Positions 1 through 64,000 of a stretch of 64,000 bases of DNA are shown in pieces. Source of the DNA: a virus; the IMG/VR virus record IMGVR_UViG_3300025707_000004; one strand, given 5' to 3'. The translations under genes and the position numbers were made by a program. Positions within the stretch are counted from its first letter, which is position 1. Each line of letters begins with the position of its first letter. The notes beneath the pieces were generated by a model. The model did not search any database, was not told the origin of the DNA, and was given only the letters and a program-made list of their open reading frames with translations.

Positions 1-369
1 AGTACGCTCTCGGTGTCCGTGGTCGAAGAACATTGTTACCAGGGCCTCGATACGGTGGGTTGGTAGGTCATCAGCGGGGTCAGCGGTCTTCAGCGCCGCG
101 GTGGCTTGAACTCCGTACTTTTGGTTTGCTCCGCTCTTCTTTTGGAGCCGGGCGGTAGCCAGAGCAAGCTCCAGCTGGGTGTAAGTTGGTGCCTCGCGGA
201 TACCGAGGACATCCCCCATCTGTTCTAGTTTGGCGTTACTCGGTATCCGGTCACCTGCGGTGTACGCACGTACGGACTCTCGGGCGATGCCTGCGTCTAT
301 TGAGAACGTCCTGAGGGAGGAGTACCCCGCGTCGGTTATCGCGGCTTTTAGCAGAGCATCGAAGGTCAC
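1..369 (-). CDS. XRE-family HTH DNA-binding protein (partial, runs off the window start)
   Basis: Not in the ORF track because it has no stop in the window. My translation from GTG 369 is MTFDALLKAAITDAGYSSLRTFSIDAGIARESVRAYTAGDRIPSNAKLEQMGDVLG..., a typical Cro/C1 HTH pattern. A GGTATAAG element lies 56 nt upstream. Confidence 0.65.
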   Translation of the reverse strand, partial: MTFDALLKAAITDAGYSSLRTFSIDAGIARESVRAYTAGDRIPSNAKLEQMGDVLGIREAPTYTQLELALATARLQKKSGANQKYGVQATAALKTADPADDLPTHRIEALVTMFFDHGHRERT

Positions 370-424
370 CTCTGCTTTTCTCCCATTCGCACGTCGTGTA
401 AGCTTCTCTTGTTGCTCTGAGCAG

Positions 425-432
425 CTTATACC
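425..432 (-). promoter_or_regulatory. GGTATAAG putative promoter -10 element
   Basis: The identical octamer precedes four non-structural transcription units (425-432 -, 4430-4437 -, 59881-59888 -, 60003-60010 +). Confidence 0.55.
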
Positions 433-462
433 GAAAAGCGGACGCCGCTTGTGAGGGTGCAC

Positions 463-1464
463 ATGGATACGCTCGACCTCCGGATTGTTGACCAGTACGA
501 CGACGGCGGACAGCTGCTTCGGGACCGGCTGGGGGGTAAAACCCCTGCCGTCTTCGAGACCGCTGTCAATCTGTCGGATGTGACTGTCAAGCATCCTAGC
601 GATTACGCTGTCTTCGTCAAGACCGCGTCTGGTTTGGCCGCCAAGTTCCCGCTGATGGACGCGGGGAATACTGCGGCTTCACTCCTCTACTTCGTGTCTT
701 GCGGGATGCATCTCCCGGAGGAGCTGCGGAAGGAAGCCTCGGCGAAGCTGGAGACTGCCCTCGATGCGTTCGGTCTTCCGGCGTACAACGAGATGGAGAA
801 GATCGCTTCGCCTATCGACATCCTCACCAGTGCCGCCGCGGACGACCACGCGCTGGCCGCGCTGTTCGAGCTGGAGACGGACCCGTCCATCGAGCACCTC
901 CGTGACGAGTTCGCTGGCTGCAGCCCCCGAGGCAAGCAGCGGCTGGCCTTCATGGTGAAGGAAGCCGGCGTCGACCTCGACACCGTTCCGGAGCTGAAGG
1001 ACTACGCTGGCACGGAGGTCGGCCAGAACCTCAGTATGGCTATCGACGCGCGCAAGCTCGCGACGGGTTGGTCCCCTGAGCCCTCGAAGGTGCTCGACAC
1101 GCTGAAGGAGAAGACGGCCTCGGGCGAGTTCACTGCTGAGGAGGCGGTCGCTTCCCTGGAGCTGTTCGATAGCACTCTCCAGCTCACGCAGTACTACGGC
1201 CGCAGCATCCCGGACCCGGTGTACTCCATCTACGGCGCCCCCTACGAGGGGCACACCAAGACCGCGTCGGTCAACGTGTCCATCGGTGGGCGGGACTACA
1301 GCGGCGACGACATCGTTTCTTTCGCACAGGGAGCGGGCTCTCGACTTGAGGGTGAGTTTGGTGCAGAGTTCGCCCAGCAGTTCGCAGCCGACCCTGTGAG
1401 TGTCCTGGGAAGCCTCCCGGACCCGCACAAGGCGGTGATTGCCGGGATGATGGATGCGCCCTGA
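463..1464 (+). CDS. putative head/internal virion protein with multiple K-x-A(S) motifs
   Basis: Long ORF with a GAGGG RBS before ATG 463. Acidic, with repeated VKTAS, KEASA, EKIAS, EKTAS and TKTAS motifs. Lies just upstream of the portal. Confidence 0.6.
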   Translation: MDTLDLRIVDQYDDGGQLLRDRLGGKTPAVFETAVNLSDVTVKHPSDYAVFVKTASGLAAKFPLMDAGNTAASLLYFVSCGMHLPEELRKEASAKLETALDAFGLPAYNEMEKIASPIDILTSAAADDHALAALFELETDPSIEHLRDEFAGCSPRGKQRLAFMVKEAGVDLDTVPELKDYAGTEVGQNLSMAIDARKLATGWSPEPSKVLDTLKEKTASGEFTAEEAVASLELFDSTLQLTQYYGRSIPDPVYSIYGAPYEGHTKTASVNVSIGGRDYSGDDIVSFAQGAGSRLEGEFGAEFAQQFAADPVSVLGSLPDPHKAVIAGMMDAP

Positions 1465-2128
1465 AGAAATCTCCGCTCTCGGGCCCACAGGACCGGAGGC
1501 GATACCGGAAGCGTTCACGAACAGCGAGACACATCCGCTCGTTCTTGGACTAATCCTCCTCAAGACCTTCAAGACGGAGTACCTCGGCTGGGAGCCTGAG
1601 ACCGTCTGGGCGGAGATTTACCTGTCCTTCGGGCGCACACCTTCTGCGGCTTCCCGCAACAAGATTCAGGCTATCCGGTCGAGCATGGTGGCTTCTGCGC
1701 CGTACGAGGCGTGGGACATCTTCGAGAATGTAGCCCTGGGTCTTCGCGGCCTACCCCCACGCTTTGACATGGTGCAGCAGGCCAACCCGCTGCAGTGTGC
1801 CTTCGCCCTCGACGTGCTCTCCTCGCTGCGCCAAGACGTCAAGGTGTCGAAAGAGGTCTACAAGTACGTCGCCGCCGGGATGTTCTCGGCGGGGTATGTC
1901 TACGGCCCCGGGCCGCTTGAGCCGTGTAACGACTACGTGCAGAAGCTGGGCGAGGGCAGTACCTCGTCCATGCAGGATGCGGTGCGGCTATTAGTCGCTA
2001 ATAACTCGCCGGGCGTAGACGCTCGCTCGGCCATCGGCCTGCAAGCCGCTAAGTCCCAGGCTATAGTAGCCTTTGTGCGGAAGCAGAATGCCCTGTTCAT
2101 CGAGCAGTCCAGCAGGTTGTTGAGTTAA
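1454..2128 (+). CDS. hypothetical phage protein (portal-adjacent)
   Basis: 224 aa ORF tightly coupled to both neighbours, with globular composition. Confidence 0.7.
   Translation: MRPEEISALGPTGPEAIPEAFTNSETHPLVLGLILLKTFKTEYLGWEPETVWAEIYLSFGRTPSAASRNKIQAIRSSMVASAPYEAWDIFENVALGLRGLPPRFDMVQQANPLQCAFALDVLSSLRQDVKVSKEVYKYVAAGMFSAGYVYGPGPLEPCNDYVQKLGEGSTSSMQDAVRLLVANNSPGVDARSAIGLQAAKSQAIVAFVRKQNALFIEQSSRLLS
1989..2003. repeat. TATTAG-TCG-CTAATA palindrome (dispersed motif, copy 1 of 14)
   Basis: Read directly. Lies inside a CDS and encodes LLVAN. Confidence 0.9.
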
Positions 2129-2130
2129 GC

Positions 2131-4026
2131 ATGTCCGTCATTACAGCCCCTTCGGCCGGTAGGCAGGCCCGCGCCTCGTCAGTGGGGCGGCCTGAGGCGT
2201 TCTACCCGTCACCGTTCTTCGACATCGCTGAGAACTACCTCCCGTCGACTATCCGGGAGACGTTCGAGTGGTGTGCCTACTACCAGCGTACCAACCCCAT
2301 CATCTCGACGGTGACGAGTCGCCTCGCGGCGTACCCCATCACGGACATCATGTTCGACGAGGGGAACGAGGGGCTGGTCGAAGAGTGGCGGGACCTGTTC
2401 GAGACCAAGCTGCGCATCCGCCAGTTCCTGGTCGAGCAGAACCTGGACAGGTACACGTTCGGCAACTCGTTCTGTACGGTCTCATTCCCGTTCGTGAAGA
2501 AGCTGACGTGTCGTCAGTGCCAGCACGCGGTCGAGGCGTCCAAAGCTAAGTACCAGTGGCGCGACACGAAGTTCATGCTGCACTGCCAGGAGTGCGATAC
2601 CCAGCACGAGGCGAAGGTACACGACGAGTACCAGAAGAACCTCGAAGCGGTGCGGCTGGTCCGGTGGAACCCGCGGGTAATCGAGATCGAGTACAACGAG
2701 ATAACTGGGCGTTCCCGGTACTTCTACCGGATGCCCCAGTATCTGCGGAACCAGATTACTCTTGGCATTCCTGACGTGGTGCAGAACGTCCCCCAGACGT
2801 TCATCGACGCGATACGTAAAAAGAAGGCCATCCTCATCGAGTCGGACAAAATCTTCCACTCGCGGAGGGCGTCCATCAGCACGAACCCGGGGGACCAGGG
2901 CTGGGGCGCCCCGCTTGTCCTGCCGGTCCTGAAGGACATCTTCTTCACGCAGGTCCTGCGGAAGAGCCAGGAAGCGGTGTGCATGGAGCACATCGTCCCC
3001 ATGCGTGTGCTCTACCCGCAGGTCACCGGAGACGGCAACAACTTCTACTCCCAGGTCAACCTGAAGAGCTGGCAGAAGGAGGTCGAGCTTCAGGTCACCA
3101 AGTGGCGCCAGGACCCCAACCACATCCCGGTCCTCGGGTTCCCGCTCGGCTACCAGCTCATCGGTGGGCAGGGCCGGGCCATGCTGCTCCACCAGGAGCT
3201 GCGGGTCTACTTCGACCAAATCGTAGCGGGCATGGGTGTGCCCACCTCGTTCTTCTACGGGGAGGCCCAGTACAGCGGCGCGAGCGTGAACCTCAAGGCG
3301 CTTGAGAACGAGTTCCTTGGCAACCGTCAAGACATGCTGCGGTTGGTTCACTTCATCCGGGATGCCATTGCCGGTGGGTGTGACAAAACGCCTATTGGGA
3401 TGAGGTTCCGCCCGTTCAAGATGGCGGACGACATCCAGCGCGCGTCGTACGACCTGCAGCTGTCGCAGGGTGGGCTCATCTCGCAGCGGTCGTTGCTACA
3501 GTCTCGGGACTTCGACTACGACCGGGAGCAGACGCTGCTCAAGACCGAGCGGTCGGTCCAGGCGCGTGTATCGCGCCAGCAGATTGTCGACCAAGCGGCG
3601 GCGCAAGGCGAGGCGCAGATTATCCAGGCCAAGTACGGCGCACAGGCGCAGGTGCAGCAGCAGGAGATTCTGAACCAGAACGGCATGGCGACGCCGGAGC
3701 AGCAACAGCAGCAAGGGCAGGAGCAGCAGGGTGCTGCGGGGCAGCAGGCTCAACAGGGCCAGCCGCAGCAGCCTGGGCAAGAGCAGCAGGCTCAGCCGGG
3801 GCAAGAGCAGCAGCCGGTGGAGAGCGCGGGAGGCCAGAACCTCGCCGTAGCGGCGCGGACCGTCGCCCAGCAGTTGAGCGCTATGTCAGAGGTCGACCAG
3901 TATCACCGGCTGGAGCAGCTGCGGGCCAACAACCCGAATCTGTACGAGCTGGTTTTCAGGGACCTAAAAAGTCAGGGCGTACGGCTACGCCCCAACCCTG
4001 AGCAGTTACCCTCGCGCGGACCCTAG
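2131..4026 (+). CDS. portal protein with Zn-ribbon insertion and Gln-rich C-terminal tail
   Basis: Portal-like segments YPSPFFD...YYQRTNPIISTVTSRLAAYP, LVRWNPRVIEIEYN and GWGAPLVLPVLKD. Insertion CRQC...CQEC. 631 aa, in the head-gene context. Confidence 0.75.
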   Translation: MSVITAPSAGRQARASSVGRPEAFYPSPFFDIAENYLPSTIRETFEWCAYYQRTNPIISTVTSRLAAYPITDIMFDEGNEGLVEEWRDLFETKLRIRQFLVEQNLDRYTFGNSFCTVSFPFVKKLTCRQCQHAVEASKAKYQWRDTKFMLHCQECDTQHEAKVHDEYQKNLEAVRLVRWNPRVIEIEYNEITGRSRYFYRMPQYLRNQITLGIPDVVQNVPQTFIDAIRKKKAILIESDKIFHSRRASISTNPGDQGWGAPLVLPVLKDIFFTQVLRKSQEAVCMEHIVPMRVLYPQVTGDGNNFYSQVNLKSWQKEVELQVTKWRQDPNHIPVLGFPLGYQLIGGQGRAMLLHQELRVYFDQIVAGMGVPTSFFYGEAQYSGASVNLKALENEFLGNRQDMLRLVHFIRDAIAGGCDKTPIGMRFRPFKMADDIQRASYDLQLSQGGLISQRSLLQSRDFDYDREQTLLKTERSVQARVSRQQIVDQAAAQGEAQIIQAKYGAQAQVQQQEILNQNGMATPEQQQQQGQEQQGAAGQQAQQGQPQQPGQEQQAQPGQEQQPVESAGGQNLAVAARTVAQQLSAMSEVDQYHRLEQLRANNPNLYELVFRDLKSQGVRLRPNPEQLPSRGP

Positions 4027-4280
4027 TCACGCGCGGAGGCAAGCACCACTGCGCAGAGCACGGGGCTGAACCCCCCGCACTCCTCACAGTTCCCGCTTGA
4101 GAAGTACACCTCAGCGGTGTCCTCCTCGACGACCAGACACGTACCGCACAGCCACTCGGCCGTCCAGGCGCGTCGCTTCTCGAAGAAGCGGCAGTCAGCA
4201 CACTCCCGGGGGGTGTAGCAAGGCATCGGGGCAAGCGGACAGCTTACCCCCGGCCTCAGCGGGATGAATTTTGGGTTCAC
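4023..4280 (-). CDS. small Cys-rich (Zn-finger) protein
   Basis: CADC, CGTC and CEEC motifs. Lies downstream of a GGTATAAG element and a 26-codon ORF (4362-4282). Confidence 0.55.
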   Translation of the reverse strand: MNPKFIPLRPGVSCPLAPMPCYTPRECADCRFFEKRRAWTAEWLCGTCLVVEEDTAEVYFSSGNCEECGGFSPVLCAVVLASARD

Positions 4281-4429
4281 CCTACTTCTGAACGGGGGTG
4301 AGCGCGTCTTCGGTCCCGCGTTCCAGGTCCTTCGTTGTGGACGTGTTTGTGATTGCTTTCATAAAAAACTGGGCTCCTCTCACACAGTGACTGCGAACGT
4401 CGGAAGAGTATTCTTCCTTGTTCGTAATT

Positions 4430-4437
4430 CTTATACC
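4430..4437 (-). promoter_or_regulatory. GGTATAAG putative promoter -10 element
   Basis: Recurrent octamer in the AT-rich intergenic gap, divergent from the RNAP gene. Confidence 0.5.
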
Positions 4438-4517
4438 AAGAAGGAGAACCTGTTTAGCGCAGGCCGTGCGCTGCTAGTATGGGCGAAGGTACGCCCCAAA
4501 ACAGAGGCTTTTCCCCG

Positions 4518-7500
4518 ATGGCGGATATCCATACCCTGGACCCAGAGAGGGCGATGCAAGCCCTCAAAGACGGCACAATCCAGGTTCTCAAAGACACCCT
4601 CCCGATTGAGGGGCGGACGCGCATCTTGCGCGCTACAAACGTCTATGCTGGGCCCAACGTCCACATCGACGACATACACGCTCAAAAGCGGGCCAGGGTC
4701 CGCAATCGGACATGGGCGGTCCCCATCCTCGCGGACATGGAGCTGGTGGACAAAGCCTCCGGCAAAGTGGTGTCGAAAACCAAGGGCGTGCGGCTGCTGA
4801 ATCTGCCGCACTACACCCGCCGGTACTCGTTCATCGTGGACGGGACGGAGTACCAAGCAGACAACCAGTGGCGCCTCAAGGCCGGCGCGTACACACGTAT
4901 GAAGGCTAACGGCGGACTGGAGACCCAGTTCAACCTGAGCAAGGGCCGCGGGTTCCGTGTGAGCTTCGACCCCAAGAAGCGCCAGTTCCTGGCCACCCAC
5001 GGGACGACCAACACGCCCCTCGTGCCCCTTCTTCAGACACTGGGTATCAGCGCCGAGGAGATGGAGACGGCCTGGGGGCCGGAGGTCTACCAGACCGCCG
5101 CACGCCTTCAGCGCAAAGGGCAGATGGCGAAGCTCGCCAAGACCCTGAACCCCCGGTCCGAAGCGACCACTCCCGAGGAGGTCGAGGATGTTGTACGTGA
5201 GTCGTTCGCGGCGACCGAGCTTCGCCCGGACACCACCAGCGTCACCTTGGGCAAGGGCTTCACGACCGTCACCGGCGAGGCGCTGCTATTAGCGGCTAAT
5301 AAGCTGCTCGGCGTTTCTCGTGGGACGGCCGAGGTGGACAACCGTGACTCCCTCCGGTTCAAGGAGCTGTGGACGGTGGCCGACCACCTCCCGGAGCGCA
5401 TCAAGAACTCGCGTCGTCGGGTGGAGCGGAAGATCCGCAACAACCTGGACCGCCGTGACGACATCCGCAAGATTGTGACCCCTGACGTTTTCAACGTCCC
5501 GGTCAAGTCGTTCTTCACCTCGACCTCCCTGTCTCAGCGCCCCTCACAGCTGAACCCGGTCGACATGATTGGCGGGCACCTCAAAGCCACCCTGATGGGC
5601 ACCGGCGGTATCAGCACGGAGAACGCGGTCAGTCATTCTGCCAAGATGCTGGACTCTAGCCAGATGGGCTTCACTGACCCGTTTCACAGCCCGGAGGGGA
5701 CCCGAAGTGGTATCACCACGCACCTGACGCTGGGTGTCTCCAAGCGAGGCAACGAGCCGGTCATCAAGGTGTGGGACGTGAAGAACAGCAAGTGGGCGGA
5801 TGTCTCCCCCACGGAGCTGCACGGGAAGACGCTGGCCTTTCCCGACCAGTACGACACGGGAGACGGAAAGACCTTCAAGCCTCGGAAAGACCTCATCACG
5901 GTCATCCGCGGGGGTGAGGGTGACCCCACCAATGTGAAAGCCAACGAGGTGGACTATGTTCTGCGATCTCCCAAGGCGATGTTCTCATTCACTGCGAACC
6001 TCATACCGTTCTTGCCCTCTGACCAAGCGAACCGTGCGGGAATGGCTGCGCGTCACATGGAGCAGACGGTTCCGCTGAAGAACCCCGAGGAGCCCCTTCT
6101 TCAGGTGGCTTCTGGCTCGGACCAGCCGGCATGGGACACCTGGGAGAAGATTCTCGGCCAAATGCAGTCACACGCCAGCCCGGTGTCCGGGACGGTGAAG
6201 TCGGTCGAAGCCGAGCGCATTGTGGTGGCAGGGGACGACGGCAAGAAGCACGTTGTCCAGCTCTACGATAACTACCCCCTCAACGACTCCAAGGCGTTCG
6301 TTACCAGCAAGCCCCTGGTGCAGAAGGGCGACGAGGTCAAGAAGGACGACGTCATCGCTGACACTAGCTTCACCAAGGGCGGCGTCCTCTCGATGGGCAC
6401 CAATCTGCGCGTGGGCTATCTGGCGTACAAGGGGCTCAACTACGAGGACGGCATCACCATTAGTGAGACGGCCGCCAAGAAGCTCACCAGTGAGCACCTG
6501 CACAAGCCGCGTGTGTACCTGGACACCGGGATGATGATGGGGCTGAAGAAGTTCCGTGCGAACTTCCCCGGGGTTGTCTCTGACGCGAACGCCGCCAAGC
6601 TCGACGAGGATGGGGTCATCAAGCGTGGCGAAATCGTCCGCCCTGGTGACGTGATTGCCACAGTGCTCAAGGAGGCGGACCCTTCGGCAGAGCAAATCAT
6701 GCTCAAGGGCATCCACAAGAGCTTGGCCAAGCCCTACAGGGACCGCTCGCTCACGTGGAACAAGCCGTACACGGGTGTGGTCACGGAGGTCGTGCGTAAC
6801 GGCAAAGAGGTCGTCGCTTACGTCAAGACGGCAGAAGAGGCCGACATCGGCGACAAGCTGACCTCACGCCATGGGAACAAAGGCGTCGTGGTTGCCATCC
6901 TCCCGGACGAGGAGATGCCCCGGGATGGCGATGGTGCCCCGCTGGAGATTGTGCTGAACCCCTCGGGTGTTCCTGGGCGCATCAATCCTGGGCAGGTCCT
7001 GGAGAACGCCATCACGCTCGCAGCGGTCGAGGACGGGAAGCCCTACGCGGTCTCGAACTTCGATGGCGACGAGGGGCACCGCATCAGCGTGGGCGACGTG
7101 TCCACCAAGATCGTCCAGGTCAAGGGGCACTACCGGACAATCAAGTCCGGGAAGGGCTCGAAGCGCATCTGGATTGAACCCTACGAGTACGAGACCGGTT
7201 ACAAGGGGCTCATTGACCAAATCCTGGAGAAGAAGGGCCTGTCGGAGACGACGGAGCTGTTCGACCCGGAGACGGGGAAGAGCCTGGGCCCAGTCATGAC
7301 GGGGCACCAGTACATCCTCAAGCAGGAACACCAAGTCGACAAGAAGCTGTCTGCCCGCGCGCACGGCTACGGGCATGCTTACAACGCCAACATGGTGCCG
7401 CGAGGTACCTACGGTGGTAACGACGGCGCTCAGCGGTACGGCGAGCTGGGCCTCTACGCGATGATTGCCCACGGCGCGGTCAACAACATCCGCGACGCTC

Positions 7501-10500
7501 TGTCGTGGAAGTGCTTCCCGTATCACGAGAAGGTGCTGACCGACCAAGGCGAAATCGAGATTGGAAAGATTGTCACCAATCGCCTCCCGGTCAAGGTGCT
7601 GACGTGGTCGGACGAAGAAGGGCTGTGCTACCGGCCCATCAAGAATTACTGGAGGCGTAACGGGGAGCAGGACCGGCTTGTGCGTGTTACGGCGCACCGC
7701 AGGCGGAGCGGCGAGTTTGCCTTCGTGAAAGGGACGGTTCTCTGTACCGAGGAGCACCAGTTCTACGTTCGGCGCGAGGGGCAGCTGGAGAAGGTGTGGG
7801 CGAAAGACCTCCGCCCTGGGGTGGATGCCATACTCACCTGGGGAAACGAGCTTTCGGAGGGCCAGCATGACCTTCTGCTGGGCTCACTCCTGGGGGATGG
7901 TTACATGGCGCAGAAGGAGACTTCGCGGTTTCCTTACTTCCAGGAACGCCATTCGGTGAAGCAGCGGGAGTATCTCCAGTTCAAGGCGGATGCACTGAGT
8001 TCGTTCACGCACCGAGAGCTGCGGGAATACACCGCGGGGTACCAAGGCTTCAGCTGTGGGCAGCAGATGGTGGAGTGGTCCAGCTTCGCTACGCCTGAGT
8101 TCCTGAAATTGCATCGTCAGTTTTATGCCTCTGGGGAGAGGCGCTTCCCACAGGAGGTGTGGGACCTGCTGACGTTGAGGTCATTGGCAATTTGGTTCCA
8201 GGACGATGGCTGTGGGTATCGTTCGCTGAGTAATGGCGGCGGTGTGCAGGCGGGTCTTGCGGTCTACTCGATGAACTCGGATGAGCGGAAGTCTGCCATC
8301 GCGGCTATCGAGCGGCTGACGGAGGTGCACTTCAACGACAACGTCGACCACCTCAAGAAGCACGGAGTGGCCGCAGAGCACTTCTTGAGCAAGCTGGGTC
8401 CGTACCTTCACCCTAGTTTGTCTTACAAGACCTGCGATGTGGTGGCCCCTATTGGGCAGAAGCTGGTTGAGTTTTCTGCTCCTGGTGCCCCGGGATTGGT
8501 GGAGACCCCGGTTGACGCAGTTGAGCCTGCTGGGTGCTTGGGAGACCTGCCGGAATGGCGGGGGAAGTACTTGTTCAATTTGGAGGTGGAGGATACGCAC
8601 AGGTACTTCGTTCGCGGCTTCCTGGTTGGGAACTCAGACCGGTCCCAGGACGAAATCTGGACGGCCATTCAGACAGGGCAGATGCTTCCCGCGCCCCGCC
8701 CGTCGTTTGCGTACGAGAAGTTTCTCGGGTACCTCAACGGGCTCGGAGTCAACGTCGAGAAGCACGGCAACGAGCTTGTCGTGCTCCCCATGACCGACAA
8801 GCAGATTACTGAGATGTCGTCCGGTGCGTTGGAGGACGGCGGCAAGGTGGTCCGTGGTAAGGACCTGCGCCCGGAGAAGGGCGGCCTCTTCGATGAGGAA
8901 ATCACAGGCGGCGTTGGCGGGAAGAACTGGAGCCACTTGGTCCTGGCTGAGTCCATGCCCAACCCCCTCTTTGAGAAGGGTATTCGGTCGCTGCTCGGGC
9001 TCACTGGTAAGCAGTACGACGGCATCCTCGCGGGGAAGGTCTCGCTGGACAAGGATGGCAAGGTCACAGAGGAGGGCGGGGCTACCGGGCCCGCTGCCCT
9101 TGCAGCGGCACTGTCCGGCATCGAAGTCGACAAGGAGCTGACCGCGGCCAAGGAAGAAATCAAGACCGCTCGCCGCAGCAGCCTCGACAAGGTCAACAAG
9201 AGAATCAAGTACCTCCTGATGCTCAACAAGACGGGGCTGTCAGCTAGAGAGGCGTACGTCCTGGAGAACCTTCCGGTCGTTCCGCCGCAGTTCCGCCCCA
9301 TTTCTGTGATGGAGGCGGGTGACCTCAACGTGGACGGACTCAACCTGCTCTACCGGGATGTCTCGTTGCTGAGTGACCAGCTGAAGGCAGCCAAAGGGGT
9401 TCTGCCGGACGCGGAGCTGTTCAAGCTCCGCACTGAACTGTACAGCGCCGTCGAAGCACTCATGGGTACCGCCACGGCCTCTGACCAGGGTTTGACGACT
9501 GATGGGCAGCCCAGGCCCCCTGGCATCCTCAACATCCTCTCAGGGCGCACCTCGCCCAAGGAGAGCTACTTCCACAAGGCCATCCTCGACCGCAAGCAGG
9601 ACCTGACCATGCGGTCGGTCATCGTCCCGGATATGAGCCTGCACCTGGACGAGATGGGCCTCCCGAAGAAGGGGGCGATGAAAATCTTCCGGCCCTTCGT
9701 CGTCAAGGAGATGGTGGCCATGGGCTACACACCTCTCCAGGCGCGGGAAGAAATCGAGAAGGACACGTCGCTGGCGAACAAGGCGCTCGCGGTCGTGGCC
9801 TCCAAGCGCCCGGTCCTCTTCAAGCGAGACCCGGTGCTGCACAAGTTCGGCATCATGGCGTTCAAGGCGCGCATCATCGACGACGAGAAGGCCATCCATA
9901 TCCACCCGTTGGTGGTGGGGGGCTTCAACGCTGACTTCGACGGGGACGCGATGGGGGTGTTCGTGCCTATCTCGCAGGGCGCGGTCGACGAGGCGTACAA
10001 GATGATGCCCAGCAAGAACCTCTTCAACCCCTCGACCGGGAAGGTCATGTACCAACCCTCGCTGGAGGGGCAGCTGGGGCTGTTCATGCTCACGCAGTTC
10101 GGGAAGCGCTCCCGGGAGAAGTTCGCGAGCAACAAGGACGCCATCGACGCGGCCAACAAGGGCGACATCGCCATGACCGATGTGGTCACAGTGGACGGGA
10201 AGAAGACCACCGCCGGGCGATTGAAGATTGCGGGTGCCCTTCCTGCGAGTCTGCGAACCGCGGAACTGCTGGAGGATGCGGACTTCACCCTGAATAATAA
10301 GAGCCTCCAAGGTGTGCTGCGGGACCTAGCCACCGACCATCCTGCGCAGTTCGCTAACTCTGTAGACAAGCTGAAGGACCTCGGCTTCGGGTTCGCCTAC
10401 AGCAGCGGGTTCAGTTTTGATTCTGACGACTTCAATACCCTGAGCACGATTCGGGATAAGCACCTGAAGGTCGCGCAGGCACGCGAGAAGGTGGTCCGCG

Positions 10501-11954
10501 GGGCGGGCGGCACACGGAAAGAGCAGGACGGCAAGGTTGTCGCGCTGTACCAAAAGGCGACGGCTGACATCAAAAACGACGCGGAGAAGTACCTGCAGGC
10601 TACTGGGAACCGGCTGTACACCATGTACAAGGCGGGCGTGAAGCCGGGCTGGTCCCAGCTCCAGCAGCTCATCATCGCGCCCCTCCTGATGGAGAACGCG
10701 GACGGACGTATCATCCCTGTTCCTGTGACTAAGTCCTACGCAGAAGGGCTCTCCACCGCGGGCTACTGGACGGCGTCGTCCGGTGCGCGGAAGGGGCTTA
10801 TCGAGAAGGTGCAGTCCGTGAGTGAGCCGGGAGCGCTCTCCAAGCAGATTGTGAACACGGCCATCCCACAGGTCATCACCGTCGAGGACTGCGGAACGAC
10901 CACGGGCATCCACATGAAGATTGGGGACAGCGACCTTGTAGACCGCGTTCTCGTCAAGGGAGTCAAGGCGAAGGGGCAGTCGTTCCGGGCAGGAAGTCTC
11001 ATCACGCCGCAGATGGTTACAAGTCTCAAGGCCGCGCGTGTGGACGGTCTGGTTGTCCGGTCGCCGACGAAGTGTGAGTCCCACCAGGGGATGTGCGCGA
11101 AGTGCTACGGCGCTATGGACGGGGGTGGCCCCGTTGCGCTCGGGACAAACATCGGGGTCATCGCTGGTCAGGCTATCGGTGAGGTCGGTACGCAGCTGAG
11201 TATGCGGGTGTTCCACACAGGCGGCGCTTCCGGTGCGGGCGGTAGCTCTGTGGTGGGTGGCATCGAACGCGTGAAGCAGCTCTTGAAGATTCCTCAGACC
11301 CTGCCGGGGAAGGCCACGTTGGCTCAGGTCCCCGGGCGCGTGGGCAAGATAGCGAAGAGCGCGGTGGGCGGTTACGACATCACTGTCGGCGGCGAGGAGC
11401 ACTACATACCGCACGGTCGGACACTCCAGTTCAAGGTGGGCGCTACGGTCAAGAAGGGTGATGCCCTCAGCTCGGGGCCGGTTGACCCCCGAGAGCTATT
11501 GACGCTGACCAACCTGGACCGGGTGCAGCGTTACCTGACCGACGAGGTCCACGGGGTGTATGCGGAGGCGGGGGTCAAGAAGCGAAACGTCGAGGTCGTC
11601 GTCCGCGCGCTTACGAACTTGGGTGTTGTAGAAGACCCCGGTGAAGTGGGCGACGAGGAGGGCATCATCCGTAATGACTACGTGAGTTTGACGAAGGTGA
11701 ACGCCCTCAACCGAGCCAACAAGGGGAAGGAGACCGTCAAGGTCGTCCCCGTTCTCCGCGGCGTCGAGACCCTGGCCCTGGACCAGACCACGGACTGGAT
11801 TGCTCGACTGCAGTACCGGAAGCTCAAGGAGACCTTCACCCGCGCGGCGAACGAGGGTTGGAAGTCGGACATCCATGGGGTCCACCCGGCTCCCGGCATT
11901 GCGTACACAGCTGAGTTCGGTAAGCCCGACTCAGGCTCCAAGAGCCCGTACTAA
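4518..11954 (+). CDS. rpoBC: DNA-directed RNA polymerase, fused beta-beta' single polypeptide, with intein
   Basis: Beta motifs GDKLTSRHGNKGVV, NPSGVPGRINPGQVLE and GAQRYGELG. Beta' motifs PEKGGLFDE, VLFKRDPVLHK, the catalytic NADFDGD (9927-9947), GARKGL, DCG...CESHQGMCAKCYG and GQAIGEVGTQLSMRVFHTGG, all in one ORF. Likely start is ATG 4518 (track start 4479). Confidence 0.95.
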   Translation: MADIHTLDPERAMQALKDGTIQVLKDTLPIEGRTRILRATNVYAGPNVHIDDIHAQKRARVRNRTWAVPILADMELVDKASGKVVSKTKGVRLLNLPHYTRRYSFIVDGTEYQADNQWRLKAGAYTRMKANGGLETQFNLSKGRGFRVSFDPKKRQFLATHGTTNTPLVPLLQTLGISAEEMETAWGPEVYQTAARLQRKGQMAKLAKTLNPRSEATTPEEVEDVVRESFAATELRPDTTSVTLGKGFTTVTGEALLLAANKLLGVSRGTAEVDNRDSLRFKELWTVADHLPERIKNSRRRVERKIRNNLDRRDDIRKIVTPDVFNVPVKSFFTSTSLSQRPSQLNPVDMIGGHLKATLMGTGGISTENAVSHSAKMLDSSQMGFTDPFHSPEGTRSGITTHLTLGVSKRGNEPVIKVWDVKNSKWADVSPTELHGKTLAFPDQYDTGDGKTFKPRKDLITVIRGGEGDPTNVKANEVDYVLRSPKAMFSFTANLIPFLPSDQANRAGMAARHMEQTVPLKNPEEPLLQVASGSDQPAWDTWEKILGQMQSHASPVSGTVKSVEAERIVVAGDDGKKHVVQLYDNYPLNDSKAFVTSKPLVQKGDEVKKDDVIADTSFTKGGVLSMGTNLRVGYLAYKGLNYEDGITISETAAKKLTSEHLHKPRVYLDTGMMMGLKKFRANFPGVVSDANAAKLDEDGVIKRGEIVRPGDVIATVLKEADPSAEQIMLKGIHKSLAKPYRDRSLTWNKPYTGVVTEVVRNGKEVVAYVKTAEEADIGDKLTSRHGNKGVVVAILPDEEMPRDGDGAPLEIVLNPSGVPGRINPGQVLENAITLAAVEDGKPYAVSNFDGDEGHRISVGDVSTKIVQVKGHYRTIKSGKGSKRIWIEPYEYETGYKGLIDQILEKKGLSETTELFDPETGKSLGPVMTGHQYILKQEHQVDKKLSARAHGYGHAYNANMVPRGTYGGNDGAQRYGELGLYAMIAHGAVNNIRDALSWKCFPYHEKVLTDQGEIEIGKIVTNRLPVKVLTWSDEEGLCYRPIKNYWRRNGEQDRLVRVTAHRRRSGEFAFVKGTVLCTEEHQFYVRREGQLEKVWAKDLRPGVDAILTWGNELSEGQHDLLLGSLLGDGYMAQKETSRFPYFQERHSVKQREYLQFKADALSSFTHRELREYTAGYQGFSCGQQMVEWSSFATPEFLKLHRQFYASGERRFPQEVWDLLTLRSLAIWFQDDGCGYRSLSNGGGVQAGLAVYSMNSDERKSAIAAIERLTEVHFNDNVDHLKKHGVAAEHFLSKLGPYLHPSLSYKTCDVVAPIGQKLVEFSAPGAPGLVETPVDAVEPAGCLGDLPEWRGKYLFNLEVEDTHRYFVRGFLVGNSDRSQDEIWTAIQTGQMLPAPRPSFAYEKFLGYLNGLGVNVEKHGNELVVLPMTDKQITEMSSGALEDGGKVVRGKDLRPEKGGLFDEEITGGVGGKNWSHLVLAESMPNPLFEKGIRSLLGLTGKQYDGILAGKVSLDKDGKVTEEGGATGPAALAAALSGIEVDKELTAAKEEIKTARRSSLDKVNKRIKYLLMLNKTGLSAREAYVLENLPVVPPQFRPISVMEAGDLNVDGLNLLYRDVSLLSDQLKAAKGVLPDAELFKLRTELYSAVEALMGTATASDQGLTTDGQPRPPGILNILSGRTSPKESYFHKAILDRKQDLTMRSVIVPDMSLHLDEMGLPKKGAMKIFRPFVVKEMVAMGYTPLQAREEIEKDTSLANKALAVVASKRPVLFKRDPVLHKFGIMAFKARIIDDEKAIHIHPLVVGGFNADFDGDAMGVFVPISQGAVDEAYKMMPSKNLFNPSTGKVMYQPSLEGQLGLFMLTQFGKRSREKFASNKDAIDAANKGDIAMTDVVTVDGKKTTAGRLKIAGALPASLRTAELLEDADFTLNNKSLQGVLRDLATDHPAQFANSVDKLKDLGFGFAYSSGFSFDSDDFNTLSTIRDKHLKVAQAREKVVRGAGGTRKEQDGKVVALYQKATADIKNDAEKYLQATGNRLYTMYKAGVKPGWSQLQQLIIAPLLMENADGRIIPVPVTKSYAEGLSTAGYWTASSGARKGLIEKVQSVSEPGALSKQIVNTAIPQVITVEDCGTTTGIHMKIGDSDLVDRVLVKGVKAKGQSFRAGSLITPQMVTSLKAARVDGLVVRSPTKCESHQGMCAKCYGAMDGGGPVALGTNIGVIAGQAIGEVGTQLSMRVFHTGGASGAGGSSVVGGIERVKQLLKIPQTLPGKATLAQVPGRVGKIAKSAVGGYDITVGGEEHYIPHGRTLQFKVGATVKKGDALSSGPVDPRELLTLTNLDRVQRYLTDEVHGVYAEAGVKKRNVEVVVRALTNLGVVEDPGEVGDEEGIIRNDYVSLTKVNALNRANKGKETVKVVPVLRGVETLALDQTTDWIARLQYRKLKETFTRAANEGWKSDIHGVHPAPGIAYTAEFGKPDSGSKSPY
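5287..5301. repeat. TATTAG-CGG-CTAATA palindrome
   Basis: Read directly. Inside the RNAP CDS, using CTA TTA codons that are rare in this GC3-rich gene. Confidence 0.9.
7512..8633 (+). mobile_element. intein with LAGLIDADG homing endonuclease in the RNAP beta portion (374 aa)
   Basis: N-terminus CFPYHEKVLT. LAGLIDADG-like LLGSLLGDG and LAIWFQDDG. C-terminus LFNLEVEDTHRYFVRGFLVGN followed by Ser. Removal restores LSWK|SD, equivalent to RpoB LTVKSDD. Confidence 0.9.
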
Positions 11955-13252
11955 TGAGTGGGCTCTCTAAATCCCCTGAGCAGGCGTCGCGCCCAGGGCG
12001 GCTGGAGCTGTGCGAAGTTACCGATGTGAACACCACCGAGTTCACGGTGAGCCTCATGGGGGTGTTCACGCACAAGCCTCATGCGGAGATGCCCTTTGCC
12101 TCGCTGTACTGCCACCCCGACCACGGCGGTGGTGTGTACGTGATGCCCGAGGTGGGTGCCTACGCCTACGTGTTCACGTCAGCAGACGGCACGTCCATGC
12201 TGATGGGGTTCGTTACCAACCCACAGTCCGTCGAGGGGGAGGTCTTCGATAAGAACGGCACCCCTACGCTCATCGAGTCCTCGAAGGGGCCGGACTTCTC
12301 GGGCTTCCGCTTGGACATGGAGCCCGGCGACATCGCGATGGCGACCAAGGATGGCAACCGTGTTGTCCTTCGTCGCGGGGGCATCGTCCAGATTGCGGCA
12401 ACGGGTATCGCCCAGCGGCTGTACATCCCCGTTGGCAATGTCATCCGGGACTACTTCGAGCGCTATCAGGCCCGGTCGCCGCAGGGGCGCATCGAGTGGG
12501 GGCACGCGACTATCCTGGAGGAAGACGACGACACCGTTGCTGTGCTGATTGAGTACGACTTCAAAGAGTCCATCGAGGACACCGCAGCGGCGGTGGAGGT
12601 TCGTTTCGGGCAGCTGACGTTCGATGTGCTGGACCCGGAGAAGGCTGGCAAGCACCACACATTTGCCAGGAACAAGCAGGACGACTACGAACTATTAGCG
12701 ACTAATATTGGGGTGCTCAGCTGCACCGTGATGTCGCGCGACGAGGTGCCCGCGGTTACGTACGCCGTACAGGTCTCCCGAGAGGGTGACTGCTTCATGA
12801 TGTCGAAGGGCCATATCCAGGTAGAAACCGAGTCGCTGTACCTCAAGCTAGGGCAAAAGGGTAAAGTTGTCTTCGGAGCTAGCTTCATCGAGGCTATAGC
12901 GGAGTCCAACAGGCTGAAGGCGGTGGTCAGGGAACTGCTCTTGGAAAGCACCGAACTGATACACATGAGGGCAGCTGAAGCCACAATGAATCTAGGGGCT
13001 GTACGAATGCAGTTCGAGGGCGGAGCCCTGACCATTACCCCGCCGGGGGGTGGTCGTGTGGATTTCGGTGGCCCTGGCGGACACGACGTCGTGATTAACA
13101 GCCACGACCTGCTTCGTGCGATTCGTGACCACGAGCACTACATTGAGGGGGCGGTCCCCTCAACGAACGCCGGAATCGTGAGGGCTAAGAAGTCCCCTAC
13201 GCTCGGCGGGATTACCAGAGCAACCTCGACACTTCTAAAGACGACTAGGTAG
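11954..13252 (+). CDS. baseplate central spike / gpV-Gp5-like protein
   Basis: N-terminal OB-fold-type GGVYVMPEVGAYAYV motif, beta-rich C-terminus, and an H-x-H (DHEH) near the end as in spike tips. Confidence 0.55.
   Translation: MSGLSKSPEQASRPGRLELCEVTDVNTTEFTVSLMGVFTHKPHAEMPFASLYCHPDHGGGVYVMPEVGAYAYVFTSADGTSMLMGFVTNPQSVEGEVFDKNGTPTLIESSKGPDFSGFRLDMEPGDIAMATKDGNRVVLRRGGIVQIAATGIAQRLYIPVGNVIRDYFERYQARSPQGRIEWGHATILEEDDDTVAVLIEYDFKESIEDTAAAVEVRFGQLTFDVLDPEKAGKHHTFARNKQDDYELLATNIGVLSCTVMSRDEVPAVTYAVQVSREGDCFMMSKGHIQVETESLYLKLGQKGKVVFGASFIEAIAESNRLKAVVRELLLESTELIHMRAAEATMNLGAVRMQFEGGALTITPPGGGRVDFGGPGGHDVVINSHDLLRAIRDHEHYIEGAVPSTNAGIVRAKKSPTLGGITRATSTLLKTTR
12693..12707. repeat. TATTAG-CGA-CTAATA palindrome
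   Basis: Read directly. Inside a CDS. Confidence 0.9.
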
Positions 13253-13256
13253 CCGG

Positions 13257-15203
13257 ATGGAACTCTTTCAGATTGAGCGTGACACCAGGGTTGTTTTCGA
13301 GAAGGTCGCTGCTCAGTTCAAGCTGAGCGACAACCCGGCTACCCTCGAATCCGAGTTGCAAGCGCAGCTCTACAAGCAGCACCCGTACCTGGGGACCTAC
13401 AGCATCCAGCTGCAGATTGAGAACCAGGAGCAAAACCTGGGCTATCTGTACGGCATGTTCATGGTCAAGGCGGCAACGGACATCCCCGCCCCGAATACCG
13501 CGGCACAGGCGTCGTCCATCCACCCACAGTCGGAGCAGCCTGAGCCCGAGGACCCCTCGAAGGCGGTGCGGATTCCGGTCATCGTCCAAGAGAACAAGGC
13601 TCACGGGTTCGATGTGTTCATCGACCCCAACGGGCAGTTCTGGCCCTTGTCGGAGCAGCGGCTGGCTGCGCAGATGTTCGACGCCTCTCCGTTCGCGGTT
13701 GCCCCAGCGTCTGCGCTGAAGACCAACCAGATGCAGACAACTCAGGGCTTCACGGGCGGCAAGCCCGAGGGGGCCATGGGTGGCGGGTCGCGACTGGGGC
13801 AGGTCAAGCAGTCCAGCCCGAGCAGCCTGCTGGACCGGGTGACCATCAGCTCGGCGGCGGGCACGGACGTGCTCCTCAAGATGGCAGGGACCGAGGGGTT
13901 CCGGTCGGAGCTGACGCGGTCCCCCGCGCTGTCGCTGGCGGTTGGTCGCATCATCGAGAACATGCAGCCCGCCGAGATGGCCATGGAAGTGGCTCTCGAC
14001 GACGGTCCTGTCCTGCTGGAGAAGACCGATGGCGGTTACCGCGCTAAGACCGCCTCGGTCTCGCGCGATTTGACCAACGCTGAGGGTTCGCGGCTCTCGC
14101 CTGCCCTGCGCCAGCAGGTGATGTCTCAGGGGTTCACGGTTGTCGGCGGAGCCTCGGAGCCCCTCCCGGTTGTGGGGCATGTGGGCAAGACCAAGCTCGC
14201 CTTCGTCAATGGGACGTACAGCGCGATGCGTGAGGGCATCCCGGAGCTGGAGACCGTGCAGGTCTTCCGCAACGTGTTGCGCCTGGACGGCAACCCGTCC
14301 AGCAACGTCCTCGTCGTGGGTGGTGACACGGCCTCGATGCAGGAGAAGGTCGCGGGTGTCCTAGAGGGCCCGGTTACGCTGGAGGACATGAACTTCATCC
14401 CCGCCCAAGAAGCCAAGGGCGCGGGCGTGTTCTTCTTCCAGAAGCTGGCGGCCATCAGTGAGCCGGTCTCGGTCAGCTCCTACACGGTCGAAGGTCGTCC
14501 GCGGTACACGGTGGAGCACCCGTTCCACGGTGCGGTCGAGGCGGTGTTCACCAAGGTGGCCTCGCCTATCCTGCGTGATGGCGCCCTGTTCCTTCCCGAG
14601 GACACGTACTTCTGCAACAAGCGGCCCGCGCACGACGCCTTCGTAAGCGACGAGCGGGTGACCGACGCACACCAGAGTGCCGGTCGGATGGACAAACTGG
14701 CTTCAATCGAGGTCGACGGCTCGGATTACATCCTTCGTGGTGCTGTCGAGGGCCGGTCCAACCTCCAGGGTACGGTCTGGGCACTTGTGCGGGAGGGCGA
14801 CTCTCTCGCAGGAGCGTTGGAGAAGTGTGCTGCGAGCCACGCCGACCCCGTGCAGTTCTACCTGCCTACCCAGCTCACGGGCGCGGAGACAGCTCAGCCC
14901 GAGGCACTTGAGCACCGAGGCGTGTACCTCCTGAAGGAGGCCGCGGCGCTGGCGCAGGAGGCGGACCAGGACACCGTAGACTCTGTCTTGTCGCTCAGTT
15001 TCTTGACTCCGGAGAACACGCAGAGTTTTCTCGAAGCTCTCCCGGACCTTGAAACTTGTGTGACAAAGCTGGCAGAGTTGCTTATTGCGGTCAGGCTGGG
15101 ACTCAAGGACGTTCCTGAAGCGGCAGTCAGTTCTGCCCTTCGCGGCCTCGACCGGACGATTGACGGGCTGAAAGCGATGCAGTCCAGGTCGACGATGCGG
15201 TGA
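13257..15203 (+). CDS. putative internal head protein with K-x-A motifs
   Basis: 648 aa. Contains EKVAA, AKTAS, EKVAG, TKVAS, DKLAS and LKEAA motifs. Confidence 0.6.
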   Translation: MELFQIERDTRVVFEKVAAQFKLSDNPATLESELQAQLYKQHPYLGTYSIQLQIENQEQNLGYLYGMFMVKAATDIPAPNTAAQASSIHPQSEQPEPEDPSKAVRIPVIVQENKAHGFDVFIDPNGQFWPLSEQRLAAQMFDASPFAVAPASALKTNQMQTTQGFTGGKPEGAMGGGSRLGQVKQSSPSSLLDRVTISSAAGTDVLLKMAGTEGFRSELTRSPALSLAVGRIIENMQPAEMAMEVALDDGPVLLEKTDGGYRAKTASVSRDLTNAEGSRLSPALRQQVMSQGFTVVGGASEPLPVVGHVGKTKLAFVNGTYSAMREGIPELETVQVFRNVLRLDGNPSSNVLVVGGDTASMQEKVAGVLEGPVTLEDMNFIPAQEAKGAGVFFFQKLAAISEPVSVSSYTVEGRPRYTVEHPFHGAVEAVFTKVASPILRDGALFLPEDTYFCNKRPAHDAFVSDERVTDAHQSAGRMDKLASIEVDGSDYILRGAVEGRSNLQGTVWALVREGDSLAGALEKCAASHADPVQFYLPTQLTGAETAQPEALEHRGVYLLKEAAALAQEADQDTVDSVLSLSFLTPENTQSFLEALPDLETCVTKLAELLIAVRLGLKDVPEAAVSSALRGLDRTIDGLKAMQSRSTMR

Positions 15204-15209
15204 GTCTGA

Positions 15210-16073
15210 ATGCGGGTTCCATACGAGCGGTGGCTGAAATGCCTTGTACAGTTCCAGGGCATGACCATTCAGGAAGCGATTCTCGTCGCTGACTCGTACG
15301 GTTTCATTCCACCGACCAACGAGACCCTCACCTTCGTCCGCTTGGAGCTTGCTCGCGGACGCCCAAAGCCCTTCAAGCCCGAGTCGACTGAGGCCATCCG
15401 CTGGATTCGCGATGCGGGCTTGTGGTCGATGCACGTCGAGACGGAGCACGTCACCGCAGCGCGCGGCATTCTGAGCCAGCTTCAGCTGCGCCGTGTCGTG
15501 GAGTTTCTATTAGTCGCTAATACTCCGCACAACGTGGTGTCGGAATATGCCCGTGACGTGTTGGGTGTCGCCATCGACGCTGCGGCCATCGCGGCTTACG
15601 AGCACTACTTCTGGGACGCCAACTCTCTGACCCAGCGGCAGTGGGTGGCGTACTTCAAGGGGGAGTTCCACCAGGAGCGTAAGGATCAGGCCGCCAACGG
15701 TGTCCGGGCGAAGGACATGACCGTCCCCATCATGTCGCTGCAGTCGAAGAAGCTGCTCGACACGATGCGTATGCGGAGCCCCGAGTACGCACTCTGGCAG
15801 CTGGGCCACCGCGTTGAGCTGGGACGGGACCAAGTCCTTGGCTCGATGTTCCATGAGGCAGCCATGAGGTTCACCGAGACCAGCTTGATGAGCAACTGCC
15901 TGCACACCGCGCAGACGGCCAAGCTCTGGACGGAAATCCTGATGAGTTCAGACGACCGTCTGGCGGGCACGGGGAACCAGACTCAGCAGCTACTGGAGGA
16001 GCTGCGAAGTATCCGTATTCGGACGCAGGAAGTTAAGGTATCTTCCATCGAAGAGTTGCGAGGAGACACCTGA
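15210..16073 (+). CDS. hypothetical phage protein
   Basis: 287 aa helical protein, tightly coupled to neighbours. Confidence 0.7.
   Translation: MRVPYERWLKCLVQFQGMTIQEAILVADSYGFIPPTNETLTFVRLELARGRPKPFKPESTEAIRWIRDAGLWSMHVETEHVTAARGILSQLQLRRVVEFLLVANTPHNVVSEYARDVLGVAIDAAAIAAYEHYFWDANSLTQRQWVAYFKGEFHQERKDQAANGVRAKDMTVPIMSLQSKKLLDTMRMRSPEYALWQLGHRVELGRDQVLGSMFHEAAMRFTETSLMSNCLHTAQTAKLWTEILMSSDDRLAGTGNQTQQLLEELRSIRIRTQEVKVSSIEELRGDT
15508..15522. repeat. TATTAG-TCG-CTAATA palindrome
   Basis: Read directly. Inside a CDS. Confidence 0.9.
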
Positions 16074-16462
16074 TGAGCGAAGAGCATAAAGAGATGGCAG
16101 AGGCGTTCGTGCAGGGCGTCGCAGTGTTCCAGCAGGCCACGTTCGAGGCTGTGCCGCAGTTCGTGCAGGCTGAGACCAAGCTCAACGGCCTGGACGCCGA
16201 GTACTGTGTCGGCAAGACGCGCCTGGAGTTTCACTTCTGGCCTACCGACGACGGAGTCAATCTCCCCGTTGGCGCCGCCGCTGTTGTCGCTGAGTTCGCC
16301 AGGAACCTGCCCCGCCCGGTGGTCGACCTCGCCAGTGGGGTGTGCAAGTCCCCGACCGACACGCTCGCCCGTGAGAGTATCTACATGGCGTTCGAGCCTG
16401 CACTCCCTCCCACTCCCCCCGCCGTAGAGCGTATCCTGAGCAAGCTAGCCGCTAAGCTCTAG
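16073..16462 (+). CDS. hypothetical protein
   Basis: TGATG coupling to the upstream gene. 129 aa. Confidence 0.65.
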   Translation: MSEEHKEMAEAFVQGVAVFQQATFEAVPQFVQAETKLNGLDAEYCVGKTRLEFHFWPTDDGVNLPVGAAAVVAEFARNLPRPVVDLASGVCKSPTDTLARESIYMAFEPALPPTPPAVERILSKLAAKL

Positions 16463-16475
16463 GAGCCCCCGCTCG

Positions 16476-19400
16476 ATGCCCACCAGCAACGACAGCTACA
16501 GCAAGCAGTTGCTGGCGGTGGCCCCCATGTTCGCGGTCAAGACGCTGGCGGACATCCCCAAGGCCGCAGTTGAGTCTGCAGTCGAGGGCAAGCTCAGAGA
16601 CCGCTCGAAGAAGTTCAGCAAGCTACTCACGCACGGCTTCAAGGGCCGCGGCATAGGCCGGGCTCTTGGTGGGACGGCGGCCATTGCGTCCGCCCCGCTC
16701 TTCGTACGGGGGGTGCACCGGGCGTCGTCGAAGGAGAAGCATCGGAGGAACAAGGGGCTCCGAGACATTCTGGCGGCGAGCACGTTCACCGGAATCGCGA
16801 CAGGGGGTGTGGAAGGTTTTCGAGAGGCAAGACTGCACGGCCTTTCTCGTAAGGCTGCGGCGAAGGAGGGGCTAGGCTTCGGTGCGTCGAGGGCACTGGT
16901 CAAGTCTCCGAAAGCAATAGCCCTTGCCCTGGGCGTCGCCGCTGGAAGAAAGAAGAAGCGGAGCAGGGACAAGTACCTCGTGCCCGCCACAGTTGGTGCC
17001 GCCCTCGGTGGGGCATCTCGCTACGCGGAGCAAGTGCTACGGCACGCCCCCAAGGGGGTCAACCGGAAGCTGTTCAAGGCAGCGCTGCCCCGTGGCGCGG
17101 GCGGCGTTGTCGGAGGGGCCTTGGGCGGCCTGGGCTTGGCTGCTGTGACTGACCGCGCGCTCAAGGCGCTCGATAAGGGCAAGCAGAAGCGCGCCGCGGC
17201 TGGCGTCCTCAGCAAAGTCGCCTCCGCTGCGGCCGAAAAGCTTGGCCCAAAGCGTACCGCGGTGTTTATCCAGGGGAACCCTCGCTGGCGCACTGGGCAT
17301 GAGGCGCGCACGGCGACGTTCTACAAGAAGGTCGTCGGGCTGTTGGAGGGGGAAGGCTTCGAGGTGACAACGGACCCGGGGCTACCGTACACCTCCCCCA
17401 AAAAGGCCGACGTGTGGGTGGGGTACAGCCGGGGGGTTGACCGGCTTCGGTTCGCGCCGAAGGGCACTACGACCATTGCCTTGGGCAGCAATGTTGCAGG
17501 CGCTGTACGGCACCCCAAGGACAACACAGCCAACATGGTGGGCACTGCGAAGGGCGTGGCGCCCAACAAGTACCACTACGTGCTGACCCCTAGGATGGTG
17601 GGGCAGCTCAAGCGAAAGCTGACAGGGGTTGCAGGCCGGTCCGGTGGATGGGTTCAGGGGTACCGCAGAAAAGACGGCACTCGTGTGAAGGCACATCGAC
17701 GAAGGGTGGCCGTAAAGGGTATGGCGAAGGTAGCCGCGGCTGCGGCCGAGAACCTGGGCACACAGCACGGCACCGGCATCCCTGCGATGAAGTCGTGGTT
17801 CAAGCCGTACCCCCATCAAGCCTCGGCCGTACGGAAGATGTACGACAACCACGGCAAGATGATTTTGGCGCATGGGACCGGGACAGGAAAAACTGCCAGT
17901 GCCATCTACGGGTTCGAGAAGCTCCGCCACGACAAGAAGGCAAAGAAGGCCCTGGTCGTCGTTCCTTCGGGTCTTCGCATGAACTTCGCCGAGAACGGCA
18001 TCCAGAACTTCACGACGTCGTCCGTGCAGATTGTTGGCTCTGCGTCGGAGAAGAAGTACAGCTCGCTCGTCGTCCGTCCGAACGAGGTGGACGCCACCAA
18101 GGACTACACCATAGTCAGTTACGCGACCTTCCGCCGGGACCCTGAGAGGTACATGCAGGCGACGGGGTCGGACACACTCATCCTGGATGAGTTCCACAAG
18201 GCGCGGAATGAGAAGGCACTGACCTTCCAGGCGCTCATGAAGGCTCGGGCGTTCGCGGTCAACGTGATGGGGCTGACTGCGTCGCCCATCAACAACAACC
18301 CGCAAGAGCTGGCGACCCTGCTGACTATCACGGAGGGGAAGCGCCTCGTCAGCCCTGCCCAGTTCAAGGCGGCCTTCACGAAGACCATCGGCCACTCGAA
18401 GGGTTTCCAGGGCGGCACGAAGAAAGTCACCGACCTCGACAACATCCCGGAGATGCTGCGGCTCACCTATCCGCGGATGGACCTGATTACGTCGGAAGAC
18501 CTGAAGGGCAAGACCATGCCCAGGCAGGAACTCCAGACGGTCCAGGTACCCATGAGTGAGGACCAGTATGATCTGTACGAGCTGGCGCTCGACAAGCTCG
18601 GCCCGCTCAAGAAGTACCTGATGACGCGGGACAAGGAGGTCACCGTCCGCGAGGCGCAGCAGCTCTTCGGCAAGCTCATCCAGGCGCGGCAGATTGCCAA
18701 CTCGGTTCACACGGCTAAGTCCAACGTCAGCCCCAAGAAGTCGGCGGAGATTACGCCGAAGGTCAAGAAGCTCATCGAGGATGCGGAGAGCCACCTCCAG
18801 GCGGACTCCACGCACAAGGTTGTTCTGTACTCGAACTTGGTAAAGGGCGGAGTAGACGTGATGTCGGCTGGGCTAAAGGCCCGGGGCATCGACCACGCTC
18901 TGTTCGTTGGCAAGGGCCGGGACGTCGGCAACGTGAAGGTCACGGGTCCTGTGCGGCAACAGGGGGTCAAGGACTACAAGGCGGGGAAGAAGCGGGTCAT
19001 CATTCTGAGTGGTGCTGGTGCCGAGGGCCTCGACCTCAAGAACAGCACGGCGTTCTACTCGCTCGACGCTCACTTCAACCCGGAGGTTACTGCGCAGGCG
19101 GAGGCCCGTGCTCGCCGTCTCGGTGGGCAGGACTTCCGTAAGCCCGAGAACCGGGTAGTGGACGTGCGGCGTTACCAGTCGGTCGTGCCGGACAACAAGA
19201 AGCCTGGGTTCTTCGGCAAGCTGATTGGGCGTCAGGCCCCGCAGACCACTGACGAGTGGGTCAGCAGCGTGGCGGACAACAAGCTGCGGAAGACCAAGAC
19301 GTTCAAGAGGGTCATGCGTGAGCCGCACAAGTACATCAAGAAGTACCGTGCCGCGAACGGCAAGATGCGCTACGTCTACCCGAAGGGGGGCAAGGCCGCC

Positions 19401-19679
19401 CCGGCGAAGAAGCGGGCATGGTACGAGTTCTACAAGTCCGCGCCTGAGTACTCCCCTTCGCCGCGAGCCGAGAAGTTGCCTGCACTGCCCCAAGGGCCGA
19501 GCCAGCGCGCGATGGGCCTAAGCAAGCCGCGAAAGAAGAAGAAGTGGTACCAGTTCTGGAAGAAGCCGGAGTCTGTAGGGGGCGGGACTAAGCGTCCCCC
19601 GAAGCCGTCTGTGATACCGGGTGAGGCCGCCTCGGGGAACTTCCCCTCTGTCCAGCCCATCCCTTCCCCGCCGGCTTGA
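16476..19679 (+). CDS. multidomain protein: Gly-rich basic N-region + alpha/beta-hydrolase-like module + SNF2/SF2 helicase
   Basis: SF2 motifs LAHGTGTGKT, ILDEFH, LTASP, GAEGLDL and QAEARARR. A G-x-S-x-G (GYSRG) module lies upstream. The N-terminus has Gly-zipper hydrophobic segments. Confidence 0.85.
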   Translation: MPTSNDSYSKQLLAVAPMFAVKTLADIPKAAVESAVEGKLRDRSKKFSKLLTHGFKGRGIGRALGGTAAIASAPLFVRGVHRASSKEKHRRNKGLRDILAASTFTGIATGGVEGFREARLHGLSRKAAAKEGLGFGASRALVKSPKAIALALGVAAGRKKKRSRDKYLVPATVGAALGGASRYAEQVLRHAPKGVNRKLFKAALPRGAGGVVGGALGGLGLAAVTDRALKALDKGKQKRAAAGVLSKVASAAAEKLGPKRTAVFIQGNPRWRTGHEARTATFYKKVVGLLEGEGFEVTTDPGLPYTSPKKADVWVGYSRGVDRLRFAPKGTTTIALGSNVAGAVRHPKDNTANMVGTAKGVAPNKYHYVLTPRMVGQLKRKLTGVAGRSGGWVQGYRRKDGTRVKAHRRRVAVKGMAKVAAAAAENLGTQHGTGIPAMKSWFKPYPHQASAVRKMYDNHGKMILAHGTGTGKTASAIYGFEKLRHDKKAKKALVVVPSGLRMNFAENGIQNFTTSSVQIVGSASEKKYSSLVVRPNEVDATKDYTIVSYATFRRDPERYMQATGSDTLILDEFHKARNEKALTFQALMKARAFAVNVMGLTASPINNNPQELATLLTITEGKRLVSPAQFKAAFTKTIGHSKGFQGGTKKVTDLDNIPEMLRLTYPRMDLITSEDLKGKTMPRQELQTVQVPMSEDQYDLYELALDKLGPLKKYLMTRDKEVTVREAQQLFGKLIQARQIANSVHTAKSNVSPKKSAEITPKVKKLIEDAESHLQADSTHKVVLYSNLVKGGVDVMSAGLKARGIDHALFVGKGRDVGNVKVTGPVRQQGVKDYKAGKKRVIILSGAGAEGLDLKNSTAFYSLDAHFNPEVTAQAEARARRLGGQDFRKPENRVVDVRRYQSVVPDNKKPGFFGKLIGRQAPQTTDEWVSSVADNKLRKTKTFKRVMREPHKYIKKYRAANGKMRYVYPKGGKAAPAKKRAWYEFYKSAPEYSPSPRAEKLPALPQGPSQRAMGLSKPRKKKKWYQFWKKPESVGGGTKRPPKPSVIPGEAASGNFPSVQPIPSPPA

Positions 19680-19694
19680 GGTAGAATCAGACGC

Positions 19695-21689
19695 ATGAAC
19701 ATCCGTGATGGCCAAGGAGTTTACCGCGCCTACAGCCTTTACAGGGCGTTTAAGGCTGCAGGTATCAAGGGGTTGGCTCAAACTCACTTCAAGCAGCGCC
19801 GTGTGGCCAAGCTGCGGAAGAAGAAGCGTCGTATGAAGACCAAGACAGGCGGAGCCAAGAAGTACCTGAAGGCGCAGCTCAAGGAGCTGGCTGGGTTCAA
19901 GAACATCCCCCGACGCGAAGAGGCAATCAAGGCATACCGCCGTTCAGCAGTTCGCCACGCGAACGTGGGGGTTGGCGGAACAAGTGCACTGAATGGCGCA
20001 TTGCTTGCCGCCGGTGCGCCGCACCTCGCCCCGTTCGCCGCAGCTCCCGTGCTCATGGGCGTCGGGGCAGCGCTGAAGCGCGGCAAGAAGATGCAGGCCG
20101 CGAAGAAAGAGTTGCTGGCCGCCAAGGCATACAACGCGAAGCACACAAAGAAGCTGAAGCGCCGCGCCGTCGTCGCTGGGGCGGGTCTGACAGGAGTTAC
20201 TGGTTTGAGCGCATATGCATACGCGAGGAGACGTCGGGGCAAGAAGAAGGAGGCCAACGCGGCCTTCAAAGCCCTCTCCTGGGCGTCCCGCATGACAGGC
20301 CGCGGTGCCAAGGCCGCCAAGAAGGCCAAGGGTGGGAAGGCCGCTGACGACATCATGGCCACCCGTGCTGAGATGAAGTCGAGTCGGGTCGCGCACAACA
20401 GCAAGCGGGACACGGTGCACGACTTCCCGGCTGTTCGAGGGAAGAAGGGTATCGACGAGGCTGTCCAGCGTGCTCAGCAGACCCCGTACAAGCTCCCGAA
20501 GGGTCGTGCCAACACGCCTGCTGGCGCGCTGAAGAACGAGCGCAACGAGATGGCCGCGCGAAGCGCCCGCTTCAAGTCGACTGGAGCCCGGGAGGCAGAG
20601 GCTGGTCGTGGCGCGGTGCGGGTCCCGCCGCCCGCAAGAGCGCCGAAGAAGGCACCGGAGCAGGTGGCGGCCCCCAAGCGTGGGGGTGACCCAACCCAGC
20701 GCACGATGAACATGAAGGCCGTTCGCATCCCGACTGACCCGACCAAGCAGACGATGAACATGCCCGCGTTGGGACGTCAGGCCCTCGACAGAGCCCGTGC
20801 TCAAGCGGCAGCCTCGGCACCCACTCGGACCAGCTCCCGGGCCAGCACCTCGGCCAGCCCCTCGGCGCGTCGTGGTAGCAACTGGACGGACGATGCGCCC
20901 ACTCCTACGCGGCCCACTGCTCGCGTTGTGCGGCGGCACCACAGCAGTGCTGCGGGTCGGCGGCGAGCGAAGATGCAGGTTGACGTGCACGGCCGTGTGA
21001 GCGCCGTGCCGCGGAAGAAGAAGATGCCCAGCGGTACGCGCTCGACGAGCAAGGAAACCCACATGGGCGGTGACTGGCGTGCGCCCGCGGCCCTCGGTGC
21101 GGCTGGCGTTGGCGCTCTCGGTGGCGGTGCTCTCATTGCTCGGCAGATTCTGAAGGCTCGTCGTCAGGCGAGGAACTACAAGAACCTCGCAATGGCTGGC
21201 GGTGGTGCTGGCGTTGCTGGGCTGCTGGCTGGCGCCGCGATGAACAAGACGGGCTCCGACCTTTCCAAGGAAGCCGCCCATGTCGTGAGCAAGGTCGTAA
21301 AGCGGATGAATGAGTCTGCCAGGGCGCGGGAAGTCCTGCGGATGGCGAACCGTTCCGAGAAGAGGGACCGCCTCCTTCACATCGGCCGGTACAAGGGACA
21401 GGCCCGGAGCCTGACGGAAGACTCGGTCAAGGACCGGAGCCGTGGGAAGAAGCTGCTGGCCCTCAGCGCGGCAGGCACGCTGGGTCTGGCGACCGGTGGT
21501 GCGGCCTTGGCTCCTGCCGCAGCGATAGCTGCGCTTGGCGGTGGTGGTGCGGCGCTGAAGCGGTATGCAGAAAGCGCGGGGAAGATGCGTAAGGCGAAGT
21601 CGTATGAGCGTGCACTGCGTCGAGGGAAGTTGAACTTCAAGAAGCCCTCTACGAAGGATATGCTGGTCGCCTATGCTCAGGCCGCCTAA
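19695..21689 (+). CDS. highly basic, Gly/Ala-rich putative internal virion protein
   Basis: 664 aa, Lys/Arg-rich, with several GxxxG hydrophobic segments. KKEAN and SKEAA junctions. Internal repeat DPTQRTMNM / DPTKQTMNM. Confidence 0.65.
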   Translation: MNIRDGQGVYRAYSLYRAFKAAGIKGLAQTHFKQRRVAKLRKKKRRMKTKTGGAKKYLKAQLKELAGFKNIPRREEAIKAYRRSAVRHANVGVGGTSALNGALLAAGAPHLAPFAAAPVLMGVGAALKRGKKMQAAKKELLAAKAYNAKHTKKLKRRAVVAGAGLTGVTGLSAYAYARRRRGKKKEANAAFKALSWASRMTGRGAKAAKKAKGGKAADDIMATRAEMKSSRVAHNSKRDTVHDFPAVRGKKGIDEAVQRAQQTPYKLPKGRANTPAGALKNERNEMAARSARFKSTGAREAEAGRGAVRVPPPARAPKKAPEQVAAPKRGGDPTQRTMNMKAVRIPTDPTKQTMNMPALGRQALDRARAQAAASAPTRTSSRASTSASPSARRGSNWTDDAPTPTRPTARVVRRHHSSAAGRRRAKMQVDVHGRVSAVPRKKKMPSGTRSTSKETHMGGDWRAPAALGAAGVGALGGGALIARQILKARRQARNYKNLAMAGGGAGVAGLLAGAAMNKTGSDLSKEAAHVVSKVVKRMNESARAREVLRMANRSEKRDRLLHIGRYKGQARSLTEDSVKDRSRGKKLLALSAAGTLGLATGGAALAPAAAIAALGGGGAALKRYAESAGKMRKAKSYERALRRGKLNFKKPSTKDMLVAYAQAA

Positions 21690-22011
21690 CCTACGCGTCT
21701 CCAATGAAGCCCGCCGTTGCGCGGACTGCCCTCAGTTCATCTTCAGAGCAGGCCGGTCGCATCGAGGCGATGGGGCCTGCTCAGGCTTCCCTCAGTGGTT
21801 CGTGCACGAGTCGTTCTTGTGTGATGACTTCTTCGAGATGGAGGGGACCGAGGACGCGGTCAATCAGGCGCAAAAAAGTCCACAGCGTCAGCGGCGCCGT
21901 CGTCCCCCTGCTCCTGCACCTCTACCGCCTGGGTCTCAAACGCCTCACCAACCTGCTCCAGCTTCAGTCGTGAGCCTGCGCGATTCCGCCGCGTATTTTG
22001 CTTCCTCTTGA
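21673..22011 (+). CDS. small Cys-motif protein
   Basis: RCADC...GAC...LCDDF metal-binding pattern. Overlaps the upstream stop codon. Confidence 0.45.
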   Translation: MLRPPNLRVSNEARRCADCPQFIFRAGRSHRGDGACSGFPQWFVHESFLCDDFFEMEGTEDAVNQAQKSPQRQRRRRPPAPAPLPPGSQTPHQPAPASVVSLRDSAAYFASS

Positions 22012-22219
22012 TGAGGCGCACTACCCCGTTCTTCTTCGCATAGACCGTGTAGTTCGGTAGGACTTCGCGAAGCGCGGCCTTGAAGCCCGCATTATTAGCG
22101 ACTAATAAAAGGGGGTCGACCTGTAGGACGAAGCCACCTTCGGTAGTCTCAATCTTGTGGACCAGCCCACTGAGGGCGCGATCCACGTGGGCAAGGTCAT
22201 CTGGTATTGTCGAGGACAT
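21860..22219 (-). CDS. hypothetical protein
   Basis: Protein-like N-terminal 70 aa. Divergent from the terminase and contains a palindrome copy. Confidence 0.4.
   Translation of the reverse strand: MSSTIPDDLAHVDRALSGLVHKIETTEGGFVLQVDPLLLVANNAGFKAALREVLPNYTVYAKKNGVVRLIKRKQNTRRNRAGSRLKLEQVGEAFETQAVEVQEQGDDGAADAVDFFAPD
22093..22107. repeat. TATTAG-CGA-CTAATA palindrome
   Basis: Read directly. Confidence 0.9.
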
Positions 22220-25088
22220 GTTTCAAGTTCACCCTACCCCGGCCGACAGAGTGCTCCGGGAAGAAATTGCTGCCGCCCGCACCGAGATTATCGGGCTCCT
22301 TCCCTCGGAGTTCACGCACCACTTCATGCGTATGCCCGTCCACGTCTCTGACGTAGACGACGTCGACCCCATCGACGTAGACCACGTCGTCAAGGACGAG
22401 AGCCAGCTTGTGGGTGTTGACCCGGACGAGATAGGGCTGGAGAAGTTCTCGTTTGATAAGCGCCCGTATCTGCCCGCCGTCTACGACACCAAGGCGCGCA
22501 AGACGCTCCTCATGTGCGGGCGGCAGACGGAGAAGACCACCAGTCTGGGCAACCAAATTCTTACGTACAGCTGCATGCGTAACCACTTCAAGTCGCTCTA
22601 TGTGTCTCCGACTGAGACGCAGACGACCACGTTCTCGCGGGACCGTATCGCCGCGCCCATCAAACTGAGCAAGCGGCTGAAGTTGTTCAAGGGTAGTAAC
22701 CCGACCTTCGCGGACAACGTGATGTTCAAGGAGTTCATCACTCACGCAAACATCACCCTCCGGTACGCGTACCTCCATGCCGACCGAGTTCGCGGTGTCT
22801 TCGCCGACCTGCTGTGCTTTGCCGAGGGGACTCGGGTGCTCACGAAGTCTGGTTGGGTGGCGGTCGAGGCACTCACCACAGACCATCTGGTCGCGGATGT
22901 CGGAGATGACGGAGTCGTTTCTTGGCAGCACCCGGCAAATATTTTCGGGCGGCGGCATACAGGGGAGATGGTGCAATTTGGGCACCGGGCGTTCGAGCTT
23001 AGGGTTACTGGCAATCACCAGATGTGGGCTAACCGGAAGGTCAAAGCTACGCAGAGAGTGGAGGACAAGTACGAGTTCGTAGAGGCTGCCGAGTTGGCCC
23101 GCCTGGAGACCATGGGGTTCAAGCTGACCTGTGGGGCGGCTTGGGCAGATGGCGAGGCCAGCCACATGGTCATCCCGCCTGTAGAGGGGGGCTATGGGGA
23201 AAACGCGGAACCGTTGGAGCTGGAGCTTCATGGTTTCGCTGAGCTGACCGGCTGGTACTTGGCGGAAGGGCATATCCAGTGGGGCCGACATAACGGCGAG
23301 CCGAAGTATGCCTACCCGGTCATTACGCAGGCAGAGGGCCGCTATCTAGACGAAATGCTAGAGGTGGTGCGTGGCCTTGGGCTCGATTTCAAACTGTACT
23401 CAGACCCGCGGGCGCCTCATGTAAAGCGCATGGTTATTCGGTCTAGGCGGCTGGGGGATTACTACGCTCAGCTCGGGGGCTCGTACGACAAGTACATTCC
23501 GCGCGAGTTCTTTGCGCAGCCTGAAGCGCTGGAGGGATTGCTCTACGGGCTGTACCTAGGGGACGCGTGCTATCACGCCGAAGATGAGTGGGACGAGGGG
23601 GTGCTGAGAACTCGGTCTGTTCAGTTGGCAGAAGACGCGCAGGAGGCGTGGCTACGCTTAGGCAGGCCAGCGGCGGTGCACGAACGACAGTCCGTTCCCG
23701 TGCACCAGGACACTGACTTGGGTGCAGAGGTTCGTGACCCTGTGCCGATGTACGAGGTTCACGCGCACAAGCGGGATTACTACATCTTCTGGCGGGCGGA
23801 TTTTCAGCGGAAGCGCCGTGTTATGGCCGAGGTTGTTACGGACGAGCAGGTGTACTGCTTCACCGTCCCCAGCCACCGCCCCATCGTGAAGGGTTCTTTG
23901 GGCAGCAAGCCCGTCATCGTGGGCCAGTGCATCGACGAGCTGCAGGACATCATCCCGGACATCATTCCGGTCATCGAGCAGTCCCTCTCTCACTCCCCGT
24001 ACCGCATCCTTCGATACGCTGGTACGCCGAAGTCGCTGGACAACACGATTGCTTGGTACTGGGAGAACCACTCGACTATGAACGAGTGGGTTATCCCGTG
24101 TGATGCCTGCAACCACTGGAACATCCCAGGCGAGAAGCACATCGGCCTGGAGCACCTCATCTGCGACAAGTGCGGGAAGCAAATCTACCCGAACCACGAC
24201 CGGGCACAGTGGGCTTCGATGCGGTCGCCGAAGTGGCTCAAGGACCCGCCCATCAAGCGTCCGTTCGAGGGGTATCGCATCCCGCAGATAATCACGCCGT
24301 GGGTGGACTGGCACGACATCAACGACAACCGGCGCCTGTACACCCGGGCCAAGTTCATCAACGAGGTTCTCGGGCAGGCGTACGACCACGCGGACAAGCT
24401 GCTTACGAAGAGCAAGCTACTCCCGAACTGCACCAGCAGCCCGATGACGCTGGAGCACGCACTCAAGTTCAAGAGCAACGCGAAGATTTATTTCGGCATC
24501 GACTGGGGTGGTGGTAGCGAGGCGGAGGAGAAGAAGAGCTTCACGGTCCTGACCGTGGGTGCCTACCTCGGGGGCAAGTTCACCTTCATCTACTTCAAGC
24601 GGTACGAGGGGGCAGCAGCCGAGGACGACGTCATGATGGCGGACATCATCCGGTTGGCGAACCTTTTCGGGGTGAGTATCCTGGGGACGGACTACGGCGG
24701 TGGGCACGTCTACAACGGCGAACTCATCCGTACGTTCGGTCTGAAGCGGTTGGCCCGGTACCAGTACGTCGGGACCAAGCAAATCTACTTCGACAAGCAC
24801 CTCGCGCGCTTCATGGTGAATCGCACGGAAGCCCTGATGGCGCTTGTCAATGCGCTGACGAGGCACGACATGATTCGGCTTCCTCAGTGGGACGATATCG
24901 AGACGCCGTTCATGTCTGACCTGCTGGCAGTCTTCGCAGAGACGGCCGAGCACGGACGGAAGACAACGGTTACCCGGTCCCCTGGGGCGTCCGATGACAC
25001 CATCCACGCGATGCTTTACTGCCTCTTGGCGTCTATGATTCACTACCCCCGGCCTGATATTATCGCTCCGGTAGGGCCTGCGTCCTAA
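22218..25088 (+). CDS. terminase large subunit (GpA-like) with intein
   Basis: Walker A-like LMCGRQTEKTT. Walker B LL|CIDE is split by the intein. YAGTP motif, CDAC...CDKC Zn finger, RNase H-like nuclease FGIDWG...DDTIHA. Start uncertain (ATG 22218 or GTG 22251). Confidence 0.88.
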   Translation: MFQVHPTPADRVLREEIAAARTEIIGLLPSEFTHHFMRMPVHVSDVDDVDPIDVDHVVKDESQLVGVDPDEIGLEKFSFDKRPYLPAVYDTKARKTLLMCGRQTEKTTSLGNQILTYSCMRNHFKSLYVSPTETQTTTFSRDRIAAPIKLSKRLKLFKGSNPTFADNVMFKEFITHANITLRYAYLHADRVRGVFADLLCFAEGTRVLTKSGWVAVEALTTDHLVADVGDDGVVSWQHPANIFGRRHTGEMVQFGHRAFELRVTGNHQMWANRKVKATQRVEDKYEFVEAAELARLETMGFKLTCGAAWADGEASHMVIPPVEGGYGENAEPLELELHGFAELTGWYLAEGHIQWGRHNGEPKYAYPVITQAEGRYLDEMLEVVRGLGLDFKLYSDPRAPHVKRMVIRSRRLGDYYAQLGGSYDKYIPREFFAQPEALEGLLYGLYLGDACYHAEDEWDEGVLRTRSVQLAEDAQEAWLRLGRPAAVHERQSVPVHQDTDLGAEVRDPVPMYEVHAHKRDYYIFWRADFQRKRRVMAEVVTDEQVYCFTVPSHRPIVKGSLGSKPVIVGQCIDELQDIIPDIIPVIEQSLSHSPYRILRYAGTPKSLDNTIAWYWENHSTMNEWVIPCDACNHWNIPGEKHIGLEHLICDKCGKQIYPNHDRAQWASMRSPKWLKDPPIKRPFEGYRIPQIITPWVDWHDINDNRRLYTRAKFINEVLGQAYDHADKLLTKSKLLPNCTSSPMTLEHALKFKSNAKIYFGIDWGGGSEAEEKKSFTVLTVGAYLGGKFTFIYFKRYEGAAAEDDVMMADIIRLANLFGVSILGTDYGGGHVYNGELIRTFGLKRLARYQYVGTKQIYFDKHLARFMVNRTEALMALVNALTRHDMIRLPQWDDIETPFMSDLLAVFAETAEHGRKTTVTRSPGASDDTIHAMLYCLLASMIHYPRPDIIAPVGPAS
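22815..23927 (+). mobile_element. intein with LAGLIDADG endonuclease in the terminase Walker B (371 aa, C-terminal Gln)
   Basis: N-terminus CFAEGTRVLT. Block B VTGNHQM. LTGWYLAEG and LLYGLYLGDA motifs. C-terminus VYCFTVPSH...VIVGQ followed by Cys. Confidence 0.88.
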
Positions 25089-25099
25089 GGAGCCTCTCA

Positions 25100-26098
25100 A
25101 TGCACGACTTTGAAGCCTACCTCTCCGCCAGCTCGGACACCCTCCTCTCCGCGGAGCGTCTGCGGTCCATGGGGAAGCAGGCCGCAGCGCGGTTTGTGCA
25201 GGATGGCGTGTCCCTCAACAGCACCATCGCTGGGATGGTGAAAGAGGCGGGGCTCACCGGCGAGCAGACCAAGCGCGTGGTGGAAACGGCCAACAACACG
25301 GCGTTCGTCGAGCTGAAGCGTGCGGGGCACAAGGGCAACGTGTCCTTCCCCCTGGCTGACTTCAACGAGATTGCTGGCGGGGAGAAGACCAAGGTGGCCT
25401 CGCCCATCTCGGTCGCGCTGTCCGCGCGTGAGGTCTACATCCCCGGTGGGGAGGGCCTTCGCTTGGAGGACCTCTTCGACCAGCACGCGGACGAGCCCGA
25501 GCGATACGGCGAACTGGTGAAGGAGGCGCAGGTCTTCTATACGCAGGAAGCCCCGCTGCCTTCTCATATCCCCAAGCAGATGGCGCTCAAGAAGGAAGCC
25601 GAAGCGGACTTCAAGATGGCGCTCATCAACATGGAAGAGCACCTCTGGACGCTGGGCGGCCTGCTGAAGACCGCGGCGGCTGAGGGACATCAGCCCCATG
25701 AGACCGGCGCTGCCCTGGAGATGCTGGGGATGTCCGCGGGTGTGCAGAAGGTCGTGGCGGCCGAGTACCCCGAGCTGGTCGAGTTCGGCCACATGCTGAA
25801 GTTCGCCAACGCGGGCATGGGTCCCGTACAAGCCGGTCCACTCCCGGGGGTTATCCAGTCCCTGGAGATGACCTCACAGCAGCTCATGACCACCAGTCAG
25901 CTGGTCCAGCAGGCGCAGATGTCCATGGACTCGCTGCTACAGCACCTCCGAGGGATGCCGCCCCCGATGGAGCCGGGCGTTCCCGGTAGTGACGTCATCC
26001 CGCAGTCGGCTGGTCCGCAGGGTCCGGTCCCGGCTCCTGGTCCTGGTCCTGGTCCCGCCCCTGGTGGCCCCATGCCGCCACAGGGTCCGGTCGCGTAA
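25100..26098 (+). CDS. putative internal head protein with K-x-A motifs and Pro-rich tail
   Basis: AAGGAG RBS. Contains GKQAA, VKEAG, TKVAS and LKTAA motifs. Confidence 0.65.
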   Translation: MHDFEAYLSASSDTLLSAERLRSMGKQAAARFVQDGVSLNSTIAGMVKEAGLTGEQTKRVVETANNTAFVELKRAGHKGNVSFPLADFNEIAGGEKTKVASPISVALSAREVYIPGGEGLRLEDLFDQHADEPERYGELVKEAQVFYTQEAPLPSHIPKQMALKKEAEADFKMALINMEEHLWTLGGLLKTAAAEGHQPHETGAALEMLGMSAGVQKVVAAEYPELVEFGHMLKFANAGMGPVQAGPLPGVIQSLEMTSQQLMTTSQLVQQAQMSMDSLLQHLRGMPPPMEPGVPGSDVIPQSAGPQGPVPAPGPGPGPAPGGPMPPQGPVA

Positions 26099-26100
26099 AG

Positions 26101-26703
26101 ATGCCCAAGCCGAAGCCCACAGAAGTGCAGATTGGCGAGGCCCTACACAACATGGGCGCTCGTGCCCAGGACCGCGTTGCCCGCAGCCGCCTGACCGCAC
26201 CCTACCGCTACGCCAAGGGCGCAGTAAGCCGAGGGGTCTCACGGGCAGCTGGTGCCCCGGTACGGGCAGCCCAGCGGTCGCTGGCATCTATGGCGCTCGG
26301 CAAGAAGTCGAGGCGGGGTCCTTTCCGTGGCAAGCGAATGCACGCTGTCGAGGGTGGCCCGGGTCGCGGTATGCGCGAAATCTCCATGGCGGACTACGAC
26401 GACATCAAAGAGGGGCGCACCAAGGGCAAGGCGTACAAGGCCCGTATCGACGGCAAGACGTATCGCTACGCACGGAAGTTCCGTCCTGGCGGCGCGGTTG
26501 GCATGGCGATGAAGCACCCGTTGCTTGCTGGCGGTGGCGCGTTGGCGGCGTACTGGCTCGCCAAGAAACCGGAGAACCGGCAGGCGGCTAGTGCAATGGG
26601 CGGCGCTATGATGCCCCGACAGCAAATCAACGCATCTCTCGCAGCTCGCCTGCGGCAGCAGCATTCGGTAGAGAACCCCTTGGCGCGTGAGGTCTGGCAG
26701 TGA
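26101..26703 (+). CDS. basic putative virion protein with hydrophobic Gly-rich segment
   Basis: 200 aa, coupled to both neighbours. Confidence 0.6.
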   Translation: MPKPKPTEVQIGEALHNMGARAQDRVARSRLTAPYRYAKGAVSRGVSRAAGAPVRAAQRSLASMALGKKSRRGPFRGKRMHAVEGGPGRGMREISMADYDDIKEGRTKGKAYKARIDGKTYRYARKFRPGGAVGMAMKHPLLAGGGALAAYWLAKKPENRQAASAMGGAMMPRQQINASLAARLRQQHSVENPLAREVWQ

Positions 26704-27320
26704 TTACTGACGAGCGACGAACAGCACTCCTCGAAAAGCTCGGCGCCAGCCTCGGCGAAACGGTGTTCGGGGACAGCCCTGGTAAGGCGCTTGCCGGGTA
26801 TGGGCGCAGCCTCGTTGGCGACACGACCAAGGGTGTCCTCAAGGACGTCATCTCCGAGCAGCTGAAGGAGCGGCTCAAGCCGAAGCCCACAGTAAGCAAA
26901 ATGATCTTCGGTCGCGGCGGTGCGCTCAAGAAGGCGCTCGCATTCGGTGCGGTCGCGGCGGGCATCGGCGGTGGCGTCGGCTTGGCGGACATGGCCATTG
27001 GCAAGGTCCACGGCTCGGTCACCAAGAAGAAGGGCTTCCAGGACATGATGGATGCCAACCCGCAGTTCAAGAAGGAGCCAAAGAAGGACGTGCAGGGCAT
27101 CTTCAATACCCTCTACAACTTCGCGCCGACCATGGCGAAAGACCCGTTGGTCGCCGGCTCCTTCATGAAGAAGCAGCTGCAGTTCAAGACCGAGGGCATT
27201 CAGGCCCCTGACGTGAAGACCCTCAGTGAAGTTACCCGCAACCTGGGCGGGGCGCGCAAGGAGTCCATCCTGGCTCGCGCCTTCGGTGCCGTTGCCGCTG
27301 CCCCCGGAATGGACATCTAA
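26700..27320 (+). CDS. leader-bearing basic protein (MITDERRTALLEKLGA)
   Basis: Shared N-terminal leader and a Gly-zipper segment. Confidence 0.7.
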   Translation: MITDERRTALLEKLGASLGETVFGDSPGKALAGYGRSLVGDTTKGVLKDVISEQLKERLKPKPTVSKMIFGRGGALKKALAFGAVAAGIGGGVGLADMAIGKVHGSVTKKKGFQDMMDANPQFKKEPKKDVQGIFNTLYNFAPTMAKDPLVAGSFMKKQLQFKTEGIQAPDVKTLSEVTRNLGGARKESILARAFGAVAAAPGMDI

Positions 27321-27782
27321 ATGAACATCGCACGCAAAGCCGCCGTTCTTGAGAAGCTGGCGGGGGCGAAGACGTTCCCAGTTTCTCGCTTCCTGACGAG
27401 CCGCAAAACCGTCGCTGGTGTCGGTGCGGCTTATGGCGGTACTCTCGGCGGAGCCGTAGGCGGCCCTCCCGGCGCAGCTATAGGAGCGGGCATCGGCGGA
27501 CTGTACGGCCTGGGCGCGGCTTCCATCGCTCGTAAGGCGCAGGGCCGTGCCCTCTTGGGTCGAGCACGAAAGCTGGAGTCGACGGGGGCAATGTCGGGGC
27601 TCACCAAGGAAGAGGCCCAACTGTCCTTGCGCTTCCAGGGGGCCTCCAAGGGGAGCCTCCCCTTCATGGGCGGCAAGATGCATCTCAGCGGTAAGGGCAT
27701 GAAGGCCGCTAAGGGCACAGCCCTTGTTGCTACCGGTGCTGCCGGCATCGGCCTGGGGCGCCTGTCCAAAGCGGAGAAGTAG
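27321..27782 (+). CDS. leader-bearing basic glycine-zipper protein (MNIARKAAVLEKLAG)
   Basis: Leader, KTFPVSRF motif and GGTLGGAVGGPPGAAIGAGIGG glycine zipper. Confidence 0.75.
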   Translation: MNIARKAAVLEKLAGAKTFPVSRFLTSRKTVAGVGAAYGGTLGGAVGGPPGAAIGAGIGGLYGLGAASIARKAQGRALLGRARKLESTGAMSGLTKEEAQLSLRFQGASKGSLPFMGGKMHLSGKGMKAAKGTALVATGAAGIGLGRLSKAEK

Positions 27783-27785
27783 CCG

Positions 27786-28436
27786 ATGCTTGCCACCCGT
27801 AAGATAGAGGTGCTGGAGAAGCTTGGGGCAGGGCCAAAGACCTACCCGATTTCCAGGTTCCTGAAGAACCCCTGGGCCGAGTGGGTTATGGGTGGAAATC
27901 CCGGGATGGAGTATATCAAGAACATGACCTACGCCCAGCGCCTTCAAGGGAAGGCGCGGATGGGCACGGGGCTCAAGAACAAGCTCACGGACATGACCAC
28001 GGCGGAAGAGAAGAAGATCATTCGGGCCTTGAGGGCGGACAGCCCTAAGAACCGCGCGCGAGGGGCCGCGAAGCAGACCGCGGGTGTCGCCGCCGCCGGT
28101 CTTGGTGGCGTCGCGGCCGGTAGTGCGCTCAAGGAGAAGAAAGCGGGCGCGAGCACCTACCCGATCCAAAGGTTCATCCATAACCCCTTGGCGGGGATAC
28201 CCCCGCTCAAGTTCCTGCAGAACAAGATTGGTGCTCGGGCTCTTCTAGGCACGTCCCGCGTGCCGCCTTCAGAGCTGAGGGCACTGTCAGGCCACGAGGA
28301 ACGAATTGTGGACGCCCTGCGGGCCACGTCCCGCGGGGGTAGAAAGCGCACGGCCGCGGCTACGGCTGCGGCGGGAACCTTGGCTGCCGCCCTCGGCGTT
28401 GCGGCTGCACCCGGCCGTCGCAAGAAGAAGGACTGA
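27786..28436 (+). CDS. leader-bearing basic protein with two tandem TYPIxRF modules
   Basis: Leader MLATRKIEVLEKLGA. Modules KTYPISRFL...EEKKIIRALRA and STYPIQRFI...EERIVDALRA, each ending in a hydrophobic Ala/Gly segment. Confidence 0.75.
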   Translation: MLATRKIEVLEKLGAGPKTYPISRFLKNPWAEWVMGGNPGMEYIKNMTYAQRLQGKARMGTGLKNKLTDMTTAEEKKIIRALRADSPKNRARGAAKQTAGVAAAGLGGVAAGSALKEKKAGASTYPIQRFIHNPLAGIPPLKFLQNKIGARALLGTSRVPPSELRALSGHEERIVDALRATSRGGRKRTAAATAAAGTLAAALGVAAAPGRRKKKD

Positions 28437-28438
28437 GC

Positions 28439-28888
28439 ATGCGCAGCGCCCGAAAAGCCCATGTCCTGGAGAAGCTCGCCAAGCTGCGGGTCATCGGTGA
28501 CGTGAGCCCCGAGAATGTGGCCGCGCTTGAGCAGTTGCAGAGCAAGCCAAAGAAGAAGAAGACCTATCCGATTTCTCGGTTCATGACGTCTCCCCTCGCT
28601 TCGGGTTCCGTTGCCGCTGTTGGTGGTGGTGTAGTGGGGCTCTTGGGGGCTAAGCGCCGTATTCAGGCAGCTGCCCGTATGGGCTACCCCATGCCGCGGT
28701 CAGCGAAAGCCACGCTCCTTCTTGGTACGCTTCTCGGTGTTGGGGCAGGCGCCGGCATTGACAGCGGGATGTCGTTCTTGCGGAACAAGGTGCGGGCTCG
28801 TGCGTTGAAGGGGAAGGCCAACCTCAATGACAAGGGTTGGTCTTCTCGTGAAGAGAAGCAGATCATCAAGAGCCTGCAGAAGAAGTAG
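28439..28888 (+). CDS. leader-bearing basic membrane-segment protein
   Basis: Leader MRSARKAHVLEKLAK, KTYPISRF motif, two hydrophobic segments, EEKQII. Confidence 0.75.
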   Translation: MRSARKAHVLEKLAKLRVIGDVSPENVAALEQLQSKPKKKKTYPISRFMTSPLASGSVAAVGGGVVGLLGAKRRIQAAARMGYPMPRSAKATLLLGTLLGVGAGAGIDSGMSFLRNKVRARALKGKANLNDKGWSSREEKQIIKSLQKK

Positions 28889-28890
28889 GG

Positions 28891-29232
28891 ATGACCCGCG
28901 CACGCAAACAGCAGGTCCTGGAGAAGCTCGCGGGCTGGCTCACCCCTAACGGGTGGGACAAGAAGCGTAAGTGGGTGCACGACCACCAGAGCACCACTGC
29001 TTCTATTGTTCGGGCGCTTGTTCCTGCCGCGCGGAATACCCGGGGTAGCAAGAGTCTGCCTCCCCCAACGTTGGGGCAGTACCGCGCTGAGCGTGCTGCA
29101 GGGGTGTCCCGTAAGCTGACCAAGGGCAAGAACTGGCACGTCACCCCTGACGCGAAGCCGCTGGTCAGTAAGGTGCCGAAGCGGCATGTAGTAACTTACA
29201 AGAAGCAGCCCCAACCTGTAGCGAGCCTGTAG
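28891..29232 (+). CDS. leader-bearing basic protein
   Basis: Leader MTRARKQQVLEKLAG. Confidence 0.7.
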   Translation: MTRARKQQVLEKLAGWLTPNGWDKKRKWVHDHQSTTASIVRALVPAARNTRGSKSLPPPTLGQYRAERAAGVSRKLTKGKNWHVTPDAKPLVSKVPKRHVVTYKKQPQPVASL

Positions 29233-30890
29233 TGGACAAGCTCATCACTTTCTCTGGCGTCTCCTCTACGGGGGAGCCCCTCGTCCAGGCGTTGTTCCCT
29301 GACGTCGACGACGGGAAGGTGAAGGTTGCATCCTTCAGCCGTCTCCACCCGGAGATGCAGAAGTACGTCGACAGTTACAAGCCGCGCCCCGGCAAGCTGT
29401 GCGTCCTGGTCAACGCCCTCGGTGCGGGTGAGTACTACGGCTCCAACGTCAACGCGGATTACTTCGAGGAGTCGGAACTCGACCCGCAGGAGTTCAAGGG
29501 GCTCCCGGTCGACGTCAACCACCCGAGCCTGTACGGGCACCAGACGTTTCTCCGCGCGAACGTCTTCAGGCACCACAAGAACAAAGACCCCGGCATCACC
29601 TACGGGCAGATCGTAAAGGTCGTCTACAACGAGGTTATGCACCGCGTCGAACTCATCATTGAGATTGACCGACGCCGTGCTGAGGAGCTGGGGTACCAGG
29701 ACCTCTTGTCGGAGCTGGATGCGGGCGGCCACCCAGCCGTAAGCATGGGTGCGCGGGTCAAGTACGACGTCTGCAGCATCTGCGGCAACAAGTCGTTCAC
29801 GCGCGCTGACTACTGCAACGACATGAAGATGATGCGCAATCAGGTCCTCCCTGATGGCCGCAAGGTGTTCGTGTACAACCCGAAGCCGAAGTTCTTCGAC
29901 CTGAGCTTCGTCATCATCGGTGCAGACAAGACCAGCTACGCCATGCTCAAGGTGGCCTACGCCCAGGAGGCGTTGCAGCACGGCCTGTCGGCTGACGCTG
30001 CGGCTGTAGCCGGAACGGGCCGAGACTTCGACCGCCGCATCCTCTTGCAGAAGATGGCGGAGGTCCAGAAGAAGGCCACCATCACCAAGCGCATCCCTTC
30101 GCTGGCCCATGGCCTCAGTCCGCACCTTGCTTCCCGTGAGCCCGACATGGACATGGGGCAGATGCAGGAGCTGGCGAGGCAGCCAATCGAGCGGACCCTC
30201 ACCAGTACCGGCGCTGCTGGGATGGTGTTGAAGCCCTCGGAGTTCCAGACCATCGTGCTCATCAAGATGCGCCAGCCCCGTTTGGCGCGCGAGATGTGGG
30301 ACGGCGGTCAGTGCTTCGCCCCTGAGTCCGGTGCGGATATGGGGATGCGTTGGGGGAGCCCCCGCGATTATCAGCCGCTAATAACGCGCGCCCTGAGTCG
30401 CATCCTCGGACGTCGTAGTGCGCTGGGTGAAGACCCCGGTGTAGGCCGCCCTCGCTGCATCGTTCGCGTTGTCCGGCCGGTCGAAAGTAACACCCCTCTT
30501 CTCACGAAGGTGGCCGAGGGTTACAACGGATACAGAATTCAGCTTCTGGAGAAGGCACCTTCTCTAGTAAGCTCAGTGACAAGTAGAGACGGAGACCTGC
30601 TATCAACCGTCTTCGGCGAAGTGCTTGAAGGTTCGTTGCTGGGTTTGGAAAAGAGCGCTGGGATCCCCCCCGAGCTACTGACCGACACCAGCCTTGCTTA
30701 CCTTTATGGGGCTCACCACCAAGGTTTCGGTGGGCTTACGAAGAGCGCTTCCGCTGTTGATGAGTTCGTTGAGCGGCATCCCGTGCTGGCGGCATCGCTT
30801 CTGCTCGGTTTGGTTCGACTTGGGAACCAACTGCACAGGACTGGAAAGCTCGGTCAGCTTTTGCATGCAGGTCTAGCTAAGCTGACCTGA
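29232..30890 (+). CDS. putative prohead (capsid maturation) protease with Zn finger
   Basis: RHHKNKD...GQIV, VSMGARVKYDVCSICGN and FFDLSFVIIGAD resemble the His/Ser motifs of HK97/assemblin-type proteases. Lies upstream of the scaffold and MCP. Confidence 0.65.
   Translation: MDKLITFSGVSSTGEPLVQALFPDVDDGKVKVASFSRLHPEMQKYVDSYKPRPGKLCVLVNALGAGEYYGSNVNADYFEESELDPQEFKGLPVDVNHPSLYGHQTFLRANVFRHHKNKDPGITYGQIVKVVYNEVMHRVELIIEIDRRRAEELGYQDLLSELDAGGHPAVSMGARVKYDVCSICGNKSFTRADYCNDMKMMRNQVLPDGRKVFVYNPKPKFFDLSFVIIGADKTSYAMLKVAYAQEALQHGLSADAAAVAGTGRDFDRRILLQKMAEVQKKATITKRIPSLAHGLSPHLASREPDMDMGQMQELARQPIERTLTSTGAAGMVLKPSEFQTIVLIKMRQPRLAREMWDGGQCFAPESGADMGMRWGSPRDYQPLITRALSRILGRRSALGEDPGVGRPRCIVRVVRPVESNTPLLTKVAEGYNGYRIQLLEKAPSLVSSVTSRDGDLLSTVFGEVLEGSLLGLEKSAGIPPELLTDTSLAYLYGAHHQGFGGLTKSASAVDEFVERHPVLAASLLLGLVRLGNQLHRTGKLGQLLHAGLAKLT
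30369..30383. repeat. TATCAG-CCG-CTAATA (1-mismatch palindrome copy)
   Basis: Read directly. Inside a CDS. Confidence 0.75.
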
Positions 30891-30964
30891 TTGAGCGCAC
30901 CTAGACTCGGAGAACCGGGTCGACGATGATGCCCTCGCTCTGACATTCAAAAAGGGATTCAAAA

Positions 30965-31603
30965 ATGAGCAACAGTTTTGTTGACCAGCTCCTGTCCGGT
31001 GGTACCGACCACGGCGAGCTGGAGAAGATCGCGGGCCCTGAGGCCCTCAACGTGCTCGAAGAGCTGGAGAAGACCGCGGCTGCTGAGGGCATCGACCTCG
31101 GCCAGTTCACGGACGACCAGATCGTCGAGATGATTCGTCAGACCATGGGCGAAGAGGTCGGCGAGCAGGTCGCTGCCGCTCCTGGTGGCGAAGAGGGCGT
31201 GGAGAAGGTGGCTTCGGCTCCCGGCAACGACCTCCCCGCTGGCGTCGACATGGAGAAGGTCGCTGCGGCGGACTACCTCGGTCGCGTTCAGGCGCACGCC
31301 ATGGCTGAAGAGCTGGCGGGCATCTGGGGCCAGGGTGACGACGGCATGGACAAGGTCGCGAGTGTCGAGGACATCACCGAGGACGAGTTCAACCAACTCG
31401 CCGCGATGAACGCCAACGACATCTTGGAGCAGCTCGGCGCGCTGGAGGGTGACACCCTGGAGCAGACCGAGGGCCGCGAGAAGGTCGCTTCGCTCTCGTT
31501 CGACGAGGAGCTGACCGACCTGCTTGGCAACCGCACCGCGGAGCTGCTTGACGCGGCCGGCTGGGATGTGGACGCCATCGCTGCGGCGTTCGACGAGGAG
31601 TAA
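30965..31603 (+). CDS. acidic scaffold-like protein with six (E/D)K-x-A repeats
   Basis: ELEKIA, ELEKTA, VEKVAS, MEKVAA, MDKVAS and REKVAS. Lies between the protease and the MCP. Confidence 0.6.
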   Translation: MSNSFVDQLLSGGTDHGELEKIAGPEALNVLEELEKTAAAEGIDLGQFTDDQIVEMIRQTMGEEVGEQVAAAPGGEEGVEKVASAPGNDLPAGVDMEKVAAADYLGRVQAHAMAEELAGIWGQGDDGMDKVASVEDITEDEFNQLAAMNANDILEQLGALEGDTLEQTEGREKVASLSFDEELTDLLGNRTAELLDAAGWDVDAIAAAFDEE

Positions 31604-31625
31604 TCCTCATCGGGTCCGCTTGAAG

Positions 31626-31660
31626 AAGGGCGGGGGAAGCAATTCTCCCGTCCTTTTTTC
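31626..31660 (+). terminator. intrinsic terminator
   Basis: Hairpin AAGGGCGGGGGA...TCTCCCGTCCTT followed by a T-run. Confidence 0.7.
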
Positions 31661-31680
31661 TGACTACCGCTTCGACAAAT

Positions 31681-31695
31681 TATTAGCCGGTAATA
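31681..31695. repeat. TATTAG-CCG-GTAATA (1-mismatch palindrome copy)
   Basis: Read directly. Intergenic. Confidence 0.75.
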
Positions 31696-31733
31696 CTCTA
31701 AGAACTGTCGAAGTAGCGCCTACCTGAAAGAGA

Positions 31734-32348
31734 GTGGTGATGAACCAGTCGGTCAGAGACATGATTGAACGCCTCGGTGGCGCTCCCGAGTCTGCAAGCG
31801 TTCCTACGGATTCTGTCGTTGAGACGGATTACGTGGAGAAGCTGGCGTCGGCTTGCGAAGAGGTCCTGAGCACGGGCTTCGCCTTCACCGCTGATGCCCC
31901 GGCTGCTCCCACCTTCGACCCGCAGCTGGTCGTTGGGGGCGTTATCGCTCGCATGAAGGAGAAGCAGGCGTCGGTGGCCGATGACCGCCGGTCGCACATC
32001 ACAACCAAGGTTCTGGCCAAGTTGGCCGCCGTTGAAGCCGCGCAAGCGGTCGCAGCCCCTGATGAGCCCCCGCCCCCGCCTGAAGAGGCTGGAGAGGCGG
32101 AAGAGGACCAGGAAGCTGCCGCGGAGGCCCAGGCCGAAATGAGCGAAGACGAGAACCTGGAGCACTTGTCCCTTTCGGACGTGCTTCAGGATGCTCTCGG
32201 AGCGGGTACCTCCGACGCGAGCCCTGACCAACAGGCAGGGGCCGAGACCGGTGATGAGGCAACCAGCGACATCGGGGACAAGGTGAGGCAGAGCCTCATC
32301 AAGAAGCTGAAAGTTCGGGTCCACCCTGAGCAGCAGCGAGGAGCGTGA
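31734..32348 (+). CDS. acidic scaffold-like head protein
   Basis: VEKLAS, EKQAS and AKLAA motifs, in the head cluster. Confidence 0.55.
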   Translation: MVMNQSVRDMIERLGGAPESASVPTDSVVETDYVEKLASACEEVLSTGFAFTADAPAAPTFDPQLVVGGVIARMKEKQASVADDRRSHITTKVLAKLAAVEAAQAVAAPDEPPPPPEEAGEAEEDQEAAAEAQAEMSEDENLEHLSLSDVLQDALGAGTSDASPDQQAGAETGDEATSDIGDKVRQSLIKKLKVRVHPEQQRGA

Positions 32349-32349
32349 G

Positions 32350-32709
32350 ATGTTGACCAAAGAGGCAGCTCAGGAAGTTATGGCCGCGGTTCCGGGGGTT
32401 CTTCGTGCCTTGGTGGCGGAGCGCGACGCGCTTCGTGCCGAGAACGACGGGCTGAAGGAGAAGCAGGCATCGGCTGACCTTGCCGGAGACGTGGTCGACC
32501 TGATGGAGTCGCGTGGTCTTGGAGAGGCGGGCATGTCCCGCAAGGAAAAGATTGCGGCTCTTCTGATCTCAGGACGTGACCTCAACGTGCTGCAACAGGC
32601 GGTCTCGATGCAGGCGCCAGAGATGTCGTTTTCCAAAGTTGCTAGTTCAGCGTCCGAGGGGGGCCAGAGCGGAGACCGCTTTGAGTCCTACCTTCGTGGC
32701 GGGAACTAG
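32350..32709 (+). CDS. coiled-coil scaffold-like head protein
   Basis: TKEAA, EKQAS, EKIAA and SKVAS motifs. GGAG RBS. Confidence 0.55.
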   Translation: MLTKEAAQEVMAAVPGVLRALVAERDALRAENDGLKEKQASADLAGDVVDLMESRGLGEAGMSRKEKIAALLISGRDLNVLQQAVSMQAPEMSFSKVASSASEGGQSGDRFESYLRGGN

Positions 32710-32737
32710 AGTTCAGACGTACAAGGAGAAATAAAAA

Positions 32738-33331
32738 ATGGCTGTTAAGCCAATTTCTGCCACGCGTCGCCGCAACGTCAAGCCGGTCTCTTCCATTATC
32801 CGCGCCAACCTGACGCGTGATATTGACTGCAGTGCGATGGCCTTCCCCCCTGAGGATGGTCAGTTCGTGATGGTCAACGGAGAAGTCGGTTCCAACCTTG
32901 CGGTGGCCGATGGTGTGTTCGTTGGCGCCAATGTCGCTGGCGTTACCGCTACGACCATCGAGGCTTCTGGCCTCCGTATGGTGTGGGCCTCGGCCCTGCG
33001 TAGCGACCGGTCGGCGAGTGGCGACAAGCGTGTGCCCGTCATCTGGATGGGGCCGTTGGAGATTGAAACCAATCTCTACCTGCTCGCTGACGATGGCGAG
33101 GACAACAACCACGTCAGCAACTTCGCCGAGGGCAACCTCGTCTCGGTGGCTGAGGCCAACGTCGCCGTGGAGGGTTCGCTGAACCGTCTGCTGCTGACTC
33201 CGCTGCCCCATGGTTCCGCCGGCTGGGCTGTCGGGCAGGTCACGCGCAGTTCCGCCGTCAAGGGCGCCTCGGGCGTCAAGATTCGCGTCATGCTCTACGA
33301 CATGCCACGCTTCGTCGGCGAGAGGATTTAG
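32738..33331 (+). CDS. putative head decoration/cement protein
   Basis: Strong AAGGAG RBS, beta-rich, immediately upstream of the MCP. Confidence 0.5.
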   Translation: MAVKPISATRRRNVKPVSSIIRANLTRDIDCSAMAFPPEDGQFVMVNGEVGSNLAVADGVFVGANVAGVTATTIEASGLRMVWASALRSDRSASGDKRVPVIWMGPLEIETNLYLLADDGEDNNHVSNFAEGNLVSVAEANVAVEGSLNRLLLTPLPHGSAGWAVGQVTRSSAVKGASGVKIRVMLYDMPRFVGERI

Positions 33332-33334
33332 TCG

Positions 33335-34531
33335 ATGAGTGTTGCAAATGACGCCCTGAACGCCCTCTTCGCGCAGAAGCTCGATACGGCTGAAGGCAAA
33401 GAGAAGATCGCCGCCTACGGTTCGGACTGGATTCGGGACCGCCTCCGCGAGGAGTCGTTCGCTCGGAAGATCCTGCCGCCACGTCAGGTCGGACGCAGTG
33501 AGCTGCAGGTGTCGGTGAACCACGACACCCTGATCAAGATCGTCGAGACTGAGCCGGAAAGTCGTGCCATGAGCATGTCGTTCCGTGGTCAGCCCGACGT
33601 GAACTACTACACGGCGAGCCGGTTCGAGGTGCCCTTCCACGAGGTGGGTTCCCCGCGGTTCGAGCAGACGACCCAGGAGCTGGCCGCCTACACGATCCCC
33701 GTCACGGCGATCATCAAGCGGCACATCGTCAACGACATCCAGGAGGTTGAGGACGTCACGTTCTTGAACCACGTGGAGTCGGCGTGTCAGTCGCTGCAGG
33801 AGGACGCCAACGGGCTGGTCTTCGGCGCGGTCTACGCGGACGATGACGCTTTCTCGGCTTTCAACGTTGCCCAGGGCACCGTGAAGGAGCTGGGCAAGGT
33901 CAAGGGAATCGACGTCATCCAACAGTCCGCCGCGGCCAACGCCGAGGATGGTCTGGACGAGGACCTCATCTTCCCGCTGCAGAAGGACGACATCATCAAG
34001 CTGGGGAAGCTCTTCCCCGGTCGTGGTGGTGCCCGCAACGGTCGCCTGCGTGCTGAGAAGCTTCTCATCACGGACACCGACCTGATGGACGCTGCGGCGT
34101 GGACGACCTCGGACGCGGGTGACAAGATCCCCGGCGAGACGGCCGTCAGTGGTTGGAAGTACAAGTCCCTCGTGGGGCTCACGTACATCCGTACGCTGAA
34201 GACCGACATCCTGCGCCCTGGCAACCTCTACGCGTTCTGTTCGCCCGACTACCTTGGCGGGTTCCTCATCCTGAACAAGACGCAGTTCTACGCGGACAAG
34301 GAGCGCAACCGCGTTTCCTTCGAGGCGTGGGAGGACATCGCCATCTACCTCGGCAACGTCGCCGCAGTTCGCAAGTTGGAGCTGTACGCGGGTGCTGTTG
34401 AGTTGGTCGACGACGTCCTGCACAACCCGACTCCCCGGGCGGACTTCCTTCCGTTCGCTGAGAAGGACCTGGGCAAGCTGAACAACCTCGTGGAAGAGAA
34501 CATCACCTTCCCCGCGGTCTCGCAGTTCTAG
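33335..34531 (+). CDS. major capsid protein
   Basis: 398 aa. IRDRLREESFARKILPP N-terminal pattern of HK97-fold capsid proteins. Follows protease, scaffold and decoration genes, and is followed by a terminator. Confidence 0.75.
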   Translation: MSVANDALNALFAQKLDTAEGKEKIAAYGSDWIRDRLREESFARKILPPRQVGRSELQVSVNHDTLIKIVETEPESRAMSMSFRGQPDVNYYTASRFEVPFHEVGSPRFEQTTQELAAYTIPVTAIIKRHIVNDIQEVEDVTFLNHVESACQSLQEDANGLVFGAVYADDDAFSAFNVAQGTVKELGKVKGIDVIQQSAAANAEDGLDEDLIFPLQKDDIIKLGKLFPGRGGARNGRLRAEKLLITDTDLMDAAAWTTSDAGDKIPGETAVSGWKYKSLVGLTYIRTLKTDILRPGNLYAFCSPDYLGGFLILNKTQFYADKERNRVSFEAWEDIAIYLGNVAAVRKLELYAGAVELVDDVLHNPTPRADFLPFAEKDLGKLNNLVEENITFPAVSQF

Positions 34532-34545
34532 CAGCCCGCTAGAGG

Positions 34546-34575
34546 GGTGGAGGGGCTTAGTTCCCTCCACCTTTC
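34546..34575 (+). terminator. intrinsic terminator after MCP
   Basis: Hairpin GGTGGAGGG...CCCTCCACC followed by TTTCT. Confidence 0.65.
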
Positions 34576-34625
34576 TGCTACCCTCTTAGACGTGGCCGTG
34601 AGTCATTTCAAACTGAGGTAGTCAA

Positions 34626-35234
34626 ATGCCCTTCCGAATCCGACACCTTCACGAGCATCGCAACGACCCCAAGCGTCGTGGAGCGAACCGTGCGGGGAAT
34701 CTCCTGCTGCGTCGTGCCAAGGTAAACATCGGAGGCAGGGTTCTGCGCGAGGGCCGCGGCATCGTTCTCCCTGACGCGGTTGTGCTGAAGTACCTTGCTC
34801 TCCTCCTCCAGTACCGCGACGCCGGGCTGATTGAGGTCTTTCCTCTCCCCCGCACTCCGGACGAGATGTACGAGAAGCTGGGCATGACCCCGCCCGCTCT
34901 TCCGCCGGAACCTGAGCCCGAGCCGGAACCTGAGCCCGAGCCGGAACCTGAGCCTGAGCCGGAGCCCGAGCCTGAGCCGGAGCCCGAGCCGGAACCTGAG
35001 CCCGAGCCAGAGCCGGAGCCCGAGCCGGAGCCGCAGCCCGAGCCCGAGCCGCAGCCCGAGCCCGAGCCCGAGCCCGAAGAAGAGGAAGAGGAAGAGCCGG
35101 AGCCGGAAGAAGAGGAAGAGCCCGAGCAGGAAGAAGAGCCTGATGGGGACGCCCCCGCTGCAGCTCCTTCAGCCCGTAAGCGCCCCCGGGGCCGACGAGC
35201 GCGGGCGGTAGCCAAGAAGACGAAGGAAGAGTAG
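34626..35234 (+). CDS. protein with long Pro-Glu repeat
   Basis: GAGGT RBS, globular N-terminus, (PE)n tract and basic tail. Confidence 0.7.
34905..35140 (+). repeat. 6-nt-period coding tandem repeat (CCN GAR)n encoding (PE)n
   Basis: Read directly. Confidence 0.9.
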
Positions 35235-35240
35235 GCCACC

Positions 35241-35585
35241 ATGCGAGGAAAGAGCCCCACCTTCCGCGTCAAGAACCTGAGTACCCGGGCGTTTCACGTC
35301 AAGAGCATGTACTTCGCTGGGCAGAGTGAGCAGAACCTGAGCACCTCCCTGCGTGACGTCGTCGAGCGGCTGATTGCCAAGGGGCTCCCTCTCCAGATTC
35401 AGGACATGGAGCCGCCTAAGGCGCCTGAGCCCGAGGTTGTGCCGGAGGCCGAGACGGTCCCGGCCCCTCCTGTCGAGCCCGAGCCGGAAGAAGCAGAAGA
35501 AGCGGCCGAGGTACCCAGGCCGGTCACGCGCAAGCGCCCACGTCGGAAGAGCGGGGCCAAAGCCAAGGCCAAGGCGGCTGAGTAA
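35241..35585 (+). CDS. hypothetical protein (Pro/Glu linker, basic tail)
   Basis: Same overall layout as the upstream gene. Confidence 0.6.
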   Translation: MRGKSPTFRVKNLSTRAFHVKSMYFAGQSEQNLSTSLRDVVERLIAKGLPLQIQDMEPPKAPEPEVVPEAETVPAPPVEPEPEEAEEAAEVPRPVTRKRPRRKSGAKAKAKAAE

Positions 35586-36130
35586 TGTCGGGCGTTGAGC
35601 AAGACCCAAAGGACCCGTCCACCATCCCGACAGGGCCGGGTGCGGCGATTGCGCAGGGGCCGCCGAAGAAGCTGCTCGATGCGATTACCCTCATCCGCGC
35701 GAAGCTCCGCGACTACCCGGAGCTGAACAGGTTGGTCGCGGGGCAGGAGAACAGCGACCGGCAGATAGCCTTCGCTGTCATGTACTGCGTGGACGACTGG
35801 AACTGCACCCCGCCGCTTATCGAGGACACGACGCTGGCGTCCTTCCCCTCGATGGCGCTTCTCATTGACGGGTCCATCGTCCAGGTCCTGCAGTCGGTGG
35901 GCCTGCTCCAGATGCGCAACCACATGCGGTACAGCGACGGCCAGGGCATGCAGGTCAGTACCTCCGACAAGGCCCCCCAGCTGATGGGGTGGGCCAACCT
36001 CTTTTCGCAGGGGTACGAGGCGAAGAAGATGCGCCTCAAGCGTGCCCTCAACCTCCAGGGCTCCCTGAACGGAAGTGGCCTGCCTTCGGAGTACACTTAC
36101 ATCAACGGCTGGTTCTCGGACGGGGAATAG
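35585..36130 (+). CDS. head-tail adaptor/connector protein
   Basis: Helical 181 aa protein downstream of the MCP, with IRAKLRDYPELNRL...DWNCTPP and YSDG motifs. Confidence 0.5.
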   Translation: MSGVEQDPKDPSTIPTGPGAAIAQGPPKKLLDAITLIRAKLRDYPELNRLVAGQENSDRQIAFAVMYCVDDWNCTPPLIEDTTLASFPSMALLIDGSIVQVLQSVGLLQMRNHMRYSDGQGMQVSTSDKAPQLMGWANLFSQGYEAKKMRLKRALNLQGSLNGSGLPSEYTYINGWFSDGE

Positions 36131-36132
36131 AC

Positions 36133-36498
36133 ATGGCAGCGCTCAAACCACAGGACCGGCCATCAGCTCGGTTCGACTTCACCACCGCGGCGGAGGCCGT
36201 AGACGTGTTGGTCGCGGGTGCGGAGTTCTTCCGGCGCTTCATGGTCCACATCGACGGCGGCGTCCAGGACGCCCAGGATGTCGACATCAAGGTCTCGCTG
36301 AATGGGACGGACTTCCCGGTGTTGCTGACCGCTATCGCGGCGACTGTAAATGGCGCCCCCGGCGTCGTCTTCCAGTTCGAGCTACAGACTATCCCCCGCA
36401 ACGGAATGAAGATTGCCTTCGCCAACAACGCAGCGGGCGGCAAAATTCACGTGATGATGTATGAGAACCCCTCGTACATTGCGCGTCACCAGAACTAG
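36133..36498 (+). CDS. putative virion protein
   Basis: ATG 36133. Beta-rich, 121 aa. Confidence 0.55.
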   Translation: MAALKPQDRPSARFDFTTAAEAVDVLVAGAEFFRRFMVHIDGGVQDAQDVDIKVSLNGTDFPVLLTAIAATVNGAPGVVFQFELQTIPRNGMKIAFANNAAGGKIHVMMYENPSYIARHQN

Positions 36499-36511
36499 GG
36501 GAGGGGTACCG

Positions 36512-37282
36512 ATGACTGAGCACAACCCGCTGACCGAGTACCTCGAAAAGGAAGCCTCGACGATGTCTGAGAAGCAGTGGCACGACGGAGCGCGATTCTT
36601 CATTTCTCTCCGCGAGTCTCAGGTGCCCGACGAGGACCGGTATACCGCCATCGTCAAGGAGGCCAGCCTCAAGTGGCTCGCTGGAGCGGCACGTCAGGCG
36701 GGGAAGGACGCGGGCTCCTCGGGGAAGAAGATCAAGGACATCCTCGGCAAGCCCTCGCTCGGCGAGCGCATCGGCGAGAAGTTCCACGACATCAAGGGCG
36801 GCATCGGCGACGTCCGGATGAAGATTCGCGACGCGGAGCGGAAGCACCTCTACAGCCGCATCCCGTTCGTGGGTCCGAGCCGCGAGACCAAGCTCCGCTG
36901 GCTGGCTGAGCGGCACGACACGGACTTCGCTACCCGTAAGGGCATCGAGGCCCTGCTGGGTGGCATCAAGAACGCCAAGATTTCAAAGGGCCACAAAGCC
37001 CTTGGAGACGCCCGGCGGGTCATGCGAGGCAAGGGCCTCACGGGCAAGCTCAACCGTCTTGACGGCTCTGGCCTGCTCCCGGGTGGGAAGAGCGTCGAGG
37101 ATACGGTGAAGGGCCAGTACGCCGCGTTCAAGGCGGGCCGAGCGGGCAAGATGGACGCCGCGCGGAAGAAGCGCATCCTTCGTGGTGCTGCTGTCGGCGG
37201 AGGTGCCCTGGCTGGCGGGGTCACGCTGGGCGCGCTGCTGAAGGGCAAGAAGAAGAGTTCGGACCAGGAGAACTGGAGCTAA
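36512..37282 (+). CDS. basic putative internal protein with KEAS motifs
   Basis: GGAGG RBS. LEKEAS and VKEAS motifs. C-terminal Gly-rich hydrophobic segment. Confidence 0.6.
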   Translation: MTEHNPLTEYLEKEASTMSEKQWHDGARFFISLRESQVPDEDRYTAIVKEASLKWLAGAARQAGKDAGSSGKKIKDILGKPSLGERIGEKFHDIKGGIGDVRMKIRDAERKHLYSRIPFVGPSRETKLRWLAERHDTDFATRKGIEALLGGIKNAKISKGHKALGDARRVMRGKGLTGKLNRLDGSGLLPGGKSVEDTVKGQYAAFKAGRAGKMDAARKKRILRGAAVGGGALAGGVTLGALLKGKKKSSDQENWS

Positions 37283-37288
37283 GCACGC

Positions 37289-38200
37289 ATGCTGCATGTG
37301 GCGCACCTACGTGTCCGCAGCTTCAGTCTCGACTACCTCGACATCTACTGGAGTCTGGCGAACGGAACATCTGAGGACCCACGGGATTACGAGTTCGTAG
37401 TCCAGTGGTCGTCCAATCAGTATGGTCCGTACCAAGCGGTCTCCGCCCCCATCATCGACGGGTTCCACTTCAGGGACACGACGGTCAAAGGGCAGCACTC
37501 TTTCTACCATCAGCGTTATTACCGACTAATAATCCGAAATCGCTCCTCGCAGGTCGAGGTCGCTTTTCCGGCTGAAGGCGGTGTCCGTCTTGAGGCTCCT
37601 GCGGACCTCATGGCGCTGGAGATGGCGCGGCAAGAGAACCTCAAGCTGAAGGAGTTCAACGGGCGGAAGGTGTGGGTCTTCGCGAAGCGGGTCTCGGGTC
37701 CGCGCTGCACTGCCTGCTATGACCCTGTCCAGCGTCGGCGAGTACGAAGTGACTGCGCGTCCTGCTTCGGCACCGGCACCTACGGCGGCTACCATGCCCC
37801 TGTCGAGTGCTACATGCAGATCCACACTCCGACAGAAGTCACACTGAAGATTCCTGACGGGGAGGTCCAGGTGGAGAACACGCAGTTCCGTCTGGGCAAC
37901 TACCCTGAGCTGTCTGAGGGTGACTTGGTCGTCGAGGCAGAGAACGTACGGTGGGCGGTCAGCGACCAAGTCGACAAGGTCCGGAAAGCCCGAGCGTTGG
38001 TCCGGCAGCAGGGCATCCTGCACCGCATCCCGAAGACCGATGCGCAGTACAACGTGCCGCTCAAGCTGACTGTGACCGAGGCGGGGGACCTACTGGGCTC
38101 TCCTGACCGGAACTTCTCGAACCCGCACAACCTCGCCGACGCTGACGTAGGCAAGGCAATCATCAGGCTGTTCGGCCCCCGTGACCATGAGCATCAATAA
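37289..38200 (+). CDS. neck/head-closure protein with Zn finger
   Basis: FN3-like N-terminus, CTAC...CASCFGTG motif, located between adaptor and sheath genes. Confidence 0.5.
   Translation: MLHVAHLRVRSFSLDYLDIYWSLANGTSEDPRDYEFVVQWSSNQYGPYQAVSAPIIDGFHFRDTTVKGQHSFYHQRYYRLIIRNRSSQVEVAFPAEGGVRLEAPADLMALEMARQENLKLKEFNGRKVWVFAKRVSGPRCTACYDPVQRRRVRSDCASCFGTGTYGGYHAPVECYMQIHTPTEVTLKIPDGEVQVENTQFRLGNYPELSEGDLVVEAENVRWAVSDQVDKVRKARALVRQQGILHRIPKTDAQYNVPLKLTVTEAGDLLGSPDRNFSNPHNLADADVGKAIIRLFGPRDHEHQ
37517..37531. repeat. TATTAC-CGA-CTAATA (1-mismatch palindrome copy)
   Basis: Read directly. Inside a CDS. Confidence 0.75.
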
Positions 38201-38819
38201 GCCCCCGCCAGAAGCCTCGTTCGCGGAAGCACTGGAGGATCGTCTCCAGGTGGCTGTGCGGGCGTTCATCCTCTTCAGCCAGGGGTTGTTCCGTGCGCGC
38301 CAGCCGGGCAGCTACCACTGGGACCCGGTGGACGAGGAGAGCGACGTCTTCATCGCGGGACAGGAGCCGGATGAGCGGGAGGCCAGCAACAAGCGCCCCC
38401 GCATCATCGTGTCCCGGACCCAGGTCAACTTCGGCGGGACGTCAATCGACCAGACGTTGAAGCCGCGGTGGATTGGGCAGAACCTGACCATGACGGACTT
38501 GGTGTCGTTCCACATCGTGTTCTCGTGCACGGCGCGAGAGGGGCTAGAGGCTCAGCTGCTGGGATGGTGGGTTGCCACTCGCATGCTGTTGTTCCAGCGC
38601 GAGCTGCACAAGGTGGGTCGGCTTCACCACATTGCCACCCAGCGATTGACCATCAATCCGGAGACCCCGGCCAAGCGGGTAATCCCCGGTTCGCCTACCC
38701 CGGAGTGGAAGACGGTCCAGGTATCGGTGCCCGTTTCACTGCAGGAAGTCATTTCTGCTGATGCGAGCGGATTCTATAGTCAAGTAAGCCGGTATATGCT
38801 TGAGTTCAGTGACAACTAA
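38187..38819 (+). CDS. putative tail terminator/completion protein
   Basis: Immediately before the sheath gene, with an RPRIIVSR segment. Confidence 0.45.
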   Translation: MSINKPPPEASFAEALEDRLQVAVRAFILFSQGLFRARQPGSYHWDPVDEESDVFIAGQEPDEREASNKRPRIIVSRTQVNFGGTSIDQTLKPRWIGQNLTMTDLVSFHIVFSCTAREGLEAQLLGWWVATRMLLFQRELHKVGRLHHIATQRLTINPETPAKRVIPGSPTPEWKTVQVSVPVSLQEVISADASGFYSQVSRYMLEFSDN

Positions 38820-38893
38820 ACAGCCTTGTTTTGAGCACGTGCCGCCGACTGGCACACTCCATTTGGGTACTGCAATGAGGAGCCGGAAACACA

Positions 38894-41800
38894 ATGGCAC
38901 AGCTTAGGCGCCCCAGTGTCGAGATTGACCAGCAGCTCAGTGCTGCTGCCCCCACCGTTCTGGAGCCCGACCTCGTTGCTTGCATCGTTGGGCCTTGCTT
39001 CCAGATTGTTGAACCCCTGGACGCTGACGGCGCCCTGAACGCGAAGGCGCAGGTGCTTACCGGAGCGGTCATCCGCAGCTCGGCAGCAGTTGGGGCGGCG
39101 ATTGCCGGCTCCGGCAAGAAGCTGAGCATCGCGGTCGACGGGGCTCCGGGGCAGGTCATCAACCTCCCGGTCACCGTTGGTGGGGCTACGCTCTCGCAAG
39201 AGATCGTCCAGAACAGCATCAACGCCCAGCTCACCGGAGCGACGGCGCTGTTCCAGGACAACAAGCTCGTGCTTGCGACGGTCACCAAGGGGAGGAGTGC
39301 TCGACTCAAGTTGGAGGTCATCGCGGCTGACGCGTACACCCTGCTCAACTTGACTGCGGACACGGAGACCCTCGGTACGGATGGCTACACCGGACAGGAC
39401 TACGAGGTTGGCTTCGGCGACCTTCCGTCCCCGATGGCGTCCATCGGCGAGGTCGCCATCGATGCCGACGACGTCACGCCCTACCGGTACTTCGCTGGCA
39501 CGCTCCAGCCCTTCCGCGACGACGCGTCGGGTAACTGGAACTCGTTCACCGGCTCCGCCAGTGAGTTCGCGAACGTGGTCACGTCGCTGGTCAACCAGCC
39601 TGCGCTGGGCAACCTGCGGACCAACTTGACCGGCCGCAGCATCCCGGGCTCGAAGACCAACACGCTGGTTCACACCGGTCGTGAGGCGAGCATCAAGATT
39701 CCCCTCGCCCACTTGGCGAAGGGCTCCGGTACCGAGCAGTGGCCTGACGTCACTGGGCTGAACTGGTTGAACGTCGAGGCTATCGGCCTTCAGAACTGGC
39801 GTAAGGACCAAGCGAACGGCGTGCCGGGCAACTTCATTGGTGCCCTAGGCAATGCGGTCAACGTGAAGTTCACGACGGTTGTCGGGCTGGACGCGGGCAC
39901 GGCGAAGTTCGTGTACACATCCGGCACCAAGACCTTGGACGTCCAGCGGCAGGCCGTCACGGTCACGTACGACGCCCTTCAGACGGCGCTCGACGCGGGC
40001 ATCGGCGGGATGGACACGGCGAAGGACCTCATCGTCACGCTGAACTTCGCAGACGGCATGGGGGCGGTTCCCTTCCTTCCTACGGCTGGCCTGCAGGCGG
40101 AGTGGCACTGCGGCGGAGGCGAAGACGCCCCCAACTTCAAGGCCGACCACACGACCATCGTGGCGTCCATCACTGGCGCGATGCCGGTGGAAGCTGCCGA
40201 TACGGCCGAGACCGAGCTGGGCATCAGCGGCAAGCTGAGCCTGTCCATCCACGGAGGTCCTTGGATTGACGTGGACATGTCCGGTGTGGTGGTTGACGCC
40301 ATCCACGCGGTCGCTGGTATCTCCTGCACCAGTGTGGCTGTGTTCTCACCCGACGATGACAACGGCGATGCAACCGTGGGCAAGTCGATCAACGTGCTGC
40401 GCATCAGCACCACGGATGGCGGCCTCGGCCCGGACTCGTCCCTCGAAATCAAGGCGGACAACGACGCCATCCTGGAGACGCTCTTCGGCGGCTTCAAGTC
40501 GCGGACGGCCACGCTTTCGGGCATCGGTACCGCTGGTGGTGCTGGCTGGCAGGACGCACGTCGTCGCCACGTCCTCGCCAAGGCGAACTACAACTCGCGT
40601 GCCGGTGCTTCGCGTGACGGGGCTCTCGTCCCGGGCGCGCAGACCATCGCGTACACGGGGCTGACGTCTCCGGCGTTCATCCTCTGTGACGTCACCCTCG
40701 GGGCACTGGCGGACCACGACGGCGTCTTGGACGTCAAGCACTCCGCCTACGACGGCGGCGCGGGCACCGTTGTCTCTCTCGCCATCGACGCGTTCGTTGG
40801 TACTCCGACGCTCGCGGAGGTCGTGAAGGAAATCGACGAGCAGATTCAGGCGGAAGCTGACCCTGGTGGTGGAGACCTCGATACGTTCATTGGCGTGAGC
40901 GAGCTGAACGGGCGTATCTGCTTCTTTGACCGGAAGCACGTGAATGGGGCGACCATTCGTCTGCTCTCGGATGCGGCAGGCAGCACCACTGCTGCCTTCG
41001 AGACCGCTCTGGGCGGGGCCGCTGCTTCTTTCGACCAGGACGCCACCACGGTGACGAACGCGTCGTGCAAGATTCAGGACAAGGGCGCCAACTTCGCGCT
41101 GCGGATGATCGAGGTGGGGCACGCGTTCTCGAACGGCGTCTTCCCGTCCACCTTCACCGTCACCTCAGAGTCGGACCTGACTGACTCGGTCCTCAGCTCG
41201 GTCGCGGGCGAGTCGGCCATTGTCTACAGCACGGGCGCCGTCACAATCACCTTCAGTGGTGAGAATGTGCTCGACCGCGTTGTTGCTGACGACGATGAGT
41301 TGTCCCTCTTGCTCCGGTTCACCGGTACGGGCGATGCGACGACGAGCGACACGGCGCTCACCTTCCGGCGTGTGTGGGCCAACGCGTTCCACTCTGAGCA
41401 GATTTCCTACAAGGGTCGCCTGTTCACTGGTGGTGCCGCCAAGGTCAAGCCCGGCGACATGATGTTCAACAACGGGGCCATCCTCGGCCGCGTCGTTGCC
41501 CTCAACGACTTCGTCATCGGCGGAAGCACCTTTACGGGTGGTGAGCTGGTCCTCTCGGAGTTCTCGGTCGACAACAACAAGGACCTCGCCAACTGGAACA
41601 TCGTGGCGGAGAACCTGCCCGACTCTGTCGACCGGCCGGACCTCGCGCCGGAGATGGTCGTCGACACGTTGCTGGAGCGCTTCGTGGTCAAGGGCGGGGT
41701 CAACCGTGACGCTGCTGGCATCCCGATGGGCGGTGTCGCACCGGTCTACGTGGGCTACAAGGCTCTGCGCAAGGACGTGAGTGCGGCGGCCGTCTCGCCT

Positions 41801-43216
41801 GAGATGCTGACCTTCAACAGCGCTGACGAGGTCGAGAGCCTCATCGGTCCGGTCACCCCGGAGAACCCGCTGGCGTTCGGTCTCGCGAAGGCGTTCCTCA
41901 ACCGGACCAACGTGAACATCTCTGCGATGGGTCTGGGGGAGGTCACTGCAGACGCCCCCAACGGTACGGTCGACGCTTACGCGCAGGCCCTGGACTTCCT
42001 CCGAAAGAAGGAGGTCTACGCCCTCGCCCCGCTCACGCAGGACGCGGAGGTCACCAAGCTCTTCAACCTGCACGTCACCGACATGTCGGCGGCGGTTCAG
42101 GGCAAGGAGCGCATCGCGTTCGTGAACGAGGCTCTGCCCACTGAGAAGGTCAGCACGCTGGTCATCTCGGGGTCGATGACCATCACCGACATCGGTGGTG
42201 GCAAGTTCGAGCTGGAGTTCGCCGACGAGACGCTCAACGTCTCCACCGCTATCGACGGCAAGCTGAACGCGGACGGCAATGCCCTCAGTGGTGCTGCCGG
42301 CACGGACTACACGCCGGACGACGGGGTCTACCTCGACCGCGCCGGTGATGCGTTCAAGTGGCTGGTGACCAAGGTGGTCAGCGCGACCGTCGTGCGAATC
42401 GACACCACCAACATCTACATCCCGGGCTTCGGTCCGGGTTCAGGTGGTAACGACGACAACTACTTCCGGACGACCGCAGCTGACCTTGACGACTTTGAGG
42501 TTGATGGGGAGACCTGCTCCATCCTGGTCCGTCAGGCAGCCGTCAAGACCAGCACGACGGCCGGACGGCTGGCTGTTTGCGAGACGATGGCGGAAATCAC
42601 GGGCGGAGCTACCGGTTACCAGAACCGGCGCTTGTTCTACACCCAGCCTGAGAAGGTCGGGACGGACAGCGCGGGCACGGAAATCGTGGTCCCCGGTTAC
42701 TACCTGTGTGCGGCCCAGGCGGCGATGGTGGCTCAGCTGCCCGCGCAGCAGCCGCACACGAACCTGCCGATGGTTGGTTTCACCCGGCCCATCGGGTCGA
42801 GTGACCTCTTCTCGGAAGACGAGATGGCTACCGCGGCTGCGGGTGGCGTGTTCTGGATTCTCCAGGATGCCCCCGGTGGTCCTCTGGCCTGTCGGCACCA
42901 GCTGTCGACGGACCTCAGCTCCATCAAGTCGCAGGAGCTGTCCATCACCAAGGCCATCGACATCTACGCCAAGGCCATTCGGGCTGCGACGAAGCGGATG
43001 ATTGGTCGCAACGTCATCGACAAGTCGTTGCTGGATGCGCTGAACATCTCCCTCCAGGCGGTGTCGGCGAACTACGCGGGTCCGAAGAAGGCCCTCGCAG
43101 CTGCTTCGGTGTCCAGCATCGCTCAGGATACGACTCGCCCGGATGGCGTTCTCGTGACCGTGGATACCATCACGTGGTACCCCTTCAACCGGCTGCGTCT
43201 CACGATTGTGGCCTAG
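38894..43216 (+). CDS. contractile tail sheath protein with large insertions
   Basis: N-terminus RPSVEIDQ...CIVGP. C-terminal sheath core YALAPLTQD, VPGYYLCAA, CRHQLSTD, ELSITKAID and YPFNRLRLTIV. 1440 aa. Confidence 0.8.
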   Translation: MAQLRRPSVEIDQQLSAAAPTVLEPDLVACIVGPCFQIVEPLDADGALNAKAQVLTGAVIRSSAAVGAAIAGSGKKLSIAVDGAPGQVINLPVTVGGATLSQEIVQNSINAQLTGATALFQDNKLVLATVTKGRSARLKLEVIAADAYTLLNLTADTETLGTDGYTGQDYEVGFGDLPSPMASIGEVAIDADDVTPYRYFAGTLQPFRDDASGNWNSFTGSASEFANVVTSLVNQPALGNLRTNLTGRSIPGSKTNTLVHTGREASIKIPLAHLAKGSGTEQWPDVTGLNWLNVEAIGLQNWRKDQANGVPGNFIGALGNAVNVKFTTVVGLDAGTAKFVYTSGTKTLDVQRQAVTVTYDALQTALDAGIGGMDTAKDLIVTLNFADGMGAVPFLPTAGLQAEWHCGGGEDAPNFKADHTTIVASITGAMPVEAADTAETELGISGKLSLSIHGGPWIDVDMSGVVVDAIHAVAGISCTSVAVFSPDDDNGDATVGKSINVLRISTTDGGLGPDSSLEIKADNDAILETLFGGFKSRTATLSGIGTAGGAGWQDARRRHVLAKANYNSRAGASRDGALVPGAQTIAYTGLTSPAFILCDVTLGALADHDGVLDVKHSAYDGGAGTVVSLAIDAFVGTPTLAEVVKEIDEQIQAEADPGGGDLDTFIGVSELNGRICFFDRKHVNGATIRLLSDAAGSTTAAFETALGGAAASFDQDATTVTNASCKIQDKGANFALRMIEVGHAFSNGVFPSTFTVTSESDLTDSVLSSVAGESAIVYSTGAVTITFSGENVLDRVVADDDELSLLLRFTGTGDATTSDTALTFRRVWANAFHSEQISYKGRLFTGGAAKVKPGDMMFNNGAILGRVVALNDFVIGGSTFTGGELVLSEFSVDNNKDLANWNIVAENLPDSVDRPDLAPEMVVDTLLERFVVKGGVNRDAAGIPMGGVAPVYVGYKALRKDVSAAAVSPEMLTFNSADEVESLIGPVTPENPLAFGLAKAFLNRTNVNISAMGLGEVTADAPNGTVDAYAQALDFLRKKEVYALAPLTQDAEVTKLFNLHVTDMSAAVQGKERIAFVNEALPTEKVSTLVISGSMTITDIGGGKFELEFADETLNVSTAIDGKLNADGNALSGAAGTDYTPDDGVYLDRAGDAFKWLVTKVVSATVVRIDTTNIYIPGFGPGSGGNDDNYFRTTAADLDDFEVDGETCSILVRQAAVKTSTTAGRLAVCETMAEITGGATGYQNRRLFYTQPEKVGTDSAGTEIVVPGYYLCAAQAAMVAQLPAQQPHTNLPMVGFTRPIGSSDLFSEDEMATAAAGGVFWILQDAPGGPLACRHQLSTDLSSIKSQELSITKAIDIYAKAIRAATKRMIGRNVIDKSLLDALNISLQAVSANYAGPKKALAAASVSSIAQDTTRPDGVLVTVDTITWYPFNRLRLTIVA

Positions 43217-43219
43217 GAC

Positions 43220-43234
43220 TATTAGCCGCTAATA
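43220..43234. repeat. TATTAG-CCG-CTAATA palindrome
   Basis: Read directly. Intergenic, immediately after the sheath stop codon. Confidence 0.9.
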
Positions 43235-43261
43235 CCTAGCGGTCTTGAGGAGACTCAGCAA

Positions 43262-43729
43262 ATGGCTTCTGATTCCTTCGGCGCTGCGAAGCGCCTTCCA
43301 GGCAAGCGGTTCCGCAGCGGCACCATGGGCGACGCCCTGAGTGAGGTCTACAAGGACGTCGAGGCGGGCTTCGTCGCGAGCGAGCTGAACGGCGTCGTGG
43401 TGCTCCAGCAGGACATCGCGGACGTTGCGACTGCAGACTACGACATCGCCATCACTGACGCGCTGACCCTGATTGACGTCATGGTCATCAAGACCGACGA
43501 CGCGGCGGGTGCCAACGACAACACGGTCACGGTGGTCACCGCCGCCGACGCGGACATCCACACGGCCATCAACATGACCGGTGGTGCGGACGGCGCGGTC
43601 TTCCGCATGTCGGCGGGGTACAACGACGCTACGGCACCCGTCGCTGCTGGTGGGCTCTTCCGTATCGAGCATGTCAAGGCTGGCGGCAATGCCGCTTGCC
43701 GTGTCTTGCTGACCTGCCGTCGCACCTAA
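43262..43729 (+). CDS. putative virion structural protein
   Basis: GAGGAG RBS. Beta-rich, 155 aa. Confidence 0.6.
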   Translation: MASDSFGAAKRLPGKRFRSGTMGDALSEVYKDVEAGFVASELNGVVVLQQDIADVATADYDIAITDALTLIDVMVIKTDDAAGANDNTVTVVTAADADIHTAINMTGGADGAVFRMSAGYNDATAPVAAGGLFRIEHVKAGGNAACRVLLTCRRT

Positions 43730-43733
43730 GCCG

Positions 43734-44501
43734 ATGCTGACTTCACGCAAGGTGTCGCTGCTTGAGAAGGTGGCTGCAGACAGCAAGACCTACGGCGATT
43801 ACCGGCGTGGGGCGGATTCGGCAAACGCTGAAAGCGCCAAGCTCCAGGCGCGCATCCAGAAGCAGGCCCCCGTCAAGGGGTCGAAGTCTTGGCACGCCCG
43901 CGGTAGCCTCAAGCGCGCCATTCAGCGACGGGGGCAGGTCCGGCTTCGTGGCAAGGCCCGCCGCTCGGCTGCTCGTGCTGCGCAGGCAAACGCGAACGTC
44001 CGGAGCTTCCCGAAGGCGCGGCGAGGCCACCAGTGGTCCGTCATACCGGACAAGAAGCCCCTGAAGCCCCACGTGGGCAAGGGTACTCTCGGGCAGCGTC
44101 GTGCTCAGGCAGGCTCGCCTGTCAGTGCGGGCTACAAGCTGCACAAGGACGAGAAGCGCCTCAAGCGCCACGTGGGCAAAGGCACGGCCGGTCAGCGGAT
44201 TGCCGAGGGGAACTACAAGGCCACCGAGGTCATGGGTCTCGTTCGGCGCGCTGCAGCCAACCGGAGCTACTCCCCGTGGAAGAAGCTCCAGGGCGAGCTG
44301 GCTGGTGCGAAGTCCAAGGGTCGGGAACTCGGTTCGTCGGTGATGGCAGCTAAGGCCAAGGCCAAGGCAACCGCCGCTGCAGCCAAGACAGCCCGCTATG
44401 GCGCTCCACCCTCACAGCCCGGCCCCGGCTGGTTCAAGAAGCTGACAGAACGCAAGAAGGCTCTGGGTACGCTCAGCCAAGCCTTGGCTGACAATAGTTA
44501 G
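43734..44501 (+). CDS. leader-bearing basic protein
   Basis: Leader MLTSRKVSLLEKVAA. Internal repeat LKPHVGKGTLGQR / LKRHVGKGTAGQR. Confidence 0.7.
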   Translation: MLTSRKVSLLEKVAADSKTYGDYRRGADSANAESAKLQARIQKQAPVKGSKSWHARGSLKRAIQRRGQVRLRGKARRSAARAAQANANVRSFPKARRGHQWSVIPDKKPLKPHVGKGTLGQRRAQAGSPVSAGYKLHKDEKRLKRHVGKGTAGQRIAEGNYKATEVMGLVRRAAANRSYSPWKKLQGELAGAKSKGRELGSSVMAAKAKAKATAAAAKTARYGAPPSQPGPGWFKKLTERKKALGTLSQALADNS

Positions 44502-44542
44502 AATCGTAGACTCAAAGAGAGCTGAAGAAGGAGCCTAAGGAA

Positions 44543-45325
44543 ATGGCTGAGGGACTCGCAGGGTGGAAGCCGTACTCCACACACGTACAGGGCGGCATCC
44601 CTGAGGGGAACTTCCTCAACGGAAAGTTCGTCCTCATCTGTGCAGGACCCCCCTTCTTCTCCCAGGTGGGCTTGCCCGCTGGTGAGGGAAGTGACCCGAA
44701 CCTCGCTGAGACGCTGGTGTTCCCCATCGGCATGACCCAGAACTGGGCTCTCAGCCAGAATCAGGCCATCACGCGCATCTTCGAGCTGGGCTCGGAGCGG
44801 TCGTACTTCATGACCGGCCGCAGCGTGGGCCAGATTTCGTTCGGGCGCATCATGTACCACGGGCCGTCGCTCTTGCGCTGCCTGACCGCGTACTACGACA
44901 CCCGCGCCGACGCGAACGTGGACGCCCATCAGGTGCGCCCACTCTTCGAGTCTGGTGGTGTTGGCGTCAATCCGTTCCTGACCGGCGCTGCCGGCGGACG
45001 GAGCCCGAGCCTGCACTCGGTGAAGGTGCCCCCGGGCTACGACAACATGTTCTTGAACTTGGCGTCCGACCTGTTCAGCCAGCCCATCGGGCTCCTGCTG
45101 GTCATGAAGGACAACCAGGAGAACAACGTCGCGTCGATGTACCTGGAGCAGTGCATGATTCCCCAGCACTCGATGGCGGTCGACGCCCAGGGTCTGGTCA
45201 TGCAGGAGTCGGTTGCCATCCAGTACGAGCGCATCCAGCCCATCCGGTTGGCCCAGCTCCAGCTGGCTGAGACCTTCTTGGCCCCTGATGCGACCGGCGG
45301 CTACCACGGCGGCCGTCTCGTCTAA
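44543..45325 (+). CDS. tail tube protein
   Basis: PIGMTQNWALSQNQAITRIFELGS, MYLEQC and ESVAIQYERI segments. Downstream of the sheath. Confidence 0.65.
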   Translation: MAEGLAGWKPYSTHVQGGIPEGNFLNGKFVLICAGPPFFSQVGLPAGEGSDPNLAETLVFPIGMTQNWALSQNQAITRIFELGSERSYFMTGRSVGQISFGRIMYHGPSLLRCLTAYYDTRADANVDAHQVRPLFESGGVGVNPFLTGAAGGRSPSLHSVKVPPGYDNMFLNLASDLFSQPIGLLLVMKDNQENNVASMYLEQCMIPQHSMAVDAQGLVMQESVAIQYERIQPIRLAQLQLAETFLAPDATGGYHGGRLV

Positions 45326-45376
45326 GCTCGCCTGAAGGGCTCCCCCTTCGTCAGTTGAAAGACTTGGAGGTCTGAA

Positions 45377-45790
45377 ATGGATTGGGCAACACTTGGCTCG
45401 ACCGCAGCTTCGTATCTTCTCCCTATCTTGGAGATCGCGGCCATCATCATCGCCCGACTGGGCTACCAGTGGGTGAAGGCGCGCTTCAAGCTGGACATCT
45501 CCGAGCGCCAGGAAGAGCAGATTCGCCTGGGCATCCGCAATGGTGCCCGCGGTCTGGAGGAGATGGCTGCGAAGCAGCTCAAGGCCGACCCCGAGGGCGC
45601 TGGCATCGACAAGGCCAAGCTCCTGTGGGGCATGATTGAGAAGAAGTGGCCGGACCTCACCGGTGATGAGTTCGACGCCATGCTCAACGAGGAGCTGGCG
45701 TACATGGACGGCATGGGCGCTTCCGGTGGCGCTCAGGGGGTCATGCCCGAGGATGCTCCAGCTATCCTGGCCCCCGCAGGTGGACCATGA
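45377..45790 (+). CDS. holin-like membrane protein
   Basis: N-terminal hydrophobic helix then an amphipathic region, resembling LL-H-type holins. GGAGG RBS. Confidence 0.45.
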   Translation: MDWATLGSTAASYLLPILEIAAIIIARLGYQWVKARFKLDISERQEEQIRLGIRNGARGLEEMAAKQLKADPEGAGIDKAKLLWGMIEKKWPDLTGDEFDAMLNEELAYMDGMGASGGAQGVMPEDAPAILAPAGGP

Positions 45791-46020
45791 CCCCCGCACG
45801 CAAAGCCGCCGTTCTTGAGAAGCTCGCCGCGGACAAGAAGAAGTCAAAGCGTGTCTGGGTGGCAGACAACCCAGTCAGCATCCTCGGCACCCCTGTCGGG
45901 CGTAGTTGGTACGGCAGCGACCTCCGGAAGAAGCTCCGTGCTGGCTCCCCTACTAAAGCGCAGCATGAGGCAGAAAAGCGGTTGGGGGTGGAAACGAGCG
46001 GGCACAAGTGGAACCCCTGA
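45787..46020 (+). CDS. leader-bearing small basic protein
   Basis: Leader MTPARKAAVLEKLAA. Confidence 0.7.
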   Translation: MTPARKAAVLEKLAADKKKSKRVWVADNPVSILGTPVGRSWYGSDLRKKLRAGSPTKAQHEAEKRLGVETSGHKWNP

Positions 46021-46029
46021 GGACGTTTA

Positions 46030-46257
46030 ATGACGAACGCACGCAAAGCCGCCATCTTGGAGAAGCTCGCCGCGGGTATACTGCCTAAGCTGGTCCGCGC
46101 CGCCGTAAAAAAGACCCCGAAGAAGGTCCCGAAGAAGGTCCCGACGAAGCCCCCGGTTGCGAAGCCGCCCGCGCAGAGCAAGGAAGAGTTCACAAAAGCG
46201 CTCCGGGATAAGTTCCGTAAGGGCGACTACAACCGAGTAAAGATCGGTCTGACATGA
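46030..46257 (+). CDS. leader-bearing small basic protein
   Basis: Leader MTNARKAAILEKLAA, followed by PKKVPKK repeats. Confidence 0.7.
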   Translation: MTNARKAAILEKLAAGILPKLVRAAVKKTPKKVPKKVPTKPPVAKPPAQSKEEFTKALRDKFRKGDYNRVKIGLT

Positions 46258-46904
46258 ACAACACCCGCAGAGCCGCCATCCTTGAGAAGCTCGCTGCTCC
46301 CTATTCCGCAGGCGGGGGTGAGCCCACCATTCCAGGGCGCATGCGCCCTGCACACGCTCGCAGAAACCTGACCCAACTCAAGAAGGCGCCACTCTCTGGT
46401 TCCGGTAAGATCGGGGTTATGGCTCGCGCAGGCGCTGTGCCGGGCCGGATAAGTCGGGGGGTCAAGAACCTCGCCTTCTCGAAAGGGCTTGACGGTCCTC
46501 GTGTCCGCCCTAGCCCCATGCCGGCGCGGTCCAAAACGAATCGGTACGGTGTGCCGCTCAACAAGACCGCTGGCCCGAAGCACGAGGGCGGTGGGATGAC
46601 ACTCCGCCATTCCGAGCAGTACTACCGCGGCAAGCGTGCTGACAGGGCTGCGATGGCTGCGAGCCGGCAGTCGAAGCGGCTGGTTGACAGCGCCGCGTCG
46701 TCGGATGCCATCTTCAAGGCGAACCGGAAGAATTACATGAGGGAGAGCGGAAACCAGGCCGCTGGGAGCCTCTCCAACGCACGGTACTGGAAGGGGCAGA
46801 GCCGGAAAAACACCGCCTCGGCTCGACAGTGGCGGGACAAGGCGAAGGGCTTCCGCAAGGAGAAGGGCCAAGCGCGGTTCACTATGAAGATGCTGAACAA
46901 GTAG
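46254..46904 (+). CDS. leader-bearing basic protein
   Basis: Leader MNNTRRAAILEKLAA. Confidence 0.7.
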   Translation: MNNTRRAAILEKLAAPYSAGGGEPTIPGRMRPAHARRNLTQLKKAPLSGSGKIGVMARAGAVPGRISRGVKNLAFSKGLDGPRVRPSPMPARSKTNRYGVPLNKTAGPKHEGGGMTLRHSEQYYRGKRADRAAMAASRQSKRLVDSAASSDAIFKANRKNYMRESGNQAAGSLSNARYWKGQSRKNTASARQWRDKAKGFRKEKGQARFTMKMLNK

Positions 46905-46915
46905 CGACCTGCGAG

Positions 46916-47320
46916 CTAATTCAGCTTCGAGAGCGTCCAGGCCCCGCTCAAGACGACCGCCATGCCGGTCACAACCCCCGCACCGTAGATGAAGCCCCCC
47001 GACTCCCACCAGTTGGTGTCGGGGATTTCCAGCGCTTTGTCCAGCAACCCGCTGAGGCGGGTGTTGAAGTCACTGTAGGAGTCGAGCTGCTTCTGGTAGC
47101 TGATGTCCTTTACCTCGCCTTCAGCCACACACTCCCCTAGCTGAGCGGCGGCTTCGGGTAGGCGGGTGTGCAGGCATTTGGCGGCCCTGCTTGCCTCAGC
47201 GTGCGGAAGCAGTAGGCCCTCACAGGGCGTGGTCACCGGCATGGCCTCGGTGCAAACCCCTTGGGCGTAGGCATGGGCCGGGCTCACGGCGAGTAAGACG
47301 GCAGTGAAGGTACGTAGCAT
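46916..47320 (-). CDS. exported protein with signal peptide and C-terminal TM (possible spanin component)
   Basis: Signal peptide ending AHAYA, periplasmic Cys residues, C-terminal hydrophobic helix. Confidence 0.45.
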   Translation of the reverse strand: MLRTFTAVLLAVSPAHAYAQGVCTEAMPVTTPCEGLLLPHAEASRAAKCLHTRLPEAAAQLGECVAEGEVKDISYQKQLDSYSDFNTRLSGLLDKALEIPDTNWWESGGFIYGAGVVTGMAVVLSGAWTLSKLN

Positions 47321-47649
47321 CAGCTTTTCCCCAGCAGGTTGTCGTTCCAGAACTTGGCCAGCTCAACCGGCCCACCCTTGATAGCGTCGTCGACCTCTTT
47401 CTCTTCCGCGGCCAGTCGCGCATGGATGTGGTTGTACTCGGTCCAGATGGCCTGGAGCAGGGTGCTCTCCTCCTTCTGGGCTTCTGTGAGCCGGAGCTTG
47501 TGCTTTTCCTCCGCCACGTCCCGCTTCGCCTTGATGCCCCGCTTCTGTTGGTCCAGCGAGGCCCGGTACCAACGCCATGCGAAGACCGCCGCCACCAGCA
47601 TGAAGCCGATGAGGAGCCACCAGAAAATCGTCTTGAGCCAAGAGGGCAT
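47320..47649 (-). CDS. membrane-anchored coiled-coil protein (possible i-spanin)
   Basis: N-terminal TM followed by a coiled coil. GGAGGT RBS. Confidence 0.5.
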   Translation of the reverse strand: MPSWLKTIFWWLLIGFMLVAAVFAWRWYRASLDQQKRGIKAKRDVAEEKHKLRLTEAQKEESTLLQAIWTEYNHIHARLAAEEKEVDDAIKGGPVELAKFWNDNLLGKS

Positions 47650-47660
47650 GTCACCTCCAT

Positions 47661-47675
47661 TATTAGCGGCTAATA
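47661..47675. repeat. TATTAG-CGG-CTAATA palindrome
   Basis: Read directly. Intergenic. Confidence 0.9.
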
Positions 47676-47713
47676 AAAAAAGAGAGGGGAGGTGCTATAG
47701 TCCCTCCCCCCTC
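47676..47713 (-). terminator. intrinsic terminator of the minus-strand operon
   Basis: On the - strand: GGGGAGG...CCTCCCC stem followed by TCTC and a T-run. Confidence 0.6.
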
Positions 47714-47737
47714 AACTGGACGCCCGACCAGGGGGGC

Positions 47738-48142
47738 TCAGGCGGCCAGCACTCGAAGCCTACCACCCTCTTCTGCGCGCAGCTCCGTGGAGAGCCCTTC
47801 CGACTCCAGGGCCTCTATGGCCGCGGTGAGGGTGTACCACTGCGCCAAGCCGTCTGGAAACCGGCGGTGCGAGTAGAGCGGGTTCTCACGGTGGAGCCAC
47901 CGAGCAATCCGCGGGCCGTCGTCCTCGTCTCCGCAGCACTCGAAGGTGCTCTGCGCTTCCGCGAACTCGAAGGTGATGGGGAGCATGCCGCCCCACACGC
48001 TCTTGTCGACCTTGAGGCCCGGGTGCTTCCGCATCTGGACGTCCTGAATCTCGGTATCGGGGAAGCCGAGCTTGACCAGGGTGCGCTTCAGCAGGTCGAG
48101 GTCGGTCAGGCGAGGAACGGTTATGCGTACGTACTTGCTCAC
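47738..48142 (-). CDS. DUF1257-like protein
   Basis: N-terminus MSKY...LTDLDLLKRTLVKLGF and C-terminus EGGRLRVL. Clustered with the AAA and DUF2997-like genes. Confidence 0.55.
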   Translation of the reverse strand: MSKYVRITVPRLTDLDLLKRTLVKLGFPDTEIQDVQMRKHPGLKVDKSVWGGMLPITFEFAEAQSTFECCGDEDDGPRIARWLHRENPLYSHRRFPDGLAQWYTLTAAIEALESEGLSTELRAEEGGRLRVLAA

Positions 48143-48813
48143 AGGCTCTTCTTTCTCGTGGCGGGGTCTTTAATCTCCCGCAGTACCTTGTCGGCCGGGA
48201 AGCCGGTGATGAGGGCGCCCCCTGTTGAGTCTACCAGGACGTCGACAGAGAAATGGCGCTTCAGGTCGCTGTCATTGAACCTCTCCCCGAAGAGGGTGAC
48301 CCGCTGGTTGCTGGAGGAGGCGTAGGTGTCCCCCTCGATGAGCCGATTCGCAATCTCGAACCGGCCAGAGATGAGCATGTCAATGTGCGTCATCAATAGC
48401 TCTTTCAGGCCCTGGGGGAAGAACCCGTCCAGCTCCTCCAGGGTGTACCCGGTGAAGACCACGATGTTCGGGGCCTGTCTAGCCCCACGCCGTGTGCGCA
48501 ACAGCGCCAGCAGGGTCAGGAACTCCTCGCCTTGCTGGAAAGGCTCGCCACCGGAGAAAGTGATTCCCTCCGCTTCCTCCTCATCGAGGCGGCGGAGGAG
48601 TTCCCGAGCGGAATAGTCCGTCTGGTAGGCGGTTACCCCTGTCCGTGCCTTCACCGACCACAGCTCTTTGTTGAAGCAGCCCCCACAGCCCAGGTCGCAG
48701 CCCTGGAAGTGGACCACCAGACGTTTCCCGGGGCCGTTGACGTTGAAGCTGGTGTTGATGCCACGGACCCGCAGGGTGTCTCCGGTTGTTCGGTAGGAAA
48801 GGGGGTTGGTCAA
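48139..48813 (-). CDS. radical SAM 4Fe-4S protein (NrdG/activase-like)
   Basis: GPGKRLVVHFQGCDLGCGGCFN (CxxxCxxC), GITFSGGEPFQQ, FTGY and SSNQR motifs. Confidence 0.85.
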   Translation of the reverse strand: MTNPLSYRTTGDTLRVRGINTSFNVNGPGKRLVVHFQGCDLGCGGCFNKELWSVKARTGVTAYQTDYSARELLRRLDEEEAEGITFSGGEPFQQGEEFLTLLALLRTRRGARQAPNIVVFTGYTLEELDGFFPQGLKELLMTHIDMLISGRFEIANRLIEGDTYASSSNQRVTLFGERFNDSDLKRHFSVDVLVDSTGGALITGFPADKVLREIKDPATRKKSL

Positions 48814-48992
48814 ACCTGGACTCCCGTCTCGACAGCCACCTCGTAGTACTCGTCCTTGTTGTCTTCGTCCCAGCCGGCACCATCGAGCGCCGCCTTGACG
48901 GCCTCGGTCACCTGCTCACAGGCAGGGCCGACGACGCCGCTGACCTCCATGGTGGCGTTGCCGTTCCTGTCTACGATGATTTCGATTTCCAT
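48810..48992 (-). CDS. DUF2997-like small protein
   Basis: MEIEIIVDRNGNATMEVSGVVGPACEQVT...EYY pattern. Confidence 0.6.
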   Translation of the reverse strand: MEIEIIVDRNGNATMEVSGVVGPACEQVTEAVKAALDGAGWDEDNKDEYYEVAVETGVQV

Positions 48993-49819
48993 TCGTCCAG
49001 CGCCTTTATGTAGTGAGCACGTTTCCGCGCTAGTTGGTTTCTTGCGGCCCGGTAGCCCGGACCAAAGTTGGTGTTGGTTACGGGGTCCTTCCACCAAGCC
49101 CCTACGCGTAGGAAGAGCCCGGTGTGCTGCAGGTACATGAGCAGCTCGTATGTCTCGTCTATTCCCCGCCGCGGCCAGATGGACACCTTGGTCTCCGCGT
49201 CCTTTCGGGTGCGGCCGTTGGCTATGAGCAGGCGGACCCGCGCCCGTTGCTCAGCGAGCTGGCCGTAGATGGTCCTGAAGGACCCCTTTTGCATCTCGAT
49301 GGCGTGGTCCATATGGCAGCTGACGGTGTCGTGCAGGTAGGGGTGGATGCCATGCTCCATGCTCCAGCGCATCTGGTTTGCGACCACAACGAGGGCGCCA
49401 ACGGCTTTAGCCGTGGACCGGAGCATGGAGAGCCCCTGGTCTATTAGCCGCCGTTCTGCGTACGGGACGTGCGCCCACAGCGCGGTGTTGGAGGTCGCGG
49501 AGGTCACCAGTCCAGGGAGGTGGTCAATCAGGACGACCCGCACTCCCTCCTTCAGCATGTGGTAGGCCGTCTCGAAGCCAAGCTCCCCGGTACCGGGGAC
49601 GGCGATGATTGGGTCGACCCTCAGCTGGCGGAGCCACCTGGGGTCGGGGATGGTTGTGGCGACCAGACCGGTAGGCTCTGGCCGCGCTGTTTTCAGGATG
49701 GCTCTGCCCAGCGTGGATACACCCGAGTCAGGCATACCCCACATGGCGAGTACGCCCGGACGGAGTCCGCCCGCGACTACGGCGTCCAATACGCCGAGCC
49801 CCGTCCGGTACGTTCTCAT
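48971..49819 (-). CDS. RecA-like protein with degenerate Walker A
   Basis: TGLGVLDAVVAGGLRPG, GMPDSGVST (Lys absent), LIDHL, VVANQMR and C-terminal GAWW...GPG. Confidence 0.7.
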   Translation of the reverse strand: MRTYRTGLGVLDAVVAGGLRPGVLAMWGMPDSGVSTLGRAILKTARPEPTGLVATTIPDPRWLRQLRVDPIIAVPGTGELGFETAYHMLKEGVRVVLIDHLPGLVTSATSNTALWAHVPYAERRLIDQGLSMLRSTAKAVGALVVVANQMRWSMEHGIHPYLHDTVSCHMDHAIEMQKGSFRTIYGQLAEQRARVRLLIANGRTRKDAETKVSIWPRRGIDETYELLMYLQHTGLFLRVGAWWKDPVTNTNFGPGYRAARNQLARKRAHYIKALDEWKSKSS

Positions 49820-51423
49820 TGAGTCCTTCTTCCTCGACTTCCTCGTTTGAGCCGCCCGACGCGAGTACCGGTAGGCCCGGCAGGGACAGCATCCTCTTCA
49901 GGCGCCGTAGCGTATACGGCTCGGCCCTCCGCCCACGAGCGAAGGTTCTCCAGTTTCTCCTTCATCGTCCGTGAGATAGGCACCACTACTGTTTGGGCAG
50001 CGATGATGTCGTTCTCGTTGAACTCACGGCTCTCAGCAAAGGCGGAGAACATGGCGCTCTCGATGAGGGTCTCTATCTCCGCCCCCGTGTAGCCCGCGCT
50101 CTTCTGAGCGAGGAGGTCGAGGTCGTAGTTCCCCCCATCCCGCCCCCGAGCACGGAGGTGAATCGAGAGAATCTCCTTGCGCTCGACGGTGTTGGGGAGG
50201 TCGACGAAGAAGATGCTGTCGAAGCGACCAGCGCGCAGGGCTTCAGGCGGTAGCTTTGACACGTCGTTCGCCGTGGCCACCACGAACACGGGAGAGGTCT
50301 TCTCCTGCATCCACGTCAACCATGTGCCGAAGACGCGGTCCGAGGTACCTCCGTCCCTCTCCCCGCCGCCGCTGCCCATACCCTTCTCAAGCTCATCCAC
50401 CCAGAGCACACAAGGGCTGATTACCTCAGCAAGCTGAAGCGCCTCACGGAGCTGCTTCTCGGACTGTCCGAGGTAGCTGCCCATGATTTTGCCCAGGTCC
50501 AGTCGGACCACGGGGAGGTTCCACTCGCCGCCGATGGCTTTGGCTACCCAACTCTTGCCACCGCCGGGAACCCCGACAAGTAGCAGCCCCTTGGGGAGAG
50601 GCAGCTGGTATTCCCTCGCTTCTTGCGAGAAAGCAAGCTTCCGCTGCCCCAGCCAGCTCTTGAGGGTGCCCATGCCACCCACGGACTCAAGACCGTTCAA
50701 AGAGTCCCAAAACTCAAGGAACCCGCTCCGCTTGATGATGCCCTTCTTCTCTGCCGTGATTATCCGCGGGTCGAAGCGGCCGGTTGAGCAGAAGCTGCTG
50801 GCGAGGGCGTTACCGACCTCATGAATAGTCAGACCCAGTGAGGCCCCGCTGACCTCCCACACCTGGACGGGTGTTAGCTCAAGTTCTTGGCTGTCCCCGT
50901 ACATCGTCACGATGTCGGTCAGCTCTTCACGGGTTGGTAGGGGCCAGTGCATGACCGTGACGGTCTTCTCTAGCCGTTTGGGGATGTTCACCTCAGCGTC
51001 AACGATGATGATGCTGTGGGGCAACCCCTGCGTCGATATCTTCTGCGCTATATCTTTCAGCTGCCGGAGGATTGGGTAGGCATTCCCGGTAGTAAGGAAA
51101 TGGCAGAAGTCCCTCAGTATCCAGACCCACGCATCAACCTGCCCACCACTCGAATCGAGGCGGGAGTTGATGTACTGCAGGGCACCTACTGGGGACTTCA
51201 CCGAGTTGTCGTCAACGGCCTTATCAGGCTCGGGGCTGTACAAGGTCTGCACAGCTTGGCTCAACGACCAGCGGACCACGGCCGTGCGGCCGTTCTCCAC
51301 CTCGTCTCCACTCCTTATGTGTTCGAGGATGGCTGCCTCGACCCGGTCCTCTTCGTGCGACTGAATCGCGAGGACCGGGTACGCAGCGTCGAGATACACG
51401 CCAAGCTGTTCTTTGGCGCTCAT
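49816..51423 (-). CDS. AAA+ ATPase (Ycf46-like)
   Basis: Inactive N-terminal AAA-like domain. PKGLLLVGVPGGGKS Walker A, LWVDELEKG Walker B, and ATANDVSKLPPEALRAGRFD second region of homology. Confidence 0.9.
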   Translation of the reverse strand: MSAKEQLGVYLDAAYPVLAIQSHEEDRVEAAILEHIRSGDEVENGRTAVVRWSLSQAVQTLYSPEPDKAVDDNSVKSPVGALQYINSRLDSSGGQVDAWVWILRDFCHFLTTGNAYPILRQLKDIAQKISTQGLPHSIIIVDAEVNIPKRLEKTVTVMHWPLPTREELTDIVTMYGDSQELELTPVQVWEVSGASLGLTIHEVGNALASSFCSTGRFDPRIITAEKKGIIKRSGFLEFWDSLNGLESVGGMGTLKSWLGQRKLAFSQEAREYQLPLPKGLLLVGVPGGGKSWVAKAIGGEWNLPVVRLDLGKIMGSYLGQSEKQLREALQLAEVISPCVLWVDELEKGMGSGGGERDGGTSDRVFGTWLTWMQEKTSPVFVVATANDVSKLPPEALRAGRFDSIFFVDLPNTVERKEILSIHLRARGRDGGNYDLDLLAQKSAGYTGAEIETLIESAMFSAFAESREFNENDIIAAQTVVVPISRTMKEKLENLRSWAEGRAVYATAPEEDAVPAGPTGTRVGRLKRGSRGRRTQ

Positions 51424-51438
51424 CTCTGTTGGTGGGCT

Positions 51439-52740
51439 CTACTCTGCGGCCTTGCTGCTCCGACGCAGCTTGCGCTTGGCCGGGGCAGCGGGCGCCGCCT
51501 CTTCGCCAGCCGGTGCAGCCGCCTCGCTCGCGGGGGCAGCGGCGTCAACCTTCTTGGCCGAACGCTTGCGCGGGGTCTTCTTCGCGGCCTTCTTCGTGGT
51601 CTTCTTCGCGGCGACCTTCTTGGGCTTGGCCTCCTTCTTCGGCTTCGGCTTCGGGATGACCGCGAGGTCGATGTCGTCCGTCACGCCGTAGACCAGCGCG
51701 TTCTCATCGCAGCCCATGTTGAACCACGCCAAGGTCGCCAGAATGGCCTGCCGGCGGTCGTCGTCCATGTCGGTGTAGCAGGCGTCGGAGGTGAGGTCCG
51801 CGGCGAACTTCGCCACCTCACCCGTGGTCCGCTTCGTCTTGGCCTTCTCCACGATGTCGCGAGCGGCCTTCTTGTCGGAGGTCAGCTTCGCCAGCGCGGC
51901 CTTCTGGGCCGTGCGGTTCGGCGTGCCGTCCTTCTTGAACATGTCCTTGCTACTGGCCACCGCGAGGGCCTGCTTCAGGGTGATGGACCCGTCACGGATG
52001 GCGTCGAGGTACTCCGGCAGCGTCTTGGACGCGACCTTGTGGTACTGCGACACCGTCGCCTGGGACTTCGCCAGCAGCGCACTCACCTGGGTCTGGGTCC
52101 GCCCACCGGCGAGCAGCTTCTCCGCACCGGAAATCTCCGACGCGAGGTTGAGGCCCGTGCGAGCGAGGTTCTCGGCGAGGTTGAGGTCGTGCGCCCAGCC
52201 CACGACGTCGGGGGTCAGCTCAGTGGCCTCGGTGAAGACCACGGGGACATCGTCGTACTGGAATTCGATTTCAACGGTGATGACGCCATCCCCGTTGCGG
52301 AAGAGGTACGTCTCGTCCTTCTCCATCTCGCCGATGGTTTCGTCGGCGACGCGCTGGTTGTGCTCCGCAATCATCCGGCGCAGCGTGCGCAAGCCTGCGA
52401 CGCGCTGGAAGCCCGCCACGAGGTGGATGGACTCGATGATGGCGTTGTCGTCGTCGTCGACCATCACCTCGCCGTCGTCACTGGTCTGCACGACCGTGAT
52501 GACCTGCGGCGGGGAGATGAGGTGCTGGCTGTGGCCGGTGCCAGCTTCCCAGACGCTGCGCGCCAGGGACTCGGGGGCGGTCTCACCACCGCGGAGGTTC
52601 TCGATCTTGTCGGTCTCGATTGCGTCCAGGGGCACCCACATCTGGTCCATCGACGGGCCAGAGGACTCAGCCCCCGTGCCAGCGGCGGGAACCGGGGCTG
52701 CGGCTTCCGCCGAGGCGGTGTTTTCGGTCTGCTCACTCAT
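51439..52740 (-). CDS. parB: ParB/Spo0J-family DNA-binding protein with histone-H1-like tail
   Basis: LARSV, LVAGFQRV (GxxR box), LAENLARTGL, HTH TQTQVSALLAKSQATVSQY, AIRDGSITLKQA, and a KKVAAKKTTKKAAKK tail. Confidence 0.8.
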   Translation of the reverse strand: MSEQTENTASAEAAAPVPAAGTGAESSGPSMDQMWVPLDAIETDKIENLRGGETAPESLARSVWEAGTGHSQHLISPPQVITVVQTSDDGEVMVDDDDNAIIESIHLVAGFQRVAGLRTLRRMIAEHNQRVADETIGEMEKDETYLFRNGDGVITVEIEFQYDDVPVVFTEATELTPDVVGWAHDLNLAENLARTGLNLASEISGAEKLLAGGRTQTQVSALLAKSQATVSQYHKVASKTLPEYLDAIRDGSITLKQALAVASSKDMFKKDGTPNRTAQKAALAKLTSDKKAARDIVEKAKTKRTTGEVAKFAADLTSDACYTDMDDDRRQAILATLAWFNMGCDENALVYGVTDDIDLAVIPKPKPKKEAKPKKVAAKKTTKKAAKKTPRKRSAKKVDAAAPASEAAAPAGEEAAPAAPAKRKLRRSSKAAE

Positions 52741-52845
52741 TGTAGGAATGGTCCTTTCTGACCTGTTCAAGTGCGTCAGGGGCGGCGTGTTTGCCCCGAC
52801 GTCGAGCACTCTAGCAGGTGGTTTCGCGGTCAGCGAAACAAAAAT

Positions 52846-52860
52846 TATTAGCGGCTAATA
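52846..52860. repeat. TATTAG-CGG-CTAATA palindrome upstream of parB
   Basis: Read directly. Confidence 0.9.
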
Positions 52861-52908
52861 GGGACCGTGGCTAGCTGCCATGTGTACTTTTGGAGGGTTT
52901 AGAGGGGT

Positions 52909-53073
52909 GACCACAATTTTGTGGTCGGTGTTCTGAATGATTCCGAGTAGTTACGCCCCTTCAGGGCTAGAGGTTTTAGAGGCGACCACAACTTTGTGGT
53001 CAGCGAAGTCAATGATTTCAGGCACTTAGCTGCATTAGTTGCAGTCTGCAAGTGACCACAAGGTTGTGGTCAC
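52909..53073. repeat. array of three GACCACAA-NN-TTGTGGTC palindromes (left)
   Basis: Copies at 52909-52926, 52984-53001 and 53054-53071, about 70-75 bp apart. Confidence 0.92.
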
Positions 53074-54152
53074 CCCTTGGGTGTGTTCGCCCCGTCGCGC
53101 TTGCGCCTCTTTATAGAAGCCAGCCTAGTTCTGGCCGTGTTTACGTCCGCAACTGGCTGTATTTCGCTCTTAATTCGGAGGCTTCTGAGGGTGGAAACGT
53201 CCCCTCTTATCTCAAGTCCTTGTTCTTTAAGGCGAATCTCCACAACACCCAAACGAAGGACCACGTCATCTGCCTCGACGGTGAGGAAGCGCAGCGCGGG
53301 GTAGCTCTGGGCCAGAACCCGCAGCTCCCCGGCGAGGTCGGCCACCATCCGTGCGTCCCTCGAAGAGGACGCAAGTTCTGTCTGCCTTATTGCTTCTACC
53401 TGCAGGTTGATGAGGTTTACGGCATTTACTCGCCCAAGCAGCGCAGCTATCTGGTCAAAGGAGGATTTCATCTGCAGACGGTCTGCGAGACGTAGCGCTG
53501 CGAGGGCGTGAGCGAAGCGCCCCTGCAAGTCTGAGATACCTGAGATGAGTTGTACTCTCTCAGCTTCTAGCTCAGTAATGTTAGTTTCGGTAGCCGCTAT
53601 CACTCCCTCGTCAGCAACGGGCGTTAGCCCGAGAACGGTGCTCCTGACGTTCCGTGCATCTGCCAGCCAGTCAGAGAGTAGGCGCTGCAGGGCCTCCGCT
53701 TCGCGGAAGAACACCCCCGCGTCGTAGACCAGCTCCTCAGCCTCCCAGAGGTACTGGTCAAACATACGTTGTCTGAACGTAGTGAACTGCTCAGGAGAGA
53801 GTGTGAAGTCTTGTAGAGCAGAGAGGAAGTTGGTGTAGAGGCTGGGGACCAGGACCACTGCCGGGGGCAGGGTCTTGTAGGTGTTCAGTTTCTGGAGCCC
53901 CGCCCACACCTCTGGGCAGGCGACGCGGTAGGGCAGGTGCACGGCTACCAGCCGCGAGGCTGGAATGTGCGTCCACTGCAGAATCCGCCCCGTATCCTTC
54001 GTTGAAAGCGAGCCCTCTTCCCAGTACGTATCGTCAGTTGGGTCGTAGAACTCTATTTCTGGAGGCCGTTTTAGGACAGAACTGCGACTGATTTTGATGT
54101 GAACGGTGTCCGGTTTCGAGGGAGAAAGGAACGAAAACTCACGATGGGGCAT
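53070..54152 (-). CDS. coiled-coil protein enclosed by the palindrome arrays
   Basis: About 360 aa from ATG 54152, with a helical/coiled-coil central region. The stop codon lies inside the third left palindrome. Confidence 0.65.
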   Translation of the reverse strand: MPHREFSFLSPSKPDTVHIKISRSSVLKRPPEIEFYDPTDDTYWEEGSLSTKDTGRILQWTHIPASRLVAVHLPYRVACPEVWAGLQKLNTYKTLPPAVVLVPSLYTNFLSALQDFTLSPEQFTTFRQRMFDQYLWEAEELVYDAGVFFREAEALQRLLSDWLADARNVRSTVLGLTPVADEGVIAATETNITELEAERVQLISGISDLQGRFAHALAALRLADRLQMKSSFDQIAALLGRVNAVNLINLQVEAIRQTELASSSRDARMVADLAGELRVLAQSYPALRFLTVEADDVVLRLGVVEIRLKEQGLEIRGDVSTLRSLRIKSEIQPVADVNTARTRLASIKRRKRDGANTPKG

Positions 54153-54182
54153 TTCTCGTCCCAGGTGTGTGCGGGCTCTGGG

Positions 54183-54346
54183 GGTGACCACAACCTTGTG
54201 GTCACCTCTAATACTTCTACAACGGGCCTAAGTATGCAGAATCATTAGAGGTGCTGACCACAAAATTGTGGTCACCCACAGAGTGTGTACGGCTAAGTAC
54301 CTGAAATCATTGAACGTGGTGACCACAATGATTTGTGGTCACCACG
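54183..54346. repeat. array of three GACCACAA-N2-4-TTGTGGTC palindromes (right)
   Basis: Copies at 54186-54203, 54256-54273 and 54321-54340. The last extends to a 32-bp inverted repeat at 54315-54346. Confidence 0.92.
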
Positions 54347-54366
54347 CTCTGTGTGGGTCAAGCCGG

Positions 54367-54381
54367 TATTAGCGGCTAATA
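54367..54381. repeat. TATTAG-CGG-CTAATA palindrome
   Basis: Read directly. Overlaps the stop codon of the 54369-55085 gene. Confidence 0.9.
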
Positions 54382-55085
54382 CGACGACCCTGGTAGGGCG
54401 GGTAGGTGATGGAGTGCCTCTTGAGGTATTGCGTCACCCCGATAGTGACGCTGTAGGACGCGACCTGAGTGTCCGCGTGGGCATTCCACGGCCCGGTGGT
54501 GTGGGCGCCTTTGATGAAGCGGTTCGCGACATCGCTGGGATTGATGACTGGGACCACCCCGGCGTGAACCAGGGCGTCTGCGAGCCATTGAGGGCAGCTG
54601 AGGTCTCGCAGATCCTCAAGCTGGTCAGATGAGAGCACGCCCTCCGCCACGTCGACATTGACCTGGAGGTATGAGCTGAGGGTCTTTCCCAGTACTGCTG
54701 GGCCCTGAGCGCTCTTGTTCGTTGCGTGTGCCATCAGCGCCTGCCAGAAGGTCGTGAACAACCTATCCTTGGCACCGCGGTTGGTGGCTCTGGTCTCTGT
54801 GGCGTTATTGGGCGCCCAACCCCCGCTGAGCACATAGCTCAACGCACGGGGGCCTATCATCATGGCGTCCGGCTTCATGATGATGACTCCCCGAGCCCGC
54901 GCGAACCCCCGTTTGTCCAGGGGCACCCCCATGTACACGGCCTCCCCGTCGAGCACGCTCCTTACGAAGTGTATGTCGATGGGGGGAAGCCGCGCGCCTT
55001 CTCTGTCCTCCGGGAAATACCGGAATTCAAAGGCGGGGACGATTGCGGAGCGGAAGAGCGGCTCCAGCTCAACTTCTATGGCCAC
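54369..55085 (-). CDS. hypothetical protein, last gene of the Ubl operon
   Basis: 238 aa, 3 nt downstream of the E1 gene. Confidence 0.65.
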   Translation of the reverse strand: MAIEVELEPLFRSAIVPAFEFRYFPEDREGARLPPIDIHFVRSVLDGEAVYMGVPLDKRGFARARGVIIMKPDAMMIGPRALSYVLSGGWAPNNATETRATNRGAKDRLFTTFWQALMAHATNKSAQGPAVLGKTLSSYLQVNVDVAEGVLSSDQLEDLRDLSCPQWLADALVHAGVVPVINPSDVANRFIKGAHTTGPWNAHADTQVASYSVTIGVTQYLKRHSITYPPYQGRRISR

Positions 55086-55088
55086 CGG

Positions 55089-55778
55089 CTAGTCGACCGA
55101 GATGAGGAGGCCAGCGGGGTTGAACAGCGAGAAGTTGTAGCGCTGATACAGCTTCTCCTGCTCGCCAAGAAAGGCGCTGGTGACGTACCCCGCCAACGCG
55201 GCACCGATCATCATCCCGCAGAATGGGGTGTTGCGCTCGGTGCAGGGCAGCGGGGAGACGCCGGTCGCGTCGAACGACAGCGGGTACCGCTCGAAAACCC
55301 CCTCCGTGTCCTCCATCCAGGCCGCGTGGATGGAACCGTGCCGAGCACCCATCCGGGCATCCAGCACCAGCTCGGTGGCGGGCAGAAGACACGCCTGCTC
55401 GAACACCTGCTGCCGGACTGCCAGCGAGTCGACCGCGGGGATGATGTAGCTGGTGCCCTCCGGCACCTGCTCCTTCGACTCGAACTTGTCGACGACCGGC
55501 TTGATTTCGACGCCGAGAGTCGCCCCGATGCCCTCGTATAGTGCCTCGACCTTGTCCAAGCCTACGTCACCAAGGCCGTACCCCTGCGGGTAGACGTTGA
55601 CGTTGTCGACCACGTCAAAGTCCATCACCGTGACGTTCTCGAATCCGGTGCGGACCAGCGCCCGGACCAGCCAGCTCCCGATGGACCCCGCCCCGATGAC
55701 CAGGATGCCGTGCTCCTTGGCGCTCTTGACGTCGAGCACTGTGGAGTACCGCGCGTGGTAGTTGGGTTCTTCGCTCAT
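55089..55778 (-). CDS. ThiF/MoeB/E1-family adenylyltransferase (Ubl-activating enzyme)
   Basis: ILVIGAGSIGS, VMDFDVVDNVNVYPQ, KVEAL, AVDS...R and LDARMG motifs. Candidate catalytic Cys in PLPCT. No CxxC Zn pairs. Confidence 0.88.
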   Translation of the reverse strand: MSEEPNYHARYSTVLDVKSAKEHGILVIGAGSIGSWLVRALVRTGFENVTVMDFDVVDNVNVYPQGYGLGDVGLDKVEALYEGIGATLGVEIKPVVDKFESKEQVPEGTSYIIPAVDSLAVRQQVFEQACLLPATELVLDARMGARHGSIHAAWMEDTEGVFERYPLSFDATGVSPLPCTERNTPFCGMMIGAALAGYVTSAFLGEQEKLYQRYNFSLFNPAGLLISVD

Positions 55779-57361
55779 GCCGTTGCCTCCTTGGTGGTCT
55801 TCTTCTTGGTGGTCTTCTTCTTGGTGGTCTTCTTCGGAGGCACCGCCGTGACCTCCCCCGTCTCCGCGTCAACAACCTCCTGCAGCTCCAGCGGGGGCTC
55901 CGGCTCGGGCGTCGGAGGCTGAGTGGCCACCTCACCCCGAGGCGCCCCAAGCTCGGCCCAGCCCTCCGCTTCGAGGCTGTCCGGGACGATGGCAACGAGG
56001 CCGTACTCGTTGTCCTTGAGTTGGTCTAGGGCCTTCTTCCCACCAACACCCATCCAGATGCTGATGGTCGTCTGCCCCGCGCGGACGCGGAGGTTCTTGG
56101 AGAGGCAGCCGGTGGCCATGTACTCCGGCGGGCGCTTCTCCCACATGATGCCGATGGGCCTCGCTTTCCAGAAGCCGCCGGCCATGTTCGCCTCGGTCCC
56201 GTCCATCGCCTTGTCCACATCGTGGAGCACGCGCCGACCGTGGACGGACGCCCCCGCCATCCACCAGCCGCTCGCGTCGTCGTAGGTGCACTGCACCCGC
56301 TTGTACTCGCTGGCGACGATGATCTCGAACTCGGAGTCGGTCTGAGACCAGCTGAGGACTGACCCGCGCTCCTTGGCCTGCTTGCAGAAGGCATCGAGCA
56401 GGTGCCACTCGTCGACACTGTTGGCCGCGAGGCTGGTTTCCTTGACGGCTTTCTCCAGCCCCTCCAGGTCCGAGGGCTTGAGGAAGCCTTCGTAGTAGAG
56501 GACGTGGGCCATGTAGGGCAGAGTTTCCCGAAGGTCGATGGCCGACTTGCTGCGCGCGTTCGCAGACCAGCTCAGCAGGACCGCGAGGTCTGCGGGGAGG
56601 TGACGCTGGGAAGGACCACTACTCCCGCCGTGCCGAGCCCGATGTGCTGCCACCAGCCCGTTCATCGACTGGGGCCAGTAGCTGCTGTCGTCATCGTCTG
56701 TGAGCCCGAGCCGCCGCGCCGTGGCGTGGTTGTAGGCGGGACGAGCCCCAGGGGTCCCGTGGTTCTTCTGCTTGTAGACCGTCACGGGGGCAGTCCCGTA
56801 GCTGGCCTGCTCCTCCAGGGTGATTTGCGCCCAGCTGAGTTCCGACGACACGTCCACGTCGATGGAAAATTCGAGCTTCTCCCCGACCGTGAAGTTCAGC
56901 CCCATGTAGAAGATATCCAGGCGGAGGTAGTAGTCCGCCTTCAGGATGGGCTTGCCGGCGAAGTACTTCGCCGCCACCTTCTTGTTCAGCACGAGGCTGT
57001 ACTGGATGTCCCACTCCAGCTTCTTGGCGGTCGCGATGTCAGTGCCGCTGAAGAAGCACTCCATGACGTCGTGGCTGTGGCCCCACACGACGAGCCGCTC
57101 CATGGTGTACCCGGCGGACTCGCACAGAGCCATCACGTCCTTCGTGTCGAAGATCGTGCTGACCCGGGTGTTTTCCTGCTTCGGGACGATGATGTCCACG
57201 ATGAGCCGGGCATCGTTGGGCGCGCAGACGCATGCCCAACTGCATTCACCGTTGGAGGTGCGGACCAGCTGCATCATCCGATCCATGACCTGCTGCTTGA
57301 ATCGGAGGGGAGGCAGGGTGAACTTCAATTCGGCCGCTGTCGCGGTTTTGGTTCCGCTCAT
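55775..57361 (-). CDS. JAB/JAMM metallopeptidase (deubiquitinase-like) with long C-terminal extension
   Basis: NGECSW...VWGHSHDVMECFFSGTD matches E...HxH-x7-S-x2-D. Lys/Thr-rich tail. Confidence 0.82.
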   Translation of the reverse strand: MSGTKTATAAELKFTLPPLRFKQQVMDRMMQLVRTSNGECSWACVCAPNDARLIVDIIVPKQENTRVSTIFDTKDVMALCESAGYTMERLVVWGHSHDVMECFFSGTDIATAKKLEWDIQYSLVLNKKVAAKYFAGKPILKADYYLRLDIFYMGLNFTVGEKLEFSIDVDVSSELSWAQITLEEQASYGTAPVTVYKQKNHGTPGARPAYNHATARRLGLTDDDDSSYWPQSMNGLVAAHRARHGGSSGPSQRHLPADLAVLLSWSANARSKSAIDLRETLPYMAHVLYYEGFLKPSDLEGLEKAVKETSLAANSVDEWHLLDAFCKQAKERGSVLSWSQTDSEFEIIVASEYKRVQCTYDDASGWWMAGASVHGRRVLHDVDKAMDGTEANMAGGFWKARPIGIMWEKRPPEYMATGCLSKNLRVRAGQTTISIWMGVGGKKALDQLKDNEYGLVAIVPDSLEAEGWAELGAPRGEVATQPPTPEPEPPLELQEVVDAETGEVTAVPPKKTTKKKTTKKKTTKEATA

Positions 57362-58598
57362 AACGCGTCTTGAGCCTTTCGAGTAGGCCGCCCAGATTCT
57401 GGGTCAGCTGGAGATTCGTGTCGGCCGACCCGAGGAGGTCGGGAAAGATGGGCTGCCCGCAGATGCCTTTGGCGTCTGGAAACGGGTTGCCCTGTCGTTT
57501 GGCTTCGGTTCGGAGGCAGTTGGTGTGCGCCACTGTGGGGGTCTGCCCGGGTTTGGGAGAAGGGAGTGTGTCTGCGCAGACAAAACAGCGCGGTGTGCGG
57601 CAAGCGTTCGCGGTGTGTGGCGCCCCACGACCACAGGGACATTCGTCCTCGTCCGTGTGGCAGTCCGTCCAGTTGCTCAGCGCAAGGTACGGGTCCGCGT
57701 GGTTGTAGTGACTGAGTAGGTGGCAGACCAGGATGGCCGCGTCCAACCACCGCCCGTCAGACATGTGGTCTAGCAGCTCTGACGAGCCGGTGCTTCCACA
57801 GCAGAGGCTGCCCCCGCTGTTCGCATGTGGCATGAAGTAGTCCATACCGGCGGTCAGAAGGTCGACGGGCTCGTCAATAAAGGGAGTGATGTACGCCCCC
57901 GCGTGCCGAGAGACATTCCCCTGGTTCAGTCGGATGCGCACGGAGAGCCGGGGGAAGTAGGTATCAATGGGCCACGTACCATCCTCCGAAGTTTCCGCCC
58001 AGGTGCGTGTGATGCGCTTGGTGCGGAAGGACACTTCCAGGAAGGTTGGCCGGTCGATGACGGTGATTCCAGCCCGGCGGTCGATGAGGGCCAGGAAGTA
58101 TCCGACGTTCTCGTCTTCCTCGGGGTAGGGCATACCCGCTTCGATGCGGGTCTTGAGGGCACCCAGTCGCTTCGCAACCTTTGCTTGGTTGCTGTTGTGC
58201 CGCTGGAGCAGGTTCAGGGCGTGCCTGTGTGCCTGCTGGTTCTGTAGCAGTTGGGTATGGGCGTCACTAAGGTTGCTGGCCGCCCGCTCTCCGTCACGCT
58301 TGGCGGTCGATACGCGTTGCTGCAGGGCAAGTACGTCAGCGTCCGCAAGCGCCTTTTGTTCGAGTGCGGCTTCCTTGGCGACCTTCGCCGCCGCGATGGC
58401 TTCTTCTCCGTCGTCGGTTTTCACCATCGCGTCGGCGATAAGATTGGGAAAGGCGTCAGCTTCCGCTTGGAGGTTGACGACCATGCGGGTGAGCCCGGTG
58501 CCCGCCTTTTTGGCGGCGGTATTGTAGCGGTCAACGAGGGCCTGCACGACCTCGCGGTCAGTTGCCCCCGCATCTAAGCCAATGAGGCCGATGCGCAA
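57246..58598 (-). CDS. coiled-coil + E2/UBC-like domain + Cys/His Zn-finger protein
   Basis: AAGGAG RBS before TTG 58598. PHANSGGSLCCG...LLSHYNHADPY resembles the prokaryotic E2 active-site region. C-terminal CPCG...H...C...CFVC...HTNC...C. Confidence 0.6.
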   Translation of the reverse strand: MRIGLIGLDAGATDREVVQALVDRYNTAAKKAGTGLTRMVVNLQAEADAFPNLIADAMVKTDDGEEAIAAAKVAKEAALEQKALADADVLALQQRVSTAKRDGERAASNLSDAHTQLLQNQQAHRHALNLLQRHNSNQAKVAKRLGALKTRIEAGMPYPEEDENVGYFLALIDRRAGITVIDRPTFLEVSFRTKRITRTWAETSEDGTWPIDTYFPRLSVRIRLNQGNVSRHAGAYITPFIDEPVDLLTAGMDYFMPHANSGGSLCCGSTGSSELLDHMSDGRWLDAAILVCHLLSHYNHADPYLALSNWTDCHTDEDECPCGRGAPHTANACRTPRCFVCADTLPSPKPGQTPTVAHTNCLRTEAKRQGNPFPDAKGICGQPIFPDLLGSADTNLQLTQNLGGLLERLKTRYERNQNRDSGRIEVHPASPPIQAAGHGSDDAAGPHLQR

Positions 58599-58611
58599 AG
58601 GTATCTCCTTC

Positions 58612-58644
58612 AAATAGAAAAAGGGCGCGGTTTCCCGCGCCCTT
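58612..58644 (-). terminator. intrinsic terminator between the Ubl and E2 genes
   Basis: Perfect 10-bp stem AAGGGCGCGG/CCGCGCCCTT, GAAA loop on the - strand, and a T-rich tail. Confidence 0.8.
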
Positions 58645-58676
58645 CTAGTTACCGGTGAGGCAGCGGGAAGGGGCTC

Positions 58677-59099
58677 TTAGCAGCCGCCCTCCACCTTCTG
58701 CGACACCTGAACGCGGAACGTGCCCGCGGAGAGGGTTGTGGTGTTCGAGGCCATCGTCGAGGACATGTCCGGCCTGATGACGGAGACCTCGCGCTCGCTG
58801 ATGTTGACGTTGTTGTCCGCCAAGAGGCGGAACAGGTTCACCCCGGCTTCGGCCTCGACCTCGAACTTGCGCTTTCCGGCGCGGTCGATGATGACCCGGG
58901 ACGCGCCACCGCTGCCGCCACCGCTCGACACAGCGGCGGTCGTGGTGTTGGCCGAGGTGAAGCGCGACAGGTCCTCGATCCACGCGGAGATGCCCGTCTT
59001 GCTGGTCCAGGGCGACGCGTAGGCCGCCTTCTGGTCGCGGTCCATGGCCTTCAGAGCGGCCTTGGCGTCGGAGGGGTCGAGGTTCTTGAGGTTATCCAT
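58677..59099 (-). CDS. ubiquitin-like (beta-grasp) protein with N-terminal extra domain, ending KVEGG-C
   Basis: The C-terminal ~70 aa fit a beta-grasp pattern and end in GG plus one residue. A Gly/Ser linker joins it to a helical N-domain. First gene of the E2/JAB/E1 operon. Confidence 0.72.
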   Translation of the reverse strand: MDNLKNLDPSDAKAALKAMDRDQKAAYASPWTSKTGISAWIEDLSRFTSANTTTAAVSSGGGSGGASRVIIDRAGKRKFEVEAEAGVNLFRLLADNNVNISEREVSVIRPDMSSTMASNTTTLSAGTFRVQVSQKVEGGC

Positions 59100-59364
59100 T
59101 TTCTGAGTTCTTTCTCTGCTGCGGCTGCGGTTTCACCCTGCAAGCTGAGCATGTACGTGTACGTCGGGGGGGAAGTGTCTGTGGTTGTAAGCACGGCCGT
59201 CAATGGCGCATCTTCGTTCAGGACTTCTGCGGTGTGTACCAGTCCCCCATAGGTCAGGCGTGCAAGTCCGTCAATAGTGACCGACCTGCGGATGAGTTTC
59301 AATGTGCGACCCGGGCCAACCCCGAGAAGCGATGTGGTCTTGAAGGGAAGCAGTCGATGGGCGG

Positions 59365-59838
59365 TTACGCCGTGCATCCGGACAGCAGCTCGTTGAGAAC
59401 GAGCTTGTCGGGGTGCGTGGTCTCGAAGCCGTCTGCGAAGAAGGCTACGGTAATCCGGTCCGGCTGTAGCCAGCTGAGTACCTCGTCCATGTGCGTGGCG
59501 GGCGAGATACAGAGGATGCGCTCTCCGGGGTGAAGCGTTGCCACTTGGGCCAGCCTTGCGGCGACTGGCGTTGAGTGACCGCTCACCCGAGCGTTTCGCA
59601 AGCAGACTTCCCATCCGCGTGCGTTCAGCCTCTGTAGGAAGCTGGTCTGGGCTCCAGGGCGTATGCGAGTGGTTACGCCCCAAACAGGTTCTGTGTGGTC
59701 TGGTCCGAAGACCTTGTCTTGTGCGGCTTTTACGAGGTCGCCGTAGTCAAGTCTTGCCTGGCTGTACCGGGGCTCCAGACGTTTGATGTCCTGCCATGCG
59801 TAATAAAGCGCGCTCAGATCAACTAATGTTTTCAACAC
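59365..59838 (-). CDS. hypothetical protein
   Basis: GGAGG RBS and a GGTATAAG element 43 nt upstream. Confidence 0.55.
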   Translation of the reverse strand: MLKTLVDLSALYYAWQDIKRLEPRYSQARLDYGDLVKAAQDKVFGPDHTEPVWGVTTRIRPGAQTSFLQRLNARGWEVCLRNARVSGHSTPVAARLAQVATLHPGERILCISPATHMDEVLSWLQPDRITVAFFADGFETTHPDKLVLNELLSGCTA

Positions 59839-59880
59839 CTCCCTTTACAGAGTGGGGGTAACTCGGTCCTAACCAGCGCT

Positions 59881-60010
59881 CTTATACCGTGTAACCCCCT
59901 CTTTTTGTACTACATGATGTACACCCCGGTTCGTCGGAAACCCCCGCGGTTATTAGCCGCTAATACCAACGTGTATATCAGGGCAGATGGCGGGGGCTTA
60001 TTGGTATAAG
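59881..60010. promoter_or_regulatory. divergent promoter region: two GGTATAAG elements flanking a TATTAG-CCG-CTAATA palindrome
   Basis: 59881-59888 (-), palindrome at 59951-59965, and 60003-60010 (+). Lies at the strand switch. Confidence 0.65.
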
Positions 60011-60056
60011 CCGTTTGTACCCAGAAGGTTAGTACACCCCAGGAAAAGGGATACAG

Positions 60057-60905
60057 ATGCGTAACAAAGTTCTAGTTACTCCCGCCACGTTGGAGAGTGA
60101 CGACGCTTTCGGGCAGTTTTTCGCAATGGCGGCAGCGCTGAATGGCATCGCCGTTCCGGCGGAGGGAATCGAGGCAACCATCACTGCTCGTATGGGCGGG
60201 CAGAACGTGGATGTGCTGGAGGTGCTGAGTGCCATGGTGCTCCAGCAGGCGACGCCGGCCACCACCACACCCGACAACTCGGTCCCGGCGTTTGAGCACA
60301 CCCCGCGCCTCGACGGCGAGGGTATTGTCCCGCCCCCGGCTATCGAAGTGCCGCAGCGGACAGACCTCCCGGTGCTGATCGACCCGGACGGCCAACTGAA
60401 CGGCCCGTTGCTCATGCTCACGGCCAACCAGTACCACAGGCTGCACGAGCGCATGCGTAACCTCAGCCCCATCGTTCCGGGCGTGGAGGAACTGCGTGCC
60501 AGCGTGGTCCGCCTTGTGGAGGACCTCACTACCAAGGCGCTCCACGCAAAGCTGGCCAATCTCCGAGACCCTTTGCTGGCGATGCTGCAGCAGTTGGACA
60601 CGGGCGTCCGTATGACCGCGGGCGAATCCGTCCAGGGCCTTACACGTGGGCAGACACGTACACACCTGGAGGAAACCCTCCCAGGACTTCGGGAGCAGAT
60701 GGAGGAACAGCGCGCCAGCTATATGGAGGTGCACCGCATGTTCAGTGATGGTTTCGTCAACGCTCGCGTGGACGAGATGTTCGAGGTGCGAACGGAGACG
60801 GAGGAGGTAGTCGACCCAGACAGCGGCGACACCGTTACGAACGTGCTGAGGACCCTGTTGGCCCTCGGAGGCGCTCGTGGGGAGTCACACCATGCCGCAG
60901 AGTAG
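60057..60905 (+). CDS. hypothetical protein
   Basis: 282 aa, downstream of a GGTATAAG element. Confidence 0.65.
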   Translation: MRNKVLVTPATLESDDAFGQFFAMAAALNGIAVPAEGIEATITARMGGQNVDVLEVLSAMVLQQATPATTTPDNSVPAFEHTPRLDGEGIVPPPAIEVPQRTDLPVLIDPDGQLNGPLLMLTANQYHRLHERMRNLSPIVPGVEELRASVVRLVEDLTTKALHAKLANLRDPLLAMLQQLDTGVRMTAGESVQGLTRGQTRTHLEETLPGLREQMEEQRASYMEVHRMFSDGFVNARVDEMFEVRTETEEVVDPDSGDTVTNVLRTLLALGGARGESHHAAE

Positions 60906-61707
60906 ACAGGACCGCCGCCTCCTCGACAGCGGCGCCGTCTTCGGCGCAACGCGCTATGCGTGGGGCAACCATGTCCGTGGTGTCGTCGCCCCGGAGACGC
61001 TACGAGCGCTCTGCCTTCAGCTTGGTGACACGGTGGGGCGGGGCGTGTACGTGTACATACTCGCGCACCTGCTCTCGCGGAAGTACCCGGTACTCACCCC
61101 ACTGGTCACGCGTGTGATGCCCAACTTCCACGGGGCAGTGGATAGTCGGGCCACACAGAAGGGAAGTACGCTGATCGTCCACAGCAACCGTACGTTTCTC
61201 CCAAGTGGCCCTGAAGGCATGGTTCACCGGCAGGAGTGGGGGGTGTGTGTCCAGGTGCATGACATGTGGCGCCCGTGGGAGCTGCCGCACCACCGGAAGA
61301 TGCTGACGTCCTGGTGGGACCCGGCGACAATGTGGGTCAGGCAGGAGTATGAGATTGAAATCGACGAGGAGGAAGGGGAGTCAGAGGAAGGACTCGAAGA
61401 CGAGGATACCCCGCGCGCACGGGAGCAGCTCCGCCGCGCACGGGTGCAGCGGGTCCGGCAGGACGCCGCCGAACGACTCCAGTTCGTGAACAACAGGCTG
61501 GCTCTCGTCCCGGTGGAGGGCACTGGAACCTACGCAGACATCGCGTACGAATATATGCACTGCTTGGAGCAGGGCTTCGGGCGTGAGCGCGCGTACCTGC
61601 ATCTGATGTCGCTGCTTCGTCCGGTTCATATGGTCTCCTCGAAAACGGAGGCCCCGGAGCAGCGGCTGGCGTACTGTGCCAACACGATGAACGGCAAGTG
61701 GTGGTAA
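60892..61707 (+). CDS. hypothetical protein
   Basis: GGAG RBS before ATG 60892. Contains an acidic tract. Confidence 0.6.
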   Translation: MPQSRQDRRLLDSGAVFGATRYAWGNHVRGVVAPETLRALCLQLGDTVGRGVYVYILAHLLSRKYPVLTPLVTRVMPNFHGAVDSRATQKGSTLIVHSNRTFLPSGPEGMVHRQEWGVCVQVHDMWRPWELPHHRKMLTSWWDPATMWVRQEYEIEIDEEEGESEEGLEDEDTPRAREQLRRARVQRVRQDAAERLQFVNNRLALVPVEGTGTYADIAYEYMHCLEQGFGRERAYLHLMSLLRPVHMVSSKTEAPEQRLAYCANTMNGKWW

Positions 61708-61727
61708 CACCGCGGCCGTAAAAAGTG

Positions 61728-61757
61728 GAGGGGGCGGGGGACCCCCTCTCTTTTTAT
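61728..61757 (+). terminator. intrinsic terminator
   Basis: GAGGGGG...CCCCCTC stem followed by a T-rich tail. Confidence 0.55.
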
Positions 61758-61817
61758 CTAGCAATCTTGTACAGAATGATATACTGCTGAGGGACCGTAG
61801 GAGGAAGCCAAGCGCTT

Positions 61818-62054
61818 ATGGTTCAGGAGACGATCTGGAGGTACGAGGCGAACCGTCGCGGCAAGGCTGCGGCGGCGGAGAACAAGATTGGGCCTTATAC
61901 CGTGCTGGAGGAACAGCTCACTCGTATCCGCTTACTGCGGATTTTCGCCTGCAATGACTACGACGCGTGTTTGACATACGCCGCCAGGAAGAACTGGGAT
62001 TCGTTCACCTGTCGCGGCTGCAAGAAAGCTGAGGTACTGCGTGGCATCTCGTAA
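61818..62054 (+). CDS. small Cys-motif protein
   Basis: AGGAGG RBS. CNDYDAC...FTCRGC motif. A TGnTATACT extended -10-like sequence lies upstream. Confidence 0.65.
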   Translation: MVQETIWRYEANRRGKAAAAENKIGPYTVLEEQLTRIRLLRIFACNDYDACLTYAARKNWDSFTCRGCKKAEVLRGIS

Positions 62055-62802
62055 GAAGCCCAAGCCTGAAGAGGCTGCGGCCCCTGTGACTGTGGCCACC
62101 CTGAAGGAGCGGGCTAGAAAGGCCGAACCGGTTGTCCCGGCTGCAGCTCCGGTTGAGTCCCCGACGTCACGACCACTCTCTCCACAGATGCGAAGCACCA
62201 TCCAGGGGTACGCTCGTGATGCTGCGGCATTGGAGGCCGAGCCCGAAGATGATGGTCGCGTGGACCTGGGGGAGATTCCCGAGGAGGTCAAGAAGGCGCG
62301 GGAAGAGGAAGAGAAGGAGAAGGACACCAGCACCGTCGTGTACTCGTACACTGCGTACGACCGACCAGAGGTGCGTAAGCAGGTCGAGGCACGTTGCGAG
62401 GACCTGGGCGACTTCTCGGACCTCCTGACCAGTGGTCGGGTGATTCAGCAGGTGCCGATTCTTAGCGAGCGGCTCGATGTCGTTTATCAGTCGCTAATAG
62501 GCTCCGAGACGTGGTTCGCCCAGCGGGTGGCTATGACTCGCTACCCGCGCGGTCGTGAGGCACAGACCTGGAACGGCTACGCACGTCTCGCGCTGGCGGT
62601 CATGGCCATCAACGGTGCTGAGTACCCCCCGGCCTACAACGAGAAGAAGGAGCTGGATGAGCAACTGCTTGCCGCTCGTGTCGAGCAATTCCTGAAGTTG
62701 CCTGAGCACCTCATCAATCTGATGCTGGTCAACCTGGGTTGGTTCGATGACCGCGTCGAGCAGCTGTTCAAGGACGACTTCGACCTCCTAAAAAATGGAT
62801 AA
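62041..62802 (+). CDS. putative tail assembly chaperone (frameshift upstream ORF)
   Basis: Ends ...DLLKNG* over the slippery heptamer A AAA AAT. The LALAVMAING segment resembles tail chaperones. Confidence 0.55.
   Translation: MASRKKPKPEEAAAPVTVATLKERARKAEPVVPAAAPVESPTSRPLSPQMRSTIQGYARDAAALEAEPEDDGRVDLGEIPEEVKKAREEEEKEKDTSTVVYSYTAYDRPEVRKQVEARCEDLGDFSDLLTSGRVIQQVPILSERLDVVYQSLIGSETWFAQRVAMTRYPRGREAQTWNGYARLALAVMAINGAEYPPAYNEKKELDEQLLAARVEQFLKLPEHLINLMLVNLGWFDDRVEQLFKDDFDLLKNG
62485..62499. repeat. TATCAG-TCG-CTAATA (1-mismatch palindrome copy)
   Basis: Read directly. Inside a CDS. Confidence 0.75.
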
Positions 62803-63110
62803 GGTCTCCCTTGGGATGGCACCGGGCCAACCTCCTATTTGACACGATAGGGGAGCCCCCGGAGCCCGGCTCACTGAGGGAGGCCGCGTGTGTCGTTGTG
62901 CAGCGGTACAGGTGGGAGCAGGAGTACTACAAGACCTGCGTACTTGCCGCGGCCGGCGACAAGAGTGCGCAACAGGAGTTCTTGGGAGAGTATCGTTCCG
63001 CGTTGCTCCCCTTCTTGACAGACATTAAGAAGCAGGTTGAGGGACGGATGCAGACAGCCATGACTAGAGCGTTTGCTCAAGGGCCCATCCGAATTCGGAG
63101 GACAGAATGA
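62790..63110 (+). CDS. -1 frameshift extension of the tail assembly chaperone
   Basis: Open -1 frame from the slippery site (KKWIRSPLGWHRANLL...). No convincing start of its own. Confidence 0.55.
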   Translation, partial: KKWIRSPLGWHRANLLFDTIGEPPEPGSLREAACVVVQRYRWEQEYYKTCVLAAAGDKSAQQEFLGEYRSALLPFLTDIKKQVEGRMQTAMTRAFAQGPIRIRRTE

Positions 63111-63478
63111 GCGAAGAAGCTGGGATCTACCCCCGCGCCTTGATGGTCATCGGCGTGGGCAGGACTCGTATCTACATTGACGAGGATGGAAACCCCGACC
63201 AGACAGAGGTGGCCACACTGACGTTGATGACTGCGCCTGATGGTGAGGTCTTCGACATTCCCGTGGAGGTGGACATCGCCGAGACGGTGGACGCGGTGTT
63301 GGCGAGCTTCGCACTACCAGAGATGGAAGAGACGCCCCCAATGTCGCCCCAGGCGGCTGCGGAGGTACTGGGGGGTAACCATGCCGCGCCGCCGCAAGCT
63401 CGCCGGGAGAGAGTTCCTCAGGCAGCAGGCGCGCAGAGGACACAAAGCGACGGTTCTCCAAAGGTCCCGCAGTTCTAG
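63107..63478 (+). CDS. hypothetical protein
   Basis: GGAGG RBS and ATGA coupling to the upstream ORF. Confidence 0.65.
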   Translation: MSEEAGIYPRALMVIGVGRTRIYIDEDGNPDQTEVATLTLMTAPDGEVFDIPVEVDIAETVDAVLASFALPEMEETPPMSPQAAAEVLGGNHAAPPQARRERVPQAAGAQRTQSDGSPKVPQF

Positions 63479-64000
63479 GGAGTTTTGGACGTGCGGAGTG
63501 TGCTTCAAGCGGACGGTCAGCCTGACCTACGGGGCGAGATGCTCTCGATGCCGGTCAATCGCGCCCCCGCGCGTCCACGTTACGTGGCTCCAGAATGTGT
63601 GGCAGCGCGGAAGACCAACAACGGTAGGGGCGACACTCTACCGCACGACACGTCGGGGCTTAGTACTAGCCAAGCTGGCTTCGTCCATCGGGACCGCGGT
63701 GAGGAAAACGTACAGACACCCAGTCTATTCTCGCGACGTGTTGTGGGAGACCCGGGTAGTTCCTACGCCCTTCAGGAAGACCGAACGCTGGTGGGTGGTC
63801 GCCTTCATGGACGGGTACAGGTACTCGGGTTGGATGCACCCGGGAGTAGAAGTAAGGAGGCCGTTGGACTCGCTGATGACGTACATAGGTAGAAAGAAGA
63901 TGTTCCAGGTGCGTTTGCCCGAGGAGCTACACCGCTGGCTGAAGGGCTACGCGGCCAAGCACGGAGTCAGCATGACAGAGGTGATGGTCACGTACGTGGA
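63381..64000 (+). CDS. Zn-finger + ribbon-helix-helix protein (partial, runs off the window end)
   Basis: Not in the track because it has no stop. The frame is open from ATG 63381: ...CGVC...CSRC...MFQVRLPEELHRWLKGYAAKHGVSMTEVM, an RHH/CopG pattern. A shorter RHH-only start at 63864 or 63876, after AAGGAGG, is also possible. Confidence 0.55.
   Translation, partial: MPRRRKLAGREFLRQQARRGHKATVLQRSRSSREFWTCGVCFKRTVSLTYGARCSRCRSIAPPRVHVTWLQNVWQRGRPTTVGATLYRTTRRGLVLAKLASSIGTAVRKTYRHPVYSRDVLWETRVVPTPFRKTERWWVVAFMDGYRYSGWMHPGVEVRRPLDSLMTYIGRKKMFQVRLPEELHRWLKGYAAKHGVSMTEVMVTYV

Follow-up and report, generated by a model that had tools for sequence, protein, structure and literature searches.

A dispersed 15-bp palindrome in an uncultured marine phage and a ParB-family protein as its candidate reader

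A 15-bp palindrome recurs within and between the genes of an uncultured marine phage with a genome of ~188 kb, of which a stretch of 64 kb (the window) was analysed here, and the question it raises is which protein reads these sites and to what end. The palindrome, introduced in a preliminary description as TATTAG-NNN-CTAATA, takes the form TATTAGC-S-GCTAATA (7-1-7), in which position 7 may also be T, chiefly in copies within genes. All 14 copies reported there were recovered at their coordinates and with their sequences, ten of them exact and four with one mismatch. They are listed without strand:

1989..2003, TATTAGTCGCTAATA, intragenic, in the gene at 1454-2128, where it supplies the codons CTA TTA GTC GCT AAT
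5287..5301, TATTAGCGGCTAATA, intragenic, within the fused beta-beta' RNA polymerase (RNAP) gene
12693..12707, TATTAGCGACTAATA, intragenic, in the gene at 11954-13252
15508..15522, TATTAGTCGCTAATA, intragenic, in the gene at 15210-16073
22093..22107, TATTAGCGACTAATA, intergenic, ~110 nt ahead of ATG 22218, where terminase probably starts
30369..30383, TATCAGCCGCTAATA, one mismatch, intragenic; the mismatch abolishes an in-frame TAG
31681..31695, TATTAGCCGGTAATA, one mismatch, intergenic, past a terminator-like hairpin (31632-31648) and upstream of the gene at 31734-32348
37517..37531, TATTACCGACTAATA, one mismatch, intragenic; the mismatch abolishes an in-frame TAG
43220..43234, TATTAGCCGCTAATA, intergenic, 3 nt past the stop of a sheath-like gene and 27 nt ahead of the next start
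47661..47675, TATTAGCGGCTAATA, intergenic, between a hairpin with T-run (spotted by eye and absent from the terminator scan output) and the RBS/ATG of the minus-strand gene at 47320-47649
52846..52860, TATTAGCGGCTAATA, intergenic, 105 nt upstream of a ParB-like gene, as first reported
54367..54381, TATTAGCGGCTAATA, overlapping the stop of the gene at 54369-55085 and, with the preceding site, bracketing a cassette that contains gene X
59951..59965, TATTAGCCGCTAATA, intergenic between divergent genes, 91 nt ahead of the gene at 60057-60905; this is the copy that had been placed between divergent promoters
62485..62499, TATCAGTCGCTAATA, one mismatch, intragenic; the mismatch abolishes an in-frame TAG

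A comparison of the motif count with shuffled sequence had been set beforehand as a check, and the count lies far above expectation under both dinucleotide and synonymous-codon shuffles of the window. The dinucleotide shuffles predict 0.00 exact copies and 0.01 copies with at most one mismatch, against the 10 and 14 observed, while sites with two mismatches are absent from the window (0 observed versus 3.1 expected). The mean gap between copies is 4.65 kb, where about one copy per 4.5 kb had been proposed, and the gaps are more even than random (CV 0.46, P=0.0016). The constant YCG spacer had also been taken to make the site directional. This over-reads it, because the centre of a palindrome of odd length is asymmetric by necessity; the 14 copies are oriented 7:7, with no bias by strand or transcription. 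The flanks carry no information and no conserved second motif adjoins the sites, so that the element is self-contained and symmetric, as a site bound by a symmetric protein would be.

Seven of the 14 copies (1989, 5287, 12693, 15508, 30369, 37517 and 62485) are intragenic and the other seven intergenic, which agrees with the earlier estimate of half or more in coding sequences. Shuffling of synonymous codons within genes reduced the 12 core sites to a mean of 5.0, all of them the untouched intergenic ones, and every intragenic copy was lost. All perfect intragenic copies lie in the sole stop-free frame, xTA TTA GYC GCT AAT. The three intragenic one-mismatch copies lie in the frame reading TAT-TAG, and each alters exactly one base of the TAG; within genes, every mismatch is one that averts a stop codon. 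At the 37517 site the encoded peptide is YYRLII, with YYR[VI]R/SV in relatives. Because the intragenic copies do not survive synonymous shuffling, their mismatches avoid stops, two-mismatch sites are absent and the spacing is even, selection acts on the DNA itself, as had been surmised.

Related phages carry a more general element, TATTA-N5-TAATA (N4-N6 in some relatives), of which the window palindrome is the local form. Complete related genomes hold 14-22 copies, fragments hold up to one per 1.8 kb, and the element is absent in every relative outside the clade. Even where terminase identity between the phages falls to ~50%, the outer TATTA/TAATA does not vary; the inner bases differ by lineage: G-YCG-C in the window, A-CSG-T in G001 and G015, and free in G004. 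The gap between the half-sites is 4, 5 or 6 bp in G002-G004, with a centre that holds no information. Site positions are not conserved and turn over rapidly between relatives. The position of the 31681 site is kept in G001, G002, G003 and G004, and relative G011 has a site at the same protein column of the beta-beta' RNAP as the 5287 copy.

The proposed reader of the sites is encoded beside one of them:

51439-52740, minus strand, P0001, a ParB/Noc/KorB-family protein of 433 aa; given this length, its start codon is at 52738-52740

P0001 comprises a ParB N-terminal domain, a helix-turn-helix (HTH) with a KSQ recognition helix and a disordered tail rich in Lys, Ala and Pro. Pfam returned no match at E<=0.01 for P0001 alone; ParB_N scores above the cut-off in the orthologs of G002 and G003. 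The family profile A3 matches Spo0J (1vz0, E=9e-28), Noc (7ol9, 1e-22) and KorB (8qa8, 7e-8), and ParB CTPases, Noc and KorB are the top Foldseek matches of the AF2 model (pLDDT 81). By profile and model, P0001 is thus a true ParB-fold protein, with the ParB N-terminal domain followed by the HTH, and the preliminary reading of a ParB with an H1-like tail was sound. Box III (consensus ENxxR) is present as ENLAR. Box II (consensus GxRRxxA) reads GFQR in P0001-P0004 and G[FY]RR in G001-G004 and most family members; CTP-dependent clamping is uncertain because the window lineage lost the first Arg of this box. No homologs of P0001 were found in cultured phages.

Three lines of sequence evidence link P0001 to the motif: near-identity of the site to the KorB operator, co-variation at two recognition residues and a conserved site upstream of parB. 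The KorB operator oligonucleotide is TTTTAGCGGCTAAAA (PMC11790492), and the window site TATTAGCGGCTAATA is identical to it at 13/15 positions, with a single symmetric difference. The ParB/Noc specificity code assigns adenine 1 to Q173 and cytosine 6 to R201 (PMC7383237). In the HMMER alignment of P0001 to Spo0J, Q227 corresponds to R173 of ParB and Q173 of Noc, and K256 to G201 and R201, respectively. The window half-site T-A1-T-T-A-G-C6 fits the Q173/R201 rule, with K in place of R at the 201-equivalent of P0001. Glutamine occupies the 173-equivalent in the ParB-like proteins of all motif-bearing genomes and in all 35 family representatives, and A, P or T occurs there in the distant ParB-like proteins of motif-free relatives. 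The 201-equivalent is K (window) or R (G001) where C6 is fixed, and T where the inner bases are free. Co-variation of both residues with the motif, Q173 with adenine 1 and K/R201 with cytosine 6, fits recognition by this family; transfer of the code across proteins ~20% identical to P0001 counts against the argument. When 106 ortholog families were compared, the ParB family was the only one preceded by a site, at a distance of up to 300 nt, in three deep lineages (window, G001 and G002). Degenerate versions lie upstream of parB in G003 and G004, and no perfect site adjoins parB in G003, G004 or G012. Taken together, the sequence evidence points to P0001, acting without a ParA partner, as the reader of the palindrome.

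It had further been proposed to examine whether motif and ParB clade co-occur. Both the motif and a geneX-ParB-AAA+ module are present in the window phage, L093, G001-G004, G012 and G021, and both are absent from G006-G010, G037, G040, Arash and Vibrio phage D69. The two are indeed present or absent together, but essentially in one clade, so that the pattern counts as one evolutionary event, and many other genes share this profile, including homologs of the XRE-like and RHH proteins considered below.

The closest precedents are the KorB-OB network, the Noc-NBS sites and an unexplained 17-bp repeat of Cluster O mycobacteriophages. As in the IncP plasmid RK2, a ParB-family protein (here the predicted binder) is paired with a 7-1-7 operator dispersed over the replicon, TTTAGC-S-GCTAAA in RK2, whose inner 11 bp, TTAGC-S-GCTAA, are identical to those of the window site. 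The density is the same, with 12 OB sites on ~60 kb in RK2 and 14 sites on 64 kb here, and in both systems sites lie near and far from promoters and one controls, or here would control, the protein's own operon. The systems differ in the kind of replicon, here a phage and in RK2 a plasmid; in the phage, position 1 is A instead of T, many sites lie inside genes, and IncC/ParA was not found in the relatives and window proteins searched. The KorB network also has a clamp-locking partner, KorA or TrbA, whose own operator adjoins OB, and the phage sites show no conserved second motif of this kind in their flanks. P0001 is also closer in sequence to Spo0J/Noc than to KorB, and carries the H1-like tail and the GFQR box II. 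Noc of Bacillus, a ParB paralogue with no ParA role, has many dispersed palindromes as its binding sites; in common with P0001 it has the KSQ start of the recognition helix and a basic residue at 201, and its NBS half-site (tATTTCCC) has the same outer bases, tATT. Unlike the 15-bp site here, the NBS spans 16 bp, and the site density in the phage is more than tenfold higher. Residues 1-30 of P0001 are acidic, rich in Ala and Pro and predicted to be disordered (pLDDT <50), with no obvious membrane-targeting helix by sequence, in which P0001 also differs from Noc. The Cluster O phages (Corndog and relatives) carry the repeat TGTTCGG-NNN-CCGAACA (7-3-7) in >30 invariant copies on a 70-kb genome, partly intergenic and partly intragenic and with a centre asymmetry without meaning; genes for a ParB-like protein and an AAA ATPase are also present, and binding of the repeat by a dimeric protein was proposed (PMC4351075). 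Tens of invariant dyads in and between genes together with a ParB-like gene are likewise found here (cf. PMC4351075), although the phages are unrelated, the repeat sequence differs and the ParB-like protein was not linked to the repeat in Cluster O.

On balance, the palindrome is probably a binding (loading) site for a dimer of P0001 without ParA, in a dispersed network of the KorB-OB or Noc-NBS kind rather than a ParABS centromere. The dimer would bind TATTAGCSGCTAATA, each HTH domain reading one half-site T0-A1-T2-T3-A4-G5-C6, and the sites would be kept at roughly even intervals genome-wide, within and between genes, as nucleation points. From these sequence comparisons we infer that P0001 is the binder and that it may load at the sites and spread, as a ParB-type protein at many dispersed sites that regulates or organises a whole replicon. 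The outcome may at best guess be autoregulation together with either global transcriptional control or compaction of phage DNA, aided by the H1-like tail. Should P0001 read the sites, the phage would contain a plasmid-style, KorB-like genome-wide network of binding sites instead of a classical partition centromere. A more far-reaching picture can be offered only tentatively: a large virulent-type phage might load a ParA-less, H1-tailed ParB from ~40 even sites, covering or condensing its chromosome as a phage chromatin or mark by which phage and host DNA are told apart, or timing transcription by the phage RNAP, with a specificity evolved along the Noc-versus-ParB Q173/R201 code.

A less probable reader, though the strongest competitor, is another dimeric regulator of the phage, acting through an operator network as a global repressor or activator and encoded outside the window or by one of two genes within it:

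1-594, minus strand, XRE-like HTH protein, candidate alternative binder
63240 onward, RHH-containing protein, candidate alternative binder

The conserved outer 5-bp half-sites, free centre and slightly variable gap in G002-G004 are typical of Cro/CI-type operators, which they resemble more closely than they do known ParB sites with their conserved centres. Homologs of both proteins occur only in motif-bearing relatives, half of the sites are intergenic when non-coding DNA makes up only ~10%, and several sites sit between a terminator-like hairpin and the next gene. Against this, no site adjoins the XRE or RHH homologs in any genome, though such regulators usually autoregulate, and neither protein would account for a site so nearly identical to the KorB operator or for the co-variation at Q173/K201. 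Gene-by-gene control is further opposed by intragenic sites that cost rare codons and changed residues, by their rapid turnover and by their even spacing.

It is improbable that the palindrome is a nucleic-acid structure or a promoter or terminator signal for the fused beta-beta' RNAP, either as a DNA/RNA hairpin or as an AT-rich TAATA element. The phage does encode its own RNAP, and sigma-70-like promoters are scarce, the only two matches both overlapping the motif with a TAATAAT-like -10; the sole match in 20 kb overlaps the 52846 site on the parB strand. Relatives with the same RNAP (41% identity), however, lack the motif or any other dispersed palindrome, and the 47661 site is followed by the RBS and, 12 nt from its end, by the ATG. 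The motif could formally fold into a 6-bp stem with a 3-nt loop, with loops of N4-N6 in relatives, but the supposed stem is invariant across lineages instead of co-varying, and no directional conservation is seen in the flanks. Only 1 of 5 native contexts has the hairpin as its minimum-energy fold, none is significant, and Rfam gave no match.

Slightly less probable again is another role for the dispersed copies, in which they would signal nicking or cleavage, act as recombination hotspots or be targeted by a DNA-modification enzyme. The even dispersal of the sites would suit it, and the clade-specific genes include a Snf2-type helicase and a radical-SAM enzyme. Cluster O phages also show indels from recombination between their repeats (PMC4351075). 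No enzyme-site link supports this role, and a palindromic nick site would yield double-strand breaks.

Like chromosomal and plasmid ParABS, the phage combines the ParB N-domain and HTH fold with a palindromic site, and the outer half-site is T-rich in both, but the phage sites are not clustered at one locus and the 173-equivalent is Q, where R is invariant in parS binders. N15-type prophages have a few dispersed centromere sites, and the 15-bp palindrome adjoins parB in one copy; the least credible reading is nevertheless that the sites make up a classical parS centromere by which a plasmid-like prophage is actively partitioned, because no ParA/SopA/IncC ATPase was found (PF13614 and PF01656 found nothing in G001-G004 or G012, of which three are complete, and matched 14/14 control genomes), the window density, if it holds, gives ~40 sites per genome, and site positions turn over rapidly, and complete relatives have direct terminal repeats, as in virion-packaged linear genomes. 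The preliminary description had seen no ParA in the window, and this holds for the window proteins scanned, which come from 64 of the ~188 kb. Of its proposal that ParB on distributed sites serves genome organisation, segregation or protection, the ParB fold and the binding sites are supported, with the sequence links above between them, and a segregation centromere is unlikely.

A second, local element lies beside parB:

52909..54346, no strand, six palindromes (G)TGACCACAA-N2/4-TTGTGGTCA(C), in two groups of three that flank gene X
53070-54191, minus strand, gene X

These palindromes, of 18-22 bp, form a tighter cluster and are separate from the dispersed 15-bp motif. The cluster GACCACAA is a rival candidate for a centromere or iteron, and the real target of P0001 could be there.

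The palindrome TATTAGNNNCTAATA occurs in the 64-kb window in ten exact copies, and in 14 when up to one mismatch is allowed, against 0.00 exact and 0.01 one-mismatch copies expected from dinucleotide shuffles; a motif scan returned every one of the 14 coordinates given in the preliminary description. As the G+C content is 59-66% along the entire window, an outer half-site composed solely of A and T is highly unlikely to arise by chance. The spacer reads CCG/CGG in eight of the 14 copies and TCG/CGA in six, and the element is thus a 7-1-7 palindrome, TATTAGC-S-GCTAATA, in which T is allowed at position 7. The perfect palindrome is found in six of the seven intergenic copies, while the T variant occurs mainly in coding copies. 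The site had also been described as directional, which is not accepted here, since the central base is oriented 7:7 in the window, and its orientation bears no relation to gene direction either there or in the related phage genome G001. Spacing is more even than random in the window (CV 0.46, P = 0.0016) and in the relatives G011 (P = 0.02) and G001 (P = 0.06). Nowhere in the window do the ten core positions differ at two bases (0 such sites against 3.1 expected), suggesting that near-cognate sequences are avoided.

An exact-motif scan of IMG/VR yielded chance single matches and a 6.7-kb contig (L076) with two copies, and did not identify relatives. Nothing was found in related-locus searches with a single terminase sequence or with the proteins P0125 and P0127, nor when an alignment of the ParB-like proteins (A1) was run against IMG/VR or genome contigs; the latter alignment recovered a single, near-identical contig (L093) from metagenomes. 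A terminase alignment recovered 80 related IMG/VR loci. The only cultured relatives, all very distant, are Salmonella phage Arash and the Vibrio phages D69, D181 and D148, with part of the capsid protein 35-37% identical, and neither megablast with 20 kb of the window nor tblastn with the ParB-like protein P0001 matched any cultured phage. The closer relatives, with terminases 48-57% identical, share the outer half-sites TATTA-N5-TAATA around lineage-specific centres:

Window: dispersed motif in the forms TATTAGCSGCTAATA and TATTAGCGGCTAATA
G001: motif TATTAACSGTTAATA, 15 copies in 42 kb
G015: motif TATTAACSGTTAATA
G011: looser motif TATTAAT-S-A-C-TAATA, 17 copies in 30 kb
G004 and G012: centre without information, 17 copies each

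The reversed pattern (Fur-like), used as a control, gave 0 matches in every genome. Spacings of 4 or 6 bp between the half-sites are found as well in G002, G003 and G004, with totals of 14, 20 and 22 sites, respectively. All seven TATTA-N4-TAATA sites of the complete relative G002 (loci L194-L202) fall within one 27-kb region (148-175 kb), with the N5 and N6 sites elsewhere, and the spacing classes may mark different regions of this genome. No motif or other dispersed palindrome was detected in the distant relatives G006-G010, G028, G037, G041, G045 and G046, and Salmonella phage Arash has no copy of the motif. Site positions mostly differ between lineages, with the exception of one upstream of parB and one among the block of head genes (window 31681, G001 25795, G002 24756, G003 98270 and G004 23902). 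The sole intragenic site of the window with a shared position is that in the RNA polymerase gene, shared with G011 only.

Gene calling by simple codon usage gave 58 genes covering ~93% of the window, with seven sites intragenic and seven intergenic, in line with the earlier estimate of half or more inside CDSs. Pooled over four genomes, 34 of the 63 sites fall between genes or at the extreme 5' edge of an ORF, against ~10% non-coding DNA. Selection on the DNA itself, for which a codon-preserving shuffle had been proposed as the check, is borne out by synonymous-codon permutation within genes, which no intragenic copy survives. On both strands, two of the three reading frames through the motif are closed by stop codons, and all perfect intragenic copies use the sole open frame, CTA/TTA TTA GYC GCT AAT (L-L-A/V-A/T-N), including the AT-rich CTA TTA codons remarked upon previously. 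The intragenic one-mismatch copies at 30369, 37517 and 62485 lie in the frame in which TATTAG is read as TAT-TAG, and in each exactly one base of the in-frame TAG is altered. At 37517 the peptide reads YYRLII, against YYR[VI][RS]V in relatives, showing that the site has altered the protein. The phage carries the motif at a cost in codon usage, and even in altered residues.

The parB region of the window comprises:

48139-51423: radical-SAM (Fer4_12) enzyme, RecA-like protein and FtsH/Cdc48-type AAA+ ATPase, following parB
51439-52740, minus strand: ParB-like protein P0001, 433 aa
52909-54346: six palindromes of 18-22 bp, (G)TGACCACAA-N2/4-TTGTGGTCA(C), just upstream of parB; form with the 2-nt spacer GTGACCACAA-NN-TTGTGGTCAC
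53070-54191, minus strand: gene X

P0001 on its own has only a weak PHROG match and none in Pfam at E<=0.01. A family profile built from 35 representatives, out of 46 found among 1.84 billion sequences, matches Spo0J (E = 9e-28), Noc (1e-22) and KorB (7e-8), and the AF2 model of P0001 (pLDDT 81) is closest to structures of ParB CTPases, Noc and KorB. Together with a disordered C-terminal tail of Lys, Ala and Pro, these matches uphold the initial assignment as a ParB with an H1-like tail. Box III is present (ENLAR), while box II is GFQR in the lineage P0001-P0004 and G-x-R-R (G[FY]RR) in all other family members. Loss of the first Arg in the CTP-binding patch is confined to the lineage whose sites read TATTAGC, and CTP binding in the GFQR lineage is uncertain. 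The orthologs belong to a module of conserved gene order (gene X, ParB, AAA+, RecA-like and radical SAM) confined to the motif-bearing clade; its part at 48139-51423 keeps synteny in every motif-bearing relative and is missing from most others. No ParA had been seen in the window, and none was found in three complete relatives, while every control genome matched. On this negative result the system is not classed with ParABS, and a role of the sites as parS centromeres for partition is unlikely.

Several observations link the ParB-like protein to the motif. The KorB operator is given in recent work as (T)TTTAGCGGCTAAA(A) (PMC11790492), from which the window motif TATTAGCGGCTAATA differs at one symmetric position, and plasmid RK2 carries twelve such operators (OB) over ~60 kb. 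In the HMMER alignment, Q227 of P0001 corresponds to R173 of ParB and Q173 of Noc, and K256 to ParB G201 and Noc R201. Provided that permissive K/R residues are present, Q173 recognises adenine 1 and R201 cytosine 6, as Jalal et al. showed (PMC7383237). Half-sites in the phage read T-A1-T-T-A-G-C6. The 173-equivalent is Q in every ParB-like protein of the motif-bearing genomes and in 35/35 family representatives, and A, P or T in those of the motif-free G028, G041 and G050, which are canonical GERR proteins in a different gene context. The 201-equivalent is K (window) and R (G001) in the two lineages that fix C6 and T in those with free centres. This series, in which half-sites vary among TATTAGC, TATTAAC and TATTA-only and the 201-equivalent among K, R and T, constitutes a natural experiment on the evolution of ParB specificity. 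When sites <=300 nt upstream were compared among 106 ortholog families common to the window, G001-G004 and G011, the ParB family alone kept an upstream site in three deep lineages:

Window: 105 nt upstream of parB, as previously noted
G001: ~170 nt upstream
G002: ~100 nt upstream (N6 variant)

Degenerate versions lie upstream of parB in G003 and G004. The sole sigma-70-like match in 20 kb overlaps the parB-upstream site, on the parB strand. Sigma-70-like promoters are few, with 1 found where 3.1 were expected and 1 where 1.2 were; each of these two matches overlaps a copy of the motif. The motif and ParB do co-occur in the motif-bearing clade, as had been put forward for examination, but this is essentially one clade against the remaining genomes, and many genes have an equal profile; because so many are clade-specific, ParB does not stand out in phylogenetic profiles.

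The palindromes around gene X, ~70 bp apart and three per side, look like iterons or an operator for gene X, or like a centromere, and could be the true target of ParB, next to whose gene they lie. None were seen beside the ParB-like proteins of relatives without gene X, and flanking palindromes in lineage-specific versions accompany gene X in G001 (GTGTCAACA..TGTTGACAC) and in G003 and G004 (TGACAA..TTGTCA). Our preferred reading assigns them to gene X, as iterons or operator. For gene X itself, Pfam, PHROG and Atlas searches yielded no lead. Very long perfect palindromes, with 14- and 18-bp arms (TGACGTATATACAC.. and GCGTATACGTATGGGTATA..), occur in G001 (L174) at 1100-1140 and 5659-5697, directly adjoining the copies of the motif on either side of gene X.

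In their free centres and N4-N6 spacing the sites resemble operators of the Cro/CI type, and the profile of the motif-bearing clade is shared by homologs of the XRE-like protein (1-594, minus strand) and of the RHH protein (63240 onward); no site adjoins either homolog in any genome examined. The DNA-binding domains of ParB and KorB bind half-sites largely independently, which could accommodate variable spacing. The invariant stem, variable centre and variable spacing argue for recognition of two half-sites by a protein rather than for a nucleic-acid structure. An RNA hairpin is the minimum-energy fold in just one of five native contexts and Rfam gave no match; an extended promoter is rejected, since none of the genomes examined shows information in the flanks; and the CtrA, Fur, DnaA and IHF boxes do not fit.

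A ParB-family dimer without a ParA partner would use its two HTH domains to nucleate on every 15-bp site. One of the sites would govern the promoter of parB itself, while the others, roughly evenly placed 2-5 kb apart in dense lineages, may provide genome-wide coverage through sliding or spreading plus the basic tail. The outcome would be KorB-like global transcriptional control, or compaction or marking of phage DNA resembling Noc or ParB condensates; by analogy, the system would work like KorB-OB and Noc with its binding sites (NBS). ParB-family CTP switches act on chromosomes and plasmids, at parS centromeres, at Noc-NBS sites and in KorB-OB silencing, and a phage with a near-copy of the KorB operator genome-wide would extend this principle to viruses. 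Such a network would suggest a function for the many ParB-like phage genes that have no ParA, and perhaps also for the repeat, long unexplained, of the Cluster O mycobacteriophages, the closest phage precedent, with a 17-bp palindrome in 31-34 copies and a ParB-like gene (PMC4351075).

Further genes of the window are:

4479-11954: beta-beta' RNA polymerase in a single chain, interrupted by a LAGLIDADG insertion
16476-19679: Snf2-type helicase, 1067 aa (PHROG DNA helicase; weak methyltransferase-family match)
22218-25088: GpA-type large terminase with an intein-type insertion (PF14528)
55089-55778 (block 54369-59099): ThiF/E1-like protein

A sheath-like protein is also encoded. The helicase is found in all motif-bearing relatives at 50-59% identity and in no motif-free one, and homologs of the ThiF/E1-like protein are confined to the motif-bearing clade. 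The LAGLIDADG homing-endonuclease segment spans aa 1124-1317 of the fused polymerase, while both intein-free and multi-intein versions of the terminase occur in relatives.

Follow-up and report, generated by a model that had tools for sequence, protein, structure and literature searches.

In phage T4, the internal proteins IPI, IPII, IPIII and Alt carry a capsid-targeting sequence (CTS) that is removed by the prohead protease, gp21 (PMC9026906, PMC3012670). The giant phages SPN3US (gp245), phiKZ (gp175) and 201phi2-1 have prohead-protease propeptides that are cut after Glu (PMC10052503). The locus described here would be like the giant phages in that many of their head and ejection proteins have N-terminal propeptides ending in one short motif, their protease removes its own C-terminal part, and their long propeptides contain several sites. 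However, most giant-phage propeptides span 111-254 residues and vary from one protein to the next, and they include no single short leader on a family of small polycations. The adenovirus core proteins pVII and pX/Mu are also polycationic and DNA-associated, and are packaged as precursors that the adenovirus protease trims at a short consensus motif. The virus, the protease fold and the motif are all unrelated to those considered below, and the analogy is one of function alone.

The window, a stretch of 64,000 nucleotides from an uncultured phage of ~188 kb in the Arash-like lineage, contains nine + strand open reading frames that start with a common leader, M-x-x-[AST]-R-K-x-x-[ILV]-L-E-K-[LV]-[AG], of 14-15 residues; their coordinates and N-termini agree with the original prediction. 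In a six-frame translation of the window, the pattern [LIVM][LIVM]-E-K-[LVI]-[AG] matches nine times, always at the N-terminus of one of these genes, against 0.13 matches expected from base shuffles. Together with the enrichment of its core motif (38 sites against 3.6), this rules out a chance origin. The leader is conserved at the protein level, because its codons vary synonymously among the nine genes and the DNA upstream is unrelated, and the same two observations rule out a DNA-level repeat or promoter cassette. Mean DNA identity between the copies is 0.64 as against 0.28 in the following 45 nt, and the leaders of the genes at 27321 and 45787 are identical over 30 nt. The consensus over 36 leaders is M-x-x-[AST]-R-K-x-x-[ILV]-L-E-K-L-A-[AGS], with R at -7 (35/36), K at -6 (30/36) and Met at -11 (32/36). 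All nine genes lie within the + strand structural block, four of them among tail genes. The window also has ~19 genes on the minus strand, which are non-structural, and not one of them has the leader.

The first cluster of leader genes directly adjoins the putative prohead protease gene, as had been noted from the DNA alone. It begins with 26700..27320 (206 aa), whose GTG start overlaps the stop of the upstream gene and whose product consists of the leader, a basic linker, a Gly/Ala-rich hydrophobic segment and a conserved C-terminal domain, an architecture also seen in P0133, P0134, P0136 and P0147. Gene 27321..27782 (153 aa, net +18) encodes a Y-P-I-S-R-F-family body with Gly-zipper-like segments behind the leader, scoring 16.8 bits against Gly-zipper_YMGG (PF13441), below the Pfam gathering cutoff of 28.9; 27786..28436 (216 aa, net +26) encodes an internally duplicated Y-P-I-[SQ]-R-F-family body. 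The body of 28439..28888 (149 aa, net +22) resembles the product of a Y-P-I-S-R-F gene that has no leader and lies ahead of the protease gene in relatives (blastp E 5e-7 to genes of L004, L010, L013 and L016), where the counterparts start M-x(5-9)-K-D-Y-P-I-S-R-F. The hydrophilic polycation encoded by 28891..29232 (113 aa, net +19) contains an internal G-Q-x-x-A-E module and has no counterpart in the relatives whose protease is ~45% identical. The other four lie further downstream. The polycation encoded by 43734..44501 (255 aa, net +45) contains the G-Q-x-x-A-[EQ] module twice, and the remaining genes are 45787..46020 (77 aa, net +10), 46030..46257 (75 aa, net +16), whose product ends in a G-D-Y-N-R-V-K tail, and 46254..46904 (216 aa, net +37), all on the + strand. 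The predicted cationic character of the bodies holds for nine of nine (pI 9.9-11.7, net charge +10 to +45), and Gly/Ala-rich hydrophobic segments occur in four (26700, 27321, 27786 and 28439). That the bodies are largely unrelated is true in part: most are not detectably paralogous, but 27321, 27786 and 28439 are weak paralogs with a common K-T-[YF]-P-[IV]-S-R-F, and some bodies have short internal modules in common. Pfam and PHROGs yielded nothing usable and assigned no function to any of the nine.

The neighboring gene 29232..30890 (+ strand, 552 aa) encodes a protein with the T4 gp21 protease fold in its N-terminal domain (residues 1-230), followed by a helical C-terminal domain. Two residues, His115 and Ser171, do not vary across 27 homologs and are candidate counterparts of the catalytic residues of gp21. 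The protease homologs P0001 and P0002 are 92-96% identical. No curated Pfam family matched at E <= 0.01, the PHROG matches were weak (phrog_18299 at 8.6e-5; phrog_2774, of unknown function, at 1.2e-15), and the protease profile, searched against PDB sequences, gave no match and did not reach gp21.

The conserved end of the leader contains the core motif hydrophobic-x-K-x-A-[S/A/G], whose sites are about tenfold enriched and concentrated in head-block proteins. In the protease, three sites (residues 29-34, 271-277 and 472-477) all fall in flexible linkers, with K and A invariant or nearly so. The acidic scaffold-like protein 30965..31603 (+ strand, 212 aa, net -41) has six sites 15-45 residues apart (five by a loose regular expression, against 0.02 expected), and its orthologs in relatives retain motif sites; the scaffold-like proteins carry net charges of -23 to -41. 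The major capsid protein, 33335..34531 (+ strand), identified by a tblastn match to that of Arash, has G-K-E-K-I-A-A at residues 21-27, and G-K-[ED]-K-[ILVM]-A is retained in nearly all of 65 homologs, a conservation that is not separable from that of the region in general. Sites are also present in a conserved acidic head-module protein (25100..26098, + strand, 332 aa, three sites) and in two small acidic head-module proteins (31734..32709, + strand), the first of which starts M-S-S-L-[ND]-x-L-I-[EQ]-K-L-A-G in relatives. The SNF2 helicase 16476..19679 (+ strand; Pfam SNF2-rel_dom, 9e-26) has the motif at residues 416-421, exactly where its conserved part begins after a 415-residue extension; the ~590-aa helicases of relatives align from their residue 7, which corresponds to residue 416 of the window protein. 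An acidic protein of 648 aa (13257..15203, + strand) has about nine positionally conserved sites and, in relatives, a leader-like N-terminus. Its AF2 model has a mean pLDDT of 62, a fold search gave no match and the protein atlas no usable match, and the portal is one possible identity. Several of its conserved sites lie on confidently predicted β-strands, which are hard for a protease to reach. The motif is enriched in the cultured Salmonella phage Arash as well (20 sites against 1.4 expected).

The relatives' contigs were found by an alignment-based scan of viral contigs; scans with a single protease sequence and with a strict back-translated leader pattern gave no matches. In relatives whose protease is ~45% identical, a single leader gene is present, an ortholog of 26700 (40-56% identity, E down to 3e-41), which in all of them sits between the terminase and protease genes. 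Gene 26700 is the ancestral core member, and within the lineage of the window the leader has spread to eight further genes. In contig L092, whose flanking proteins are 94-99.6% identical to those of the window, there are also nine leader genes, but largely a different set: two of the nine have window counterparts, at 50% and 38% identity. The ortholog of 43734 is 50% identical, the G-D-Y-N-R-V-K tail of 46030 recurs in two L092 leader proteins, and the L092 match of 46254 is limited to the leader. The block of DNA homology between the window and L092 ends exactly at the leader/body junction of 45787 (window position 45828). The cargo had been called interchangeable, and this cassette-like turnover bears it out, since near-identical relatives retain the leader and carry different bodies.

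Wider searches meet a look-alike. Unrelated LRV/HEAT repeats commonly contain V-L-E-K-L-A as a helix element, and the corresponding part of the leader may therefore be helical rather than extended. Matches to a leader-profile search of a 5.8-billion protein set were swamped by such proteins, and an exhaustive search of representative proteins returned about 15 N-terminal leader-family clusters along with about 30 unrelated repeat proteins. LRV/HEAT proteins are characterized by ~30-residue tandem repeats, each with ...N-P-N-T-P-x-x-V-L-E-K-L-A-x-D...; those found (P0148-P0183) have 3-12 internal copies and a near-neutral composition. The leader genes are not of this type, for their products are small and have a single copy, which starts at residue 1. 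Leader-pattern matches in the genome contigs L096-L101 belong to ordinary bacterial proteins of near-neutral charge and were taken as chance.

We consider it probable that the products of the nine genes reside inside the head, are packaged along with the DNA and are probably ejected, and that the leader is a propeptide working like the T4 CTS, as the original prediction proposed. Support comes from the gp21-fold neighbor and from where the motif lies, namely at the capsid N-terminus and in the scaffold-like protein, the protease linkers and other head-block proteins. The propeptide probably forms a short amphipathic helix, in which the R-K pair is fixed, and would together with the polycationic body direct the protein to the acidic scaffold or core of the assembling prohead. 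There the gp21-fold protease would recognize hydrophobic-x-K-x-A-[S/A/G], the probable cutting site at the leader end, and clip the leader. The same motif would be cut in the scaffold-like protein, the capsid N-terminus, the protease's own linkers and other core proteins, among which the 648-aa protein is a candidate for multiple cutting. Acidic scaffold fragments would then exit, leaving the basic mature proteins with the incoming DNA. Because the leader alone would suffice for loading, new bodies could be joined to it, and a fast-changing cargo set would result from recombination at the leader; the members of this set might be membrane-active, DNA-condensing or anti-defence proteins.

The likeness to T4 lies in a short N-terminal peptide on small, basic, otherwise dissimilar proteins, in a gp21-fold protease (identified here by its fold), and in a tag that ends in a motif also marking the scaffold, the capsid protein and the protease, with many sites in scaffold-type proteins; in both, close relatives carry different cargo sets and have the tag alone conserved. 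In contrast to T4, the phage belongs to an Arash-like lineage of ~180-190 kb, the leader has 14-15 residues rather than 10 and is without sequence similarity to the CTS, and the 552-aa protease has an extra helical C-terminal domain. Given this lack of similarity and an enriched motif that is not L/I-x-E, the leader does not qualify as a homologous CTS. The motif is unlike every documented gp21-type specificity, whether L/I-x-E (T4) or [S/A/G]-x-E (giant phages). This difference, the location of four leader genes among tail genes, the β-strand sites of the 648-aa protein and the possibly helical V-L-E-K-L-A stretch count against the CTS-like reading.

The leader might instead be an uncut docking peptide, its motif read by a common prohead partner such as the C-terminal helical domain of the protease, the inner capsid surface or the portal, so that cargo is tethered permanently and the repeated motifs of scaffold and core proteins act as multivalent tethers. 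A precedent exists in the encapsulins, whose cargo-loading peptides bind the shell and are not cleaved, and the β-strand sites of 13257-15203 and the helical propensity of L-E-K-L-A, as in LRV repeats, fit such a role. Peptide coverage of 100% for several motif-bearing Arash proteins has also been counted in its favor; the Arash proteome table decides nothing on processing, because the preparation comprised 116 proteins, metabolic enzymes among them, and because trypsin itself cleaves after K. Permanent docking is nevertheless rather unlikely: a motif at the N-terminal ends of mature components, at many sites in acidic scaffold-like proteins, in protease linkers and at the boundary of the helicase extension is the signature of gp21-type processing, and a phage that encodes a gp21-fold protease must have substrates for it. 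The leader could also be a cleavage site without an address, keeping membrane-active or DNA-binding proteins inactive until its removal inside the head, while the polycations would be drawn in simply by the opposite charge of the acidic scaffold. The opposite charges of bodies and scaffold-like proteins would allow this, as would the many proteins that have the generic motif and are without the R-K part. We regard it as quite unlikely, since conservation and a constant length are likewise seen in the region before the motif, which is unexpected if the cut site alone matters, and since in the T4 CTS the N-terminal half serves targeting and the C-terminal half processing.

A function outside the virion, such as inserting into membranes, timing lysis or regulating the turnover of small host-takeover proteins, with an incidental likeness to the head motif, is very improbable. 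The Gly/Ala-rich segments of four members and the lack of any family match giving a body a function are compatible with it. Against it stand the confinement of all nine genes to the structural block with none in the minus-strand block, the conserved place of the ancestral member, which every relative has between its terminase and protease genes, and a sharing of the motif with the capsid protein, scaffold-like protein and protease that is far above chance.

Loading into the capsid is thus most likely as for the T4 internal proteins, but in a different lineage, with a different code and with fast-changing cargo. More tentatively, Arash-like phages may possess an addressing and processing code of their own, in which an R-K leader is combined with hydrophobic-x-K-x-A-[S/A/G] and the specificity of the gp21 fold has moved from Glu to Lys/Ala; the leader of one marine sublineage may double as a recombination joint at which cassettes for injected polycations are swapped between near-identical phages. 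The central claim is directly testable in Arash, because the motif is enriched in this cultured phage. If confirmed, the use of a short clipped tag for head loading would extend beyond T4, as a general solution whose codes separate lineages have tuned, and a specificity would be defined for an unstudied branch of gp21-fold proteases. Mature virion proteins would become predictable across >1,000 related uncultured phages, and the fast-evolving injected polycations would be candidates for host-takeover or anti-defence functions. A portable short tag could also serve to bring foreign proteins into capsids, a use to which the T4 CTS has already been put.

The window covers the structural block of an uncultured phage whose distant kin are Salmonella phage Arash and three Vibrio phages; the capsid protein is 35–37% identical to their counterparts over its N-terminal part. 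The main landmarks are a large terminase with an intein (22080-25088), a protease with the fold of gp21, the T4 prohead protease (29232-30890), an acidic scaffold-like protein (30965-31603), the major capsid protein (33335-34531) and a sheath-like protein (38894-43216). The terminase intein is of the Hint/LAGLIDADG type, and an intein also interrupts the protease gene of some relatives (homologs P0002, P0065, P0076, P0089); P0002, 92% identical to the window protease, has 916 aa with Hint and LAGLIDADG domains. The capsid gene is closely followed by 34626-35234, which encodes a 202-aa acidic protein (net charge −29) with a (P-E)n repeat of up to ~50 units.

Nine plus-strand ORFs share a short N-terminal leader, five of them (26700, 27321, 27786, 28439, 28891) lying between the terminase-side genes and the protease gene and four (43734, 45787, 46030, 46254) past the sheath-like gene. 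In a six-frame scan of the 64 kb, the pattern [LIVM][LIVM]-E-K-[LVI]-[AG] matches nine times, each time at the N-terminus of a leader gene (0.13 matches in shuffles), which bears out the nine-gene family of the original prediction. Pairwise DNA identity between leader copies is 0.64 over the 45-nt leader vs. 0.28 over the following 45 nt. The copies differ in synonymous codon usage and their 30 nt upstream have no mutual similarity; copies 27321 and 45787, separated by 18 kb, have an exact stretch of 30 nt in common. The consensus from 36 members is M-[NTE]-x-[AST]-R-K-x-x-[ILV]-L-E-K-L-A-[AGS], of fixed length, and conservation collapses beyond position +3.

As noted originally, the proteins are strongly cationic, all nine having a pI of 9.9–11.7 and a net charge of +10 to +45. 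Their bodies had been described as largely unrelated, which fails for 27321, 27786 and 28439, weak paralogs with a common K-T-[YF]-P-[IV]-S-R-F. Several had been described as having Gly-zipper hydrophobic helices; Gly/Ala-rich hydrophobic segments occur in 26700, 27321, 27786 and 28439, and the other five (28891, 43734, 45787, 46030, 46254) are hydrophilic polycations. A module ...[PG]-x-x-[TS]-x-G-[QH]-x-x-A-[AEQ] recurs inside 6 of 29 leader-protein bodies (0.07 expected), carried by 28891-29232 and 43734-44501 in the window and by genes of the metagenome contigs L092 (5749) and L090 (2242, 1724, 1332), and three small members have the C-terminal tail G-D-[YH]-[NK]-x-V-K in common. Some cargo bodies are thus mosaics of short common pieces. 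P0190, a 143-aa metagenome member of the family, repeats the motif region at its C-terminus (...R-I-L-E-K-I-A-K-R-S).

Protease homologs number more than 1,000, many on contigs of 150–200 kb. Relatives with ~45% protease identity keep one gene order: terminase, a ~358-aa gene, a ~202-aa gene, one leader gene, a leaderless gene and the protease. Three complete genomes each give one strong leader match. The lone leader gene of the ~45% relatives is orthologous to 26700 (E as low as 3e-41). Their leaderless gene, which directly precedes the protease and starts M-x(5-9)-K-D-Y-P-I-S-R-F, is matched by 28439 and its paralogs (E 5e-7); the remaining five leader genes have no counterpart there. Together, this makes the leader ancestral on one core gene, and eight further genes gained it in the window's lineage. 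When 1.84 billion representatives were searched exhaustively with a leader profile, only ~15 clusters had the leader at the N-terminus, which limits its expansion to a narrow lineage; the remaining profile matches are unrelated LRV/HEAT repeats. Bacterial genomes gave pattern matches as well (L096-L101); these proteins are near-neutral and about as numerous as expected by chance.

Turnover of the cassettes is visible among near relatives. Searching metagenomes with the back-translated leader pattern gave contigs with nine (L092), five (L090), three (L094), two (L085) and one leader ORF (L087, L093, L095), all encoding polycationic proteins. L092 is nearly the same phage as the window, its flanking proteins being 94–99.6% identical, yet among its nine leader genes only two have counterparts in the window (50% and 38% identical), and some sit in other slots; L090 carries four leader genes at a place where the window has none. 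DNA homology between the window and L092 stops at 43732, two bases short of a leader ATG, returns as a block at 45356-45828 that ends exactly at a leader/body junction, and resumes at 46916, past the last leader gene; in between, cross-matching is limited to the ~42-nt leaders. The suggestion of interchangeable cargo is upheld by this comparison.

The leader-HMM scan of relatives proposed with the original prediction also revealed the conserved end of the leader (hydrophobic-x-K-x-A-[S/A/G], the motif) inside other proteins. Counted as [LIVMF]-x-K-[LIVMTSEQ]-A-[ASG] against composition-preserving shuffles, the 59 window proteins contain 38 sites vs. 3.6 (shuffle maximum 9), or 31 vs. 3.2 when the nine leader proteins are excluded, and 30 of these 31 fall in the plus-strand structural block. 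In this protein scan the 2491-aa RNA polymerase, the terminase and the sheath have none. The scaffold-like protein (212 aa, net charge −41) has six sites, 15–45 residues apart. Capsid residues 21-27 read G-K-E-K-I-A-A, and the K-x-K-x-A core is present in nearly all of 65 homologs, as part of an entirely conserved region. The protease has sites at residues 29-34, 271-277 and 472-477, each in a segment with pLDDT <50; across 27 homologs, K31, A33 and K474 never change, and A476 and K274/A276 are retained in 24 and 23, respectively, amid variable surroundings. Short N-terminal peptides ending in the motif open several further head-block proteins of relatives. Orthologs of 31734-32348 begin M-S-S-L-[ND]-x-L-I-[EQ]-K-L-A-G, and the window copy has M-I-E-R-L-G-G at the matching place, a natural variant with K->R and A->G.

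In cultured Arash, the head module (gp220-gp226) contains 20 motif sites vs. 1.4 expected, among them sites in the protease homolog gp222 and at residue 25 of the capsid protein gp226. Metabolic enzymes are among the 116 proteins of the published Arash virion proteome, a sign that the preparation was probably impure. The alignment of the SNF2 helicase (16476-19679) to ~590-aa proteins of relatives opens exactly at the motif (window residue 416, their residue 7), which is therefore the border between the conserved core and an N-terminal piece that varies (6 or 415 residues). The 415-residue extension is absent from relatives and its residues 23-168 match a separate 600-aa gene in contig L077, making the helicase a gene fusion joined at the motif site.

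The most economical reading, and on balance the one we favor, is a putative system like the T4 capsid-targeting sequence (CTS), in which the leader loads polycations and the gp21-fold protease clips it at the common motif. The leader would carry the basic proteins into the acidic prohead core, the protease would clip it there, and scaffold fragments would exit while the basic proteins stay with the DNA; because the leader alone would be needed for loading, bodies could be exchanged. For T4 gp21, acidic core proteins contain numerous motif sites, the protease has sites of its own, and mature components bear short N-terminal pieces (PMC9026906), and the same pattern is documented for giant-phage proteases (PMC10052503). 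The window motif is distributed alike, but is Lys/Ala-based, whereas that of T4 is L/I-x-E. By analogy with the spacing of L/I-x-E, the cut bond could be after Lys; a cut after Ala would fit assemblin-type Ala|Ser sites and the loss of conservation beyond +3.

Alternatively, the leader may be a docking peptide that stays uncleaved, which we consider unlikely. In its favor, confidently predicted strands in the AlphaFold model of the 648-aa protein 13257-15203 hold several of that protein's conserved motif sites, and the conserved stretch of the leader is helix-prone in other contexts (LRV/HEAT repeats). In this acidic 648-aa protein, hydrophobic-x-K-x-A-[SAG] occurs at ~nine conserved positions, a leader-like M-E-L-V-R-K-...-F-E-K-T-A-S opens its orthologs in relatives, and its model (pLDDT 62) found no match in a search of solved folds. 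A propeptide that is only cut, with loading driven by charge, seems a little less probable again, and a leader role unrelated to the virion is very improbable. For the favored CTS-like system, what is new is the Arash-like lineage, a Lys/Ala-based motif putatively read by a gp21-fold protease and the exchange of cassettes at the leader, seen directly between near-identical phages.

What the first reader, a model, noticed from the sequence alone, without database searches (positions are those of the whole stretch)
54369..59099. Phage-encoded ubiquitin-like conjugation operon: Ubl(GG-C), E2/Zn-finger, JAB, E1 and an unknown gene
Seen: five co-directional, tightly packed genes. They encode (1) a beta-grasp-like protein ending KVEGG-C, (2) a coiled-coil protein with an E2-like PH...G-x-L-C motif and a C-terminal Cys/His cluster, (3) a JAMM peptidase (E...HSH...S..D), (4) a ThiF/E1 with a candidate catalytic Cys, and (5) an unknown 238 aa protein. 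Known: Ubl+E1+E2+JAB is the minimal ubiquitination machinery of bacterial Bil-type antiphage systems and of PRTRC cassettes, which also carry ParB; a ParB gene lies 1.6 kb downstream here. Inference: the phage carries its own protein-conjugation system. JAB would trim the terminal Cys to expose Gly-Gly, E1 and E2 would charge the Ubl, and the Zn-finger could act as a built-in E3/RING-like adaptor. Possible roles are tagging host or defence proteins, or countering host Ubl defences. No thiamine or molybdopterin genes are nearby, which argues against a sulfur-carrier role.
Basis: partly seen in the sequence, partly recalled or inferred. Interest (0 to 1): 0.92.

Follow-up and report, generated by a model that had tools for sequence, protein, structure and literature searches.

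The report
Phage-encoded ubiquitin-like protein tagging cassette
A large uncultured marine phage carries its own ubiquitin-style kit (tag, activating enzyme, transfer enzyme, trimming protease), built from undescribed protein families, conserved in a clade of 150-190 kb phages, and of a kind studied so far only as bacterial anti-phage defence.

Summary
All four enzymatic assignments held when tested.

- **Tag (58677-59099):** it folds as a beta-grasp domain. It ends in Gly-Gly plus a variable cap in 12 of 13 distinct homologues.
- **E2 (57246-58598):** it has a UBC-type core. The HP[H/N]-x4-G-x2-C signature sits in the same register as HPNINSNGSIC of UBE2D. The Cys is invariant in 19 of 19 relatives.
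- **Protease:** it is a JAMM peptidase (family profile against Rpn11, E 4e-11).
- **E1:** it is a minimal 229-aa ThiF-type enzyme with an invariant crossover-loop Cys179.

The gene order tag-E2-JAB-E1 matches bacterial Bil operons. The proteins fail the Bil, Bub, CBASS and PRTRC membership tests.

The cassette, a fifth orphan gene (X), and Y, ParB-like, AAA+ and RecA-like genes form a collinear block. This block recurs in at least ten divergent phage contigs. No relative of the E1 was found in 185,579 prokaryote genomes or 50,697 phage records.

A terminator-like hairpin follows the tag gene in 7 of 7 loci.

The targets and the biological role are unknown. I favour thioester-based tagging linked to the adjacent AAA+ ATPase. 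The E3-like role of the Cys cluster is untested.

This scan has noted phage-borne ubiquitin-like cassettes before, on other DNA.

The parts
58677..59099 (-). Ubiquitin-like tag precursor, 140 aa. It has an N-terminal helical domain (about residues 1-48), a low-complexity linker, and a beta-grasp domain (66-137), and it ends VEGG-C.
   Evidence: AF2 model: strands and helix in the order b-b-a-b-b-b, pLDDT 74-79. The Foldseek PDB matches with a compact superposition are NEDD8, ubiquitin, MoaD and other ubiquitin-like domains, probability 0.96-1.0, TM-score normalised to the target 0.5-0.7. Gly-Gly is kept in 12 of 13 distinct homologues, with a variable 0-3 residue tail in most.
58619..58646 (-). 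Intrinsic-terminator-like hairpin (12-bp stem, 8 G-C pairs, T run) between the tag gene and the enzyme genes.
   Evidence: Pattern scan. RNA folds of the same intergenic gap in 7 of 7 loci give a strong hairpin of differing sequence, z-scores -2.1 to -6.6.
57246..58598 (-). E2-like conjugating enzyme, 450 aa: a long N-terminal helix, a UBC-type core, and a C-terminal Cys/His cluster.
   Evidence: 17 distant relatives were found among 1.84 billion cluster representatives. P257, H258, C266, G268, Y298, N299, P303 and W310 are invariant across the 20 aligned sequences. AF2 model.
58137..58559 (-). N-terminal helix of the E2 (residues 14-154), a probable coiled-coil dimerisation or reach element.
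   Evidence: AF2 gives a single helix with pLDDT up to 94. The wide structural search matched only coiled coils here. Relatives give weak myosin-tail, SCP-1 and tropomyosin hits.
57651..58127 (-). UBC-type catalytic core of the E2 (residues 158-316). The motif is MPHANSGGSLC and the candidate catalytic Cys266 is at 57801-57803.
   Evidence: In the VIA re-alignment, 38 of the top 50 rows are UBC E2s; UbcH7 gives Z 6.1, 115 residues aligned, rmsd 4.6. With the core profile searched against PDB sequences, 33 of 38 hits are E2s, and the alignment places the family's Cys on the catalytic Cys of HPNINSNGSICL. HP[H/N]...G..C is present in 19 of 19 distinct homologues.
57459..57662 (-). Cys/His cluster (residues 313-380), a probable two-zinc domain.
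   Evidence: C320, C322 and C361 are nearly invariant; the family consensus is CxCG..C..CxxC..CxxC. One relative gives Prok-RING_1 at E 0.0023, below the cut-off. The model has pLDDT 40-59 here, so the fold is unresolved.
55775..57277 (-). JAMM/MPN+ metallopeptidase, about 500 aa: an N-terminal JAB domain plus a C-terminal extension of about 330 aa with unknown fold. The HSH..S..D motif is at 57038-57079.
   Evidence: E39, H95, H97, S105 and D108 are invariant in 15 of 15. The profile of 15 homologues gives Rpn11 E 4e-11, an archaeal Rpn11-like protein 1e-8, and CSN5 4e-6. The single sequence gives Pfam Prok-JAB at E 9e-4.
55089..55778 (-). Minimal ThiF-type E1, 229 aa, a single adenylation domain. 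The candidate catalytic Cys179 is at 55242-55244.
   Evidence: Pfam ThiF E 6.6e-18, 65.2 bits against a cut-off of 28.1. PDB relatives: a ThiF-type protein (9egb), TcdA, the SUMO and NEDD8 E1s, MoeB and Cap2. R10, GxGxxG, D53, K76, D117, R122 and D140 are invariant. The Cys of [PGS]CTxxxT is invariant in 19 of 19.
54369..55085 (-). Gene X, 238 aa, an orphan family always found directly after the E1. It is the most conserved gene of the cassette among close relatives.
   Evidence: 83% identical in the relative whose E2 is 56% identical. Homologues sit in the same position in L009, L010 and L014-L022. No Pfam, PHROG, NCBIfam, PADLOC, PDB or Atlas match. All homologues come from unnamed metagenome proteins.
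48971..54191 (-). Conserved downstream context: Y (53070-54191, unknown), ParB-like (51439-52809), AAA+ ATPase (49816-51423) and a RecA-like gene (48971-49819).
   Evidence: Collinear with the cassette in the window, L001, L009, L014-L016, L019-L022, L029-L036 and L108. The AAA domain scores E 2.5e-28 and resembles FtsH, Cdc48 and PAN.

Best explanation
This is a phage-encoded, thioester-type ubiquitin-like conjugation cascade. I propose it works in these steps.

1. The 140-aa tag is made as a precursor ending Gly-Gly-Cys. A terminator-like hairpin behind its gene probably keeps its level above that of the enzymes (inferred).
2. The JAMM peptidase removes the cap to expose Gly-Gly. It probably also reverses conjugates (inferred from the variable tails and from how Bil and Rpn11 behave).
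3. The minimal E1, presumably a homodimer, adenylates the tag's C-terminus. It takes the tag onto Cys179 in its crossover loop, as UBA5 does with Cys250 (inferred).
4. The tag passes to Cys266 of the UBC-type E2.
5. The E2 transfers it to lysines of target proteins. The E2's coiled coil and Cys-rich zinc domain choose the target in place of a separate E3 (speculative).

Shown here: the four folds and families, the invariant catalytic residues, the processing-type C-terminus, and the deep synteny.

Not shown here: any chemistry, and any target.

On the role, the cassette is a fixed part of a collinear block (X, Y, ParB-like, AAA+, RecA-like) in a clade of 150-190 kb phages, and it is absent from cellular genomes. 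I therefore read it as part of the phage's own infection programme, most likely tagging proteins for the adjacent Cdc48/PAN-like AAA+ ATPase. I put about 35% on that specific link.
For: - **Tag:** beta-grasp fold. Gly-Gly with variable caps in 12 of 13 distinct homologues.
- **E2 structure:** UBC core, 38 of the top 50 structural rows are E2s, Z up to 6.1.
- **E2 sequence:** 33 of 38 profile hits in PDB sequences are E2s, with the catalytic Cys aligned. HP[H/N]..G..C is invariant in 19 of 19.
- **JAB:** profile against Rpn11 E 4e-11, with all five JAMM residues invariant.
- **E1:** Pfam ThiF 6.6e-18. The adenylation residues and Cys179 are invariant.
- **Operon structure:** overlapping or abutting genes. 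A hairpin follows the tag gene in 7 of 7 loci.
- **Synteny:** the same order recurs at 15-35% identity in more than 15 contigs.
- **Link to the AAA+ gene:** 14 of 16 E1-bearing loci with enough downstream DNA also carry the AAA+ gene.
- **Not cellular:** no relative of the E1 among 185,579 prokaryote species.
- **Not sulfur transfer:** no sulfur-transfer or cofactor genes among the neighbours scanned.
- **Parallel with Bil:** the gene order equals that of Bil operons, where the JAB enzyme pre-processes the tag (doi 10.1101/2023.09.26.559546).
Against: - There is no biochemical evidence of any kind.
- The E2 fold match is modest. Z is at most 6.1, Foldseek alone gave E above 0.07, and Pfam UQ_con stays below its cut-off in every member. 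The model's pTM is 0.38, from only 20 sequences.
- The E1 has no separate catalytic-Cys domain, no zinc site and no E2-binding ubiquitin-fold domain. E1-to-E2 transfer therefore cannot be taken for granted.
- X, Y and the long JAB tail are unexplained.
- The AAA+ gene occurs without the cassette in most phages that carry it, roughly 60 of 80 IMG/VR loci and cultured Corndogvirus phages. The functional link is therefore not obligatory.
- One relative ends in Ala-Ala-Gly-Arg, not Gly-Gly.
Confidence: 0.75

Rival explanations
1. The chemistry is the same, but the purpose is different. The cassette would be a phage-borne defence or superinfection-exclusion system of the Bil type. It would tag structural proteins of competing phages in a co-infected cell.
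For: The gene order tag-E2-DUB-E1 is identical to Bil (doi 10.1101/2023.09.26.559546). The Bil, Bub and CBASS systems that have been studied are tied to anti-phage immunity, demonstrated for Bil and CBASS (PMC11601596, PMC11601603). Phages often carry defence genes (general knowledge).
Against: The cassette sits at a fixed position in a collinear block of core-like genes across contigs that share only 15-35% identity. That is unlike variable defence islands. No relative was found in cellular genomes. There was no hit to any PADLOC defence model apart from generic Cap2-type E1 similarity.
Confidence: 0.15
2. The cassette is counter-defence. It would tag and inactivate host immune proteins, or its JAB enzyme would strip host Bil-type tags from phage tail proteins.
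For: Host Bil systems attach a ubiquitin-like tag to phage tail fibres (doi 10.1101/2023.09.04.556158), so a phage deconjugase would be useful. The JAB enzyme carries a long, variable C-terminal extension that could bind substrates.
Against: A deconjugase alone would be enough. The invariant E1 and E2 cysteines and the phage's own tag argue for conjugation. The host is unknown, so whether it has Bil cannot be checked. Deep conservation with X, Y, ParB and AAA+ is not what a fast-evolving anti-defence gene would show.
Confidence: 0.1
3. The cassette is a sulfur-carrier system, not protein tagging. The beta-grasp protein would be thiocarboxylated by the ThiF-type enzyme, as with ThiS/MoaD/CysO plus a Mec-type JAMM, to build a thio-cofactor or a modified nucleoside.
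For: MoaD and ThiS-type carriers are among the structural matches of the tag. The E1's sequence relatives include ThiF, MoeB and TcdA. A radical-SAM gene lies 6 kb downstream.
Against: A UBC-type E2 with an invariant catalytic Cys is always present. There is no rhodanese, cysteine desulfurase, ThiG/ThiH or MoaE partner nearby. The E1 has no rhodanese domain. The tag carries an extra N-terminal domain, unlike sulfur carriers.
Confidence: 0.05

Closest known systems
Type I/II Bil (BilABCD) bacterial anti-phage ubiquitination operons (operon classes 6d and 6c/CEHH of Iyer et al. 2006)
   Same: There are four separate genes in the same order: tag, E2, JAB peptidase, E1. The tag is made with extra residues after the conserved Gly, and some tags have N-terminal domains. 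There is no separate E3. The chemistry is expected to run through thioesters.
   Different: - BilD is a roughly 500-aa E1 with inactive and active adenylation domains, a mobile Cys domain and a zinc site. The E1 here is one 229-aa adenylation domain with the Cys in the crossover loop.
- BilB lacks the HPN-type motif and the last helices. The E2 here has HP[H/N]..G..C and N..DP in the canonical register, plus a coiled coil and a Cys cluster.
- There is an extra conserved gene X.
- The cassette is phage-encoded and fixed next to ParB-like and AAA+ genes.
- No HMM cross-recognition was seen.
Archaeal eukaryote-like operon of Caldiarchaeum subterraneum (Ub, E1, E2, small RING E3, Rpn11-like; PMC5654768)
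   Same: The E2 has a canonical-type active-site signature. The JAMM peptidase's best solved relatives are Rpn11 and the Caldiarchaeum Rpn11-like protein. There may be a RING-like zinc module.
   Different: Here any zinc module is fused to the E2 and its fold is unproven. The E1 is far smaller. The tag has an N-terminal domain. The setting is a phage.
UBA5-type and ThiF/MoeB-type minimal E1 enzymes
   Same: A single adenylation domain with the candidate catalytic Cys directly in the crossover loop. UBA5 Cys250 is labelled as catalytic in PMC11601596, and ThiF Cys184 from general knowledge. These enzymes are expected to be homodimers.
   Different: There is no UFM1-type partner set and no zinc motif. 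The enzyme is paired with a UBC-type E2 and a JAMM peptidase.
PRTRC (ParB-related, ThiF-related cassette) of plasmids and ICEs
   Same: A ThiF-type E1 sits together with a ParB-like gene on a mobile replicon.
   Different: PRTRC_ThiF scores 39.5 bits against a cut-off of 144.75. There was no hit to any other PRTRC model. The ParB-like gene is 1.6 kb away, behind gene Y.
Bub (6E/DUF6527) operons and Type II CBASS Cap2/Cap3
   Same: E1, E2 and peptidase modules of the ubiquitin type on mobile DNA. The E1 shows generic similarity to Cap2.
   Different: Bub uses Tyr and Ser oxyesters, fused genes and a DUF6527 protease (PMC11601596). Here both catalytic positions are Cys and the genes are separate. 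CBASS has an E2-E1 fusion acting on a CD-NTase and has no tag gene.

Membership tests
UBC/E2 superfamily (the 450-aa protein) | An alpha/beta UBC core: helix, four-strand meander, active-site loop, two helices | tested here: met
   Model residues 158-316 align to UbcH7, UbcH5B, Ubc9, Rad6 and Ubc13 with Z 4.7-6.1, 100-116 residues and rmsd 3.6-4.8. 38 of the top 50 rows are E2s. The Z values are modest, and Foldseek alone was not significant.
UBC/E2 superfamily (the 450-aa protein) | An HPN-type motif and a catalytic Cys at fixed spacing | tested here: met
   HP[H/N]-x4-G-x2-C in the same register as HPNINSNGSIC, followed by N-x2-DP. Present in 19 of 19 homologues. The window's own clade has Met in place of the first His.
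UBC/E2 superfamily (the 450-aa protein) | Pfam UQ_con or Prok-E2 gathering score | tested here: not met
   The window protein has no hit. 3 of 20 relatives hit UQ_con, at best 14.3 bits against a cut-off of 27. One relative hits Prok-E2_D at E 0.12.
JAMM/MPN+ peptidases | The E...HxH-x7-S-xx-D zinc site and significant similarity to known members | tested here: met
   The five residues are invariant in 15 of 15. Rpn11 E 4e-11, CSN5 4e-6, archaeal JAMM1 4e-5. The single sequence scores below the Pfam Prok-JAB cut-off, 19.5 against 25.
ThiF/E1 adenylating enzymes | Pfam ThiF above the cut-off, with intact nucleotide-binding and adenylation residues | tested here: met
   65.2 bits against 28.1. 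R10, GxGxxG, D53, K76, D117, R122 and D140 are invariant.
Ubiquitin-like beta-grasp modifiers | A beta-grasp fold ending in an exposed or capped Gly-Gly | tested here: met
   for the fold. for the C-terminus: Gly-Gly in 12 of 13 distinct homologues and Ala-Gly in one.
Bil (BilABCD) | Four genes in the order tag, E2, JAB, E1 | tested here: met
   The order in Bil is taken from doi 10.1101/2023.09.26.559546.
Bil (BilABCD) | [quoted passage not shown] | tested here: not met
   The E1 is 216-266 aa in all relatives, with one ThiF domain covering residues 18-211.
Bil (BilABCD) | Recognition by defence-system or NCBI family models | tested here: inconclusive
   No PADLOC or NCBIfam hit for the tag, E2 or JAB. 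I did not verify that these libraries hold Bil models.
PRTRC | Curated NCBIfam models for PRTRC ThiF, proteins A-F and ParB | tested here: not met
   TIGR03736 scores 39.5 bits against a cut-off of 144.75. No other PRTRC model matched.
Bub (6E/DUF6527) | Fused Ubl-E2 or JAB-E1 genes, a DUF6527 protease, and a catalytic Tyr (E1) and Ser (E2) | tested here: not met
   The genes are separate, there is no DUF6527 hit, and Cys occupies both positions. The features are taken from PMC11601596.
Type II CBASS (Cap2/Cap3) | An E2-E1 fusion with a CD-NTase substrate gene | tested here: not met
   There is only partial E1-domain similarity to Cap2 models. No CD-NTase was found among the neighbours.
RING / binuclear treble-clef E3 modules (the C-terminal cluster) | A cross-brace two-zinc fold | tested here: inconclusive
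   7-8 conserved Cys/His ligands. Prok-RING_1 at E 0.0023 in one relative, below the cut-off. Model pLDDT is 40-59.

The most novel reading that the evidence does not exclude
The cassette and the neighbouring AAA+ ATPase (which resembles Cdc48, PAN and FtsH) form one phage-encoded tag-and-unfold pathway. The E2 would mark chosen host or phage proteins with the tag. The AAA+ machine would extract or unfold them. The JAB enzyme, whose closest solved relative is the proteasome's Rpn11, would recycle the tag. That would be a virus-borne functional analogue of the ubiquitin-Cdc48/proteasome axis in bacteria. It would be built around an E2 whose active-site signature is closer to eukaryotic E2s than those of Bil, Bub or Cap2.
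Probability: 0.25. Interest if true: 0.9.

Novelty: new variant of a known kind. Interest (0 to 1): 0.72.

Why it matters
Ubiquitin-like conjugation in the bacterial world has been worked out only for host systems (CBASS, Bil, Bub), where it is shown or proposed to act in defence.

Here a complete cascade sits on the virus side. It is a conserved part of the genome of a whole clade of large marine and environmental phages. It is built from protein families that current catalogues do not recognise.

If it is active, it would show that phages use covalent protein tagging themselves. It would also offer:
- a very small E1 (229 aa) and a self-contained E2 for mechanistic work;
- a new data point on how the canonical HPN-type E2 and the Rpn11-type peptidase spread before or outside eukaryotes.

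Tried and rejected
- **Cultured phage records.** DNA and protein searches of 50,697 records found nothing for the cassette or the E1.
- **First IMG/VR scan.** A scan with the E2 as a single protein found nothing.
- **E2 fold searches.** Foldseek on the full E2 model gave no significant hit. The wide VIA search was swamped by the coiled coil.
- **E2 sequence search.** The three-sequence E2 profile against PDB sequences hit only coiled-coil noise. A trimmed 15-sequence core was needed.
- **Genes X and Y.** No match in Pfam, PHROGs, NCBIfam, PADLOC or the Atlas, and none in PDB sequences for X.
- **Best PDB relative of the E1.** I could not trace the paper behind entries 9egb/9egc.
- **Literature.** Searches found no description of a phage-encoded tag-E2-JAB-E1 cassette. 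The library is incomplete, so this is not proof of absence.
- **PRTRC membership.** Rejected on curated cut-offs.
- **Sulfur-carrier reading.** Rejected because the E2 is invariant and no partner genes are present.

Full report
**What is there.** On the minus strand of the window, five ORFs lie head to tail:
- 58677-59099 (140 aa)
- 57246-58613
- 55775-57361
- 55089-55778 (229 aa)
- 54369-55085 (238 aa)

Relatives and the public gene call put the second gene's start at 58598, which gives 450 aa. This start has AAGGAG just upstream. They put the third gene's start at about 57277. With these starts, E2 and JAB overlap by about 30 nt, JAB and E1 overlap by 4 nt, and E1 and X are 3 nt apart.

The window belongs to a phage. 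It holds a large terminase (PHROG 675, E 6e-47), a helicase, and weak sheath-like and protease-like hits. The public contig that carries these proteins is 189.5 kb. No whole cellular genome is held for the window.

**The tag.** No family library recognises the 140-aa protein. An AlphaFold model, built from only three sequences (mean pLDDT 72), gives an N-terminal helical part, a disordered linker, and a C-terminal domain at residues 66-137. That domain has strands and a helix in the order b-b-a-b-b-b. Its Foldseek matches with a compact superposition in the PDB are NEDD8, ubiquitin, MoaD and other ubiquitin-like domains. Probabilities are 0.96-1.0 and TM-scores normalised to the target are 0.5-0.7.

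The protein ends VEGGC. Twelve of thirteen distinct homologues keep the Gly-Gly, while the tail after it varies: none, C, I, F, KR, RQ, NAC, and one long read-on. The thirteenth ends AAGR. This pattern is typical of modifier precursors that a peptidase trims.

**The E2.** The word-indexed search found only two close relatives. A full HMMER scan of 1.84 billion cluster representatives found 17 more, with E-values from 4e-12 to 1e-3. Their alignment shows P257, H258, C266, G268, Y298, N299, P303 and W310 as invariant. The family signature is [YF]xHPH[IV]xxxGxxCLGN ... LxxYNxxDPY.

This signature has the same spacing as HPNINSNGSICLD ... LLxDPNPDDPL of UBE2D. HMMER itself produced that alignment when I searched a 15-sequence profile of the core against PDB sequences. 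Of 38 hits, 33 were UBC E2s. Each hit was individually weak (E 0.2-1.5), but all placed the family's Cys on the catalytic Cys of that UBE2D motif.

The AlphaFold model (20 sequences, mean pLDDT 67, core pLDDT 75-88) has these parts:
- one long helix, residues 14-154
- a helix, a beta meander, a loop and two helices, residues 158-316
- a low-confidence Cys-rich tail

Foldseek alone was not significant, and the wide search was taken over by the coiled coil. The re-alignment of Foldseek's candidates put UBC E2s in 38 of the top 50 rows. Z was 4.7-6.1, with 100-116 residues aligned, covering nearly the whole UBC core.

Pfam UQ_con is the family hit by the most members, but always below its cut-off. 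HP[H/N]..G..C is present in all 19 distinct homologues collected, and one homologue has a literal HPN. I take the UBC assignment as well supported. The structural score on its own is modest.

**The Cys/His cluster.** The tail has 7-8 conserved ligands, with consensus CxCG..C..CxxC..CxxC. One relative gives a sub-threshold Prok-RING_1 hit. The model is unreliable in this region, so a RING-like E3 role cannot be judged.

**The peptidase.** The single sequence gives only a weak Prok-JAB hit and a weak Rpn11 hit. A profile of the N-terminal domains of 15 homologues gives Rpn11 at E 4e-11, the Caldiarchaeum Rpn11-like protein at 1e-8, and CSN5 at 4e-6. Archaeal JAMM1, AMSH and BRCC36 follow. The Glu, the two His, the Ser and the Asp of the JAMM site are invariant. 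In the window protein, about 330 further residues have no match.

**The E1.** Pfam ThiF scores 65.2 bits against a cut-off of 28.1. Its solved relatives are a ThiF-type protein (9egb), TcdA, the SUMO and NEDD8 E1s, MoeB, Cap2, MccB and ATG7. At 229 aa it is a bare adenylation domain. The Arg finger, the GxGxxG loop and the acidic and basic active-site residues are invariant. A Cys in the crossover loop, Cys179 in the motif [PGS]CTxxxT, is invariant in 19 of 19 homologues. The neighbouring Cys187 is not invariant. This placement resembles UBA5 and ThiF. It does not resemble the separate Cys domain of BilD or of canonical E1s.

**Gene X.** The 238-aa protein matched nothing in any library. It still follows the E1 in nearly all relatives. 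Among close relatives it is the best conserved gene of the set, at 83% identity where the E2 is at 56%. Its only homologues are unnamed metagenome proteins, some on contigs of up to 182 kb.

**Conservation and context.**
- Contigs carrying the E2 relatives show the same order: small protein, E2, JAB, ThiF and, where the contig reaches that far, X.
- A scan of IMG/VR with the E1 alignment gave 15 viral contigs, mostly 150-181 kb.
- HMM surveys of these loci, and of 80 further loci fetched through the AAA+ gene, show a collinear block: tag, E2, JAB, E1, X, Y, ParB-like, AAA+, RecA-like. It is present in the window, L001, L009, L014-L016, L019-L022, L029-L036 and L108. Protein identities are only 15-45%.
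- A second, more distant group keeps E2-JAB-E1 next to the AAA+ gene without detectable X or Y.
- Of 16 E1-bearing loci with enough downstream DNA, 14 carry the AAA+ gene.
- The reverse does not hold. About 60 of 80 AAA+ loci, and cultured Corndogvirus mycobacteriophages, have the AAA+ gene without the cassette.
- No relative of the E1 was found in one genome from each of 185,579 prokaryote species, or in 50,697 phage records.
- A strong terminator-like hairpin lies between the tag gene and the E2 gene in 7 of 7 loci examined, with unrelated sequences. It is conserved by position, which fits higher expression of the tag than of the enzymes.

**How it most likely works.** The proposed steps are:
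1. JAB trims the cap.
2. The E1 adenylates Gly139 and forms a thioester on Cys179.
3. The tag passes to Cys266 of the E2.
4. The E2 transfers it to lysines of targets chosen by the E2's own extensions.
5. JAB can reverse the mark.

The folds, the catalytic residues and the synteny are shown. Every chemical step is inferred by analogy with Bil (doi 10.1101/2023.09.26.559546) and with eukaryotic systems.

Three observations bear on the role: the fixed position in a core-like block, the absence from cellular genomes, and the one-sided dependence on the AAA+ gene. Together they lead me to favour a role in the phage's own programme, linked to the Cdc48/PAN-like ATPase. A mobile defence island seems less likely to me. 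Defence or exclusion, counter-defence and sulfur transfer remain as rivals, at about 15%, 10% and 5%.

**Comparison with known systems.**
- *Bil.* The nearest system is Bil, with the same four parts in the same order, but the cassette fails the defining E1 architecture. Its E2 is of a different, more canonical type.
- *Bub.* It differs from Bub, which uses Tyr and Ser oxyesters, fused genes and a DUF6527 protease (PMC11601596).
- *CBASS.* It differs from CBASS, which has an E2-E1 fusion, a CD-NTase and no tag gene.
- *PRTRC.* It differs from PRTRC, whose curated models it does not meet.
- *Lambda-type tail assembly.* The TAPI/gpK pairing of lambda-like phages has a tag-like domain and a JAB domain but no E1 or E2 (PMC1779556).

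I found no paper that describes this cassette. Earlier notes of this scan report other phage-borne ubiquitin-like cassettes on other DNA, so the theme recurs. I did not test whether those belong to the same families.

**Verdict.** The cassette is a new variant of a known kind of system, in an unusual carrier, with an unexplained fifth gene and a suggestive link to an AAA+ ATPase.

Noticed in passing
window 48971-59099; L001, L009, L014-L016, L019-L022, L029-L036, L108: The cassette is the upstream end of a nine-gene collinear block: tag, E2, JAB, E1, X, Y, ParB-like, AAA+, RecA-like. DUF2997 and radical-SAM (Fer4_12) genes follow. The E1 almost always has the AAA+ gene nearby, but most AAA+ loci lack the cassette.
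   Followed up: partly
window 53070-54191: Gene Y (373 aa) is conserved in position between X and the ParB-like gene in at least ten contigs. It matches no family; the Atlas gave only low-scoring helical proteins.
   Followed up: partly
window 22080-25088: The large terminase ORF is 1002 aa. The terminase matches cover only about half of it, in two pieces, and residues 245-342 give a weak thymidylate-synthase PHROG hit. This suggests an insertion or fusion, possibly an intein-like element.
   Followed up: no
window 4479-11954: A single ORF of 2491 aa, and another of 1440 aa at 38894-43216 with only a weak sheath-like hit. Neither was examined.
   Followed up: no
L012 7013-12153: In this distant relative, the gene before the E2 encodes a 344-aa Cys-rich protein, not a small tag, and the JAB-motif ORF is much longer (756 aa as called).
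   Followed up: no
contig of P0007 (no DNA held): A variant locus. The E2 is followed by a reverse-strand 88-aa gene and a 101-aa gene before ThiF and X, with no JAB-sized gene between them.
   Followed up: no
L024 2415-4295: This 626-aa E2 relative carries a literal HPN (FPHPNVNTGRLC), which links the phage family's HPH motif to the canonical E2 motif.
   Followed up: partly
L013 (Mycobacterium phage Catdawg, NC_022057.1): A 35% identical AAA+ ATPase lies a few genes from a ParB-like gene in cultured Corndogvirus phages that have no ubiquitin-like cassette. The AAA+/ParB pairing is therefore older or wider than the cassette.
   Followed up: partly
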